From positions 12,338,001 to 12,402,000 of the forward strand of contig NC_047068.1 of the NCBI RefSeq assembly GCF_902459465.1: a stretch of DNA of 64,000 bases. The letters run 5' to 3'. Origin of the DNA: Asterias rubens (Eukaryota). A model generated the notes under the pieces. It saw nothing but the letters and a program-made list of their open reading frames with translations. It was not told where the DNA came from and did no database searches. Both the position numbers and the translations under genes were made by a program. Shown one piece after another: positions 1 to 64,000 of this stretch (its first letter is position 1; each line of letters begins with the position of its first letter).

Positions 1-320
1 CAGTGTCTTTAATACGTGCCTACTTGCTGAGAAAACAGCTAAAAACTTTCACAGAAGTCCATATATATTAAATTTTGCTGATTTGTTTTCTTCCCCAAAC
101 TATATTTTGCTTCCACAATTTTCCACACACGGATATTCAAGTTAGTTATAGCCTGGTTCGAACTCAATTCAAACAAGTGGGATGAGAGTTTGACATCACG
201 AGTTACAGGCAAAATGAAACAGCTATAGTTAGAGTGTTTTGCCCTCAAACCTCCATTTTGTTTCCCTAATTTTCCACACACCGGTATTCAAGTCACTTAT
301 AGCCATAAGGTTGTATATAC

Positions 321-334
321 GCACTAGAGGGCGC
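321..334 (+). promoter_or_regulatory. Candidate CTCF-binding site
   Basis: gcactagagggcgc closely matches the CTCF core CCACYAGRGGGCRC. Motif match only. Confidence 0.35.
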
Positions 335-641
335 ACAAGCCTAGATACGCGGCTTGGTGTGCGGTCATTTTCTAAGTTGACAAAACAGCATCACATAGCG
401 TGTTTTTATCAACACACACGACGTGTATTTCACATTCAATGCGCGTACAAATTTCATGTTACAAAATGGCGCGCGTGTCTCCTTGCGGCCTCGTTGCGAT
501 TGTGCAAGCAGCATCACCAGTGTGCCCTCTACTCTATGCTTACAGCCTGGTTCAAACTCAATTCTAATAAATGGGTTTGTGAGTTTGATATTACAAATGA
601 CAGGCAACTGAAATTTGTATAAACTTCCCCCCAGAACCAAC

Positions 642-3600
642 CTATAAAACTATCGGCTTCGTCTACACCTCTTTCTCTCCTTGCAGCTGGCTCAATTTCA
701 GTTTCGTTCTCAACGACGGTTGGCAGGGAGGCAGCTTGGCGTAGCTTGAGGTCATCATCTGTAAGGTCAGAGGTCATGGGGTCAATCAGTACCGCCTGGT
801 CTTTTTTGACTTTGCGCCGTACGGGCTTTGGCGAGAAGTCAAAGAATACCTCGTCGTTGAGTTCGTCGGATAGCTGAGCAGAAAACAAAAGATGAATAAA
901 CATGAACACAGGAAAGATGATTACGGGTGGCTGCTAACAAAAAAACAAAGCCAGCAGTTTTGTTAGAATTGTTATATTTCTGGTAATGGAACAGAAGATG
1001 CATCGAATAATTATTTTATTTCATTTCCAAATCAGTGGCTACTCTTTGTGCTCAGAAAAATCCATGAATTTTTGCCGTGTTAATGGTAGGGTATGCTTTT
1101 AGTAATTACTCCACAAGTAAATGACCATAAAACTTACTTGGTAAGGAGCACTGAAGAGCTGTTGAAAGTATAACACATTGTGAGAAATGACTTCCTTTGT
1201 AGTAGTGTAGTTATAGAAAGTATGAATCTGAGAGAGGTATCAGGTATGAACCATATCTCAGGGATCTGACAGCACACAACTGTATGCAAGACAAGTTTTC
1301 TTTCTTTCATTATTTTCTTGCAACTATGATGACAAATTAAGCTCAAATTTTCATAGATTTGTTATTTTATGCATATGATGGGATACACCTAGTGAGGATA
1401 CTGGTTTTAGACAAAGCACCCAAAGTATACCCTGCCTTTAAGGTGCCGTCTATGGACCAGACACAACCGGAATCACTCCTTTTCCCTGATTGTTCTAGGG
1501 TTGAATGAAAAACCAGCCAGGGTCTCCAAAGGATTGAATTTCAGTGACGGCTATGGTGGTGTGTGTGTCACGTTGGAGAGAACCCCAGGGACTGGACACC
1601 TTTGGTAATCGTCAAAGACCAGAATTCTCACTTGGTGTATCTCAACACATGCAAAAACTAACAAATCTGTGAACATTTGGACTCAATTGGTCAACGAAGT
1701 AGCAAGAGAAATAGAGAAAGAAAAAACATCTTTTCAGATACCCAAAACAGACTTCAGGCATGATGTCTTTAATTATTTGAGTGAGAAACTTCAGAGTGAG
1801 CCATTTCTCACAATGTTTTATCCTATCAACAGCTCTCCCTAACTCGTTACCAAGTAGGTTCTTATGCTTTTTAACAATATAAACAAGACCACCCAGCAAG
1901 GTGGATATGTCCCCATTACAAGTCTTTATTATTACTATTATGAATGAATGAGTGTTGATGCTGATGATGGGCCGAAATTTGAGAACTTACTGCTCCGGGT
2001 GAAAAGAATTGCGTAGAATCCAAGTCGTCATCATCTTCGTAATCGACACACATACTGGCGGGCGCAAAGCTTCGACTGTGAAGTAGCGGCGGGCGCTGCT
2101 GTACTAGACAGTCATGACTCACACTCTGCTTGGGAGCGGTTTTGGGTTGCTGAAGAAAATCAGAAAAATCAAAGAAACCAATGTCAAGAGAAAAAATTCC
2201 GGAAAACAAACCGTAGAAACATTCTAAATGCGGATAAAACAAGCATCTGAAACATGTCTTTTTTAAATTGAGATTATTATTAATTTCTGAGACACGGCCA
2301 ATTACGTGCCGCCACTTCCCCTTCAACCAAACTTTACTCAACTTTTCAGACCGAGTTGACTTCGGACCGAGTAACAACCTCAATAAGCCATTTGCGAGTT
2401 AGATTTGAATATTGTCTGGTACAATTAAGACTTAGCAACTTCCAGTTTAGCAAACCCTGGTCCAATTGTGCCATACACATTCATTCAAAAGTGTGTATGG
2501 GTGTTCACCATCTTTACGTAACTAAGTAAAAGCTTGCCCTGTGGCAACTGTCTCTATTGTCTGAGGAATTCGAACCTGTGTGACCTTTGCATTGCTACAG
2601 CAGATGTCTTATTAATAATAATAATAATAACAGTATTTATAAAGCGCCAAATTGCCAAAGGATACAAGGCGCTGAGAAGGAAAGAAGAGGGAAAAGACAG
2701 AACAAAGATAAAGACGACCAGCTACGAAGAGGCAAAAAGGTGGGTTTTGAGAGCACGTTTGAAGGCTGGGACACTGTTAGAGCTTCTGGTTAGGGTAGGT
2801 AGAGAATTCCATAGTCGGGGAGCAGCAATTGAAAATGCCCTATCACCTGCAAGTTTATGGGTTTTGTGAACTGAAAGGTATTTACCAGTAGTAGAGCGAA
2901 GAGAGTAAGAAGATGTCTGGAGTGAAAGGAGAGAGGAGAGATAATCCGGGGCACAGTGATTGAGGGATTTATATGTGTGGACCATTGTATGGAATTGAAT
3001 GCGTTGGGCAACTGGATTAGGTTAGGTGCGAGTACCACAAGGATTTAAGAATTGTTAGTTTTGCATCGGTGATAAAGAACATATATTTTGTTTTTACCCT
3101 TACACCAATGGACTAGGTCCTGCATAGGGGCCAACTCAGTACATTCCAGAGTTCTGTTAAAAAAAACACTAGGCAAATCATTCAGTGGGATTTGGAGCTG
3201 TCCCTTTAATGTCAATTTGTCAAAAGCATTTGTTATTTATAGATTGAACATTAATTGCGTTAAGAGATTTAAAAGTCTCCCAGTGGCCAGGATTGATATT
3301 TGAAAAGGTTAACACTAGAGACGCGGCACGGGCCTTTTTTTGATATTGCTGCGTGTATGTGACATTCCGGAATCAATTATTATCTGGCGTTGACAAGCGA
3401 TTTCCAACATCAGTCTCTATAAATCCGAGAATGGCCGAGATGAATTGAGGTCAAGCACTGCGTCAAAGAGATAACTTCCTTCTTTAAAGGCACTGGACAC
3501 CTTCGGTAATTGTCATAGACTTTACGATTTTCCAATGGAAGTGCCCTTTGCAAAATGAAAATGGTCTTGCCCCCTCAAAGATGAAATTCCCGGCCTAGGA

Positions 3601-5162
3601 ATTGGGCTCCGTTGACCTGGTATTGGCCTCAGGTGCCCCTTCAAAAGTGTCTCATAGATTTTCCAAAGGTAGTGCCCTCTGCAAAATACAGAAAATAACC
3701 TTGCCCTCGCTAAGATGAAACTCCAGCCCAATTTTCCCAAAAGGGTATGGAATAACGTCTTATTGAATTGAATTAAATTGAATCTGCTATTTTCATTTCT
3801 CAAAAAAACTTCCCACACCGCACCCAGCCGATCGTCTTACCCTTACAGACTGTCGTAGGACATCCCATCCCATTTTGGCCACCGACTGCCTCTTGCTGCT
3901 CTGCCTCGTCAGCCGATGTGAGACCTGCTTCTGAAAGACACTGCTACCTGCCGTCACCGTGCTCATCTGGGAATTCAGTGGCTGGCGGGTGCCGTCAGTC
4001 TCGTCCGTCGCTGTTCGTGTTTTGGGTCTCGCTGATGTCAGAGGGAAAATAATTATGAATAATATAACTACCTCTCTGGTAATGAGATCGGAGACCTCAC
4101 AAGGATTACGGATGTTTAAAGCGAACAAACTCTTAAAGGGAAGGTATACGTCTGGTAATCACTCTTAAGATAAATGGCTGTACAAACTTACTTAGTTACA
4201 AGTACAGTAGCTTTCAATAGTGTAGAGCATTTTGAGAATCATTTCACTTTCAAGTAATATGGGTTTTTGTTTATCCCAAAAATAAATCCCAGAGAAAGGT
4301 TTCAGACAATAATGGTTTTTAGCTTATGTATTCCATTTACGGATTGCTCTCCCTGCATGCACATAATCACTCCGGTTTTTCATCAGAGATATCTCCAAAA
4401 CATGACCAATAAATTTAATAAACACGAACTGATATTTAAAAAAGGGGGGGGGGGAATTACATGTATAGCACTTAAACACACAAAATCTTGCTGAGCAGAA
4501 ACAGGTCACCAGCCAAAACACCCTGTTATGTACACTGTTTATGACTGGTTCCCTATATTGCCTAGCAGAACAAGTTCGCTACGCACAGACCTGTATGCTT
4601 CGTTCCCGAAAGGGCAAGGGGCGCCAAGGCATTTTTTCCTTGGTAAAGTGCACCTATAAGAAATGTCTAGTGGAGCATTTCAAGGACACCAAGGCAATGT
4701 CCAAGGGACATGGAGGAAATCGCCTGCGCGAAGTATCAGACCTGTAAGCGCCTTTAATAAACCCTTTAACAATTATAAATATTCTTACCCAATGGATCGA
4801 TGATGTGAGGAATAGAGGAGGGCACAAAAATCTTGCTTAGCAGAAACAGGTCACCAGCCAACAAACCATGTAATGCATTTTGTTTATGGCTGGTTCACTG
4901 TATAATTATTGCTTAGCACCATTGATTACCCTTTGACAAACTAAAAGTATTCTTACCCAATGGATCGATGATGTGAGGAATAGAGGAGGGCGTAACCGCC
5001 CCCATCGACATGAAGTCCCGCTCCACCTCATCCTCCAAGTGAGGTTTGACCCCGCCGTGGCGCCGACTCAGATGCCGCGACCTTCGAGACTGCCATCTTT
5101 TCTGGTCTTCCTTGGCGTTGTCGCCGACCCCAAAGAAGTTGGCCGTCACACTCTTGACACGA
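642..5162 (-). CDS. RHBDF1: Inactive rhomboid protein (iRhom, RHBDF1/2 ortholog): four shared cytoplasmic-domain exons; gene continues beyond the left edge
   Basis: Exons 5162-4957 (RVKSVTANFFGVG..KRWQSRRSRHLSRRHGGVK..HIIDPL), 4031-3847 (ARPK..KRQSVAKMGW), 2149-1991 (HSRSFAPASM..DDLDSTQFF) and 873-~642 (LSDELNDEVFFD). The donor of the last exon is uncertain (642 or 669). Phases chain correctly. The motifs resemble vertebrate iRhom (TADWFGVS, KIIDPLAR, RESVAKM, RSFTPAS, PDEVFE). Symbol chosen from synteny; an invertebrate would likely have one RHBDF1/2 co-ortholog. Confidence 0.88.
1084..1437. mobile_element. TTAA-flanked MITE, family A (Kolobok/T2-like)
   Basis: TTAA at 1080-1083 and 1438-1441; degenerate TIR (ggtagggtatgc / gtataccctgcct); body similar to the other family A copies. 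Confidence 0.65.
2612..3010 (-). mobile_element. L2/CR1-group LINE 3' fragment with (TTA)n tail
   Basis: APDYLSSLL..YSLRS..AGDRAFSIAAPRLWNSLP..FKRALKTHLF, followed by a 3' end gcgcc..ggcgctttataaa and (tta)n. Confidence 0.88.
4780..4823 (-). repeat. Exact 44-bp copy of the 3' end and splice donor of iRhom exon 5162-4957
   Basis: 4780-4823 is identical to 4948-4991 (tattcttacccaatggatcgatgatgtgaggaatagaggagggc). Confidence 0.95.
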
Positions 5163-5740
5163 CTGGGAAAGAAAGGAGAAGTGATGTTTGTGTTTAGATA
5201 TATGGTCTCTTTGATCATCAACTCTCTTTTTAAAGTGTAATATTCTTTTAAGAAAAGAATACAAAAACAAAAATTCTGGAAAAAAAAGATGCAAAGGTGA
5301 AGTTTGTTTATAGATATGTGGCCTCTTTGATCAACAACTCTCTTTTCAAAGTGTAATAATTCTATATCTATTTTTTTGAATTCATGAGCTCTATAGGTTT
5401 TAAGATACTTTATACTTTTTTTAACCAATAAACCAAACTGACCAAAAGTTTCAAACTATGGAAAACCATCTGTATTAATAATTAAAGTCTTTAAAAAAAA
5501 AACACCCCAAAACCCCATAGTTTCTGATTTACGCCGTCTAAACAGGAAATAGAGGAACTATTTACAGAACTAAACCGACGACACAATTGTCCTTGCTCGG
5601 CCCACTTTGCAGTCAGTAAAGGTCAACTCATTTCAGCCCTAACATTCCCCACCTTGACCGTAAACTTAAACGTACTTCATCACACGACTAACCCACAGGA
5701 AGCTCCCCGATTCCTTAAAGAAAGTTCCATGAGACAGATT

Positions 5741-5921
5741 TGCAGGCCTGTATGCTTCATTTTTAAAAGGGCAAGGGCACAAGGCATTTTCTCCTTGGTT
5801 AAAGGGCACCCTATGAGGAAATGTTAAATTTCAACTGGAGCATTTCAAAGGGGCAAGGCGTGAACCAGGGGGGAGGGGGGGACGGAGACAATTGCCTTCG
5901 TTGCCTCCGTGAAGTATCAGG
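5741..5921 (+). repeat. Dispersed ~170-bp repeat, family H (copies at 4586-4745, 47585-47750, 33155-33335 reversed; degenerate copies near 3.5-3.75, 20.0, 26.4, 32.3 and 53.6 kb)
   Basis: Recurrent caggcctgtatgcttc..agggcaagggcaccaaggcattttctccttgg..gggcaccctatgagg..ggagcatttcaaggg..ttgcctccgtgaagtatcagg. Confidence 0.8.
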
Positions 5922-6938
5922 TATGGATTTGGAAATGCTTGCCTTCCTTCACAGGAGGTGAAAAGTCGTACGACTCAAGAACCCCCCCCCCCCCCCCCCC
6001 CCCAAGGCAAAATCATCAACTCTTCTTTAATAACAGGAAATAGGATCTAATCGTTGTGGTTGGGCTGTTAATTGTCAGTGATTAGCTGATGCTACCTGAC
6101 TAACACAGCACACTTGCATGAGTCTTTTTTTACGTTGGAATTCTGCGCTTACGATCACCATTCTCTGCTTACAGGGTAGGCGCCACCTTTCAGTGGTACA
6201 TTGTAGCTGCATCAGTGAAGGTTATTTTTTTATACAAGTTGCTTTCCAAACAAGGCTAAAAATCAATCTTGGTAAGGGGCTACAAGAAAATATTTAAGAT
6301 GAAAATAGCTCAAGGGAACCAAAGGTAGGAATCGATATTCCTTTTAAACCAGTAGATTGTAGGGTGGAGGGAAACATGCATCAGGCAAGGGGTTCCAAAG
6401 ATGTAAGATCAGACAATCTTGCTTTACAATAAAATATCCGGGTGTTATTTTTCTACTTTCTGAAAGCAAAATCTCAATCAAATTTTCTGGGCACGGTCTA
6501 GAAATTGTTTGAGCTGAGCTCAAAAAACAAGCAAGGTTTGTTATCATTACATTTCCTTCTCGAGTGCTCAGCCCAGCCAACCTAATTATTGGCCGCCTAC
6601 CACTTACTGATCCAAAATGTTTGTTTTATATACAATAAAATACAGGTATGAATAATATTTTTCAAAATACTTGTAATAATATTTTTTTACATGGAGTTGT
6701 CTCCCCCCCCCCCTCCCCAAAGTATAACATTTTGATTGATGTTTATTTTGATTTTCAGGTGCTATTACAAGAACTAAAAAAATTCCATCAAATTCCATCA
6801 AATGCAAACCTTTTCTTTGCAAAAACCTCACTCCATTCCTTTCACGGGTGAGGGTCATTGCTGACCACAAAAACCTGAAACTGAGATCCAAATTTAGAAA
6901 ATGTACATAAAATGAGGGCAAGTCCATCTTTGGTAAGC

Positions 6939-7078
6939 CCAGGGGTCGATTTCACAAAGAGTTAGGACTAGTCCCTGGGAGAATATACAAATTGCATGGA
7001 TAGTCCTAAGTTAGGACGAGTAACTAGTCCTAACTCGAGATAAGACTAGTCCGAACTCTTTGTGAAATCCACCCCTGG
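6939..7078. mobile_element. Short palindromic MITE, family F (other copies at 9398-9558 and 27417-27538)
   Basis: TIR ccaggggtcgatttcacaaagagttaggactagtc / gactagtccgaactctttgtgaaatccacccctgg; three similar copies in the window. Confidence 0.8.
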
Positions 7079-7703
7079 AATTATAGATTGTCAAAAGCTT
7101 CTGGGAACATTATCCTCAGTTTCTGAGAATAAAGAGCATGATTTCTTCATGCAGTAACGCTTCTCAGATTCAAATTTAGGGGCATAAAAACTGATCTTTT
7201 TACCTAACCACTATAATTATACTAACTTCAAAGTGAAAATTCTCCAAATGCTTTGTACAAAAATCTGCTGAAGGCTTATAAACCAAAGGTTTTTATTCCC
7301 ATAAATGTTAAGAGTGATTACCAAGCTAGCAAGCGTCGTACATGTATACCTTCCCTTTAAACTAATGTGTGTGCATCTGTAAGGCTCTACGCTTGGACAA
7401 TGATGGAGTGATAGGCAATATTAGACTTGACATTCAAGCTCGAAAGGATGAAATCTACAGGGAGCATTAGGGAACGGCCGATAGGGCAGGATGGGGTGAG
7501 CTTTCATGGCATTCTTAGAGTCAGGGTTTCTGCTACTGGATTTAAATCTGATCAAAGATGTTTTGTCTGTATTTTTTTTCTTCTTTTCGGGAATCGTATT
7601 TTAAAAGTGAACCAAAGTTTGAAAATCTTTTTGAGTACAAGGGGTCAGGGTGGACTAGATTTAACCTTTATAGATAAAATTTGAAAGATATCAAATAGTC
7701 ATT

Positions 7704-8262
7704 TTGAAAGTCATCAGAAGGCGCCTTGCTATGGCAAGAACATCAGCTATCTCCTTGACTGACATCTGGAAGGACAGAGGGATCTCCAGAACTACCAAAA
7801 TTCGACTAATGAATGCTCTCGTCTTCCCAATAGCCACCTATGGGTCTGAAACGTGGGCTGTGGGTAAAGCAGACAGGAACAGGATCAACGCTTTTGAGAT
7901 GTGGTGCTGGAGACGAATGCTGAGAATATCATGGCAAGAGCACAAGACCAATGTTTTTGTTAGAAACCTGATAGGAGAAGATAGACCCACCTTGTCCTCA
8001 AAAATTAACAAAAACAAGCTTCAGTACTTTGGTCACATATCCAGAAGAGAGGGGGACAACCTTGAGAAGATCTTTATGCAAGGATGTGTTGCAGGTAGTC
8101 GCCGACGTGGCCGCAAAAACTTCATTGGACAGACGGAATCAAAGAACTCACGGGCTTATCAATAAACGTTGCTTATCGATCTGCACTGGATAGACAGAAG
8201 TGGAACTACATCATAAACAGGGTCACAAAGGGTCAGCCATGACTCATAGGACGACGACGAGT
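7704..8262 (+). mobile_element. 5'-truncated RTE-clade non-LTR retrotransposon (C-terminus of ORF plus short GAC-repeat tail)
   Basis: RRRLAMARTS..IWKDRGISRTTKIRLMNALVFPIATYGSETW..INAFEMWCWRRMLRISW..KLQYFGHISRR..GSRRRGR is a typical RTE C-terminus. There is a frameshift near 8120, and it ends in gacgacgacga. Confidence 0.9.
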
Positions 8263-10357
8263 CATTTTGATGGTTTTCTCAGTGAAACCTCTACCCCCAA
8301 TCACAACTTCATGGCTCTGCTTACCGTAAGCAAAGAATCAGCGCTCACGGAAGCAGATAACTCCATGCTTACGTCAAGTGTATTTCACATATGTTTGCAG
8401 GGAACTTTTGCTAATGTCTAAGTGGGTAGTCCACATTACTTGGCATTTTTTGCTTACACAGTTACCGGCAGAAATTCGGCACTTGCCCTCTTAGCAAGCA
8501 CAGAAAACAGCACTTAGCAAAGCCATGGTCCCTGTTCATGAATTAAATTTAAACAAATTAAAAAAACATGTACCGGTATAAACACAAGATAAAGTAATAG
8601 CTGTCGAAACTGCTTGCCAATGAAAAGGACCTGTCGTATAAATGCAAAAAAGGGTTAGTTTCCTGACGTTTGGATCCTAACAGAGTCATTCTCGAATCTC
8701 AAGTCTTTCTCGGAATCTTAACTCTTCTAGGGTCAAACCATCGCGCCATTAATTATTTTTTTGTAGAAATACTCATTGTACATGTATACATGTACAAGCA
8801 CAAACATACTACAATTTAACATGACCTGCTGTACAAATCAGGAAGCAATGCATTGCAATGTAGGAACAATTGGGAGGGAAATTTGTATCCATATTGACAT
8901 CTATAACTGGATCGCCAGCTGGCTCAAGTCCAGAACCATACGATTCCAAAGGAGGTCATCAGGTCGTCATGGTATTAAGTAACAGTCACAATTGGATTCC
9001 CATGGGATGAAAATTTTGGGAATATTAAATTAGTTGATGAAGCCTGATGGATTTTTTTGGGGGTAAATTCACAGAACAGCTGAACAATTTCCCTCACAAA
9101 ATTAATACAAATTTATGTGTACTTTTCCCTCAAGTGGCATTTTGTATGCTAACATTGTTATGTGTCCATTTTATAAACGGCAGTTTGAAAACAACTGATC
9201 AAGCAGTTGTCTCAACTTTATCAATCAACAACCGCTGTGTCAATAATGAATAAAAAGTGCTTGAGTTTGTCAAATACAAGATTTGCAAAGAGTTACTTGA
9301 TATTATCTGTTGCTCATTATTTTGGTGTCTTAGTAACCAAAAATGCACCTATGATTGTGGCTGTGCACATGTACAAGTAACCCATTCCGACACTACCCGG
9401 GGTGGATTTCACAAAGAGTTAAGACTAGTCTTATCTTAAGTTTCTTAAGTTAGGACGAGTCACTCGTCCTAACTTAGGACTAGCCTTAAGTTTTGAGTAT
9501 CTCCTAGGACTAGTCCTAAGTTAAGACTAGTCATAACCCTTTGTGAAAACCCACCCCGATCAATAACACTAACACCGTCTACTCAATAAGACCTACAGGT
9601 TTTAAATACCGTAGGGTATAATTTTTCAAAGTAATAGTCAAAGACCAGTATCCTCACTTGATGTATCCCTGGGAAAATTTTGACTCAAAACTTTTTTTTT
9701 CGAAGATGCAAGAAAATATTGAATGAAAAAAAAAAAAAAAAAACAATTAAATAGAATTGATGCTTTCAGATACCTTTCAAACGCTTTATGCCTGAAGGGC
9801 TTAGACATGATTTGTTATCTTGGGTGTATTCAGACATTTATTTGTGAATTTTTTCTCAATGTCATTCAAGAAGGTGGGGGGGGGGGGAGCAAGGATTCAG
9901 AGAGGGGGGTGGGTTATTGCAGTTTTGTCTCAACTGACACGACTGAAGGTTTTTCCCTCCACAATCGCAGTTAGATAATTTTTTACTGTAGAAATACATT
10001 GTAATCTCCATGGTTCATGCCTGTTGCATTTGAATGTAACTCAACAATAGGCGTTACATGTAGTTTTTATTTGAATATTTTGTTTGGTGAGGGTCAACTT
10101 TACAATTTATCATTGACCATGAAAATAGAAAGTATCCAATTACATCTTTTTCTACGGTGAATGCTTTTTGAGTAAATAATGGATCAACCTAGATTATTTT
10201 TCTGAATAACATTGAGCGTTCACAATCAATTTAACAAAACCACTACACGAGTGCTGTGGTAGTCCCTGTGTAAATAACCTGAACTGCGTGTTGAGTACTA
10301 TACACATATGCCCGTACACTGTTATTGCGAATAACTACTGTGTGAATGAGTGCTTAC

Positions 10358-10390
10358 CTGGATGACAGCGTAGTCGGTGTCATATCAATT
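10358..10390 (-). CDS. Candidate 33-nt symmetric (phase 2/2) cassette exon or very short first exon of iRhom (IDMTPTTLSS)
   Basis: Acceptor gctttttag at 10391 and strong donor CAG|gtaagc at 10357. The frame is open and contains an ATG at 10383. No homology support. Confidence 0.4.
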
Positions 10391-11189
10391 CTAAAAAGCA
10401 TTGATCATAGTGTTCACATGTACACACTGGGGTTTATAACTGATTTAGCGACTAGCATGCAGGACAAGGGCAAAATTTCATAGCGCTGCTTAACGGCCGA
10501 TTTTGTGCTTACTGCACGATTTCCATTTCACAGCACTGCTTACCATAAAAACACGGAGGCATGCTAATGATTTAGCAATACAAAAAAACCTACATGGTGA
10601 ATGCGCAAGATGGCCGCCTAATTTTCCTGCTAACCTGTGAAAGCTGTTTACACCTTAGCAAGTTATTCTGCTACAGTAAGCAAAAAATTTGCTTACCGTT
10701 AAGCAGCACTATGAAGTTGGGCCCAGTTATCTTGTTGTTTGAAAATGTTCACCAAAGAAATTTTAACAGTTTGTTTCAATGGTGTGTTTTCTCAAACGTG
10801 TAGTAATAAACCTATTTTAAAAAAACCACAGTGGTATCCTGTCCCAAAACACTTTACCCAGACACCACTAAAAGATGAGGTTTTTGATTTGAGAGAGCAA
10901 GGGAAGGAGGAAATAAATTCGGAAAAGGCAAAAGGCGATGTGGTTATAAAAAGAGGATGTGAACTATTACGCACTTCAGTAAATAGACAGAGTTCCCCCC
11001 CCCCCCTAGTTTCTCAAATGCGTCTGACCAGGCCCCTTTATAATAGAAAATAGATTGCATAAACAGAATCATGGGTGCATGAACGACCAATCGCTACAGT
11101 AGCTTGATTCGAGCACATCTGTGAGTCGAAAACAAGTAAGTTTGCATGGCTTTAAAAGGTTAAAGAAACCAGACAAGAAAGTGTGTAAC

Positions 11190-11696
11190 GTAAAAATTAG
11201 CTACAAAACAACAACACCAGCAGCAGAAACAACAACAGCAGCAGCAATACCAGTAGCAGTAGCAGCAATAACAACAACAAATTAAACAACAACNNNNNNN
11301 NNNNNNNNNNNNNNNNNNNNNNNNNNNNNNNNNNNNNNNNNNNNNNNNNNNNNNNNNNNNNNNNNNNNNNNNNNNNNNNNNNNNNNNNNNNNNNNNNNNN
11401 NNNNNNNNNNNNNNNNNNNNNNNNNNNNNNNNNNNNNNNNNNNNNNNNNNNNNNNNNNNNNNNNNNNNNNNNNNNNNNNNNNNNNNNNNNNNNNNNNNNN
11501 NNNNNNNNNNNNNNNNNNNNNNNNNNNNNNNNNNNNNNNNNNNNNNNNNNNNNNNNNNNNNNNNNNNNNNNNNNNNNNNNNNNNNNNNNNNNNNNNNNNN
11601 NNNNNNNNNNNNNNNNNNNNNNNNNNNNNNNNNNNNNNNNNNNNNNNNNNNNNNNNNNNNNNNNNNNNNNNNNNNNNNNNNNNNNNNNNNNNNNNN
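11190..11696. other. (CAA/CAG)n microsatellite running into a 403-N assembly gap (11294-11696)
   Basis: Directly visible. The ORFs spanning it are artefacts of the Ns. Confidence 0.97.
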
Positions 11697-12387
11697 GTAA
11701 CAAAAGGAGGACAATTATACATGTATGTTTCATTATTTCAAAACAATGGAGAGGTCAAAACTATTTGTTTTACTAATTTCTAAAAGTATTTTTAGAATTT
11801 CAGTACATGTAATTCACATCAGGTTTTGCCACCATGATCTGCTTTATACCCTGTAATTAATTTGAAAATCTGTGACAATTTATTTTGTTAACCTTACCAA
11901 TATTGTGCACACCCTTTACAATGCTTTTTGGCTAACTTTAATCAAACGTGACTTTATCTTGCAAAAAAAGGGTGGAGCAGTATTATGAATTCTATACAGA
12001 ATATTACAGAGTCTTGTTTAGTTTCCATGGGGCTGTAGCCTGTAGGCGTTGTTTGTTCTGTACTGCCCAGAAGTGTATCTGTACAAGCCTGACTACATTG
12101 CGATTTTAGAAGAAGATAAAAAACTGAGTAAAGATTTTTACGATAACTACTGACAATCCCTGCAGTAGCAAATCCAGTGCGTTGAGTTGACTACTACATC
12201 CAAATGAATCAATGTGCGTTAAATCACTCAGTCGTGAGATCATGGCCACGACGGAGGAAATAATTGGCTCGTAAGAGGAGGGGATGTAGACAAGAATGTT
12301 GGCCGGGAGGGGAATAGGATACGTACATTGATTGGGAGAGGAAGACTGAAGGCGGTGAAGGAGTCAAACCGATGAGATGATCATTAA

Positions 12388-12761
12388 AGGCACTGGACAC
12401 TAGTTTGGTAATTACTCAAAATAATTGTTAGCAAAAAAAACATACTTAGCAATGGAGAGCTGCTGATAGTATAAAAGATTGTGGGAAACAGCTCCCTTTG
12501 AAGTACAATGTAACATAGTTTTTGAGAACGAGGTAATCTCTCACTTAATAATAATATACTTCAGGCCAGAAGCCTTTTTTTTCGCGTATAAATGCACACA
12601 AATTTGTGCAACAAGGGTGTTTTGTCTTTCCTTTTTCTCTTGCAACTTCGATTAACCAATTGAGTTCAAGTTTTCACAGGTTCGCTATTGTATGCATATG
12701 TTGAGATACACCAAGTGAGAATATACTGGTCTTTGACAATTTCCAAAGGTGTCTAGTGCCT
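12388..12761. mobile_element. TTAA-flanked MITE, family A (Kolobok/T2-like)
   Basis: TTAA|aggcactggacac ... gtgtctagtgcct|TTAA. AGG termini with a TTAA target duplication are characteristic of Kolobok-derived T2-type MITEs. Confidence 0.85.
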
Positions 12762-12829
12762 TTAAAGCGATGATGTTGATGATGAAGATAAAAGAGGAGG
12801 AGGAGGAGGCAAGAGGAGGAGCAGAGGAG

Positions 12830-13615
12830 GAGATTGTTGCGGTTGAGCAAAGACAAATAAAACCAGGCAATCACTTGGCCAGAGACTGCAGGTTGTGAAG
12901 GGATTAATTTGATAAGTATCTATAAGATGATGATGATGATGATGATGATGAGCGGAGGATGGGGTGGGGAGGAGATTGATAATGGTCTTGTTGTGGCTGA
13001 AAGATTAAAAGGCACAATCACTAGGCCAGTGACAGAAGGTTTTGGAGGATCCAAGCAAATACAACTTTCTTAAAGAGAGTTAAAAACAAGAGATAGATGA
13101 TGAAAGTGATAATGATGAGACGACAGAAGGGAAGATGGTGGGTGGAGGAAGGGGGGTAGTTGCCTCGTTGTGGCTGAGAGATTTAAGACTCAATCACTAG
13201 GCGAGAGACTAAAGGTTGTGAAGGATCCAAGCAAATCAACTATCATAAAGAGAGATTAAAACCATAGATATGTAGATAAAAGATGATGAAAGTGATAATG
13301 ATGAGGAGACAGAGGGGAAGATGGGTGGGTAGAGGAATGGGGATAGTTGCCTTGTTCAGGTTGAAAGATTTAAGACTCAATCACTAGGCCAGAGACAGAA
13401 GATTGTGAAGGATCCAAGCAAATCAACGTTCATAAAGAGAGATTAAAACCATAGATATGTAGATAAAAGATGATGAAAGTGATAATGATGAGGAGACAGA
13501 GGGGAAGATGCAGCAGGAAGGAAATTGCCTCGTTGTGGTTGAGAGAAGAAAAGAAACAGCAAGGTTCATGTAATAGTCAGGCTAGAGACACAAGGTTGTG
13601 AAAGAGTCGTGTAAA
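12830..13615. repeat. Purine-rich tandem repeat, ~175-190-bp unit, 3-4 copies, with a (GAT)n tract
   Basis: Recurrent aatcactagg..ggatccaagcaaat..gatgatgaaagtgataatgatgag..gggaagatg; anchors near 13017, 13192 and 13380. Confidence 0.85.
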
Positions 13616-14135
13616 TTACATATATTTCTTTAAAGTGATGATATGGAAATTTATACATTGTTATCCTATTTATTGTTTGTTAATTGTAAAGTATTGTAAC
13701 AGTTGAGGATGAAATCAATATTAACTGTTCCAAATCTCTTATCCACATTTTCTTAATACTTAACATATTTCTCACAATGTTCCCAACTTTCAAAAACAAA
13801 AATCAAATGAACTTTCTTTTAATTATCCAGAAATCTTGTCAAAAAAAATCCAACAATATTATTTTTCCGTTTCTTAAAGTGAACTTCCACTTCCTTAAAA
13901 AATTACAGAAAGAAATACATTTGATTTGACTGTCCCTGACTGTACATGGCTCTTTATTCTTTATCTTAGAGACACTTGTCCATAAACGGAGGTCAATCAC
14001 ATGCAACTGAAGCCGAGAGAGAGAGTACACTGGCCTGGCGACAGCAACACGATCAATAATGGAGGAGTAAAAATAGTCCTCATTTAAATGATACACGTAC
14101 ATGCAGCACAAACACTTAAAGGGACACGATGATCT

Positions 14136-14370
14136 CTGTATAAGCCTTTTTGAGATATTGCGGACACAATGTTACAACACTGTAAAATTGTGGTAAATTT
14201 GGGCGTATTGACCATAAAATAGAACGTATGTTATTCAGTGAAGTGCGCATTTTAGGCGACGCTGCGTTTACACGTAAACCTAATGACCACCAACATGGTG
14301 AGCGTGGCATCAGTCGCGGCGTGTGACGCGCGCGTATCACGTCCACCATACCTCAAAAAGGCTTATGGAG
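14136..14370. mobile_element. Degenerate TIR element (MITE-like)
   Basis: ctgtataagcctttttgagatattgcggac pairs imperfectly with gtccaccatacctcaaaaaggcttatggag; CpG-rich interior. Confidence 0.55.
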
Positions 14371-15504
14371 AAGCCTGTATTGAGGGCAAGAGGCCATCTT
14401 GTTTTTTTGGTATGTTCAAAATTATAATAAATGTAAGTTTTGTATTTTGTATTTTGTACTTTGTATTCTTCTTTACAGAATTCTGGAAAGGACCGAGTAT
14501 TCAGTGCTTTTAAAAACACATCGGTGTTCAGAAAACAAACAAAACCCCAAACAAATAATATTCGTTATCCATAATGACAAACCAACATCTAATAAACTGT
14601 TGCATATTGCAGTACTCGCTGCTAAGATATAGGATAAGAACTGCCTCTAGCTACCTGGCAATCTTGGTGCTCTAGTGGTGAGGCATCTGTTCTAGCAATT
14701 CAAAGGTTGTGGGTTTGAATCCCACCCCTGTGATTTACCTGTGGATTTTTTTAAGCAACTCAATAGAAGATGTGACCTTTGTTTACATTCAAATCGCCCT
14801 CTGTTGACAAAACACTGTATACGTCATGTTTCGCCGAATCATGTTATGGTTTTCGTGTGACGTCAGAGGTCACATCGTCTATAAGGTATTTAGTATACAG
14901 TGCTTAATGCACATCAGTGCAAAAACCAAGTGTATGAACTCATCAACGGGAGGGCATCCCTTCACCCAAAATACATGTAGTATTCTGAATCCCTGATTCT
15001 GAATAAACATCTATTAAATCGTTGCAAAACCCGCTGCCAAAATATGGGATTCGAACTGCCTCTAGATAGCCAATGGGCAAATCACAGTGGTCTGGTTGGT
15101 AAGACAGCTGCTCTAACATGGCAAAGGTCCTGGGTTCTAATCACATCGGAGTGCAGTAGTGCCTAATACACATCAGTTCAAGTGCAAAAAAAACCCAAAT
15201 GTATTTGCCACATCAGTGTAAGTGCAAAAAATGAATTCAGGTAAACGGGCACTTACGTTGTAGGTTCTTTGCTTTTCCATATAATACTGTTGGAACATAC
15301 ATGTATATGGGTTAATTTGACACATACATGGGTACTGAATCTTTCACTAATGGGAAACACTTGGAGTCATTAGAGAGCATCCTATACTTGTCCATTGTTT
15401 TTTTGTTGCTGAGAATAATGTAATAAGGACATGTAAATGGGGCGATGCCTGTTATTGTGTCAAAAGTCATTAATTAGGGCTCCAAATACAGTATTTGACC
15501 TTAA

Positions 15505-15829
15505 AGGCAGTGGACACTTTCTTGGGGACGAGTAATGGGGAGAGGTTGATGGTATAAAACATTGTGAGAAACGGCTCCCTCTGAAGTGCCATAGTTTTCA
15601 AGAAAGAAGTAATTTTCGAGACCTCAGATTTAGAACTTGAGGTCTCGAAATCAACCATCTTAACGCACACAACTTCGTGTGACTAGGGTGTTTTTTCTTT
15701 CATTATTATCTCGCAAGTTCGATGACCGATTGAGCTCATATTTTCACAGGTTTGTTATTTTATGCATATGTTGAGATACATCAACTGCGAGGGCTAGTCT
15801 TTGACAATTACCGACAGTGTCCACTGCTT
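15505..15829. mobile_element. TTAA-flanked MITE, family A, internally deleted
   Basis: TTAA|aggcagtggacac ... gtgtccactgctt|TTAA; shared internal gagacctcagatttagaacttgaggtctc hairpin. Confidence 0.85.
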
Positions 15830-18479
15830 TTAACCTAAATAAATTCTCGGTTTTAAAATGTGATGTTTAAACGTAATTTTGAGATGTGAACAAAGAAAAA
15901 TTGACTAGAGCGGGACTTGAAATTTTGCACTCAACTATTTCTCAAGTTAATATTTAAAGAAAACATAGCTCCATGGATGTGTTTCTTATTTGTGCCTCAT
16001 TATCTTTTGAGACATTCTAGGCCAAATACAGACAGGCACAATTCTACATTTTGGTCAATTAAGTAATTTTACTTTCTGTATGATCACAGTTACCACATGA
16101 ATGAATACAGCAATTACAGACTTGATAAGACAAACCATGTACATTGAAAGAGCCGAACAAGTTTCTTCGCATCAAAAGTTGATCAAAAATCGTACTGTGT
16201 TATTTTCTTTAACTGAGCGGTGTAAAACATTTCCTACAAAAAGTGCTGGCTGTTTGACTCAGATTTTGTCGACACGTGATGACACAGGTCTGGTCTGTAA
16301 TGGTGTGTAATAAAATAGACCAAATACATGTACCTCTCTGGGCTTAATTGATTGTGCACCACCTAAATTATTGCGGCATCCCCAATAAACGTGTACGTAA
16401 CGTTCGTTCGTACGTACGTTAATGTCATCGGCAGAAGTTAAGTGCAGATTATTGATTTGTTTTTCTTTCTGTCTGTGGTGTGACACATGTCCAACGTAAA
16501 AATTTTCTCTGCTAATTTGACCCGACAGTACCAAAATATTTGTACAGTAGTCGTGTGTTAGTTTGTTTTTGCGCCGTAGTGTGAAACTGACTGGCAGCGA
16601 ATTAAGTGCTTGAATGACAATCATCGCTCCGCAAGATTGTCTTGTGAAAAAAAGAAAATACAAAAACATTTAAGAACTGGTGTCAACACATGTCTATGAG
16701 CTGTCTCACAGAATGCTCAACTATGACAAACAAAATAACAAATTTTGTTTTGGAGCAAGTCCAATAATCAAATTCTACTTCTACATGTACGAGATTAATA
16801 CACTGTAGATGAGGAGGGTTAGTGTTATTGCACTTTACTATTGCCCCTCCACCCCCTGTAAAAGTGTATGAAAACAATATTTGTTTTTTCCCCCACACAA
16901 TTCAACAAGCCCTGTACATGAATATTACAAGCAAGGATTTAAGAAATATATCAAGAGCAGACACGTGTTAAACAGATTTAATGCCGTAATTTCCATCATT
17001 GAAGATGTAGCTTTCGAAAGGTAAAAATAATATAAAAAAAAACACTGCACAGCATATCTATCAGTGCAAAAAGCAATATGAAGCTCGACTTTTATAGTAA
17101 AAAAAAAAATCAGAAATGAAAGCATACTGCAGGCATTAACATAAAAATGTGACTAGCGACAGGTGAAACCTACGATGAAAATTATGGAGAAATTATAGTT
17201 TCCCATGCATAATTTTAGCAAGGTCTGAAGGTTGCAAAATTTTACAAAATACACCTCATGTGAAAGGATGACAACCTTGTGTACTGACCAAGGCCCCTTG
17301 GTAAATCCTGCTTTTGTTTAAATTGTTTAAGTGGTTCGAACTGAGGACAAAATCTTTCGCTAGCGAAAATTTCGACCAGGGTCATTTCCAAAATCATCAT
17401 GGGAAGGGAACCTTCAAGGGGGGAGGAAAACCCCAAATACATGTAGGGGAAAAACCCAAGCAATCCATCCATATTACAAAGCTCCATCTTAGGTTGGATT
17501 CGAACCATAGTCTACAAAAGGTGAATTCGGCATGGCAAGGTACTCACTAAGGTAACATGATCAATGCAACACAATTTGTTTTTATTTTATGATTTCCGAT
17601 TCAACAAGTATGAAAGGAACTTTAATATGACTATCATGGTGTTTTTAATTACAGATTAATTCTCCACTTCCCTGCTCATGTTTTGCACACCAGACTGTGT
17701 GTAACCACCACATCCCACTGCTTTCCACAGTTAAGAAACCACCGATTTCCTGACATTAGGCAAAGTGATTACGTGTTTTATTTTTTTGGGTGTAATAATG
17801 GTACATCAGAGATGAGTTTAACAGATTGGTTAACTTTTGGTATAATCTGATAACAAGCCAATGGGATATGAGTGTTCAATAAAAATTAATAATAGTGCAG
17901 TTGGTGTTAAAAGTTTGATCACAACACTATAAAACCAGTGTTGTTGACTTAAGTCACTATAAACTGGGCAAGCATCAGGAGACTCAAGTCGCATATTATT
18001 TAGTTGACTTGCCACTTGATTTTGACTTGGGAAAATGACTTGTGACTTAACTTGACTTGCGCAAAATTGATAATACGAGAGTTTAGAATTGATAAATTTG
18101 ATTTGAAATATTTCCACATCTGTAATATTTCGACCGAAACTCTGGTCTTCATCAGCAGGTTTACCAAAGTACGCTAATACTAAAGGCTTCTTATAAAGCA
18201 CTCAAATCTGTCACCCAGTGACGCTCATGGCTCTGTAACATTACTCTGGGCTCGATTTCACAAAGCACTCAGATTCATCTTTAAAAGGATGAGTTGTCAG
18301 TATTGCCATGGTAGTTTGCATTGCCACATCACTCTTTGCTTAGCAATTAAGATTGATACACAGTTGAGATCAATCTTGGCTCTTTGAGAAATTGGCCTGG
18401 GTCACTTGGCCATTTATTTAATTCCTTTAACCATCTCAGCTCCCTTGAGAGACGTTGTGTACAGCCTGTGCTGCCATGG

Positions 18480-18685
18480 TGGGCACCAAGCTAAATCAAT
18501 CACAAAACCTGTCTCTACCCTCACAGGAACCCATTTACCCCCCCCCCCCCCCCCCCCCCCCCCCGAGTGAAGAGAAACAATTATAGTTATTAAATGTCTT
18601 GCTTAAGGACACAAGTGTCATGACCAGGATTTGAACCCTCCCTGATGACTTAAACACACAAAAGAACTAGAGTCTGATGCTGGGC
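18480..18685 (-). mobile_element. tRNA-derived SINE remnant, reverse orientation, interrupted by a poly-C run
   Basis: The minus strand has gggttcaaatcc (B box) followed by gacacttgtgtccttaagcaagacatt and a ..gggtaaatggg central-domain-like motif. Related heads at 19878-19970 and 59110. Confidence 0.6.
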
Positions 18686-20232
18686 CAAGACACGCCACAA
18701 CTATTACAATGTACTAATAGGAATGGGCGAGTTATAACCAGAATTTTGTACATTCAATTTGACACCCAAATATAAAAGCGAGCAAACAGCAGCCCTCGGT
18801 GACCTTGCTCTATGTTTGCAAGGGGTCATACCTTTCCCCTAAGCTTCTTGGTTTTTTTTGTAATGTTTTTTTATTTATTTAACAAACCGCAAAACTCTCC
18901 CACCGACCCACTTTCCAGAAAACTGTACTCTTAATACAAACATTGCGCTTCCTTTGAAGGACACTGGAGTCAAGATCTGTCCAAAACATTTGTTGCTTAA
19001 GTTTCCTGTTGTAGATTCATGTCTCCTCAAGCCACCCGCTCCCCCACACATAAACACATGCACGCAAATATTCTCAAAAAATGCATATAAACAAGCTTGC
19101 ATGCTAAGATTCTCAAAAATCTTCAAAAGGATTCTTTTGTTCCTACACTGAAAAGTTCCCCACATACTTTATACACAAATTTCCTTGTACTGTTTTTGTA
19201 GAGCACCTCAGTCATTAGAATCAGTCCTTTTCTTTTCACCCCCCCCCCCCCCCCAGTCTCCATTATGTACTGAAAATTAGCACAGGTATGTATACATGTA
19301 CTTCAACATTGTGAATAACACTTTGTGGACGTGTGTATTAAAGTCCACAAAGTGTGTCAAGTCTCTGCATTATGTGCACTTCTTTTGTTCTTAGGTCCAC
19401 ACTTTGAATGTTTAAAACACGTGTGTAAACAATTACGGACCCTCTTTTGTTCAACTCTTTGTGATAGCAACTGTGGACCACAATGCTTTCCTTTGTGATG
19501 GCAACAATGGAACTATTGTCCCTTGTGTTACAGGTACATGGTTTTAATCTGGATACCTACCCCACACACACCCATCCTCCACCCACTTATCCTTGCTGAT
19601 AAAAACCACAGACTAAAAAAAAAACACCTCGAAAACTAAAAATAGAAATCAGGAGGGTGGTTCTTTCCTTTCTACATGCTTGTAACAATGGATTTCAAGC
19701 ATTTATAATAAATAACAAGATAATTAACTGCCTTTATTGTGATGTCTACTATCGGTAAACCTGATTGGAAACACCTTTTAGGTCTACAAAGACAGTTTAA
19801 CCATTATAAATAACTCTTTCCTTTTATTTAGTTCTTGACGTGACGTCTTTGTACAGAGAGAAGACATCGAAACATTCTAACACTGGACTTAAGTTCAAGT
19901 GTTTTTCAGTATCTGGGTTCGAATCCAAAACCTGGCTTGTCACACCTTGGTGTCTACATGGACAAGACCAGGCGTAGAATTTTATTTTTGAGAGGGTAAG
20001 GCCATGTTCATTCGGCAAAGAGCCCTTCCTTTGGACAACTTGAAGTCAATGGGAAACTTTTGCAGGGGCACCAAGGACAAGACCAGGGGCAAGAGAGACC
20101 ATGGCCTTCATAGCCTCTGTGCAATACCAGACCTGCAAACTTCTAGAAGTTGCAAATATTTTGTTTAATTTTCAACAGTTTTCAACATCCTGATATCAAC
20201 TTCACCCCCAAAAATGTGTGTGTTTTAGTTAA

Positions 20233-20608
20233 AGGCAGTGGACACTGTTGGTAATTACTCAAAAATAATTATTAGCATAAAACCTAAACTTGGTAACGAG
20301 TAGTGGGTAGAGGTTAATAGTATAAAACATACTCTGAGAAACAGCTCCCTCTGAAGTAACGTAGTTTTTGAGAAAGAAGTATATTTCCACGAATATGATT
20401 ATGGGACCTCAGATTTAGAATTTGAAGTCTCAAAATCAAGCATCTGAAAGCACATAACTTCGTGTGACAAGGGTGTTTTTTCTTTCATTATTATCTCGCA
20501 ACTTTGACAACCAATTGAGCTCAAATTTTTACAGGTTTGTTATTTTATGCATATGTTGAGATACACCAAGTGAGAAGACTGGTCTTTGACAATTAGTCTC
20601 CAGTCTCT
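20233..20608. mobile_element. TTAA-flanked MITE, family A
   Basis: TTAA|aggcagtggacac start, family A body, degenerate right TIR and TTAA at 20609. Confidence 0.8.
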
Positions 20609-22239
20609 TTAAGGGACTCATAATTGTGACCTGCTCTGGCCCCTTCAAATGTGAATTTTAGATGGGGCAACAGAGGCCTCTGTGTTATGAACTATGTTTT
20701 GTCAAAAAAACAGTAGGTTCTAGGCATTCTCTTCTATGAGGAGAAACTAAAACACACCCAAAAACAAAGGTCAGAAAAACAGGGCACTTGTTGTGGAAAG
20801 AGGGTGATTTTTAATGGGTGTCTCAGCAGGGTTTGGCAGCCAAGAGCACCACCCATTGTCTTCTGACCCCAGTCAACAAGTTGCTTATTATAATGAATGG
20901 GAAGTCCCACTTACAACAGAATACCAACCATTCTAATAAGTCTCAACTGTGTTGAAAAATAAAACACATACAAAAATCCTTTTTAAAAGTTCGGAACGAA
21001 TCTGACAAATAGGCTTGGATAATTGTTACTTTCTCTTGTTATTGTATGTGTTTTAATCATGTTCTTGACGTGTTTTTGTCTAAATAAATTAAAACCAAAT
21101 CAAATCAAATCTATCCCGGTGAGCGCTAAATAGCTCCTTGTGTATACTATTTGGTTTTACCCAAACACATTTCAAAATTCACATGCAATTTTTGAACTTG
21201 GGTAAGCCAAGTATGTGACCAACCAACAGAAATAGGGCAATTGTATTAAACTATTGGGTCCTAAACTTATTTGTCACTTTTATGAAACCTACCTGCAGTC
21301 TACTGTGTCCCAAAAAATTCACATGCTGTACACGTCCCAGGATTTGCAAATTTGTACAACGTGAATCATGTACAACGTGAATGTGTGTACATTAAAGTAG
21401 GTCTTTGATACACTTTATTTCTTCCATTGATTTTGAGGAAATCTTGCTGGGAAAGGAAGTGGAAACTATTGTTGTTCCTGGAGGTTAATACCACACTGTA
21501 GTCAGAGATAGTGTAAGTATAGGGATAACTGTTTTAAGGAATATCAGATAACTGTGTTGGAAACAGTTTTAGCTTTTTTTGTTTCAAATATGTACAAACT
21601 TAAAGATTAATTCTGGTGGTTAGTTTAAGGGAAGAGTAAAACAATATTTCTTTGAAACATGTGTAAAATATATTATCTGGTACAAGGGCTTACCTACATG
21701 TACACATCGTGTTGACTTTAATACACTTTTCAGGCTATTTGATAACTGTTTCACAATTTTCGGGGTTTTTTTTCAAGGGCACAAAATCAGAAATCAGACG
21801 AATATTATGCCTGATCTGGTCATTTTAGTCCTGCAAGAGGCATCAACAACACAAATAAGAGAAGGGTTTGGCACTAGTTAAATCATCTGTTTCTTAAAAA
21901 CAATTTAAAAATAAATCTTTTCAAAAAGGTATTTGAGTAAATGGTTTTTGTTTTGTTTTTTAAACCGCGATGTTTTCTAAGACATTGCACTTGTACTGTA
22001 TTTCTATGCCACATCTTCTAGATTTCTTCTCGGCTTAGGCTTACATTTTATTTTTGGTTATTGTAGATATTTATGTTAATGTTTGTATTTAGCACTTTGT
22101 TGGATTTGTGCGCTTTGTAAGTTTTTATTATTATTTATTGTTTCTGACAGTGTTGCGAAACAAACTACCCACTACAAAACTAACATCTATTCAAACAGCC
22201 TTACTGAATTTATTAATTGGGCAAATGAATTGGACATCA

Positions 22240-22460
22240 GGGGCCAATTTCATGGAGCTGCTTAAGCAAAACATTTGCTTAAGCACGAAAATAGCTCGCT
22301 TATTTTTCACATGTTACTGGCCAAAATTTCATGGCATATACATTGCTTGTGACTGGTATTTAGCTGTTGTTTACTTAGCATAACAACTGATTTTATTTAG
22401 CCAGGATGTTTTTGCTTAAGCAAACCTTTGTGCTTAAGCAGCTCTATGAAATTGGGCCCA
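22240..22460. mobile_element. TIR element, family G (related copies or fragments at 10467-10724, 4475-4570, 4825-4915, 34945-35100, 54848, 55966)
   Basis: TIR gggccaatttcatggagctgcttaagca / tgcttaagcagctctatgaaattgggccc. Confidence 0.75.
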
Positions 22461-23611
22461 GATTGGAAAAGGCAAAGTGTATCATGGGCATGTATTCATC
22501 TGTAAAAATGTGTCTTAAGAAATTGCACAGTAGTCAGAATGTCTCCGACGTCAAGTTTCTTGACCATTTCTGGAACTATGGTATTTCAAACATTCCCCAT
22601 CCCAGCCTAACGAGTAATTATTCCAGGGCATATCTCTGCAAATATGTCAACCATTCAGAAAAGATATTCAAAAATATTTGGGGGAAAAAAAACTATTGGA
22701 GGGGCTAAAAAAAAAAGGAAAACAAACCTAATATATGCCTGCACGTCTCATGTGAACATTGACGCATGTGAACATTGATGCACATGGTCATGTACATTTT
22801 TTGTTGTTGCCTTTTTGAAATCAGGGCTTTGGCTTTCAGGCTTTGTCAGTTCTTTTGAGAACATGTATGTTTTGGTACAGAGCTTCAAACCAGCTAGGAG
22901 AGCCTATGCCTGAGCCCAAGCTCAAGCCATAGTTTTGAAAAGGCCTACATCGGTACAAATTTATGTGAAAAAGTGTATTGTTTAAATTATTTGAACTAAT
23001 TCTTTACAGAGCAATGTACATTCAGGCTGGTACTCTAACAATTTCATTTTATTGTAAATATTTTTCATTTTATTTTTAATTTATTATTATATTTGTTTTC
23101 AATTCCAAGAACCCCAAAAGATGTATCAATTTATTTGATAAATAATTGGTCTTTTATCTCTTTAGTTTATGAACATATTGTCCTGTGAAAACAAATGTTC
23201 CATTCAACGCTAGCTGTAGCGTTCAAGCAAATATTTTACCCTCAAGAATTGTCACATTTTTTAGAGGAGCTGACTGCCACAAACAGAAAACTTTAAACAT
23301 CTAGTTGAGCAAGATAAGAACCACCCGTTAAATTACAGAAAAAAACACAGACCAGAAGGCGGCTCTGTAAACTGGAATAATTTTGAAAAAAAAAAAAAAA
23401 AACTTCCTTCTCTCAATTGGGTTCTTGGCTGGTTTAGTAATTAAGTTTGCTCAGTTCTGAGAGTCCTTGGCTTTACGACCAGAAACAAAAATGAAATGAA
23501 ATGACACCCTAAAAAAGCATGTCAGACTATTTAGCTCTCACAGTCTCACTATGGTAACACTGATTCCAATCAGAAAAAAACAAAATGATTTTTGGGGTTG
23601 AACAAAAAAAT

Positions 23612-23682
23612 TACCAGAGTGGGATTCGAATCAACAGCCTCCGAATTAATATGCCGGCGCTCTACCAACTGTGCTATCTAGC
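23612..23682 (-). pseudogene. Degenerate tRNA-like sequence followed by an oligo-T tract
   Basis: The minus strand reads ggctagatagcacagttggtagagcgccggcatattaattcggaggctgttgattcgaatcccactct, then tttttttt. A and B boxes are recognisable but the stems are mismatched. Confidence 0.55.
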
Positions 23683-23887
23683 CTCTATGTTGGCGGTCTC
23701 CCTATTTCGTCAATATCTTTTTTCGAGGGTGCCAGTCAGAAGCCATACAAATGTTAACTGCTGTGTAGCCAGGGATCAAACCCAAATTACAATACAACCT
23801 GGGAAGCGGCAGCCAGGGGATCACCTTAAGGGGATGCGACTTACAATTTAAAAAACAAAATGGCTACAGCATCTCCTAAATATCTAC

Positions 23888-24108
23888 CTTTTACTCTCAT
23901 CCTCCAGTAAGTTTTCCTCCGAATCTTGAAGTGCATCATTCTCTCCCCTTACTGACCTCTCCTCCTCCTCCTCCTCCTCCTCCTCCCCCACCTCCTCACT
24001 AATCTTCCTCACGCCGTTATTCCCATTGCCGAAGATTTCTAATTCAACGTCCTGGAATGAAACTCGGTTCACTTTCTTTTGCTCCATGACCTTGGCCGAA
24101 ATTGACAT
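23888..24108 (-). CDS. RHBDF1: Candidate proximal alternative first coding exon of iRhom (MSISAKVMEQKKVNRVSFQDVE..EEEEEEEEE..ESK-S)
   Basis: ATG at 24108 with in-frame upstream stops and no usable in-frame acceptor. The 221 nt end in phase 2 at AG|gtagat. Encodes a poly-Glu tract and an RVSF motif. Confidence 0.65.
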
Positions 24109-26997
24109 GATTTTGGAAGTGGGTGGTGTTTATTTTACACTCCTGTGTCAGTTACCCTCTCAACTGAACATCCTGTTTCTCTATATAAAAAAACTTGAGA
24201 ATCTGTCCGAACCACTCTGGCTTAACTTACTCACTTAGTAGATGAGTAACCGCTCAAAGGGAGTTGTTGACACCCATGGGTTCAAGAATTTGAGACCTAC
24301 AGAATACCTAAATCGGGAGAAGTGGGCCCTAAACAGGGTAAACATTTAGAAATATATATCCCGATGTATACCACAACCTGGCATCCACTTTGTGAGTACT
24401 TCATTTAGAATGGGTTTGTTTTCTTCCAGCGAGTGACGCTTCAAATTGTTTGGCTGAGAAAAGAGTTATATTTCCACCATAATGGGTTGCATTCTTCCAC
24501 TGAAATGACACTTGGATAATTTTGTACTCTGTAATTGTCCGAGGCGATATGACAGCACAAGTTGTTTCTTTTCATCAACTCCCAGCGAGATGACAGCCAG
24601 AGTTCTTCCTTCTTTTCGTAAGTGACCTTTTCGCTAGGTCTTGTTTAAGTACTCCCCGCCGAATGCACTATCATGAACTATAAATGATTGGCGAGTAACA
24701 TTGTTGTGTGTTCACACCCAGCGCTAGAAGTGTAACTTGTGTACAAAACAATCAATGTGTCATAATAGTACAATGTGATGACAGCTCCAATATAATCCAA
24801 AACAACTCTCCGGGAGAACATGTGAGTTTCATTTACAGTTTACAACTGTACATTGTACCTTAATATTGGTACCACCAACATACATGACAATCCACACACT
24901 AGGTTGACTGATGCGCCCAATGTGGTCCCCAACTCAGCAGGAACAACCATGATTCATGCGAATGTTTTTTTTATATTCCAAAATGATCACCTCCAATTGT
25001 TTCCAATCTTCTGGGAACGAGAGTCGGCTTTTTGTCATTCTTGCAGGGGAAGGACAGACAAAGTTGCACAGCTCCACAGTAGTGACATTTGTAACACCAT
25101 TGTCACCTTGTGCCTGTGTTGAAAACATACATGAACTTCCACACCCCTGTACTATCCGGTTCAATGCTACACACAAAGTCTCCACTTCCACTGTCCGGTG
25201 ACAAAACAATATGCCCCTAATAATCCACAGTCTCCGTCATTTCCACCTTCCACCTTGGCTTGACAGCATAAGTTGTCTGTCTCACAAAGAACATGTGTCC
25301 TTTATTCTAACGCCAATCACATCTTGTCCCAATAATAAACTCCAAGAAAGTCGTCTTGGACAAGGACTGGGTAGGCAGCAACACCAACGTGGCTCCACTC
25401 AAAACACAACTTTTATTTGGCAACTGGTCGTTTGTAGTGTGCAATAGAATGCATCAATTCTAATCATCCGGTGTATGTAATGACAACCTGAGTTGTTCTA
25501 CTGGGGGGGGGGGGGGAACATGTGACCTTTTGGAGAGTACCACCACCAGTCAGTAGCTGTTCCTGGTGCCCTTGCAAACCATCTGCTGGGGTCATATACC
25601 ACACTCCGCTCTCTCTAGCTCTCGATCTCCACTACTCCTGTCACATGAGAAGATCGAGCACCCTCTGACGAAATCAAAACAACTGCTGGGTCTCGCCCAG
25701 GGACAAATTGGTGTGAGTGAACATAACTGGCTTGTCGTAAAGCTCTAATTGTTTTTGCATGGGTATATATTTTTGTTTGTTAATGGATGTAACTGCTTCG
25801 GCCTCTGGGGAAAATTAATCACGGGGATGAAACAATTTATTTTATCTGAAGATGAAAGACATCCACATATCTTTTTTATTTTTTACCCCATCTTGGATAA
25901 AGTGAATATACAGACATCCTGATTTAATCTCCCCCCTAGAAATGAAATTGTAAAACATTGGAGTAAGTCCTTGCTCTATGAGTAAACCGAGCAATGCAGG
26001 CAATTTGTGCAACAAGGGCGTTTTTTCTTTCATTAATCTGTTGCAACTTTGATGACCAATTGAGTCTAAATTTTCACAGATTTGTTTTTGTATGTATGTT
26101 GGGATACACCAAGTGAGAAAACTGGTCTTTGGGTGTCCAGCGCCTTTAAATCATTTTTTTTTCAATGGCACTTGACGAATAGCACAATCCCAGACTTTTT
26201 GTGTGTAACGATTGTCAATGGACACATTTGGGGAAAATGTTTTAGCTACAGTTAGCTGTTTCCATGGATATGATCAAAAAGTTGTCACACTTCTCAAAAT
26301 CCTGGTGAAACTTGTAAAACTGAAAGTAGTTTTTGATTTTCAAACCTAAAGGTCTCAATTTGGTACAGCCATTTTGTTTTACCTTCAATGAAATCAAAGC
26401 AGCCAAACCGAAGCTGGAACAGCATGCCTGGAATTTTAAAATTTGAGAGGGCAAGGCCAATGAAAAGGGCACTTCCATTGGAAAATCTTAAAGTCTGTAA
26501 GAAACTTTTGAAGGGGCAACAAGGCCAAAACCAGGACAATTGAGGCCAGGCCTGGAACAGTATATTGAACAGTTTTGCACATGGGACAAGAATACTTATA
26601 CAAAAGTTGATGCAGCACTGGTGCTCAGGGATTACACATGAACAGTAAGTTTTCAGATTTAAAAGTTTGTGATTATTACCTAGTATGCATCTTTAATTTG
26701 AGCCATTTGGGCTGACACCCCAAGGTGATGAGTTTACAAAGCGTACCAGCTGACATAAGCACAGATGAACAATGACACAGTCAAGCTGTCAGACATAAGT
26801 TAGGAACTTAACAATTACAACAGACCTGGCATGCCTGGATGGTCAATTTCATATAAAGCTTACTAGAAGAACATGGTGCTTAGCAATGTTTTCTGCTCGG
26901 TAAAAATTTGCAGGGGAACCAGTTGCAAACAATATGTTTTATATTATATTTTGGCGAGGCCTTTGAAAAAATTACAAAAGGTGTCCAGTGCCTTTAA

Positions 26998-27350
26998 AGC
27001 AATTGGACACTTTCGGTACAGATTTTTTTTTTTAAGTTCACAGATTTACAAATAACTTGCAGGGTTTACATAAGGTAATGGTGAAAGACTTCTCTTGAAG
27101 TATTAATCCACGAAATGCTTTACTTTTTGAGAAAACATTAAAACAATATAAATTCTCGATATCGAGAATTACTGATTTATTTTGAACACATGTCATGACA
27201 CGGCGAAACGTGCGGAAACAATGGTGGGTTTTCCCGTTATTTTCTCTCAACTCCGATGACAGATTGAAGTTTTTCATATTTTACATATAAGTTGTGATAC
27301 ACGAAGTGTGGGCCTTGGACAATAGTGTTTACCGAAAGTGTCCAATGGCT
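26998..27350. mobile_element. TTAA-flanked MITE, family B
   Basis: TTAA|agcaattggacactttcggt ... accgaaagtgtccaatggct|TTAA; similar throughout to 30720-31087. Confidence 0.85.
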
Positions 27351-27642
27351 TTAATGCACGATACACTGTGTCATTAAGTTTTCGTTATTGTGATGCTGGT
27401 CTTGTAAAATCAATTCTGGGGTCGATTTCACAAAGAGTTAGGACTTAAAAATGTATCGCTAGTCCTAAGTTAGGACGAGTAACTTGTCCTAACTCGAGAT
27501 AAGACTAGTTTTAACTCTTTGTGAAACCCACCCCTGGTCCAGTACACAATTTGACCTGAAGAGCTCTGTGTCTTTTCTCCCTACATCCTGACGTACATGC
27601 AATAATCCCCAATCACAGGCCACCATCCCTGATGTCCAACAA

Positions 27643-27695
27643 CGGCATGTACCCTATACCGGCATGTACCCTACACCGGCATGTACCCTACACCG
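27643..27695. repeat. 17-bp tandem repeat, 3 copies (cggcatgtaccctayac)
   Basis: Units start at 27643, 27660 and 27677. Confidence 0.9.
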
Positions 27696-28574
27696 AAAAC
27701 TCTCAGCCAATGATTCCTCAAGATTCCTCTAACCTCAGTGAGGGCGCTATTTGATTTTGTGGCATTATATGAGAGGGGTCTCTCCTTCGCAATTCCTGAA
27801 CCCACTGTTGTTTGATAAAACTAAAAGATTTTATCCACCACGCCCGGTTTTGTCAACAAAACAACCCGACCATCCTGTTGACCATTACGACTTCCTTTGA
27901 AATTGGACAAGCTGCCAAAAGGGGGAGGGGGGGGGGGGGTGTTACCCCTTCCTTTTCCCTAGTTTGCAAAAAAATACAGGCGTCACAAATGTTATGTCTT
28001 GTACCCATACTACTCATATCCCGACAACCTCATCAAAACAGGTGCCCCTGGTACCTTTGACCAATAGGGACTTTTGGGAGTAAACAAGAAATGTGTCACA
28101 TCTACTTACACTGGACATCTATCATCGCTGGACATCTATCATCGGTCCTTATTTATTTATTTTGGTCAGAGCAAATATTGAAAAAGAGGTTCTGAGAAAG
28201 GTTTACTTGAAATCACTCCGAGCCAAAGCTCTGTATAGAACTTTACAAGATAGGATGGACACTTCCAAGTGTGCAAGAGAAATGAAATGTGAATGAGAAA
28301 ATAGTAAAATCCACTATCTAACCAGATAAAAAGAATGAATTTATACTTAATAATATTTATTGGTAATGACAGAAGCTATAATTTTTTAATTTTAGTCTGA
28401 AAGCTCACTGACTGTGATGTTCATACTCAAGCCATTTTATCTGTGAAAAGCTTCCCTCTGGATGAATCGACGTCTTATTAAAAGAAATTGTATCTGAAAA
28501 CCTACAAAAAGCAGTTTTAATCTTATATTTTAGCAGTGCGTACCTACATGTACATCTATCTAGCTATCGGGCAA

Positions 28575-28785
28575 TCTAGGTGGTCTAGTTTGTAAGACAC
28601 CGCTTTAGAATTGCAAAGGTCATGGGTGTGAACCCCACCCAAGCAAACAAAATGCCAAGGTAAATTTTTCTCACAGAGCTCGGGAAAGTACCGAGTATAC
28701 ATTACAGTGCTGACACATATCGTTGTAAGGGTAAATAAATGAATACTCTTGATTCCCGATGCAAATTCAACATCTATTATTAAAA
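28575..28785 (+). mobile_element. tRNA-derived SINE (related heads at 14668-14760 and 15085-15230)
   Basis: A-box-like ggtggtctagt..gtaag and B-box-like gggtgtgaacccc, with a tRNA-like spacing; similar heads occur elsewhere in the window. Confidence 0.6.
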
Positions 28786-29469
28786 CCAGGGGGTAAAGAA
28801 CAAGTGAGCATAACCAAATTCAAGACTTCTGTGGAGCATTTCAGGATGCGAGTCAAAAAGGACTTAGAATTGACTTGACCTGTGCGATGTTTTGCATTGT
28901 ATCAGAGTAAATTCAAACTGATCATTTATGAGCATTAGAGCAGGATGCAGAAGCTTCATCATGTGGCTGGTTTCCAAAATAACAGAAATCTTGTCTGCGG
29001 AAACGTTACAAAAACAAAGATTTATCTTCTTACAATATCCGAATAAAGTCACAACAAGATCTTTATCTGAGCTCTGGAAGTCAAATGTCATTAAAACAAC
29101 TCTTTTCTATGGGAGTTTTTTTACAGAGCTGCTACCAATTGCATCTTGCAATCGGGGAGATTTTGTGCAACAATCAGGGAGAAATAAAACAGGAAAGTCT
29201 TTTCTAAAACAAACTAAACTTTCATTAAGCGAAGTAAACTTTCATTAAGCGAAGAACTCAAATCTAATCATAGGTGAGTGTGGCAATGATGGCAAAAAGG
29301 TCTGAAACTAGGATACATTTTTCTGGAGGAATGTTGAAAAGATTGCACTTCCACCTTTTGATTGCCCCTGGAGTTTTCAATTACAAGGAACTTCTGGGAA
29401 CAGTACCCTCATCTATGATCTAGAGAAGCAGATCAAATAGCAGGATTTCTTATTTTCTAAAGAAAATAT

Positions 29470-29930
29470 AACAGCTACATGTATTTCTTCCAGCAGGCAG
29501 ACTATTAAAACATCTGAAATTTCTCAACCTGCATTCTTTGCAAGAATAGGGCCTACTACCTTTTCCCCACCGTGACAAACCAATAATAAAATCAAGGATA
29601 AGACAAGGCATTGACAAAAACAATTGTTGATCTCTGCCGCTCAGCTAAAAGTTTGGAATCCTTGGCAAACTGCTAGAAACAGATGAGAAGTTTATCAAAG
29701 AGGAGATTTCACTTTATCTGAAGAAAACAACAAATAATTTCTTCCAGTAGCAAGCATCTGATAGTTCTCAACCTGCATTCTATGCAAATGAAAAATAACT
29801 ACCTTTTCCCACTGTGACAAGAACCGAAACCAAGGCTAAAACAAAACTTTCTAGACAAAAGGAATTGTTGATCTCCGCTTCGACTCAGCTGAAAAGTTTT
29901 GAAATCCTTGGCACGCTGCTGGAATCAGCC
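29470..29930. repeat. Diverged ~250-bp tandem duplication
   Basis: tttcttccag, ttctcaacctgcattct, ctaccttttccc, ttgttgatctc and aatccttggca each occur twice with a period of ~250. Confidence 0.75.
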
Positions 29931-30367
29931 CTAGGAGATGAATGACCAGCAGCTGCAAATATGCAAATTATGCCCAGCTACAGAATGCCTTGGTTAAATA
30001 TTTTCACATGATAAGAAAGAAAAAAATTGTTTTCCAGCCAAGATATCAGTACCATATGGGTTTTGGCCGAGGAGGAGGAAAGATGGTGGATGTCTGGCCA
30101 TGGAGTTGTAGCTTTATGGTCTGGCTTAGGATGGGAAGTTCTAGAGAGACTTCGGGACAGGGGAAAGGGGTGGCCGTGAAGAGTGTGTCTGTAAAGAGTT
30201 TCTCCATGCCTCCGTGAATTAAATAACTAACAAGGGCTGATACTTCTGGTTGTCCTACAAAAACTCCTTGACTGGCTTTGGTAATGTTCAATGTTGATAG
30301 CGTTTGCAGGGATTCCGGTTTTGAAGGTAAGGATACAACAGCTGTGTTGCAGTATGATTTGAGTTAA

Positions 30368-30715
30368 AGGCATTGGACACTATTGGTAATTACTCAAAAT
30401 AATTATTAGAATAAAACCTTTCTTGAGAAATGGCTCCCTCTGAAGTAATGTAATTTTGAGAAAGAAGTAATTTTCCACAAAAGTCAAATTTGATTTCGAG
30501 ACCTCAGGTTAAGAACTTGAGGTCTCGAAATCAACCTAAATCAATCTAAACGCACACAAGTTTGTGTGACAAGGGTGTTTTTTTCTTTCATTATTATCTC
30601 GTAAGTTCGATGACCAATTGAGCTCAAATTTTCACAGGTTTCTTATTTTATGCATGTTGAGATACACGAACTGTGAATGCTAGACTTTGACAATTACCAA
30701 TAAGGTCCACTGCCT
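30368..30715. mobile_element. TTAA-flanked MITE, family A
   Basis: TTAA|aggcattggacac ... gtccactgcct|TTAA; the right TTAA (30716-30719) is shared with the family B element. Confidence 0.85.
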
Positions 30716-30719
30716 TTAA

Positions 30720-31087
30720 AGCCATTGGACCCTTTCGGTTCAGAAAAAAAAGAAAAAAGTTCACAGATTTACAAAGAACTTACAGGGTTTACAGAAGGCA
30801 ATGGTGAAAGACTTCTCTTGAAATATTATTCCATGAAGTGCTTTACTTTTTGAGAAAACAGCAAAACAATATAAATTCTCGTTAACGAGAATTACGGTTT
30901 TATTTTAAACACATGTCATGACACGGCTAAACGCGCGGAAACAAGGGTGGGTTTTTCCGTTGTTTTCTCCCGACTCCGATGACCGATTTAGCCTAAATTT
31001 TCACAGGTTTGTTATTTGATATAGAAGTTGTGGTACACGAAAGTGTGGGCCTTGGACAACACTGTTTACCGAAAGGGTCCAATGGCT
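30720..31087. mobile_element. TTAA-flanked MITE, family B
   Basis: Perfect 20-bp TIR agccattggaccctttcggt / accgaaagggtccaatggct, with TTAA on both sides. Confidence 0.88.
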
Positions 31088-31859
31088 TTAACAAACTAAA
31101 AAAAAATAAAAAATTAAATCAAGAATTGGAGTTGGAGGGTAAAAACAAAAATTTATACTTTAAAATTGCCCTTTCAGAAAGCAGCTTGTAAAAAACAAAT
31201 TGCCAGGATTTTGTTTTTAACATTTCAAACTCATTCCTATTTTTAAAAGTCTGTACATATTTAACTGTTCAACTTCTGGAAATGGCAAAAAAGATTCAAG
31301 CTGGTTAAATGGGACGGCGTACCAATATGGTGCTGTTTTATGCTCTTTCAGGAAGTAAGCAAGTCTAGTCTAAAAATAAATTCACAACCGATGACTAGGA
31401 CAAGTTCTAAGACCTGTTCAGACAAACTGGCTACAAGGGGCATTCATAAAGATGAATCTATTTTTAGACAAATCCATGTCTAAGTCATGTCGGCAGATTC
31501 TATTTTTTAGGAGAACTATCACATCTGTTAATTGGTTGGTAAATTTCTACTAATAGCATTTGTAATAGATGAATTAACCCTAGCCCTAACCTCAACCCCC
31601 CTGTAACCACTAGCCATAATTTGAGCAAGAAATTTGATACAAATGTTTCACAATTTGTAAAAATCGCAAACAGAATGTCCAATCTGTTTACTAGGGCTGT
31701 GTCCAAATTGGCAGCTACAGGTGGTGGCAAGTGTGTACCATTCTGTTCATTTTGTGCGCCCTTGAAAATCTGACCCTGGTTCTACTAGATCCTTTTTGTC
31801 AGTGATGACTATCACCCCCGGTGTCAATCATCTTTTACCATTAATTATAATTGTTTTAA

Positions 31860-32116
31860 AGGCAGTGGTCACTATTGGTAATTTCTCAAAATAATTATTA
31901 GCATAAAATTGGGGAGTTATTGACAGTAAAAAAACATTGTGAGAAACGCATCCCTCTGAAGTAACGTAGTTTTTGAGAAAGAAGTAATTTTCCACAAATA
32001 TGATTTCGAGACCTCAGATTTAGAATTTGAGGTCTCGTTTGTTATTTTATGCATATGTTGAGATACATTGAGTGAGAAGACTGGTCTTAGACAATTACCA
32101 ATCATGTCCACTGTCT
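31860..32116. mobile_element. TTAA-flanked MITE, family A, internally deleted
   Basis: TTAA|aggcagtggtcac ... tgtccactgtct|TTAA. Confidence 0.8.
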
Positions 32117-32442
32117 TTAAAGAAATCATGTGCTTTGGTGTGGAGATAAAAATGAATTGAATCAGATTCAATGGCATTCTGAATTTAATGCTAGAAAAGA
32201 AGCTCAGTACATAGATCTCAGACGGTGTGTCAAAGTTTAGTACAGGCCTTGAGTTTCAATCTTGAAGGAGCAGTGGAGCACAAGGTGTTTTTCTATGAGG
32301 AAAATTCAAATTTGTATTGGAACTTTGCAAAGGGCAACAAAGCAATTAGCACAGGGCACCAAGGCAATTGCTTTGGGTGCCATGGGTTGTTTTGAGGCCT
32401 GTCAGTAACACCCGCACGCCCATACATGTCCAACCTTTTTGT

Positions 32443-32635
32443 TTACTCGCATGACGTGTCTGTACTACTGCAGTCCAGTGTGCCGATGCGTTGAACGCGT
32501 GTCCTGTCTTTACTCGCATGTCCTGTATGTACTACTGCAGTCCAGTGTGCCGATGCGTTGAACGCGTGTCCTGTCTTTACTCGCATGTCCTGTCTGTACT
32601 ACTGCAGTCCAGCATGCCGATGCGTTGATCGCGTG
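32443..32635. repeat. 67-bp tandem repeat, ~3 copies
   Basis: ttactcgcatg starts at 32443, 32510 and 32577. Confidence 0.92.
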
Positions 32636-33851
32636 AGCGGTGGAATGTATATGTCTGACAGCCGAGTATTTTGAGCGAAAGTGACGCCATCAGTGCTGAG
32701 TGCTATTGAACTTTGCAAAATATGCTCTAATTTATTCGTTCAATGAAGACCACGGGATACAGCAGGATATTACTAGTGGCAAGAATTAATTCAAGGGTGG
32801 AAGGTGAATTTGACAACCGTCATTCTCAACACACTGAGACCTTTCCATGACCTTATATCAAGTTTCAAATAAAAAAACTTCACTATTTAGGGGGCCTATA
32901 TCATTCCGAGCAAGAATCACTGCTAGCGTTACAAATGTAGTGAGCCTGAAAGTTTCTAAAAATAAAGATAAGTTGCGACTGAGTATGCACGCTAAACACT
33001 TCGTGCCTGCGTGTCCGAGCATGTAAAAAGAGAATTACATCGGAGACAACAAACCACCAAATTCGTCTGCATCGATAATCCCCATGACATTATGGCAAAA
33101 TAGAGCTGCTGGCATTTTAAAGGAACAGTACGTTCAGGTACATTATTGGTTTTGCAGGCCCGATACTTCACAGAGGCAACAAAGGCGATTGCTGCCATGC
33201 CCCCCTGGTCATTGACTTGGTGCCCTTCAAATGATCCAGTAGAATTATACAATTTCCTCAAAGGGTGCCCTTCATCAAGGAGAAAATGCCTTGGTGCCCT
33301 TGCCCTATCAAAAACGAAGCATACTGTGTGTAGGCCCTACATCATTGGTTTTGGTTAGAGGAAACATTTTGATAGTTTGAGAAGGGGACTTCTATTTTTC
33401 TTCTTCTCAATTTTACAGTACACATGAATTTCTCTGACGGATTGGCAATGGTGTAAATTTTACCCATGCTCGGAATTCAGATTGAAAGGAATAAACTTTG
33501 TTATGGTTACAAATCCTATACTTTGTCATTCGCGGAAGAAGAGTATAAAGCAAAGGGCGTAATGTGAAACACAATTTAGCGTATTAATGCATATTTATGC
33601 ATATTTTTGCTTGTTTGCTTACATTTTTTTTTCCTTTACCTCTCCTACTGGGCACAAAACAACTTTAACTTTAAAGTTAAATATAAAAGGCCTCATAGTT
33701 TGGCATGATTTTATGTACTATAACAGTATTTACTACTCATTGATAACGTGTTCTATTAGCAGAAGTGTTGCCAATGAACAGATGCTGTACTGTACTGAAT
33801 TCCACTTGCAAAGATCAGTTACATGTAAACTGTACGTTAGAGTTAAATTAA

Positions 33852-34097
33852 AGGCAGGGTATACTTTTGGCAATTGTAAAAGACCATCCTACCTTGGACA
33901 TGTTGCTGTATCCCAACCTTATGCACAAAATAACAAACCTGTGGAAAGTTGGGCACAATTGGTCATCAAAGTTGAAAAAATACCACTTTCTTAAAAACTA
34001 CGTTACTTTAAGGGGGCTGTTTCTAATACCAACAACAGCTCTCCGCTGCTCTTTATCAAGTAATTTTTGGTGTAATTACCGAAGGTAAACACTACCT
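33852..34097. mobile_element. TTAA-flanked MITE related to family A
   Basis: TTAA|aggcagggtatac ... gtaaacactacct|TTAA; the right TTAA is shared with the next element. Confidence 0.65.
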
Positions 34098-34101
34098 TTA
34101 A

Positions 34102-34489
34102 AGGCAGTGGACACTATTGGTAATTACTCAAAATAATTGTTAGCATAAAAACTTACTTGCTAACGATCAATGGAGAACTGTTGATAGTATAAAACATTGT
34201 GAGAAATGGCTCCATCTGAAGTAAGGTAGTTTTCGCGAACGAAGTAATTTTCCAATAAAACATTTGAATTTGATTTTGAGACCTCAGAATAAGATTTTGA
34301 GGTCTTGAAATCAATCACCTGAAAGCACACAACTTTGTGTGAACAGGGTGTTCTTTCTTCCATTATTATCTCGCAACTTCGACGACCAATTGAGTTCAAA
34401 TTTTCACAAGTTTGTTATTTTTTGCATATGTTGAGATACACCAAGTGAGAAGACAGGTCTTTGACAATTACCAATAGTGTCCAGTGTCT
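34102..34489. mobile_element. TTAA-flanked MITE, family A
   Basis: TTAA|aggcagtggacactattggtaatt ... aattaccaatagtgtccagtgtct|TTAA. Confidence 0.88.
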
Positions 34490-35197
34490 TTAAGACACCT
34501 GGAATACATACATTGTAGGCCAGCATGTAGCTAAAAGTCTCAACAACAACAATAAAAAATAAAAATAAAAAACAACAAATTGTCAAAATAACATTACCAG
34601 CAACCAAGCAAGATTATAACAGTTGGATGTTTAAAATTTGAATAACTTTGTATTAATAAGTTTGAATAAGGATTTGAATTCAGAAGTCTGACACACTTTT
34701 TCCTTTAAAGGGCTTATGTTCGGCACAGAAAAAAAAGTGCACCTACATGTATGGGTTGGCTGCTTGTGAGCGTTTGGGCGTGTCATGACATCAATTCCTT
34801 CGGATCATTCTAGTCACAGAAGGCTAGCCAAGAGCAAAAAGGGTTGACATTAATGTGGTTGTTTATAAGAACTTGGCCCCATGCTTTGCGGTCAGTCTTA
34901 TGCACACTTGGTAAATTTTTATAAGCATAAATTCTTGTTTGGTACAAATTATTCGACCTGGCACAGAAAATTCTTGCTTAGCAGAAACAGGTTTTCAGCC
35001 CCAAAATACCATGTAACGTGTCTGGTTCCCTGCTAATACTTGTTCAGCAGAAATAATTGGCTAAGCACCATTTCCTGTAAACTCTATGAAAATGGGCTCT
35101 GGGACTGTTTTTTGAGAAGAATAGAGTCTGATGTGTAATATCTGATAGGAAAGGGCCATCTTGAGTTCTTTCTCTGATGCCGTTCATTTTTGGAGCA

Positions 35198-35310
35198 GTG
35201 TGTATTTTGCACGCTGAGGTTCACAGCGTGTATTTTGCACGCTGAGGTCCGAGCGTGTATTTTGCACGCTGAGGTTTGCAGCGTGTATTTTGCACGCTGA
35301 GGTTCGAACA
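35198..35310. repeat. 27-28-bp tandem repeat, 4 copies (gtgtattttgcacgctgaggt..)
   Basis: Directly visible; 20-bp invariant core tgtattttgcacgctgaggt. Confidence 0.92.
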
Positions 35311-37843
35311 TCAGCAGACGGAGCCGGTAGCCGGAGCCCACATGGGGGTTTGAGAAAGACCCCTCGTCTAAAAACAGAAACCAAGGCATGCACGCCATTT
35401 TTACTTAAAAAGGAATTTCAAATTAATAACAAAACCTCATTCATGGCAGACGTATTAAATTGAGCACAAAGAAAGCAAATTGATCATTGAATTACGTAAA
35501 AATTATGTGATTGTAAAATGTGTAGACTTTTCAAATGATTGGATTGGATTGGTCAACGCAAAATGGCAGAAATGAATTCAGGTACAAACAAAGTATTTGT
35601 TCAGCTGCAAAAATCTTTTGCAAGAGTATAGTTAAAAATATCTTGGGACGGACAAAACATTATTAGATAACGATCCACCAATCCAGACAGCTGTGAACAT
35701 CGAGAGCCAGTCATGCAAAAATCACACGATTTAGGAAAGAAGAAAAAAATCAGCCCGCATTTCGGCTCGGAATTCAAGGTAAATGGGCAGTGCATCGGGA
35801 GATTGTATAGCACTTAAATGTCATATGGGCTGGAACTGAATTAACGCCTTGTGTTCGTTCGTCTCCTGGCAAGCACTGTAAGTTAACCTGCGGGGACCAT
35901 TATGCACATACCTGGAATTGTTGTATAGCGGACACTTGGTGTGTAATGCTAGCAGTGTCTGTGTGCTCTTCGTACCATTATAGAACAATTGTTGGGGGGG
36001 GGGGGGTAGCTAACAGGTTGGCAGTGCTATCAGATACTCCCCGTATAACATTAGTATATCAATACAAATATTTCTTACGCATAATGGGGCCAGACTACTA
36101 TATTATAGTACATACTTTCCCTTCCGAATCTGTGCACATAATTTATAAAAAAAAATAAAAAAAAAAAAATCTTCATATGTGCATTAAAGGGGCATATTTG
36201 ATTGGGCACTTTGGGCTATAAAAGCGTTGGAAAGGTATTTTAAAAGTAGAATATAATGATTCACATTTAATAACCCTCAAAACTGTCTTGGTTTTGCTTA
36301 ATTACAGGACATATGGTCTTCTATTTGGTAGGACCATAGAGCAAGGGTTCTACTGGTTGAATTGCAAGCGGCAAATTTTGTATTTTTGTATCACTAACTT
36401 GCCAAGTACGTGTACAATACACTTTACATGTAGGTGTTTTAGTGCTAAAAGAACTCTTTAAAATGATATGGAGCAATTCTAAACATTTCAAAGCATAGTG
36501 CCCCTTTAAGTAAATGCAGTGTGCTGCATTTATTGACAAAATTACCATTAGAGTTCAGCCACAGCATAAATAAACATTCGTAGGTATATAAAAAGGCCCT
36601 ACAGTAATAAGGCTCTACAGTACTAGCAACAATAACCGTAGTATGGCCATACAAATGAACATGTATAATGTAGGGTCCTACTAAATAGCAATTTGAGCTT
36701 GGAGGCAAATGATGGCCAAAAGATCACCATGCCCAAATTAGAATTGTGTGGAATGTTAAATATACATGATGGACAGTACAATACAACAAAGTATGAAGCC
36801 AAATGAGAATGTGTACTTGTAAACAGGCAACTGAAAGGCTGGTTTACAGGCAAAATGATTACCGAGCCCAATTGAGAATACACCACACATTTTTATAAGG
36901 ATGTAGCGTACACTGCATGTCTATCAGTAGTGATGTCTATGCGCGCAAACATTATCAAGGCCATTAAGAAAAATTAGCAGGAAACTATTTTTGCACCCAT
37001 CATCACAATGCATCATTGTCCCCTGTGTTTACATAATTACATCAAATGTTTTGAGCAACCTGTTTGTAAATAAAATATGACTCAAAATTATTCTATATAA
37101 AAACAAACATCTTGATGCTTGGGACCCATGCACCTCACATGGCTGTGCATCATGTATACAGTACGAGGGTCTAATTGAAGGCTAATTGACCCAAGCAAGG
37201 TCAAATCATTCCCACCACAACACTTCAGCTAAAATATAAAGCAACATTTATGCACATTATCATATTAATGGCTCTTTCAATGTCCAATCTTAAAGGAAGT
37301 ACTATTTTGTATTCTCCAGTTTCAATATGGGAGATTCGCATTACATTGCGCCCTCAAGCGGTTTGCGTGCAGCTGAGACGCCAAATTTTTGCAGTGCACC
37401 TTGGGAAAAGGTAGACAAGTTTTAAGTTGTCTCGCAGCACCCACCACATGGTCCAAATCATATGTGCTTACTTCAATTTGGCAATAGAAATAAGAACCCA
37501 GTATGGAAGACAGAAACATGTCTCAGGTGCAGTCGGCAATACATACAAATTAATCAGCAATAAAACAATTTAAGATGAAGAGATTGCATGGTAAAACACC
37601 AGCCTTTTGCCTAGTACATGAACAACCACCATGACCAGTGACAACCTGTAATGTACAGTTGAACCAATAAACTTCTCCAGATCTTTCATAAAAGAATGTG
37701 GGGCGATTATTGCAACATTTCAAAGTCCCTTCTGAAACAATTAAACCCCAAAGAATTAAATATTTAAGCTGATCTCCCCAGCTGCACATTCCCATGATTG
37801 AAATAAGATTGTGTCTGTTGCAACATAACGTGCAGTGTATTAA

Positions 37844-38188
37844 AGGCAGTGGACACTATTGGTATTACTCAAAATAATTATTAGCATAAAACCTAATGGG
37901 GATAGATTGATGGTATAACACATTGTGAGAAACGGCTCCCTCTGAAGTGTCATAGTTTTTGAGAAAGAAGAAATTTTCAAGAATTTGATTTTGAGACCTC
38001 AGATTTAGAACTTGAGGTCTCGAAATCAACCATCTAAACGCACACAACTTTGTGTGACAAGGGTGTTTTCTTCTTTCATTATTATCTCGCAACTTTGATG
38101 ACCGATTGAGCTCAAATTTTCACAGGTTAGTTATTTTATGCATATGTTGAGATACACCAACTGTGAAGGCTAGTCTTTGACAATTACC
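37844..38188. mobile_element. MITE family A, right end truncated
   Basis: TTAA|aggcagtggacactattgg start and near-consensus body, ending at ttgacaattacc. Confidence 0.82.
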
Positions 38189-38387
38189 GCTGGTCCCCTT
38201 CAAATTTTCCCTTAGTAAAAAGATTTGCTTAGCACCCTGAAAATGGGCCCATTTTCACAGATAGTTTACGTTTTTAAGCTGACTTACTTAGCAAAATTAG
38301 CAGGCAACCAGTCATGCGTAGTGTAGATTGTACAAGGTTTTAGCTGGTAACCTATTTAGTTTAAAAGATGAAATATGTAAGACTTAC

Positions 38388-38515
38388 TTCCTCCATGTGC
38401 CAGCTTGTATAATAGCCGACTGCGCTGGTGACAGTGCCCCGTCCACTTCCATGCCGTCATCTGTCTCCGGGTCCGTCATCTGGGAGTAGCGAGCCCAGTC
38501 CGGTGACCCAGACAT
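38388..38515 (-). CDS. RHBDF1: Candidate distal alternative first coding exon of iRhom (MSGSPDWARYSQMTDPETDDGMEVDGALSPAQSAIIQAGTWR-N)
   Basis: ATG at 38515 with an in-frame upstream TGA. The 128 nt end in phase 2 at a consensus donor AA|gtaagt, which matches the phase of exon 5162. Upstream acceptor ccctag at 38589. The exon is GC-richer than its flanks. Confidence 0.7.
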
Positions 38516-38729
38516 GACCCTTGACCCTCTGTGTCACCCGTCAAAAAAGAATATTGCACGGCAAGTATCTCCCTGGTATCGGTGAGGTCTAGGGTTGCAT
38601 ATGACATGCAGAACAATCCCTTTTGCTTCCGCTAAGGACCAAAGCAAAATCTGTAGAGAGAGATATGAACAAAAACAAACACATGGTTATTCATATAGTA
38701 TTAAGTTTTATACTGTTGGAAGGCCAATG

Positions 38730-39065
38730 ATATGTAATAATAATAATAATGGACACTTAATAAAGCGTCGGCATCCGCCGCAAGTGGCGCGCATGGCGCT
38801 ACTCTACAAAAGAACTTCTATTATAAAGCAATGAAAGTAGCAAAAACAAAATAAGAAAATAAACTTAACAAAAAGATTCTCTATGAAAATGAGTTTTTAA
38901 ACTGTTCTTGAATATGTTGAGTGATTTGGAGAGTTTCACAGTGTCCGGGAGGGCGTTCCAAAGCTTTGGTGCTCTGAAAACTTCTCTCCCCCCATAGTTG
39001 TTTTTTCCTGGAGTAGTTTGTGTTTTGTAGATCATAAGCCACGATGTCCTGGGGTGTATATCTGC
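38730..39065 (-). mobile_element. Degenerate L2-group LINE 3' fragment with (TTA)n tail
   Basis: The minus strand reads ..APKLWNALPDTV..FKNSLKTHF, then a GC-rich 3' stem and attattattatt. It lies ~150 bp upstream of the distal iRhom exon acceptor. Confidence 0.7.
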
Positions 39066-42000
39066 ACAAGTACATTTACATTTTTTAAACTGTTAAACAA
39101 ATAACTTGGCTGGTTCTTCTACTACCCTAAGACAATTCGTCTAATATAGGATTATGTTACGTATTGAAAGCTTGGGAAACTTGACAGTGATGCTTTTCAG
39201 TGGCGTTTCAAAATAATCGTTCCAGCCAGTTAATCCCAACCAAACAAAGTTTTCTCACGGTGGACAAAGTTCAAGTTGTTGTCTACATGTAGGGGTTTTG
39301 AGAATTTTCAGAATGTGAGGTTTGATGAGTTTCCTGTTGTGTTTAATTTGAACAAAAAATTCAAATTACAAGGATCAATAGGTATGTGTGTGTTATTCAA
39401 AAAAAAAAAAAAAAAAAATGGAATGCATTTCATTTTTGCACTGTAGCAGAATAGGTTTACTCGGTGCAATCCGGCTTTTCCATTTCATTCTGCCGGGCAT
39501 CCTGAAATGGAACAGTCCAGATATCACCCCGTGATTAAATTCTGCAACAGTGAATTCACATGCATCAAATTATTAATTTGTTTAACATGAGCCTTCCTTC
39601 CTAATTATTATAATTCTTCAAAAAACAGCTCTAAGTAAAAAAAAACAATTTCTTTTTAACATTCTCCTCAGAATCAGGAAGAACTTTTCTACTATCAAGT
39701 ACTATGAATCTTTTTGAGGTTCAACAAGGGAACATACCTTTGGTTTTTGGAACTGTTCGACTGTTTTAATCCTATACTAATGTATACAATAAAACTAACC
39801 TGTGAAAAATATCAAAAAAATAGTTAACTGTCTGACGTTTTGATCCTAGCAGTAGTGGTTACCAAATGTATACGTTCCCTTTAAATCTTTTCAAACCAAA
39901 ACAACAATCCTTTACTCAAAGTTAGTTGTCTAGTAAAAACCCCACATACTCAAAGTTAGTTAACTAGTAAAAACCCCACATTATTTGTTTACTCCCACCT
40001 TTCAATCAGCAAACAGGAAGCTTAATTTAATTTCAAAAAGTGGTAGCATTTTTGAGATATCGCCGAAGATCCAGAGTGGTTTAGTCCATGCGGGATGAAT
40101 AATTTGTAATTGGAATACTTGAGAATCTGAGAAACAACTCTGAAAGGATAATTTTTTCTCTTTTTCTTCAAAGTGAAATTATTCTCAAAATGCTTAATAC
40201 TATCCAAATCTACTGTACTTCTAACCAAACGTTGGAATAGTAATTTTTCTAAAGAGTGATTACCAAACGTATACCTTCCCTTTAATTCTTTCCAAAACCA
40301 CACCGACAACTCCCTTCCTCATAATATATTTGTCAAGTAATTAACCACTATAATGATTTGTTTACTTCCATCTTCCAAACGGTAAACAGGAAATAACAGC
40401 CAATAAATACAAAGGCGTGTCTGGGTACCGATTCAACCTGCGTACACACTGAACTAAGATGTGCGTTTACGCACGGTGCCTTCCACAGGTCATTACTTCA
40501 AGATGTTCATGCGTAATGCGTAACCTTGAGGAGATAATTTTGTCCGACCCCATGGGGGATGCCGAGGGTTGGACTGTGAAGTCATAAGAAGAAATCCATT
40601 TCGAAAAATGATCACGGTTAAAGTGGCAGTACATTAAGTCAAATGTGTGTGGTTAGGCTTACATGTGATATAAGAAACTATAGTTTTCTGTTGGTTGGCC
40701 AACGTCAAAAAGTCAAATTGCGCCTCATCAAATTTTAGGAATGAACTGAAAATTCTTAGTGAAAAAATGTATACCATTGAAATGTGATAATATCAAATTT
40801 TTGAATTTTGAAAACAAAAAAATGCGCTTGAAGGGTATTTTAAAAACACGGTGGCATTTTCATCAATTTTGACATGACTTTGAGAATTGTAATTTTTGTA
40901 CTCCATTTTTATAAGGACTCTTCTATTGTAAAATAAGTGGATCACAAAACTCACATTTGGCCTTGGAGACAGTTTCTCTTTAATTACATACATGTACCAT
41001 GGACATGTATTGTACAGTGCATCTCAGATGAACACATGTGTCCCTCTTACTGTGTCCAAGCACTCTTCAATCCAAACATGGAGGATTTTCCAATGCAGGG
41101 AGGATCTAAACCATTCAAGTGGGTCTTACAAAACAGGGCTTCAATTTGAGTGAAATACCACAAAACAGCAGGGCTTTGTTTTGGCATTTTGAGCGAACCT
41201 GAATTCTTTCTACAGGTTCCGAATCAAAATAAGATTCTAATTCGGCCTTTATTTGAGTATAAGCACTAATAGAAGGTCGGTCTCATTTGTCATATGGGTA
41301 GGTAGGATTCAATACAGAAGAGATATATTTAATCAGACTAAAAGTCAACATTTGACAAAAGTCAACTTTTTGTCTAATATTTTTATAAACATCTATTAAA
41401 TCTTTTTTAATAAAAAGTTATTTTGTTGTGAGGAATAATTGTTCAATTGTAAAAGTGAACAAAATTGTCCAATCAAGCCTGACTCAAGTCCAAGTCAGTT
41501 ACTGCAAGTAGCTGACTATACAAAACACACTGATGCTACATGTAGGCCTACTAGTCTTCTCAAAACTGAGCAATATTCAAATTAACAAACAATCCCCAAC
41601 TGAACTCTGCTAGCAGTGCTAGACATGAAAGTGACTCAAGGGGAGTGTATTTTTAGCCCCCACCCCCTCAAATAAACAAATAAAAACAGTCACAAAAGTT
41701 ACACGCATTAAAACTTGTCTCATTAGCAATGAGTCATGTAACACATAAACAGTACATAATACAAAAAGACAAAACAACTGTATTAATGTAACTTTTAATG
41801 TAGTGCTGAACTCCAGATTACTGCCAAGGTAGTGCTTTTTCCCTTCCGTGTAGTTCAGAACAAAAAAACAGAACAAAAAAACAAAACCCCTAAGGGTCGA
41901 GAAAAAGTGACGCAGTTTATGTGTGTGCTATGAGACATTTCCTTCTGATACTCTCCCTATTTATAAATAGCATGTTAAACTAGTTTTAGACTCGAGGTTG

Positions 42001-42379
42001 GGAGGGGGGTGGGAATGAGTAACAAACAGATTGCTAGGAGAGGCATCTTTTGTCCTGTTGAAGATTTCCCTGTAGGTGCTGAATACCGCATCGATTGGAA
42101 AATCCACGATGAGTGTAGGTTTTGAGTTTCTCAGTTGAGGAAAGTGATTCCATTTATACTTGGTTTCATACAATCTAATGTTCAATCCTAGGTTTGTCAC
42201 TTAAAAGAGGAACTGCCCCAAATCGTGAAGTGAAGATATCGCCGAAAATCCGGAGCGATTATATCCATGTTGAATATTCCCTAATAATAATACACGATCT
42301 GAGAAACATTACGCAGTATCTAAATGGCAGATGCACATTTTGCAGTGTGATCTGCATAGCCCCTGCAAGTGGTCAATAC

Positions 42380-42757
42380 TAAGCTTGGGCGATATCACGA
42401 TATTATCGAATATCGCGATACCAATTTGGAAACAATTTCGATATTGGATCGATTTGGTTTTAATCGAAATATCGATATATCGCGATATATCGCGATATAG
42501 CGTGATATTAATTAAATATCGCAATATCGCGATGTATTTCCTAGCTGAGACATCTTGCACCCCATAGGTTTGGAGTGAAACCAAAAGAATAGGTCATAAG
42601 AACACCCCTCTTGTGCTATGACTGTCTCTTCTACAACTTTCACTGGGAGTTTGAAGACTGATGATGTCAAATTTAATTAATCGCGATTATATCGAATATC
42701 GTGATATATTGTCGGCAATATATCGTGAATAAAATAAATCGATATCGCCCAAGCTTA
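42380..42757. mobile_element. hAT-type MITE, CpG-rich, with 8-bp TSD GTCAATAC
   Basis: TIR taagcttgggcgatatc / gatatcgcccaagctta; identical 8-mers at 42372-42379 and 42758-42765. Confidence 0.9.
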
Positions 42758-44382
42758 GTCAATACATTTAGTACATCTTATGAGCCCTGGCAAATATTTA
42801 CATCACACAAAATATTAGAATTTGAAACCTATGGGAGACTTTTGAGATGCTTGCCACAGTCAGCAGACATACTGGTCTTTTTTGGCGGCTCTGAGCGTGC
42901 GCGCACATGCTCAGTGGTGCGCACGTATGGTCTGAGCACGCGCACTACTGGTGAGAACTGTGAAAAAGGACCGTCCTACAGTCTCCAATTGGACCAAAGT
43001 CCCCTAGAAAAATAGCAGTGCACACAAACAAACTGTGCCCCCCTCCCCCTTAAATGATAACTTAGTTTTGGCAATGCATGATCCATGCAGTTTTAATTGA
43101 ATTGATTATTACTATTTATGCGACAAAGAAAGCAATGTATAGGCAGTGAACAATGAGCGTTGTAACTTGAAACGAAGAAAGTCGTACCTGAGGGAAATAG
43201 GTCAAAGGGTACACAAATATGTTATAATGGAAAGTTTTTTGCTTTTTCTAAAACAAACAACACAGAGTTTCGTGACTGACTGAATGTGATGTGTTTCACA
43301 GTTTCTGTTTCATATTAAAACAGCAGGGCAAAACTAAGCGGGATATGAGTAACATTTTGTATGTAAAATGGTACTTGATCAAGTAACTTACTATACTGGT
43401 GGTAAGCGTCATCTTGTAGTTATTTTTTGTAGCAACATTTTATGCTTTAAAAGCAGACTCCTTTGTTAAAATCCGTGGCATCAATACCTCCTTCCCGAAG
43501 GTGATCTTTTCTGCTTGACTTCCCATTAAAACTTGGTTTGTATACATGTCACAGGCGGAAACGCACAAAGTGCAAACAATAAAAATGTAACAGACAATCA
43601 AATTACTCATTATAAGATTGATACTTTTTACAACTTCAAACTTACAACTGCCTACTTATTAATCAAAAGTTTACTCACATATTAATAAGCAGAAGAGCTT
43701 CATAAAATTGTCAAAATGCACAACCTCAGACGTCACTTTGTATCAAGTACACAGTAAAACTTACCCGTACTTGGTCAACGACGTACAATCTTCACGATTT
43801 TACTAACAAACTATGTACTCATTGTCTGTCAGACTTTGCCCACTAAATATTTGCCACTGCCTGGCACACGTATCAGACGTAGACTGTAATGCCGGGTTGT
43901 CAGGAGTAGTGTATCCTAAACTAAGGTCATAGGGCCTAGTATCATTACCGGGACCTATATAGATCCAGGAGATTCCTTCAACTTGCAGGTTTGTAACGTC
44001 CTGTGCTTTACGCAGGATGATGACGACACGGAACAATTGATAATAAGTTACAGGGCAGTTTCCCCCCTTGTTGGCCTAGTGCCCTTACATTACAAGTACG
44101 GATGAAGCAAACAATAATTGTGATTCACTGAACGTGGCTTGCACACACCCTTGCCAATGCCAGTCAGTACCTGTAAGGTTAAGTTAACTGTCTGGTCTGC
44201 AAGACCGATGAGTGTGCGTAGAGTTTGACTTGAAAAAACAACAACAACAAAAACCGCCGTACACGATGATAATCAGTACTTTTAGATTGGAGAAATTGAA
44301 TACACTAAATATCAATTGCCCAGAATTTGTTTTCGAATGATAAAATGATGTCGTGTTCTAGACCTTATTTTAACCTTCCTAC

Positions 44383-44753
44383 TAAGCTTGGGCAATACCA
44401 AGATATTATCGAATATCGCGATACTAATTTGGAAACGATTTCGATATCGGATTGATTTGGTTTTAATCGAAATATTGATATATCGCGATATATCGCAATA
44501 TGTCGATTAAGTATTGCAATATCGCGATGTATTTCCTAGCTGAGACATCTTGCACCCCATAGGTTTGGAGTAAAACCAGAAGAATAGGTCATTAGAACAC
44601 CTCTCTTATGCCATTGCCTGTCTCTTCTACAACATTCACTAGGAGTTTGAAGACTGATGATGTCAAATTTAATTAATCGCGATTATATCGAATATCGCGA
44701 TATATTGTCGCCGATATATCGTGAATAAAATAAATCGATATCGCCCAAGCTTA
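44383..44753. mobile_element. hAT-type MITE, second copy, with 8-bp TSD CTTCCTAC
   Basis: Same TIR and body as 42380-42757; identical 8-mers at 44375-44382 and 44754-44761. Confidence 0.9.
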
Positions 44754-45142
44754 CTTCCTACTGCAGGCCTTGAACTTCGCTCTTGAAAGGAAACAGCAAT
44801 TTTCCTCATGTAAGAAGCACTTCTATGAGGAAAGTTTAAAAAGCACCATAGCAAAAGAGCTTTGGGTGTTTTGGGTTATTTCGAAGCCTGCTAACTGTAT
44901 GATCATTTTGATAAATATCCTGTGGTTTTGAAATGACATTAGTGTACTGTGTAGTTTTAAACTGAGTCAGCCTGCCCTGCAATATGATATCATGTGGTGG
45001 TGAATGCATACTGACAAATTGCACAGTCAACCCTCCTACTGCCTGAGTCACAATTAAATACTGTGGTTTTGAATGATAGATTAAGCTATGCAGAATGATC
45101 TACACAGTACACAGTCAACCCTCTTACTATGTGACCATTAAG

Positions 45143-46065
45143 TAAGTTCTCATGCCGAGTTGGCACAATCCATATCTTGAAACTAGGTTTAAAAGAATGA
45201 ATCAAGAGATGGTAATTCTATGACTAATGTCACCACATTGAAGTTTGCGTCAGTGTGTCTCACTCAAAATTTGACGTCACAATTTAAAACGCGGTGAGCC
45301 AAACTAGAGTTTTCCAGTCACATAGTATTTTTGATTTCAAACATCACTTCATGCCAAGATTCAACCAGCCCCTCTTTTCTAGGTCAAATGAAATCTCCGT
45401 CCGCTCTTAGGTACTTGAACTCTGCACCCTGATTTTAAAAATCCTTGAGCATTTACACATGAGATTGAAGTGTCGTCTATGATACACATCTAGTTATGTC
45501 TGGTACTTCTTTCAACCTTGACTTGCCAAGAGCTTTCCGAAGCTCAAAAGCACTACAACTGAACTCATTGTCTGTGTTACGTAGATTGGAACGATAGATA
45601 CATTGTACACTATGCTTCTGATGACACAGAACACGTTAAAAGTTTCAGTTCTCATGCCAAGTTGGCACAGTCCACATCTTGGAACTAGATTCAAAAGAAT
45701 GAACCAAGAGATAGTGGTTCTATGTGTATGACTAATGTAACAACATTGAAGTCTGGTCAGTGGGTCTCAATCAAAGGTTTGACGTCACAAGTTAAAACGC
45801 GGCGAGCCAAACTTTTAATATATCGAACATCACTTCATAAAAAGATTGAACAAGCCCCCTTTTTTTCTAGGTCGAATGAAATCTCCGTTAATTCAAAGGA
45901 ACTTGAACTATGCACCTTGAACTAACAAAATCCTTGAGCATTTAAACATGAGACTGAAGTGTCATCAATGATACACACCTTAGCTACGATGTCTCGTACT
46001 TCCTACAACCTTGACTTGCCAAGAGCTTACCGAAGCTCAAAAGCACTACAACTGAACTCATTGTA
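45143..46065. repeat. Diverged ~500-bp tandem duplication
   Basis: gttctcatgcc at 45146 and 45648; caaccttgacttgccaagagc near 45513 and 46007. Confidence 0.88.
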
Positions 46066-46345
46066 ATACTCATCCAAACCCTGAGGAAGTCTTGAATTAA
46101 CGTTGCTTTTGACTTTCGCTGAAAACAAAACAACTGTTTCTTTGCAATTCGATTTGTGATAACAGCCATACAGTTTGTCACAAATTATACAAACAAGATG
46201 TTGTCAATGGAAGCAAAGGAAAGATTTATGAATGAAGCTGGATAAAAACAATTGAAATTTCACGGTTCAGTTTTACTACAATGTGATTCAAATTTGGATA
46301 ACAGTCAAACATTGACGGCTATTCTAATTATGAATTGACTTTTAA

Positions 46346-46710
46346 AGGGAAGGTACATGTTTGGTAATTACTGAAAACAAATATTAACTTAAAAACTGAC
46401 TTGGTAATGAGCATTGAAGAGCTGTTGATAGTATAAAACATTGTGAGAAACGGCTCCCTCTGAAGTAGCATAGACTTTGAGAAAGAGGTAATTTTTCACT
46501 AAAATAATAAAAGACTAGCCAGAGTCTTTTATTCCTATCTGAAAGCACACAAATTCGTCCAACAAGGGTGTTTTTTCTCTCATCATTTTCTCGCAACTTC
46601 GATGACCAATTTAGCTCAAATTTGTCACAGACTTGTTATTTTATGCTTTTGTTGGGATACACCAAGTGAGAAGACTGGTCTTTGACAACTACTAAACGTG
46701 TACCTTCCCT
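46346..46710. mobile_element. TTAA-flanked MITE, family A body with variant TIR
   Basis: TTAA|agggaaggtacatgttt ... aaacgtgtaccttccct|TTAA. Confidence 0.85.
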
Positions 46711-48559
46711 TTAAACTGAAATTATGACATCGACTATATAATTACTTCACTAAACAAATGACAAGCAAACATCCATTGAACTCTCCTACATGGATGTAGT
46801 TTCTCATCAAGCGTAACCTCAAGCCATTTAATACCTAACATATTTTTATTTTAAGGTTCCTGTTTGATATAATGTACCTCTCTGGAATTACTGCCCTCAT
46901 CGCATTGCAACCATTGGGAAAATATGCTTTGTAAATTCTATTATTAGGTATTAATAAAAAGTAACCCTCACAAGAAATATTTTATTTAGCAAAAATTAAA
47001 ACACGTTCTTGGTAGGGGACCACTTTTGATGTCAAGGGATCTTAGTGAATCAGACCGTAATGGAATCGGCAGCTACAGCTATGGCTCTGACTGTAGCTAA
47101 AAAGGGTGTTGCTAAGGACATCCTATAGGGCCTACTTCAATGCATGATGATACACAGCAATCCAGTTGTTGTAGCCAAAACCATAGCCACCAATTAAATA
47201 GGGGGTTAAATTGTGAAACTTTGAAAACACTGAGCATGTACAAAGTATTTCAGTGCACCTGTACGTAATTCGTTTTTCAAGACTTTGAATTGAACCAAAA
47301 TTCATGTTTCTACAGACCAATGTTGAACTATATTCTTTCAAAGGGTTGAACAGAATTAAACTGAAAGTGGCTTTTACTGACTGCATTTAAAGTGACAAAT
47401 AAGCCAAACCAAGCCTCTTTTTATTCCCGATATCCTGTTTTTAAAGGAAATTATGTGAATTTCTACACCATGGAAGTCTACTTCAACCAGCAGCTGAGCG
47501 GCTGAGTTGATCCATGATGATCGAGAATACACAGTTAATAACAAAGTGCATCCTATGTTGAGGGGGGGGGGGGGGGGGGGGGGCAGGCCAGCATGCTTCA
47601 TTTTTGAAAGGGCAAGGGCATCAAGGCATTTTCTCCTTTGAAAAGGGCACCCTAGAGCATTTCAAGAGCATCTAGAACATTTCAAGGGCAACAAGGCCAT
47701 GACCAAAGGGTATGGAGGCAATATCTTCTGTTGCCTCCTTTAAGTATCCTGGTGGGAGGGGGTTGTCTGAAATTCAATAGCAATATGATTGATGTGGATA
47801 GAACCTATGGCCGCAAAAGTATAGAACACATCCTAATTCATAGTAAATGTTGTTGTTATTTTCAATTTTGTATGATTTTAGAAAACATTTTAGGAGTGAT
47901 GGAGGGTTCTGTTTAAAAGCTTTCTTTTTTTTTTTTTTGGGGGGGGGGGGGTTTGGAAGGGGCGGGGGGTCAAGTTTTCTACAGATTCTTATTAAGGTAA
48001 AGCTCTGAGAATGTTACACACTCATTAAGGTGATAGCTGAAAAAGGTAGAAAGAATACAGTCCGCTGTGTGGGTTTAATACCACTGCATCTACCCAACAA
48101 AAAGCACACATTGTACCTAAACAAAATGTGAGAATAAACAGCGATATATAAGAACATTCCAGTGATCAGAAAAGAAAATGTAATCGACAACAATCTATGA
48201 TCGTACATGCACGAACGCAGACGTCTTAGTTTAACACACAAAAAAGTACAGCAATGCTCTAGGTACTAGGTCTAGTTATCCAATTACTTGAGACGAAACA
48301 TTTATTATTTATTTACACTGTTATTTTGTTTATTCATTAACCGTTACAATTGTTGTGGTCAGGGGTGGTCATTACTCCTAGATAGAACTATGAGAAACAT
48401 TGACCGTCCAAAATTTGGTCGAAATTAAAGAATCTATTAAAAAAAATAACAACAAACAAACAACTAACCAACCAAAGAACCAAACAAAAGACAACAAAAA
48501 ACAAGATCAACAAATAAGAAGGATAAAACACTATTAAAATGAAGTGCTTTATTATAGTG

Positions 48560-48900
48560 TAGTGCAACAATCGACATTCTCCTACTACTACTTCTACTAC
48601 TAGTACTACTCCTAGAACTATGAGGTTCGTTCAGCTATCGTCTCCTGTTGAACTATGAGGTTTGTGCGACTATCGTCTCCCGTAGTTACGGGAGACGATA
48701 GCTGAACGAACCTCATAGTTCTAGGAGTACACTAGGTCTAGAACTAGTAATGAATGGACGTTCGTTCCACTATCGCCACTACATGGAGACGTTATCGGAA
48801 CGTACTTCTAGAAACTATAATAAGGCTCCCCCCATGAGCTCACGGGGGAGCATTATAGTTTCTAGAAGTAATTGGAACGAACCTCATACAGTTCCAAAGT
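48560..48900. repeat. Nested foldback (long inverted repeat) structure
   Basis: Perfect 38-bp IR (48608-48645 / 48691-48728), inner 15-bp stem (48670-48701) and a second 18-bp IR (48805-48822 / 48852-48869). Confidence 0.85.
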
Positions 48901-48941
48901 GCCAATTTGTCTTCTATTCCATATTAAATTATTGGGAAAAG

Positions 48942-49221
48942 TTTCCGTATGGCGCCACCACTTTTTCATCCGATATGAAATAGTATAGTATCTTATTTAC
49001 CTCAATGATAAATCCCTTTTTGTAAAAATGAGTGAAAAAGTGGTGTCGCCATACGGAAAGTTATCCAATTATTGTTACAAATCATTAAAAAATAAGGAAA
49101 AGTTTCTGTATGGCGCCACCACTTTTTCATTCGAAATGAAATAATTATAGTATCTAATTTACCTGATTGATATATCCCTTTTTGTAAAAATGAGTGTAAA
49201 AGTGGTGGCGCCATACGGAAA
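48942..49221. repeat. Two tandem copies of a ~120-bp hairpin element, family J (also at 62909-63035 and 63950-64000)
   Basis: 27-bp arms tttccgtatggcgccaccactttttca / tgaaaaagtggtggcgccatacggaaa around an AT-rich spacer. Confidence 0.85.
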
Positions 49222-49589
49222 GTTATCCAAAAATAACCTTTAAATTACAACTTGCCCAACTTCTGTGCTGTGTGGCAAGCTGAATCCCTCAGCATGTTTT
49301 GTCAAACATATTGGGGGGGGGGGGGACAATATGATGGGGAACTACTCTGCTGCCCTAGCCTTATGTTTGTGATGAGCAAGGGGAGATTTGAGTTACCTCA
49401 ATGGGGCTACACACAAATCGTGCACAACAAATTTCCTCTCCTTCAGTCAAAATTTAGCGGCCGTTTTGTTACCAACCACTGAGAATCATCAAAATGTCAT
49501 CAATTCTGAAATCCAATTCAAATTTTCCTCAACTCAAACTGTCACAGCAATAAATTCATCAACTCACCGATTTTTATAGCATCTTCACA

Positions 49590-49985
49590 TTACAATCCCT
49601 GCTCAAAATGTGCGCTAACCAGCAGCCAAGCTTGTCCGGACTTGCAACCGCAGCAGCAGCTAGGTCGGCGAACGACATGAACGAGGGGACGGACGAAGTA
49701 ATTTTAGTGCTCAATCAATCTTTCGTGAAAAAAAAAATAAAGTGTCAAAAAGCATGTATGATAACGCCCTCAACGACAGTCAACAAGAATTTTTATTTTT
49801 TTCCGAAGCTGGTACCCAGGAACACGTGTGGTTTTGTTGTTTGGTATGTTTACCAATGAATTTGGCATCTGTTTTGGTGTTGTCCCGGAAGTAATGGGTT
49901 GATGTGTGGTTGAAAGCGTCGTCTGCTTCGGTTTTATTTTAGAAGGCGGAACATAGCGAAAAGGCTGCAGAAAGATCGTGTAAGA
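49590..49985. promoter_or_regulatory. Putative bidirectional promoter / first non-coding exons of iRhom (minus, ~49.6-49.7 kb) and MPG (plus, ~49.94-49.98 kb)
   Basis: CpG-enriched patch between the two divergent genes. Candidate plus-strand donor gatcgt|gtaaga near 49980 and acceptor ctaaag at 50818 upstream of the MPG ATG. Weaker minus-strand donor gggatt|gtaatg near 49595. TSS positions are inferred. Confidence 0.5.
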
Positions 49986-50863
49986 TTGCAAAACAGAACT
50001 GGGTCTTGTTCTCCTGTTCGTGGTACCGTATTGAAAAAGCAGCAGTACTGTAAAATCTGCACTTACTTTGTCAAATTTTGTTAACTTCTTGAGTGAAACA
50101 ATTCTCAGTAATGTATAATTTAATTAATGTAAGTTAAAGTTGTAAACTCATTGTAAGTAACAAATAATGACTGATTTATAATTCTAGATGATGTATTGTC
50201 TTAGTTCCTACTGTTTAAATGTTTGTCAGTGTTGTGTTTTGTTTATTGAAGTGTCTTCTGTCCGTAGGTACGGGAACAAAAGTAAAGTTGCTTCACCCGG
50301 GCCATGTTCTGTTTTTGTGATTATTTGTCCCGCCTTTGTGTACATTTCTCATAACCTAAATAAATACGTTATCTATCGATCTATCATTGGCAAAGTATCC
50401 ATCAGGAAACATCATGTCAACTTTGTTGGTTAGTTGTGCGCGTTGAAAAAGTTTGTTTTTGTTGAGCTGCAGAATTGAAGGCCTGATCGACTCTGGTGGT
50501 GTTAATTGCACTTGCAGGGGATTTGGGTTTTGTTTTGATTGTAGAAAATGACTGTTTTTTCTTATTTTCTTTTCTACCAAATACTTGTATACCTCTGCAT
50601 ACTATTACTATTAGCAACAAACAAGTGTGGGTAGAAGCCGGAATTTCCTTGGGCCACCAAGTCCTTGAATGGTCGCTAAGCTCATTGACCAATGATTTTT
50701 TAAATTATCTCACACACAACATGTTTTAGGAAGACTGCCAAAAAAAGTCCCCCTCCAGTAAATTTGTTTTTGTCAACCCTAAATGTACGCTTACAGTTTT
50801 CTTTCATTTCATCTAAAGGGGACAAATCTGCCGGAACTGGGACTTTTAATTTTGTGCAATTGG

Positions 50864-52684
50864 ATGATGGCCCCTCCTCCTAAAAGTCGCAAAAGAAAAT
50901 CCGCTGACAATATCGGAGACAAAGCAGCAAGCACAAGCAGCAATGTGGTCAAGAGCCCATACTTCTCAACTACAAAAGCTGATTCTAGTACCACGGAAAC
51001 TGGTGAGACACTGGATGAAATCGTACTTGTTACTTGACTCAAAGAACGAACAAACAAACAAGCAACCAAACAAACAAACTGAAACAATAGTGACGAGCCT
51101 AGGGTAAATAGAACACTGGTGCTAAGGTTCTATGGAACACTGGTGGTAATTAGGGCCTAACACCATGCAGGGCCTGAGACAAACAGAGCACTGGTTTATA
51201 GGACCATGGAACACCGGGACCTAAAAGCCTGCAGAACACTGGTATGTAGGGCCTATGGAACACAGATGCTTATAGGGCCTTATAATAATAATAAACTAAA
51301 CTTATCCTGTGGAACACTGGCACCTAGGGTCTATGGAACACTAGGTTCTAAGGCCTAAGGAACACTGGAGTATAAGGCCTACCTTGGCAATTTTTCAACA
51401 GTGTATCCTGAGCAATGAACTGTTTTTTTCAAATACAAAATCAATAGCTAGGCAGAGGATTATATTTTAGACTCCTTTTGATGCATTGTAATAAATCAAA
51501 TAAAAAACCTTAAGATTAAAATTGTAGTGTTTTTCTCACAACTACAATTTATGTAATTGTTTCTTATTCAGGGGGTAGCAAGAGACTATCGGCATCATTC
51601 TTTGACCAGCCGTGTGAAGCCTTGGCTAAGGCACTCTTGGGTCAGAGGTTAATACGCAAGGTTAACGATGATGAGCATATCGCTGGTGACATCGTCGAGA
51701 CAGAAGCGTATCTAGGGAAGGAGGATTCAGCTTGCCACAGTTATGAAGGGCGGAGAACCAACCGTAACAAAGCCATGTACATGAAGCCAGGTGTATGTTA
51801 CGTCTACCTCATCTATGGAATGTACGACTGTTTGAATATTTCGAGCAGGGGTGAGTCATAAGGGATTTCCAGTGATTAAAAATCTCATCTCAGGCGTGAT
51901 AATTGGTCCTTGGCAAAAAAAGTAGGAACATTAATTTTATAAAGTACAAGGGCTGCCCTACATGTACACATGGTATGTGCTTTAACAGACTTTTCAATCT
52001 ATTTAATCACAGTTTTTCTGAATTTTGCAAGGGCAAAAACATCGGAAATCAAACTAACCCTAATTTATTTGAAACAATCAACTATATGGGTTACGTTTGG
52101 TGGCACAACAGTGTACTGTGTTAAGCGAATTCACCATCTGATATCATATGGCATACAGTGGATGATAAGTTGTCAGTCAGTAGAAGGGTTGACTGTGTAC
52201 TGTTTATCATTCAAACCCACAGTAGATAATCTTAAATGGTCAGATAGTAGCAGGGTTTAACTACAAGTGATGTACAATATATACCTAAGTTTTTACACTA
52301 TTTTGTCGCTAAGGTGATGGGCAAGCAGTTCTCATCCGAGCCTTGGAGCCCAAGGAAGGCATCCCAACGATGCAAAGACACCGAAGCAGACGGCGCAAGA
52401 CACCCGCCAAGGAACTCAAGATGAAAGATCTCTGTAACGGTCCGGGGAAACTCACTGAAGCCCTGTGCATCAAAACCTCTGAGATGAACCAGGCAAACCT
52501 GGCGGCAGATTCCTCCATTTGGATGGAGAGGGGGGATCTTGAGGTTAAGGAGGCGGACATCGTGGGGTGTCCTAGGGTCGGGATTGACTACGCGACTAAA
52601 GAATGGGTCAAGAAACCCTTGAGGTTTTACATCAGAGGAAACGGATGTGTTAGTAAGAGAGATAAGGAAGCTGAACAATCTTGA
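50864..52684 (+). CDS. MPG: DNA-3-methyladenine glycosylase (MPG/AAG), ~262 aa, 3 coding exons
   Basis: Exons 50864-51002 (MMAPPPKSRKRK, basic NLS-like N-terminus; donor G|gtgaga), 51572-51850 (FFDQPCEALAKALLGQ..GDIVETEAYLG.EDSACHS..RTNRNKAMYMKPG.CYVYLIYGMY.CLNISS) and 52314-52684 (GDGQAVLIRALEP..LCNGPGKL..RVGI..WVKKPLRFY). The total is 789 nt, in frame. These are hallmark AAG-family motifs. The first or second ATG (50864/50867) may be the start. Confidence 0.95.
51095..51385. repeat. Degenerate ~23-30-bp minisatellite in an MPG intron
   Basis: Recurrent (ta)gggyctatggaacactgg units. Confidence 0.75.
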
Positions 52685-53683
52685 AGACTATCATATATGT
52701 ATTCAAAATGAATCAATGTATATTTGGTTCAGTTAAACAGTTCAAAGTTTAAAAACATTTGTATATCTACCAGCTGCACAAAAACAACTCTGTAATGTTT
52801 TCAAAAATCTGTGTTCCTTGAGTTTACTTATGAGAATTTTAATAGCCGCGCGTATTCAAATATTTTTTACAACCTTTGTTGCCACTTAAATTTTATATTG
52901 TGAAGAAACTAAATCATACACTTCAACAAACAAAAATGTAATAAAAATGACCGAAAAGTAATCATAATTCAAATTCATTCATAGTCAAATAGATTGATAT
53001 TTTTATTTACAGAAAATATACAATATAATATAAGCAATAATTATTAGAAAATATAAGATGAACATAAACCACTTGGGCAAATTGATTCCATCAGTGCACA
53101 CTTCCTGCAAATGCCAATGTAAAACGAATTTTGACGTCACAGGTGTTTTTTTTTTGCAGTGAATGTTTTGGAGGAGTTGAGCACAAGTCAACTGAAGCAA
53201 ACTATATGTTGTGAATTTGCTACGTCAAAATTTGTAAAGCATTCGCAGGAAGTATGACCTGGGCTTTACTGTACTACCTTACAAGAATATGTTCGTGTAC
53301 ATGTATAATACTTGATGGCCTGTGTGTGCAGTTTTAATTAAACCATGAAATCTTTGTCTGTGATTTGGTTGTTCAAATTAACATCACTTAGTTTTTTTAT
53401 TGCCAAACCATTGAGTCGAAGCCCCTTACACACAAGTTTATTTTTGACAGTCGGCCTTGAACTAACTTCCATTGAAGTGACAAAATTTGAGCTTCACCAC
53501 CTGCCCTGCTTGCTGTGACATCTTCTGTTTGAAAACCAGTTTGTGTCAGCTAAAACAAGCTGTAAAAATTAAGCAATGATGAAGCAAAATGAGCAACAAA
53601 CCTTTATTGAAAAATCTCTGGGAAGCATTTGGAGGGGCACCAAGGCTAAGACAAGGGAAACAGAGGCCATGGCCTCCGTGTAA

Positions 53684-53885
53684 TAGACCGATCCAGTAGG
53701 CTCCGCCTACGACGCACGTGTGAGCAAGAACACATGGGGCTCTCCATGCCTTTCTGCACGACTCTGCCGCGCGCGCCAAGATACGCGCACGCATGTCGGA
53801 CCTTAGTGTCGGACCTTAGTGTCGGACCTTTGTTGCATTGTGATTGGCCAATATGTAATGGGGCGGAGCTTAATGGATCGGTCTA
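53684..53885. mobile_element. CpG-rich TIR element (MITE) between the MPG and NPRL3 3' ends
   Basis: Imperfect TIR tagaccgatccagtaggctccgcc / ggcggagcttaatggatcggtcta; internal 3x tgtcggacctt repeat. Superfamily not determined. Confidence 0.65.
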
Positions 53886-54019
53886 TTCCAGGCCTGAAGG
53901 TATCCCAGGTAAAGTTCTCATAGCACTTAGCAGACGAGTTGTGAATAATATTGTCAGTTTGTATTGTAGCATTGAAATGTTCAGAATTTTGCTTTTGAAA
54001 ATTAATATCAATGCATTGG

Positions 54020-54285
54020 TAACTCATGCTTGGTCATGCAGTCTGGCAGGGTGGTCTTGCAGCAGCAGTGCTTGATGGAACCCCACTTGGACACCATCGT
54101 GCAGTTGGAAGACCAAAACCCCGCTGGATCGATGGACTCACCAGATGGTGTGGCCTCAGCGTAGCTGAACTAACTGCGGCTGCCCTACAGCGACACAAAA
54201 TCACCACTGCTCCAGCCACACAACCAGGAGAAGTGGACGGTTGTTGCGTCAACGAGCAGCAGCCTACGATGATTGATGATGGTAA
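54020..54285 (+). mobile_element. Degenerate RTE-clade LINE 3' fragment downstream of the NPRL3 stop (antisense to NPRL3)
   Basis: LGHAVW..AAVLDGT..RAVGRPKPRWIDGLTRWCGLSVAEL resembles the RTE C-terminal GH..G.RRRGRP..RW.D motif; it ends in a gatgattgatgat tail. Confidence 0.65.
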
Positions 54286-54434
54286 CTCATCTCTAGATAA
54301 ACCATAGCATTTTATGAAATCCAGCCCAATCTGTTCTTCTTTCCATGGTATGTCAACTAGAACTTCCATTGTCACTCTTGCATACAGGGTACCTGACATA
54401 GAATTGACCCATAGGTCTTGTCATCTCACTGTTG

Positions 54435-57400
54435 TCATAAGAACTGTTTATACGCAACTGTAGCAGCATCTTGATGTGTACAAATGACCAACACTTGCTT
54501 GAACTTCTCAAGGAGCATGTAGACCTGAGAACGATTGACATTCTCATAGTACATGATTTCCTCAAGATGATGTCGACCGCGGAAATACTGGCAAAGTCTG
54601 CAAGAAAAAATATCAAAGTAATTAAGAAATTCCAAGCATAAAGTTATGGAGTGCACAGATTTGTCAACTAAAGGCCCGGTCCCACTGCAGCGATAACTAA
54701 AACGATAACGATCACGACGCAAAGAAAACACGATCTATTGGTCGAATTGCTCCACGCAGAATATGCACACGCTCATTCAACCAATGGAATGCGTTCTCTT
54801 TGCGTCGTTATCGTTATCGTTATCGCTGCAGTGGGACCGGGCCTTAAGGCTCAATTACATAGAGCTGCTTCAGCAATGTAGGTATGCACACGCTTACTAG
54901 AATAGGGTTACCAGCCAAATTTTTATTGCAATTGCCAACATATGCATAAAGTAATAAATCAAGGAAAATTTGGGCTTACATGGTCATCGAAGTTGCAAAC
55001 AAAACAATGAAGAAAAAAATACCCTTGTTGCATAGAATTGTGTGCTTTCAGATACCAGAGAAAGGCTTCATGCCTGAAGCCTATTAACATGTAGCCCTAG
55101 ATGGGGATGATCATTAAGCCTGGGCGACTAGTGAGATTTACTACTCAACTAGTCGCGCCTCAAATAGTCTGACTTCGACACTATAGTCACAACTATATAC
55201 ATGCGTATATTAAAATTTATGCTGAACAGATTGAAGGATTGTATCACTGATTGTGTTTCGTAAGTTAATTATGCTGTTGTGAATAGTTGTGAGTGACACA
55301 ATTGGTTCACCAAGCAGGAAGTTGCAACCATTAATTTTTTGTAATAGTTGTGGCAGCTTGATTAACTGAGTAGTTGAGAGACGGTAGTGGCGACTCAACT
55401 AAGCAATCAAATTAATTAACGATCATCATGCTCGGTACCTCACCTTGCAAACAGTTTAAGATCCTCTGGGTTCCTAGCAGCAGGCACATTCATGACGCAG
55501 TGTCGCTCCGTCTCATTCAGATTCTCCTTCAGCATGTCCATGACTTTCTGTCTGCTGTGACTGTGTCCCTCGTTGTCAAGAGACAGGGTAGAGTAGGAAT
55601 CTAGACTGGTGCTCAGCTCGTCGGAGTCCACTAGAGTAAATAGTAGATGAAAAGAAATTACTTATTATCGTATATCAAAAAATTTGGTAAAGCAAAGAAG
55701 TTTGCTAAGCAGTATTTTTCTGCTTGACAGCCTTATGATATTGGACTAAACGACATAAAGCTTCTTAAGCAGAAAATTTTGCTGAACTATTTTCGAAAAT
55801 TTGCTGGATACCAGTTACATTATGGAACAAAAGACATCACATTTTGGCAGGTAACCTTATTCTTATAAAAAATTATTATCATTTTGTTTGTTAGTAATTA
55901 CCGTTTATGAGCAATATAGAGGATGCCCTATTCCACTGACATCATGGTTTATTGTTACATTGGCCAGGGCCCAATTTCATTGATCTGCTTAAAGCACAAA
56001 AATAGCTAAGCAAAACAAAATTATGCTTAACAGAATATGGTTTCCAGCCACATTACTACATGTAATTCAATATATAAAATCTGTGACTGCTATCCTGCCT
56101 TATTTTGACTAAAAAAACAATTTCAAACAGCGCCTCTATAAATTTGGGGCCAGACCACTGCACAAGGTAGGGAAACTTACTGGACATATTTAACACCCCT
56201 GTGGCACTGAGCTTATCCAGTGAGGCTGCAGACATTGGTGACGAACCTGACGCCTTGTTTGGCTGATCGAGAAGCTTGACTGGTTGGTCAGTCGGAATCA
56301 TGAGGAAGACATACGTGTGGAGCTGAAATCAAGACGGTAAGTGCGTGGAAGGAGGACATAACAAATTACAAGAGAGGCATAAGCAATTGAATTAGTATAT
56401 AAGAATGGGTTTTGAGATAACTGAGTGTGAAAGAAAAGATGACGCTGTCCTCCTTCTAAGGTTCAAAGGAAGAAAGTCCTAATATCAACGCATGTGAGGT
56501 GCACTTTGATTAGCTGCATTTTCATTGTGGGGTGCAGACCGTATTGAACATACCATGTATCAGGCGCACAATGTACACAGTAATGGAGACCTTCAGCTTG
56601 TTTTATGCTAATCTGAACTTACTTTTTCTTTTTTCCCCGAGTACCATTATTTAAAGGAAACGTTGCCTTGGATCGGTCGAGTTGGTCTTTGAAAGGCGTT
56701 TGTAACCGTTTGTTATCAAATGCATATGGGTAGAAAGATGTTGTAAAAGTAGAATACAATGATCTACACAAATTTTTGACTCCCATAAATGGCCGACCGT
56801 GTTAGTTCGCAAAGTAAAAGGAAAACCACGCAATTTCAAGTCAAATTCGTGTGGATCATTATATCCTACTTTTAAATTATCTATCTAACCATTTGCATTT
56901 TATAACAACCTGATTTCAAACCCTTTTCAACGACCAACTCGTCCGATCCAAGGCAACGTGTTCCTTTAAAAGGATTTTACAAAGGGTTTTAGGTACAGAA
57001 GTTTTTTTGTTGGTAACAGAGCTTTGGGATCACATCGATCAGATATCAGACCTAGCATCTTGAACACAGAAACAATAATTTCAAGATGGCTGACCTGTAT
57101 TAAGAGCCTCTTCTGTAGCAGCCACATTAGAATCTTCACCTTCTCTGCCTCGTTCTATCAAAGTGAAAAGAATCAATCATCAAACGAAAAACATCTTCAA
57201 GGAGCACTATGCTTTTCGATAGGGCGCTTTGAGCTATAAAAACCTTTTGTTATAATAGTAATATACAACATTTATATAGCATATCATACATAGTGTTTCT
57301 AAGCGCTTAACAATAAAACAATTGGAATAAACAGAATAAAGAGCAATTCCCTGAAGCAAAATTTTGAGAGGTAATTACAAAAAGTCCTTTTTACAAGACC

Positions 57401-60400
57401 ACACCAATTCCAAGGAAATAAAGTTGCTCTCCAACGACCCATCCCCAACCCTAACTGGAACCCAGAGCCACTCAGTCACCTGTTTTTCTCCGATGTTGAC
57501 AACGTCGCTGAAAAGATTCGGCTGGGAAAATGCAGAGAGTGCCTCCGTTAAATTCCCACCGCCAGTCAACTCGTGGAACTCCTCGTGGTAGGGTGAAGTT
57601 CTGTTAAAGGGAAGGTAAAAATTTGGTAATCAATGACATTAAGGGCAACAAAAACTTACTTTGTCAGAAGTACAGCAGATTTTAGTTGTATAAAGCATTT
57701 TGAGAATCATTTCACTTCGAAGTAAGGTGGTTGTGGAAAAAAGATATCAGTCCAATTTTTTTTGGTTCAATGGTACAAAATTTCCAAATTTTCTTTCAGT
57801 GGAGATGAATTTAATAGATGATTGACTTTAGATATGAAATAAGAACAAATCTAGTATTGGCGATTGGGTAAATCAAATTTGTAATCTGTTTATTTTGTTG
57901 TTGATACCCTCGGGCAAAATGAGTTTCAAACAGTTAAGACCTCTTAACTGTTTGAAACTCATTTTGCCGTTTGTTTGTCTTTTTATGTTTGTTTATGCAT
58001 ATTGAACAAAAACAATAGTCAATAGAAACAACAAATTAACTCTTACACTGATGTGGGAGCTCTTGGTGATAGAATGTACACATTGCTGCCGCAGATGGGG
58101 TAAAATATGGTGGCTTTACCCCAGTAAACCAGATGACCTACGATCTGAAACACCTTGGGGAAATAAGAAAAACAAATTTGTAAAATGTAATTCTAAAGTC
58201 CAGCTAAACAAGGAATGATATTTGCTTCATTGTAAATAGAAGGAACATTTGATACATCCTGCCTCAATATAAATCAGAGCCAAACATTTATTGTTATCGC
58301 TGGTTAGATTTGTTTAAACAAAAAAAAGGCTGAAAATAGCTTCCTTTTTTGTTCAAAATCTGCAAATGAATTCTTCCATCAAATGTAACAACACATTCCA
58401 AAATGGTAAAACCAAAATTAATATCATGCCTGTTTTATTCTGCACCTTTTCTCACCTAATTTATTCCAATACTGGCAAATATAAACAAATGTAACATAAC
58501 ATGTGACAAATTTAACATACTTAAACTGTTAACAAAAAGTAACTATTAATAAATAGTAAACTTGCGGGTACAACCGTGTATGTATCTCTTTTGAGGGAGT
58601 GTTGGCTCAGAAAAGAGCCAGTGTGGTCTCGATGTTTCAAACAGCATTTATACTCTTATAGATACTTCTTATTCTTCACACCATGCTAAGCTCCAAACAC
58701 CATTTAGACTGTTAACATTATTACTAATATGCTGGGGGAACAAAAATGAAGCATAGTGTTTTTTGACCTATCGGACAAAATAAAAAAAGAAATAAAATAA
58801 AAATGTTTTTAAATTCTTTGTACCTGAGAGAGAGCAAGATCTGTGTCTTGGCTGAGTTGCTGAAGGCTCTTGAGGGGGGAAGACATCGTTATGGCACGGC
58901 GAATCGATGGGGAGCAGTCCCTAGGCAAGGAGGCGAGGAGTTCTTTGTCATCTTCAAGGAGGAGGATGGCGTGGTAGGGTCGGATCGCAAGGAGGCTCTG
59001 CTCAATGATCTTTGGCTGCTCAAGAATGAACGACAATTCAATTCATAGATGTTTGGCATTTTGGATAATTCCACTCCAATTTAAAGGGATTGCATAACAG
59101 CATCCTTATTTCTTGTTTAGGTGGGTTCAAGTCCCCGTCTTGACACTTGGGTCCTTAACCAAGGCATATAATCATTATGCTTCGTCCTTCAGATGGGATG
59201 TTAAGCTGGAGGTCCCTCGTAATGTGTAATGCAAATAAAAGAACACAGTGCACTTATCATAAAGAGAGGGGGTTCACTTAGAATTTGCTGGTAGGGGCTG
59301 CTAAATGCACTGCTGCACCTTAGTGCACCGTAGGGCTACATAAATGAGTCTCATAATTCACGAACTTTAAAACCTGTCTTAAAAAGAGTCTATCTTTGTT
59401 CAAGCGCCGTAAGCACCTGTATAAAGCCTAGTTTATACTTCCTGCGGTTGCAAATTTTGAGGTCACATATTCGCTTGACTCAGTGCTTGACTTCTGCGAA
59501 TCATTGCAGCGAAAACAGAGCTGTGACGTCAAAACTCGCTTCTCATTCGCAGAAAGTATGAACCAGGCTTTAGACTCCAATAGTGTTTTTATTATCATTC
59601 TTACCTCAATGGTAAACATTTGATCCACATTGTGTACTTTGTGCGGGAGACAAAAACTGACTTCAATCCAGTGGTTGATAAAGACATGACATACTCCTTT
59701 TTCGCATAACCTTCCGATGAAAAAATAAACTTGTAACATTTATAGAACGGTCAAGGTTCGTCCTGTACATGGGGGAAGTTTTTCAAATCTTTTCATTTCT
59801 GTGCAGTTGGGGTTGTTGTATTGGTTTCTTGCCTCACCTTCTACCTCTAGGACCCCGGTTCAAATCCCGCCAAGCCACTATGTGGATTGGGTTTTCAGTC
59901 ACTAACAGACTGCGATGAAAGTGGTTTCTTTCCCCATTTTCTACCTCTAGGCGACCCAGCCAAATCCCGCTGAGGATTGGGTTTTTTGAGAACCCTACTT
60001 GACTACGTAGGGTTCTCCTGGAATAACTCTCTGGGGTTTTCCTACTCCAACATGCTCAAACTAAAACTTCCTTCCTTTTCTTCTCTCTGCTTATTCTTTC
60101 CAGCAGCACCCTCAGTGTGAGACAAATTATTTTTACAAACTTGCTGTACAGTGTTTTTGCACTGTTGCAACATTATTCCACTTACCCCATGAAAACTTCT
60201 CTGAGATCTGTACAAAGCTTGCTCTTCATCAGCATAATGTAGAATGGAGATTCTTCAGCATCTTGGGACAACATGAAAAAAACAACATGTTGTCATGTTC
60301 CCTGACTATAAAAGCACACATGTGTACACTTATGCTAGTTATCCCAAGGAATTTTGATCAAGTTCCATGCTTTTCCTCATTGAACCCAAGTCTCAACACT

Positions 60401-63400
60401 CCTGGGGTGACAGGTCTTTTTTCTTCAGCTGTGTGCGACGAATCTGGAACTCTCTACCACAGATCTTGTCTTTGTACCACAAAATTCAAATCGCTTCTCA
60501 CAATGAATCTTATGTCCCAGGTTTTCAAGGACTAATTTAGTTGTGTCTGTTTTCTTTCGTTTTGTTTTGGTTTTACTGCTCCTTGAACACCCAGCAGGGT
60601 GGATATGTGCACATTACAAGTCTTTAATATTATTATAAAGAAGAAATAAGAAGAGATCAAGAGGAAGTAACTAAACAACAATCCAACCTTCGGGCATAGC
60701 AGCCACCTCATCATGAGCGGACATCATTATAACTGCTTGATGGCTGAGATATCCGCATCGTCTCTCTTCGTGCTTCAGGGCCACGACCAGACGTTTGCTG
60801 AGATCATGATAGCAGCCAACGACGGAGGGATCGGCGCTTGCCTGCAATCAAATTATCAGTATTAATGATCACTTTTTACTTTTACAAATCTTTTGTCAGA
60901 ATCATTTCAAACCATTCAACTGCACAGTCAAGTAGTATGTAATTTGTCAGTACTTTTTATCCCTTGCTTTTAATACTTCTTGATGTAATGCAGGGTTGAC
61001 CATTATTCTCATTTGAGGTATCCCAACATATGCATTGAAAACCGCTTGTTGCGCAAATTTGTGTGCTTTCACTTGCATAAAAAAGGCTTCAGGCCTGAAG
61101 TCTTTTAATATTTAAGTGAGAAATTACATCTTTCTCAAAAACTATGTTACTCCAGAGGGAGCCGTTTCTCACAATGTGTTATACTATCCATCTGTTTAAC
61201 TCTCCGTTGCTCATTAACAAGTAAGATTTTAAGCTAACAATTATTTTGAGTAATTACCAAATGTCCAGTGCCTTTAAGTAGGAACAATAGCATGTTGTAA
61301 TTTACTATTTGTGGTTGGTTTCCAGTTTGTTTTTCCCGAACCTTGTTAAACACTATATTGTTCGCTTAAGCCACTCTTTGAAAATTGGTCCAAGGTACTT
61401 ACATGAAGTACAAAGACCACATTAAACATGGCCATAGTCCGACCCTCTCGTCTCGATGAGCCATCCTGTCCCTTCTGCCAAACAAAAACAAGTAAAACTT
61501 ATTTTAGAAAATTAATTCAAAACTTAAATAGTGTTTGTTACTTTTTGGTTGACTGTGAAAAACTGGACTACAACCTGTCCCTTTCAGCAGCTACTTCATC
61601 TGCTTTTCATTTGAAGACGTTAGAGCAAACTGATTGAAACGTAGAGCTGTTACACCGCCTGTTCTTTTCAAAATATTCCCACCTACATACATTTTTGTTA
61701 CAAGTTTTTTGAACCTCTCACTTTAGATTTGTCAATGAGTTGACCCACCACTTGAAACCATTTGATTATATTGGTTGAATATAGTTGAGCAAGTGCACAG
61801 AACTAACTGTGTACATGTGTGTACTTTGTAGATCTGCGTTTACTATATGATATCATATTGCAGGCTGGCATACAGTTTATCTATCATTCAAAACCACATT
61901 GGATGGTATTGAATGGTCAAACAGTAGGAGGGTTGACTGTGTTTTCTTGTGTGGATGCATTTACCACATGATGTCATATTACAGAGTGGCATAGTTTACC
62001 TATCATTCAAAACCACAGTGGATGATATTGAATGGTCAGACAGTAGGAGGGTTAAAGAAATCTACAAAAGGGTGGACTCTTACAATTTTTCTGCCTCCAG
62101 CGACAATGGGAGTTGGATGACCAACAAATTTGACATCATCGATGGTCAGTTCAAAGCGATGGTCACACAGGCCGGTCCCAGTGGTCAATATGTGAGCCAA
62201 GATTTCATCAGAGTAACTGTCAAATGGAAACAACAAGTAATTTAAACAAGTTTTTCATAACAAATTATTTGTCCCACCATGACAATGACTAGTTACAAAT
62301 GTGACTGTGTGTCGAGGAAGTGCTTTATTAGCACTTGTGAAACTGAGTACAGGGAAGGTATAGGCTTGGTAATCAATCTAAAAATTAATGGTAATTAAAC
62401 CTTAGTAGTGCTCAGCTTTCGAAGCATTTTTCGAATCATTTCAGTAATGTGGTTATATGGAAAATATCAGTTTTTATCCCCCGAAATTTAAATTTCAGAA
62501 ACATTACTGTCAGAAGCAACAAATGTGTCAACCCATTTTAAAAATGAAAATTTGCACAGTCTGAACATACCCGACCAACTTCCCATGTTTGATACTCGAC
62601 GTTGGTCTACAGTCATTAGGATTGTCCTCTGGCACCTGCTGGGCAAACACATTATGCTTTCTGTCTGCAAAACAAATATAAGCAAAATAAAAACGTCTTA
62701 ATTTTGATAATTGTTGGAATAACTCTCCTTCGCAGATGCACATTTTGTGGGCTCATACAATAATTGCTACCAGAAAGTTTCAGAAATCCAGCGATCAATC
62801 CTTCTCAATAAGAGTTTTCAAGCGAACAATGTGTAGGTTGGATGTCTGTGTTGGATGTCTGTCGTTATTCAGCAGAGTACATATAGAACAGTACTACATC
62901 TGGAAAAGTTTCCGTATGGCGCCACCACTTTTTCATTCGATATGAAATAAAATAGTATCTAATTTACCTCAATGAGATATCCCTTTTAGTTTACTTAGTA
63001 AAAATGAGTGAAAAAGTGGTGGCGCCATACGGAAAGTTACCCCAGGCAAATCTGGTTACTGAATCATATGAAAGGTATGGGTAACAAAGTTTTAAAAAAG
63101 GAACCAACAAATACCCCCCCCCCCCCCCCACTACCTGTAATTAGTAATAAAAAATTAAAAAACATAAAAACACAAAATTCACAACATAGCGAGGGCGCCA
63201 CCACCTGTTCAAAACACGCCATGCAAGTTCCCAGACACTCATCATGTGCTAAAATCATGTGACACCGACAGGAGGACCGCCGCTGTTTTATTTACTTGAC
63301 TAAAGACCGCCATACTTACTCTTCTGCACAACTTCTTTCTCTGATTCTTCTTGGTAAGGATACCTGAATAATAATCGATTTCCTTTAGACCCTGCAGAGA

Positions 63401-63437
63401 CTAATATAACGCTTAGGGGAACCGATCTTCCAGACAT
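54435..63437 (-). CDS. NPRL3: GATOR1 complex subunit NPRL3 (nitrogen permease regulator-like 3), complete, 14 coding exons, 574 aa
   Basis: Exons in transcript order, all with GT-AG and consistent phase: 63437-63320 ([28 protein letters not shown]), 62664-62571, 62216-62084 ([29 protein letters not shown]), 61474-61403 ([11 protein letters not shown]), 60841-60688 ([27 protein letters not shown]), 60261-60186, 59710-59605 ([16 protein letters not shown]), 59015-58824 ([17 protein letters not shown]), 58153-58047 ([16 protein letters not shown]), 57600-57480, 57154-57095 ([10 protein letters not shown]), 56322-56181 (LHTYVFL), 55630-55444 ([15 protein letters not shown]), 54597-54435 ([19 protein letters not shown]). 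The total is 1725 nt. Motifs match my recollection of human NPRL3. Confidence 0.96.
54672..54844. mobile_element. PIF/Harbinger-type MITE with TAA target duplication, in the last NPRL3 intron
   Basis: 26-bp perfect TIR aggcccggtcccactgcagcgataac / gttatcgctgcagtgggaccgggcct, flanked by TAA on both sides. A TWA TSD is typical of PIF/Harbinger. Confidence 0.85.
56655..56965. mobile_element. TTAA-flanked MITE, distinct family, in an NPRL3 intron
   Basis: ~33-bp TIR aggaaacgttgccttggatcggtcgagttggtc / gaccaactcgtccgatccaaggcaacgtgttcct, with TTAA on both sides. Confidence 0.85.
59110..59290 (+). mobile_element. tRNA-derived SINE remnant with a Deu-like central domain, in an NPRL3 intron
   Basis: B box gggttcaagtccc, then gacacttgggtccttaaccaaggca, then gtccttcagatgggatgttaagctggaggtccc..aaaagaacacagtgcactt..aagagaggggg. 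This resembles the DeuSINE/AmnSINE domain as I recall it. Confidence 0.55.
60330..60510 (+). mobile_element. Degenerate L2-group LINE fragment in an NPRL3 intron
   Basis: ..[22 protein letters not shown] remnants across frameshifts. Confidence 0.6.
61010..61273. mobile_element. MITE family A, reverse orientation, partial, in an NPRL3 intron
   Basis: Reverse-complement family A body ending gtaattaccaaatgtccagtgcct|TTAA. Confidence 0.75.
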
Positions 63438-64000
63438 TTTAAGGGCGATGAAACTTTGCTAAATTTCCACCACTTACCTTGCCTGGTACCTAAACTTAGT
63501 ATTCTCCGTTTACATACGTAACATTGGCGACCTGGATCAAGGAACCCGACTAAGGCGGCGTTGACAGCTAGTTTCAAATAAAAACAAAAAGAAGTGTGGG
63601 TGTGGCCATGGGATGGGAGGGGGGGGATTTCTTCTTGAATCTTGGTGCCACTCCCCCCTTTTTAAACCTAAAAAATATGTCTTTGATTGTTACTTTTTAA
63701 CAAATTTAATTTAAAAGTAGCTGTGGACACTGGTTCACACTTCAATCAACCAGATTCAATCTACATAAAAATAATAATATGAATCATGATTGATAATAAA
63801 GACAGGATGTAATTTTTTTTAGTTTTGGCTACCACTTCCCGGTCCCATGATCATATGATCATGATGATGAGTGCCAGCAGAATTATCCTCGGCCTATCCT
63901 CACTTTATGTTTCCCATTCCCAACATATGCATAAAATAAAAAGGATAACTTTCCGTATGGCGCCACCACTTTTTCACTCATTTTGACAAAAAGGGATATA

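Follow-up and report, generated by a model that had tools for sequence, protein, structure and literature searches.

The window analysed here, a stretch of 64,000 nucleotides from Asterias rubens, contained the 5′ half of an iRhom gene on the minus strand, a complete MPG gene on the plus strand and a complete NPRL3 gene on the minus strand, in this order. MPG occupied the central position, iRhom lay upstream of it head to head, and NPRL3 was the next gene downstream, tail to tail with MPG, which is the pattern of human 16p13.3. The initial annotation had claimed this correspondence in order and orientation, and the gene identities and the gene calls of Asterias amurensis bore it out. The identities of MPG and NPRL3 were firm, and iRhom was represented by weak matches within the window. 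The probability that three specific orthologues fall into an identical order and orientation by chance was negligible, by rough reasoning from ~20,000 genes rather than by computation.

The MPG gene comprised a non-coding 5′ exon (49903–49979, joined to 50819 by an RNA contig) and three coding exons. Coding exon 1 (50819–51001, ATG at ~50864) was supported by RNA joints and by tblastn with A. amurensis MPG (95% identity), coding exon 2 (51571–51849) by RNA joints in three runs, Pfam and human MPG, and coding exon 3 (52313–52684), in which the stop codon was read, by an RNA joint and Pfam. The RNA contigs, which came from several runs, gave the GT..AG joints 49979>50819, 51001>51571 and 51849>52313. 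The pieces 51562–51858 and 52313–52681 matched Pfam Pur_DNA_glyco at 1e-32 and 4e-26, respectively, and human MPG matched at 2e-26. MPG may also have a more distal first coding exon on the plus strand at approximately 30292–30330, where MLIAFAGIPVLK precedes a GT donor; it was predicted from its A. amurensis orthologue, the exon with which the coding sequence of MPG isoform X1 begins (10001–10033 of the A. amurensis locus L004). At 30.3 kb, this predicted exon would be flanked by the two first exons of iRhom, at 24.1 and 38.5 kb.

The last coding exon of NPRL3 (54438–54599, minus strand, last codon at 54438) matched Pfam HTH_NPRL3 at 8e-15, ended with an RNA contig piece at 54599 and was kept in the crinoid, sea urchin and abalone as judged by tblastn. 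The other coding exons lay on the same strand within 55443–63437 and were assigned from human NPRL3, Pfam and DNA conservation. They were located inside open frames at 55443–55661, 56059–56328, 56969–57154, 57378–57629, ~58046–58160, 58812–59036, ~59600–59700, 60185–60292, 60674–60847, 61349–61498, 62039–62254 and 63303–63437, the last of these holding the ATG. This first exon aligned with residues 4–41 of human NPRL3 and the exon at 58812–59036 with residues 243–310 (1e-19), and the exons were collinear with Pfam NPR3 positions 2–38, 112–138, 142–182 and 271–332. DNA conservation with the crinoid was found at 58064–58155 and 59600–59680, and amino-acid identity to A. amurensis ranged from 81 to 100%.

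The iRhom gene ran off the left edge of the window, and its rhomboid domain was located outside. The exon with the conserved N-terminal motif (4916–5260, minus strand; core ~4949–5158) matched residues 89–164 of the PDB iRhom2 chain 8snl_B (E 0.0028) and positions 5–67 of Pfam iRhom1-2_N (E 0.0055, under the curated cut-off). A protein search with this exon gave one near-identical fragment of 101 aa, and an ESM Atlas search gave noise only. Two more N-terminal exons were proposed inside minus-strand open frames at 1919–2383 and 3796–4128; an RSF-PAS...FF motif in the former and an SVAKM motif in the latter resemble human RHBDF1. A further exon was proposed from its position within the gene in the minus-strand open frame 529–909 (642–909 in the initial annotation), the last one visible before the left edge. 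The proximal first coding exon (23884–24108, minus strand) was recognised by 93% amino-acid identity to L004:3493–3711, within the A. amurensis iRhom range. PDB and Pfam searches with these three proposed exons and with 23884–24108 gave no match. The distal first coding exon (38400–38515, minus strand, ATG at 38515, lower bound approximate) was orthologous to the start of the A. amurensis iRhom CDS at L004:18681, from which that gene ran leftwards out of the locus. The A. amurensis iRhom at this orthologous place was a minus-strand gene of 941 aa with iRhom1-2_N (PF12595) and Rhomboid (PF01694) domains. By these domains and by the first exons conserved in the window, the gene upstream of MPG appears to be an iRhom (RHBDF) orthologue.

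An assembly gap of 403 N (11294–11696) was located in the iRhom intron between exons 23884–24108 and 4916–5260. Its left flank was a (CAA/CAG)n run, no exon adjoined it, and no exon or reading frame extended across it, the listed ORFs there being X runs. The gap had MPG, NPRL3 and the two first coding exons of iRhom all on one side, and it parted the sole database-matched iRhom-like exon from the rest. This separation and the weakness of the direct iRhom evidence would suit an artefact, namely a misassembly at the gap, a wrong iRhom call or a vertebrate contaminant. However, the same three genes were called in the same order in an independent chromosome assembly of A. amurensis, the locus of which was collinear with window positions 20207–61755 over 41 kb at ~90% DNA identity, and its gene model indirectly backed the linkage across the gap. 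In addition, several RNA runs confirmed the splicing of MPG. The similarity search with MPG, which had been proposed for identifying the species, returned sea star matches (86–95% identity to A. amurensis MPG), and the best named matches after these were echinoderms, not vertebrates. A vertebrate origin or contaminant was ruled out by these matches and by the collinear locus, and the presumed invertebrate source proved to be an echinoderm, an asteriid sea star. An artefact is thus extremely improbable and has been largely refuted.

That no other gene lies between the three was confirmed by the calls at the A. amurensis locus (window 20.2–61.8 kb), which comprised the three genes themselves, one implausible gene range labelled "Histone" and nothing else. 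A real histone gene inside the block was ruled out, the window having no H3, H4, H2A or H2B motif. The remaining open frames of the window resembled transposon fragments.

The stop codons of MPG and NPRL3 were 1.75 kb apart, and RNA contigs and poly(A) signals marked the stretch between them (52685–54437) as transcribed, with convergent 3′ UTRs. The RNA contigs, which were Logan contigs without strand information, covered 52313–53702 and 53859–54599, and the sole break of ~156 bp fell at a high-copy repeat (53682–53887). Plus-strand poly(A) signals were present at 52940 and 53337, and no minus-strand signal was found between 53609 and 54438; the NPRL3 UTR must therefore reach ~53585 or lower. 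Since the 1.75 kb was transcribed almost throughout, the 3′ ends of the two genes abut or overlap, and a true overlap of their 3′ UTRs seems probable. At the other junction, the shared iRhom/MPG promoter suggested by the initial annotation was not borne out. The nearest 5′ exons, MPG 49903–49979 and iRhom 38515, were 11 kb apart, and a compact promoter in common was ruled out on this distance. By the gene models, iRhom and MPG may nevertheless be interleaved at their 5′ exons. The tight link of the block is the 3′ junction of MPG and NPRL3, not that of iRhom and MPG.

In the species survey, MPG loci with ~10 kb of context were inspected, and pairs were checked by tblastn with the window NPRL3 exons. 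MPG(+) and NPRL3(−) were arranged tail to tail in the crinoid Anneissia (2.0 kb apart), the sea urchin Diadema (7.5 kb) and the abalone Haliotis, a mollusc (2.8 kb), and tblastn confirmed all three pairs. The 10 kb upstream of MPG yielded no iRhom in any of these three species, and the upstream neighbour of abalone MPG was a giant plus-strand gene. The pair was absent in the coral Stylophora, where a 559-aa unannotated gene upstream of MPG was ruled out as NPRL3 by the lack of a tblastn match, or in the wasp Fopius, where MPG adjoined VPS18. In Lymnaea and in Amphiura, a brittle star, NPRL3 was not seen within 10 kb of MPG. Thus, the survey of relatives proposed earlier recovered the trio in A. 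amurensis, and in the crinoid, urchin and abalone it recovered the MPG/NPRL3 pair. The full trio was documented only in two close Asterias-type sea stars and in vertebrates, and RHBDF1-MPG also in amphioxus. Adjacency with the same orientation in both deuterostomes and protostomes was therefore found for the pair, not for the trio. The presence of the pair in echinoderms and abalone indicated most simply that it is at least bilaterian in age.

Here, the block could be regarded as a neutral leftover, free of constraint and surviving by slow rearrangement alone. The loss of the pair in Fopius and Stylophora, its absence within 10 kb in Lymnaea and Amphiura, and the non-adjacent abalone iRhom would all be expected from such drift. 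However, the orientation and a spacing of 1.75–2.8 kb were kept in lineages split since the bilaterian ancestor, and a transcribed, near gap-free junction leaves almost no site for a neutral break, which is itself a passive constraint. We consider a purely neutral survival somewhat unlikely.

The vertebrate gene order is POLR3K-SNRNP25-RHBDF1-MPG-NPRL3-globins-LUC7L (PMC2529266; PMC11933693). The sea star locus shared with this flank the three orthologues in the same order and relative orientation, with nothing called between them. It differed in the far longer iRhom 5′ region, in which the MPG 5′ exon was 11 kb from the nearest iRhom coding exon. The trio in an echinoderm matches the vertebrate order (PMC2529266) and therefore predates vertebrate haemoglobin, as the initial annotation had held. 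No globin was seen in the sea star, where the expected globin place is outside the window. The window stopped 563 bp beyond the ATG of NPRL3, and the vertebrate globins lie 5′ of NPRL3, beyond this end, so the lack of a globin says little. For the window itself, the absence of a globin was read from the A. amurensis gene calls, which included none.

Part of this idea has been in print for some time. On amphioxus scaffold 17, RHBDF1 (17_000132) adjoins MPG (17_000133) and is unlinked to globins, and in Ciona MPG and RHBDF1 are each linked to a globin (PMC2975663). Wetten et al. (2010) proposed a later arrival of the globins beside these flanking genes. Like the sea star, amphioxus is an invertebrate deuterostome with neighbouring RHBDF1 and MPG and no globin, and a flank linkage before the globins was inferred there. 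That report (PMC2975663) did not include NPRL3 in invertebrates, whereas the sea star brings in NPRL3 and an outgroup of the chordates, and the abalone contributes a protostome in which MPG and NPRL3 are paired. The novelty was overstated in the initial annotation, the amphioxus RHBDF1-MPG linkage having been published since 2010 (PMC2975663); the sea star builds on an idea already published in part and is no surprise. Ancient microsynteny is also common, and the gain is incremental. A literature search, which took in a minor part of the supplementary tables of microsynteny catalogues, turned up no paper in which the trio is named for echinoderms or listed in such a catalogue.

Ancient metazoan microsyntenic pairs, as described in the text of Irimia et al. 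(2012; PMC3514665) and in the text and seven supplementary files of Robert et al. (2022; PMC8851819), resemble the block in that unrelated genes stay adjacent across phyla for >500 million years; the genes studied here are unnamed in these parts of the two sources. The usual model of a developmental gene with a bystander-hosted enhancer does not obviously fit three genes of housekeeping type. A regulatory constraint of this kind would mean that enhancers are hosted by neighbours and that an ancestral element within NPRL3 was later used by the globins. The vertebrate alpha-globin enhancers in NPRL3 introns also boost Nprl3 (PMC11933693), and enhancers in neighbouring genes explain many ancient microsyntenic pairs (PMC3514665). 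However, none of the three genes is a developmental regulator, and a blastn comparison of the window with the loci of the crinoid, the urchin and the abalone gave exon matches only, with no conserved non-coding element, although these loci cover only part of NPRL3 and sequence conservation is a weak guide to enhancers. Such a regulatory block is, in our judgement, quite improbable.

The NPRL3-globin linkage has been treated as >500 million years old, and its persistence is a question that has been asked (PMC11933693). The NPRL3-MPG-iRhom backbone is older than this linkage and persists without erythropoiesis, as the echinoderm trio and the mollusc pair indicate; the stability of the block therefore needs a reason unrelated to globin. 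Physical interlocking is the most likely one. The MPG and NPRL3 transcripts would converge so tightly that 3′ UTR fills nearly all of the 1.75 kb separating the stop codons, and a break in this junction would harm one gene or the other. Interleaved 5′ exons would bind iRhom and MPG together, and the slow rearrangement of echinoderm, mollusc and vertebrate genomes would complete the persistence. The vertebrate globins would have joined the 5′ side of NPRL3 after it had been paired with MPG. We regard it as likely that the sea star locus is such an inherited, very old block, in which a bilaterian MPG/NPRL3 pair was maintained by interlocking and globins were added later. The sea star also provides an actual locus, in an outgroup, at which to ask what occupied the 5′ side of NPRL3 before the globins arrived.

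A bolder extension of the interlocking reading is unlikely in our view. It would treat MPG/NPRL3 as a bilaterian interlocked convergent unit whose overlapping 3′ UTRs are functionally coupled by antisense or termination interference, forming with iRhom a permanently open housekeeping platform beside which a proto-haemoglobin settled in stem vertebrates. The two genes that such a coupling would pair are a DNA-repair gene (MPG) and a brake on mTORC1 (NPRL3).

The window had a G+C content of ~38–40%, long introns and numerous interspersed repeats, and the sequencing runs in which it occurred were marine. Its MPG exons shared 86–95% protein identity with MPG of Asterias amurensis and 67–73% with MPG of Patiria and Acanthaster; after the sea stars, the best named matches were from a crinoid and a sea urchin. 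A 42.6-kb A. amurensis locus (chromosome CP134962.1) was collinear with window positions 20207–61755 at ~90% nucleotide identity, introns and intergenic DNA included. These identities and the collinearity placed the window in an asteriid sea star, one close to A. amurensis. Thus, the invertebrate origin proposed in the initial annotation was confirmed and narrowed to an asteriid echinoderm, and a vertebrate source was ruled out.

The proposed gene order and orientation, iRhom (the RHBDF orthologue, minus strand), MPG (plus) and NPRL3 (minus), also held: the three genes were read in the window and were called likewise in the A. amurensis locus. The vertebrate order is POLR3K-C16orf33-C16orf8(RHBDF1)-MPG-C16orf35(NPRL3)-globins-LUC7L (PMC2529266). 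Only one gene call in the A. amurensis locus lay beyond the trio, a 136-aa "Histone" on the minus strand whose range was the entire locus (1–42616). Because a search of the window detected no core-histone motif, this range was taken as an annotation artefact, the model probably joining distant H3 copies, and a genuine histone gene inside the trio block was ruled out.

NPRL3 is complete in the window, with ~13 coding exons from 63437 to 54438 on the minus strand. Its first exon (63303–63437) aligned with residues 4–41 of human NPRL3, and exon 58812–59036 aligned with residues 243–310 (1e-19). The exons matched positions 2–38, 112–138, 142–182 and 271–332 of Pfam NPR3 in order down the minus strand, and the last one matched HTH_NPRL3 (8e-15).

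Two MPG exons matched Pfam Pur_DNA_glyco (1e-32 and 4e-26), and human MPG aligned to one window exon at 2e-26. The splices 51001>51571 and 51849>52313, with GT..AG ends, were found in RNA contigs from three runs, and one RNA contig spliced a non-coding exon (49903–49979) to 50819. The coding span of 262 codons started near 50864 and stopped at 52684. The predicted isoform X1 of A. amurensis MPG opens with an 11-codon first exon, the orthologue of which, with ATG and GT donor retained, was located at 30.3 kb in the window.

The iRhom gene runs off the left edge of the window. In PDB and Pfam searches its sole signal was exon 4916–5260 (minus strand), which matched iRhom2 residues 89–164 (E 0.0028) and, below the curated cut-off, positions 5–67 of Pfam iRhom1-2_N (E 0.0055); the remaining proposed exons (529–909, 1919–2383, 3796–4128 and 23884–24108) had no match in these searches. 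The decisive, indirect support for its identity came from the A. amurensis orthologue, a 941-residue gene called on the minus strand of the locus with iRhom1-2_N and Rhomboid domains. Window 38515 is the position orthologous to the coding start of this gene, which then extends leftwards out of the locus; the rhomboid domain must lie left of the window edge. The distal first exon was retained in the window, reading MSGSPDWARYSQ..., and exon 23884–24108 was retained at 93% identity to A. amurensis. There were two alternative first coding exons (23884–24108 and 38400–38515), 14 kb apart, with separate ATGs and both conserved in A. amurensis. The putative distal MPG exon sits between them.

An assembly gap of 403 N (11294–11696), adjoining a (CAA/CAG)n run, interrupts the iRhom intron flanked by exons at 24.1 and 5.2 kb. 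No exon or frame crossed it, and the ORFs printed across it were runs of X. MPG, NPRL3 and the two first coding exons of iRhom are all on the same side of this gap. In the independent A. amurensis assembly, the gene model joined the iRhom first exons to the iRhom1-2_N and rhomboid domains.

The reach of the arrangement was surveyed with MPG as anchor and 10-kb flanks on either side. MPG(+) was followed tail to tail by NPRL3(−) in the crinoid Anneissia japonica (coding ends 2.0 kb apart), the urchin Diadema setosum (7.5 kb) and the protostome abalone Haliotis cracherodii (2.8 kb), and NPRL3 was confirmed in all three by tblastn with the window NPRL3 exons. Within the same flanks the pair was absent in the coral Stylophora, where MPG lay among FAM86, an unknown gene and a RhoGEF, and in the wasp Fopius, where MPG adjoined VPS18; in Lymnaea and the brittle star Amphiura there was no gene within 10 kb of MPG. 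The pair is therefore most simply explained as being of at least bilaterian age. In the crinoid, urchin and abalone, the 10 kb upstream of MPG showed no iRhom; what ended there in the abalone was a giant plus-strand gene. Upstream of MPG in Diadema (positions 1–8400 of the locus), there was a 1584-aa retrotransposon polyprotein model (RVT_1, RNase H, integrase) with a Pfam HTH_NPRL3 match, which may reflect either a chimeric gene model or the capture of part of the NPRL3 C-terminus.

The full trio is documented in vertebrates and in Asterias-type sea stars; for amphioxus, the literature documents RHBDF1-MPG. In amphioxus, RHBDF1 and MPG are adjacent gene models unlinked to globins, and in Ciona they are linked to globins; globins were proposed to have been a later addition to the flanking genes (Wetten et al., 2010, PMC2975663). 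Parts of this model were discussed and doubted (Ebner et al., 2010, PMC3087553). The NPRL3-globin linkage has been described as >500 million years old and as extending to jawless vertebrates (PMC11933693). The suggestion that the trio predates vertebrate haemoglobin was supported by the sea star trio and by MPG/NPRL3 in a mollusc. The sea star case adds one gene (NPRL3) and two further phyla to the published idea. Neither the trio in echinoderms nor an invertebrate pairing of NPRL3 with MPG was named in any paper that we found; the tables of large microsynteny catalogues may still list it. The vertebrate globin site, 5′ of NPRL3, falls outside the window.

A shared promoter had been suggested as one constraint that would explain the persistence of the block. 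At the iRhom/MPG junction there was no compact shared promoter: the proximal 5′ exon of MPG and the start codon of the distal iRhom exon lie 11 kb apart. If the predicted MPG exon at 30.3 kb is real, the two genes would interleave. No deeply conserved non-coding element was found in the portion of NPRL3 that the other loci spanned.

At the opposite end of MPG, almost the entire 1.75 kb separating the MPG and NPRL3 stop codons was transcribed. Unbroken RNA contigs linked MPG exon 3 with 53702, and likewise 53859 with the last NPRL3 exon; the only break in this junction fell at a high-copy repeat (53682–53887). MPG poly(A) signals were present at 52940 and 53337 (plus strand). The minus strand had no poly(A) signal from 53609 up to the stop codon of NPRL3, whose 3′ UTR must therefore extend to ~53585 or further. 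From this transcription, read in strandless RNA contigs, we infer that the 3′ ends abut or overlap. Human MPG and NPRL3 overlap at their 3′ ends.

The ~200-bp repeat at the junction holds three tandem copies of GTCGGACCTT(A/T)GT. RNA and DNA runs both showed contig depths on the order of 10^4 there, and every contig broke at the element. As it is present only once in the window, it is a genomic repeat of high copy number, transcribed at this site.

Another interspersed family of ~370 bp had at least 10 window copies, mostly in iRhom introns and 68–85% identical to positions 13–387 of the A. amurensis locus (1079–1414, 12384–12741, 15522–15810, 20229–20595, 30355–30696, 31856–32036, 34098–34493, 37840–38186, 46342–46691 and 61120–61286). 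The iRhom-intron open frames 7704–8165 and 2722–2985 resembled reverse-transcriptase and LINE-tail fragments, with no significant Pfam match. A fold-back element (56650–56969) was found in the NPRL3 intron adjoining exon 56969–57154; its arms (56650–56705 and 56914–56969) were 84% complementary, a further, inner pair measured 84 nt, and its unit matched other sites of the A. amurensis locus in both orientations.

Follow-up and report, generated by a model that had tools for sequence, protein, structure and literature searches.

Probable mutually exclusive first coding exons in the iRhom gene of Asterias rubens

The iRhom locus and its annotated start

Does the iRhom gene of the sea star Asterias rubens begin its protein in more than one way? 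An earlier note on this locus had claimed that the gene swaps its entire N-terminus through two mutually exclusive first coding exons, which we refer to here as exon A and exon B. To address this question we analysed a window of 64,000 nucleotides of A. rubens DNA (100% identical to LR699098.1; all positions are those of the window), in which the 5′ part of the sole iRhom gene (RHBDF-like) lies on the minus strand. By its predicted domains the gene is an iRhom, since the single NCBI A. rubens model (P0024; XP_033630348.1) matches both iRhom1-2_N (PF12595, 42.8 bits against a cut-off of 25) and the rhomboid domain (PF01694, 106.6 bits), and the naming follows the Pfam hits and the NCBI names of relatives. 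The rhomboid part of the gene lies outside the window, and exons 2–5 of P0024 are encoded within it at 100% identity; our reading covers the locus apart from 11294–11696, which is written as N. Exon 2 alone scores 16.6 bits with PF12595, under the cut-off of 25, with the match beginning at position 5 of the Pfam model. The features of the gene that are common to its isoforms, together with the annotated start, are as follows.

5676..5680, minus strand: ATGAA|gt, where coding begins in A. rubens model P0024 (MN-RVKSVT) and to which the annotated gene start maps
4957..5162, minus strand: exon 2, the first constitutive coding exon, RVKSVTANFFGVGDN...IIDPL, 100% identical to P0024
3841..4031, minus strand: exon 3, ARPKTRTATDETDG...RQSVR, from tblastn of P0024 and splice-site reading
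1991..2149, minus strand: exon 4, QPKTAPKQSV...FFSPGA, from tblastn of P0024
641..873 (3′ end approximate), minus strand: exon 5, LSDELNDEVFFDF...DSFIG, from tblastn of P0024

The acceptor of exon 2 reads ...tttcccag|T, with 5162 as the first base of the exon, and is common to exons A and B. A duplicated copy of the 3′ end of exon 2 (4747–4823), considered as a cassette exon, is used by none of the modelled isoforms.

The reference model XP_033630348.1 uses neither exon A nor exon B and starts instead at the 5-nt ATGAA, which would constitute a third, proximal 5′ exon. This start lies within a 527-bp stretch (5901–5374) that contains a dispersed repeat and has no counterpart in Asterias amurensis. 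Because this repeat-bearing insertion is absent from A. amurensis, the ATGAA start is not ancestral, and it looks specific to the A. rubens lineage. The structural core of the earlier interpretation stood up to our analysis; the proximal start of the current A. rubens model had been missed.

Two probable alternative first coding exons and their conservation

The two proposed first coding exons lie well upstream of exon 2.

38388..38515, minus strand: coding part of exon A, MSGSPDWARYSQMTDPETDDGMEVDGALSPAQSAIIQAGTWR + AA, with which the A-type isoform opens
23888..24108, minus strand: exon B, MSISAKVMEQKKVNRVSFQDVELE...EEEEEEEEE...DSEENLLEDESK + AG, with which the B-type isoform opens

Exon A opens with an ATG at 38515, preceded by an in-frame TGA 7 codons upstream, and runs for 128 nt (42 codons and AA) to the donor GAA|GTAAGT at 38388/38387. 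Exon B opens with an ATG at 24108, preceded by an in-frame stop 8 codons upstream, and runs for 221 nt (73 codons and AG) to the donor AAG|GTAGAT at 23888/23887. Both end in phase 2, and the T at 5162 completes an Asn codon after exon A (AA+T) and a Ser codon after exon B (AG+T), in each case followed by RVKSVT. The A-type tail is 43 residues long, contains Ser and Pro residues and ends in AIIQAGTWRN, the exon A peptide being acidic (7 D/E vs 2 R) with two SP sites; the B-type tail is 74 residues long and contains KKVNRVSF, a Glu run and SEENLLE. The positions, ATGs, upstream stops, phase and fit to 5162 given in the earlier note were all confirmed, as was its description of one exon as acidic and SP-bearing and of the other as carrying RVSF and poly-Glu. 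That two exons fit geometrically nevertheless proves little, because the same 59 kb upstream of 5162 contain 18 first-ATG open frames that run in phase 2 into a donor with 7 or more of the 9 consensus positions matched; the phase match by itself is not beyond chance.

A phmmer search with exon 2 led to a 939-aa iRhom of A. amurensis whose N-terminus is exon B. Models of both types exist at NCBI for A. amurensis (XP_071796459-62; A-type P0022, B-type P0002/P0023), Patiria miniata (XP_038069234-38; A-type P0026, B-type P0011/P0025) and Acanthaster planci (XP_022080247-52; A-type P0012, B-type P0027). In the isoform models of these three relatives either exon A or exon B is joined directly to RVKSVT, never both together, giving the same N-RVKSVT and S-RVKSVT joins that had been claimed for A. 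rubens, and the A- and B-type models differ only before RVKSVT, small in-frame events elsewhere aside. These models are automatic and may have been informed by one another, and are not three fully independent observations. The order exon A, exon B, exon 2 is found in all four genomes by tblastn, in the relatives at the loci that encode the longest isoforms, and the neighbours are likewise shared, with a methylpurine-DNA glycosylase (MPG) gene upstream and an ankyrin-repeat gene downstream.

The search of related genomes and the dN/dS estimates that the earlier note had suggested showed both peptides to be conserved. The exon A peptide shows 95% identity with the N-terminus of isoform X3 of A. 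amurensis (P0022), 79% with that of Patiria X3 and 74% with that of Acanthaster X2, and all four species share its length of 128 nt and a GTAAG donor. The exon B peptide shares 93% identity with X1/X2 of A. amurensis (P0023/P0002) and matches Patiria X1/X2 and Acanthaster X1 with a tblastn E of ~1e-12; its Glu run is longer in A. rubens than in the three relatives, and in all four species its length leaves 2 nt after whole codons ahead of an AG|GT donor. Across the four sea stars dN/dS is 0.05–0.14 for exon A and 0.19–0.29 for exon B, compared with 0.05–0.11 for exon 2, with dS exceeding 1 in the deep comparisons. For exon A, third codon positions account for 17–21 of the 21–31 differences in the deep comparisons, and exon A and exons 2–4 belong to the small set of islands at which the DNA of Asterias and of the Valvatida species is conserved; within exon B the conserved islands are EEKK.NRVSF.D.E.E and SEENLLE. 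Both exons are under purifying selection.

In searches for transcripts, protein queries with P0022:1-200 and P0022:1-420 gave no Logan transcript fragment from an asteroid. Word shares of exon B with sequencing runs were 0.10–0.65, which is weak and ambiguous; some of the runs came from unrelated organisms, probably by way of the GAG repeat, and others were of unknown type.

The relatives' models, with the purifying selection on both exons, support the claimed swap, and we put at about 85% the probability that in A. rubens iRhom two or more mutually exclusive first coding exons are genuine, each in phase 2 to 5162. Judged from the gene models, iRhom would be a gene with alternative first coding exons that have their own ATGs and share a common downstream exon. 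The arrangement is real but ordinary gene architecture and a useful correction to the annotation: alternative first exons are commonplace, and A and B are already present in the automatic models of sister species while both of these conserved N-termini are missing from the A. rubens reference model.

Leader exons, promoters and rival readings

Both A and B are first coding exons, as the earlier note had it, but the further implication that both are first exons fits exon A poorly. An alignment of positions −300 to 0 reveals, in all four species, a pyrimidine tract and (C/T)AG located ~125–145 nt 5′ of the exon A ATG, and the sequence 3′ of this (C/T)AG is also conserved. Judged by this conserved acceptor, the transcript probably does not begin with exon A, and the promoter of A-type transcripts would be located farther 5′, in the direction of the MPG gene or within it; MPG is the neighbour of iRhom and is arranged head-to-head with it.

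38516..38650, minus strand: probable part of the exon A 5′ UTR, preceded by the conserved polypyrimidine tract and AG acceptor at 38652–38651
30291..30326, plus strand: orthologous to the exon that opens the coding sequence in the A. amurensis MPG model, MLIAFAGIPVLK|gtaagg
51520..52684, plus strand: MPG core and last exons (Pfam PF02245, E 1.6e-32 at 51520–51858 and 1.1e-19 at 52343–52684)

Use of the MPG exon at 30291..30326 would place iRhom exon A within intron 1 of MPG. We propose that exon A is internal and is fed by at least one non-coding leader exon from a promoter near or inside the divergent MPG gene, and that transcription of exon B starts from a separate promoter immediately 5′ of it. 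A ~103-nt insertion lies directly 5′ of the exon B ATG in A. rubens, with none in A. amurensis, and could have altered the B leader or promoter. A conserved block near exon B (23746–23597), considered as an exon, proved to be a tRNA-like SINE.

The acceptor upstream of exon A also lends itself to a different reading, in which A and B are mutually exclusive internal exons served by one shared upstream promoter and the choice between them is made by alternative splicing. The A-type proteins of the relatives, each with 2–4 transcript accessions that suggest variable leader exons, are in keeping with this. We consider it unlikely, however, as no pyrimidine tract followed by AG is evident as a conserved feature 5′ of the exon B ATG in either the Asterias pair or the Valvatida pair, and it is commoner for alternative first exons to have promoters of their own. 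It is less likely still that A. rubens has kept just one of the two exons in use, or that both are minor, with most transcripts starting at 5680–5676. The lone NCBI model begins there, and the A. rubens-specific insertion adjoins the exon B ATG; yet both open reading frames, their donors and the in-frame structure are intact in A. rubens, the peptides match their A. amurensis counterparts at 93–95% identity, dN/dS being 0.23–0.29 even at that short distance, and the insertion that carries the proximal start is the one that A. amurensis lacks. As for the possibility that exons A and B are chance open frames with chance donors that lie outside any mRNA, the 18 candidates that pattern alone yields show how readily such frames arise, but in three other sea stars modelled iRhom isoforms start with one or the other of these peptides, and both are conserved as proteins, most changes being synonymous, between species in which the introns can no longer be aligned. 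This last explanation is hardly credible, and alternative first coding exons remain the reading that we prefer.

The swapped segment and its possible function

The A- and B-type proteins would be alike except at the far N-terminal end of the cytoplasmic regulatory domain. In mammalian iRhom2 (RHBDF2) the cytoplasmic N-terminus is phosphorylated at S60 and S83 and recruits 14-3-3 proteins (PMC5656746, PMC5436907). Human iRhom2 (8snl_B) aligns with the sea-star protein from exon 2 onward only, at residue 88, and S60 and S83 of mouse iRhom2 lie upstream of this point (PMC5656746). The variable sea-star segment occupies the position of the mammalian iRhom2 residues upstream of SIRKGAAQWFGVS, and would be positionally equivalent to the part that contains the S60 and S83 phospho/14-3-3 sites. 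The mammalian and the sea-star proteins each have a regulatory tail N-terminal to the iRhom1-2_N domain, disordered in the former and probably so in the latter, although there is no detectable similarity between these tails upstream of exon 2. Consistent with what the earlier note had reported for the vertebrate-type exon, tblastn of the window gave no match to an N-terminal exon of vertebrate or other non-echinoderm type, nor to a hidden one of urchin/holothurian type. A literature search found no paper on mutually exclusive first coding exons of mammalian iRhoms; one review that it found speaks of alternative promoter use, but for an engineered Rhbdf1 allele only.

The corresponding mammalian position contains the sites that switch on ADAM17 shedding. 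First-exon choice probably selects the kinases, phosphatases or adaptors that act on the iRhom–ADAM17 complex. In echinoderms the far N-terminal end of this regulatory tail is probably a conserved module with alternative coding exons. The end of exon A, AII[Q/R]..[T/N]WRN, is found again in holothurian and urchin iRhom N-termini, with a looser match in a crinoid. A more far-reaching proposal, which we regard as unlikely, is that promoter or first-exon choice in echinoderms swaps the segment that in mammals holds the phospho/14-3-3 switch, between an ancient A tail (SP sites and AII..WRN, across echinoderm classes) and an asteroid B tail that would recruit PP1 through RVSF and carry an acidic SEENLL sorting/CK2 module. 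If true, one gene would yield two differently wired ADAM17 cofactors, similar to what vertebrates achieve with the paralogues iRhom1 and iRhom2. Sea stars and urchins, as tractable embryos with one iRhom gene rather than two paralogues, would provide a simple system in which to study the far end of the tail.

Short motifs in the two tails suggest candidate sites. The SP sites of exon A are candidate MAPK sites. RVxF is a PP1-docking motif, as exemplified by the RVSF of KNL1, and exon B resembles KNL1-like motifs in that R-V-S-F follows basic residues in a low-complexity, probably disordered tail. All four sea stars retain RVSF, within KKVNRVSF in A. rubens, A. amurensis and Patiria and within KKGNRVSF in Acanthaster, and it fits [RK]-x(0,1)-[VI]-{P}-[FW], the disorder being judged from composition only. 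As a short motif match RVSF is a candidate PP1-docking or basophilic-kinase site, and our literature search turned up no link between iRhom and PP1. The candidate urchin counterparts of RVSF, RLSI and RQSI, make a better R-x-S kinase site than an RVxF motif.

Alternative N-termini of the iRhom protein

The window matches Asterias rubens LR699098.1 at 100% identity and encodes exactly exons 2–5 of the current NCBI A. rubens iRhom model (P0024), which scores above the cut-offs for both PF12595 and PF01694. Exon 2 alone matches Pfam iRhom1-2_N weakly (16.6 bits). Used as a phmmer query against 1.8 billion representative proteins, this exon returned a 939-residue Asterias amurensis protein ("inactive rhomboid protein 1-like isoform X2") that is 97% identical across the exon and whose N-terminus is that of exon B. 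The earlier note had proposed that two mutually exclusive first coding exons, A and B, swap the iRhom N-terminus, and its coordinates and translations proved exact when we re-read the minus strand outside the masked N stretch (11294–11696):

38515–38388 (minus): exon A, ATG at 38515, last base 38388, 128 nt, donor GAA/GTAAGT, ends in phase 2
24108–23888 (minus): exon B, ATG at 24108, last base 23888, 221 nt, donor AAG/GTAGAT, ends in phase 2
5162 (minus): exon 2 acceptor, tttcccag/T, opened frame reads RVKSVTANFFGVGDN

A few codons 5′ of each ATG there is an in-frame stop, and each exon ends in phase 2 at a GT donor that fits the acceptor at 5162, as had been described; joined to exon 2 they give ...TWR-N-RVKSVT (exon A) and ...ESK-S-RVKSVT (exon B). 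This geometry is by itself weak evidence for real exons; when the 59 kb on the upstream side of 5162 were scanned, they held 18 first-ATG open frames whose phase-2 end falls at an acceptable donor.

Decisive evidence for two N-termini comes from paired isoforms in three other sea stars, found by listing the members of 90%-identity protein clusters:

Asterias amurensis: B-type X1/X2, A-type X3
Patiria miniata: B-type X1/X2, A-type X3
Acanthaster planci: B-type X1, A-type X2

These gene models were produced automatically and may depend on one another. The A-type pattern is MSGSP(D/N)W.RYSQM.DP...ALSPAQSAIIQAGTWRN-RVKSVT and the B-type pattern is MS.S...EEKK.NRVSF.D...SEENLLE...S-RVKSVT. Isoforms of the same species diverge only before RVKSVT, apart from one 2-residue and one 18-residue in-frame event elsewhere, and among the relatives' iRhom isoform models we found none that combines exons A and B. 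The predicted direct joining of either N-terminus to RVKSVT is borne out in the relatives' gene models.

A tRNA-like SINE at 23597–23746 (minus), just 3′ of the exon B donor, has similar elements in Patiria and at other places in A. amurensis; this block was considered as an exon and rejected. The Glu run of exon B is a GAG repeat (23957–23990, minus), with nine Glu in A. rubens and six Glu followed by Asp in A. amurensis, and in a sequencing-run search, which was uninformative, it produced spurious matches of words from unrelated organisms.

Conservation among sea stars and other echinoderms

The case that A and B are real coding exons rests mainly on their substitution pattern. Using the genomic loci of the relatives' longest isoforms (L002, L003 and L004) as tblastn targets, a check suggested in the earlier note, we placed both exons in all four genomes, in the same order (A, B, exon 2), with 6.9–15 kb between A and B and 11.5–19 kb between B and exon 2. 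All four species have an exon A of exactly 128 nt that ends at a GTAAG donor. The lengths of exon B (221, 215, 200 and 209 nt) each leave 2 nt beyond whole codons, so that all of its indels are of whole codons, and each copy ends AG/GT. In deep comparisons of exon A, third codon positions account for 17–21 of 21–31 substitutions. Nei-Gojobori dN/dS is 0.05–0.14 for exon A, 0.19–0.29 for exon B and 0.05–0.11 for the constitutive exon 2, with dS >1 when Asterias is compared with either valvatidan. Only a handful of DNA-level islands are common to Asterias and the valvatidans along the locus (exon A, exons 2–4, two short non-coding blocks, a 30-nt match, one non-collinear match and a SINE), so that the exons cannot owe their conservation to intron-level drift. 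Exon B is more divergent, its conserved parts being concentrated in KK(V/G)NRVSF(Q/L)D.E.E and (D/G)SEENLLE.

Several further echinoderm N-termini can be aligned with the last part of exon A, S..AII[Q/R]..[T/N]WRN followed by the R of exon 2. They come from holothurian iRhoms (Apostichopus X1/X2, and Logan transcript contigs in whose protein cluster a Holothuria protein occurs), from an older S. purpuratus model (...SQPAILRPVTWRN-RLVSQT), from an 882-residue Logan contig and, with a looser match, from crinoids (GTWKN-RLQS). The A-type N-terminus is probably ancestral; the B-type, in its form here, is demonstrable only in asteroids. Further alternative first exons, for example one rich in RGRR and some that are short, occur in urchins and holothurians, so that multiple alternative N-termini on exon 2 are a general echinoderm feature.

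Leaders, 5′ ends and the A. rubens annotation

In all four species a pyrimidine tract and AG lie ~125–145 nt 5′ of the exon A ATG (38652–38651 in the window), and the sequence after the AG is conserved. This makes it unlikely that exon A is a first exon. The conserved acceptor, together with the 2–4 transcript accessions behind each of the relatives' A-type proteins, fits variable non-coding leader exons, which would place the A-type start further upstream. The two-exon structural interpretation is supported as regards alternative N-terminal coding exons, except for the first-exon status of exon A. A short non-coding block 3.4 kb 5′ of exon A (41904–41986, minus; TCAGAAGGAAATGTCTCA...AAACTGCGTCA), conserved and collinear in Acanthaster, is a candidate regulatory element or A-type leader exon.

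The A. rubens reference model contains neither exon A nor exon B; its CDS opens ATGAA/gt at 5680–5676, inside a 527-bp stretch (5901–5374, minus) that is not present in A. amurensis and carries a dispersed repeat with other copies at 33200–33324, 47583–47691 and 4586–4683. The ATGAA start is therefore lineage-specific at best. The exon A/B architecture is ordinary and already modelled in sister species, and the A. rubens annotation is worth correcting.

Directly 5′ of the exon B ATG, A. rubens has an insertion of ~103 nt (~24109–24215, minus), lacking in A. amurensis, that adds TATATAG as well as a uORF of three codons. A GTGAGT-like sequence lies 5′ of this ATG in all four sea stars, 25–30 nt away (~130 nt in A. 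rubens).

The swapped tail and the surrounding locus

Either of two N-terminal peptides, both maintained by selection, heads an iRhom protein that is otherwise the same, and the swap may change which regulators act on the iRhom tail. The alignment of human iRhom2 (8snl_B) to its sea-star counterpart begins only at exon 2, with residue 88 (SIRKGAAQWFGVS). Upstream of this point lie S60 and S83 of mouse iRhom2, S83 being the main site of PMA-induced 14-3-3 recruitment (PMC5656746). The swapped segment is therefore equivalent in position to the mammalian switch region, although without sequence similarity to it. RVSF of exon B, read earlier as an RVxF-type consensus, does fit that loose consensus and is invariant in the four sea stars; its possible urchin counterparts, RLSI and RQSI, are better matched by an R-x-S kinase site. 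Our literature search found no paper linking iRhom to PP1. The SP sites of exon A are candidate targets of proline-directed kinases.

The head-to-head neighbour MPG (methylpurine-DNA glycosylase) spans 50783–52684 (plus), besides a possible short first exon:

51520–51858 and 52313–52684 (plus): MPG core exons, Pfam E 1.6e-32 and 1.1e-19
30291–30326 (plus): ortholog of the 12-codon first coding exon reached by the CDS range of the A. amurensis MPG model

In the A. amurensis model this first exon sits between iRhom exons A and B; if 30291–30326 is used, exon A falls within the first intron of MPG. In Acanthaster, where the MPG CDS begins 9.5 kb 5′ of exon A, there is no overlap between the genes. 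Adjacency of rhbdf1, mpg and nprl3 is documented in vertebrates (PMC3525417), so that sea stars have the iRhom–MPG adjacency in common with vertebrates, and its origin is probably ancient.

Within the intron between exons B and 2, a non-coding block (12149–12284, minus) containing GAGCCAATTATTTCCTCCG and CATTGATTCA, without an open frame, is conserved and collinear with Patiria and Acanthaster; it may serve as an enhancer within the intron or as a further promoter. Local duplications surround exon 2 (4747–4823 vs 4915–4991; 5168–5242 vs 5284–5358; 4482–4558 vs 4827–4903). One repeats the 3′ end of exon 2, donor included (SSIPHIIDPLGK), 168 nt further downstream, and another copies acceptor-proximal intron 116 nt upstream; the duplicated exon 2 copies are used by no modelled isoform, and weaker copies of the exon 2 end also occur in A. 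amurensis and Patiria. A 153-aa ORF in the large iRhom intron (7704–8165, plus) resembles a C-terminal fragment of reverse transcriptase (...ALVFPIATYGSETW...), has only a weak, sub-threshold Pfam match (DUF6451, E 0.017) and is probably a retroelement remnant.
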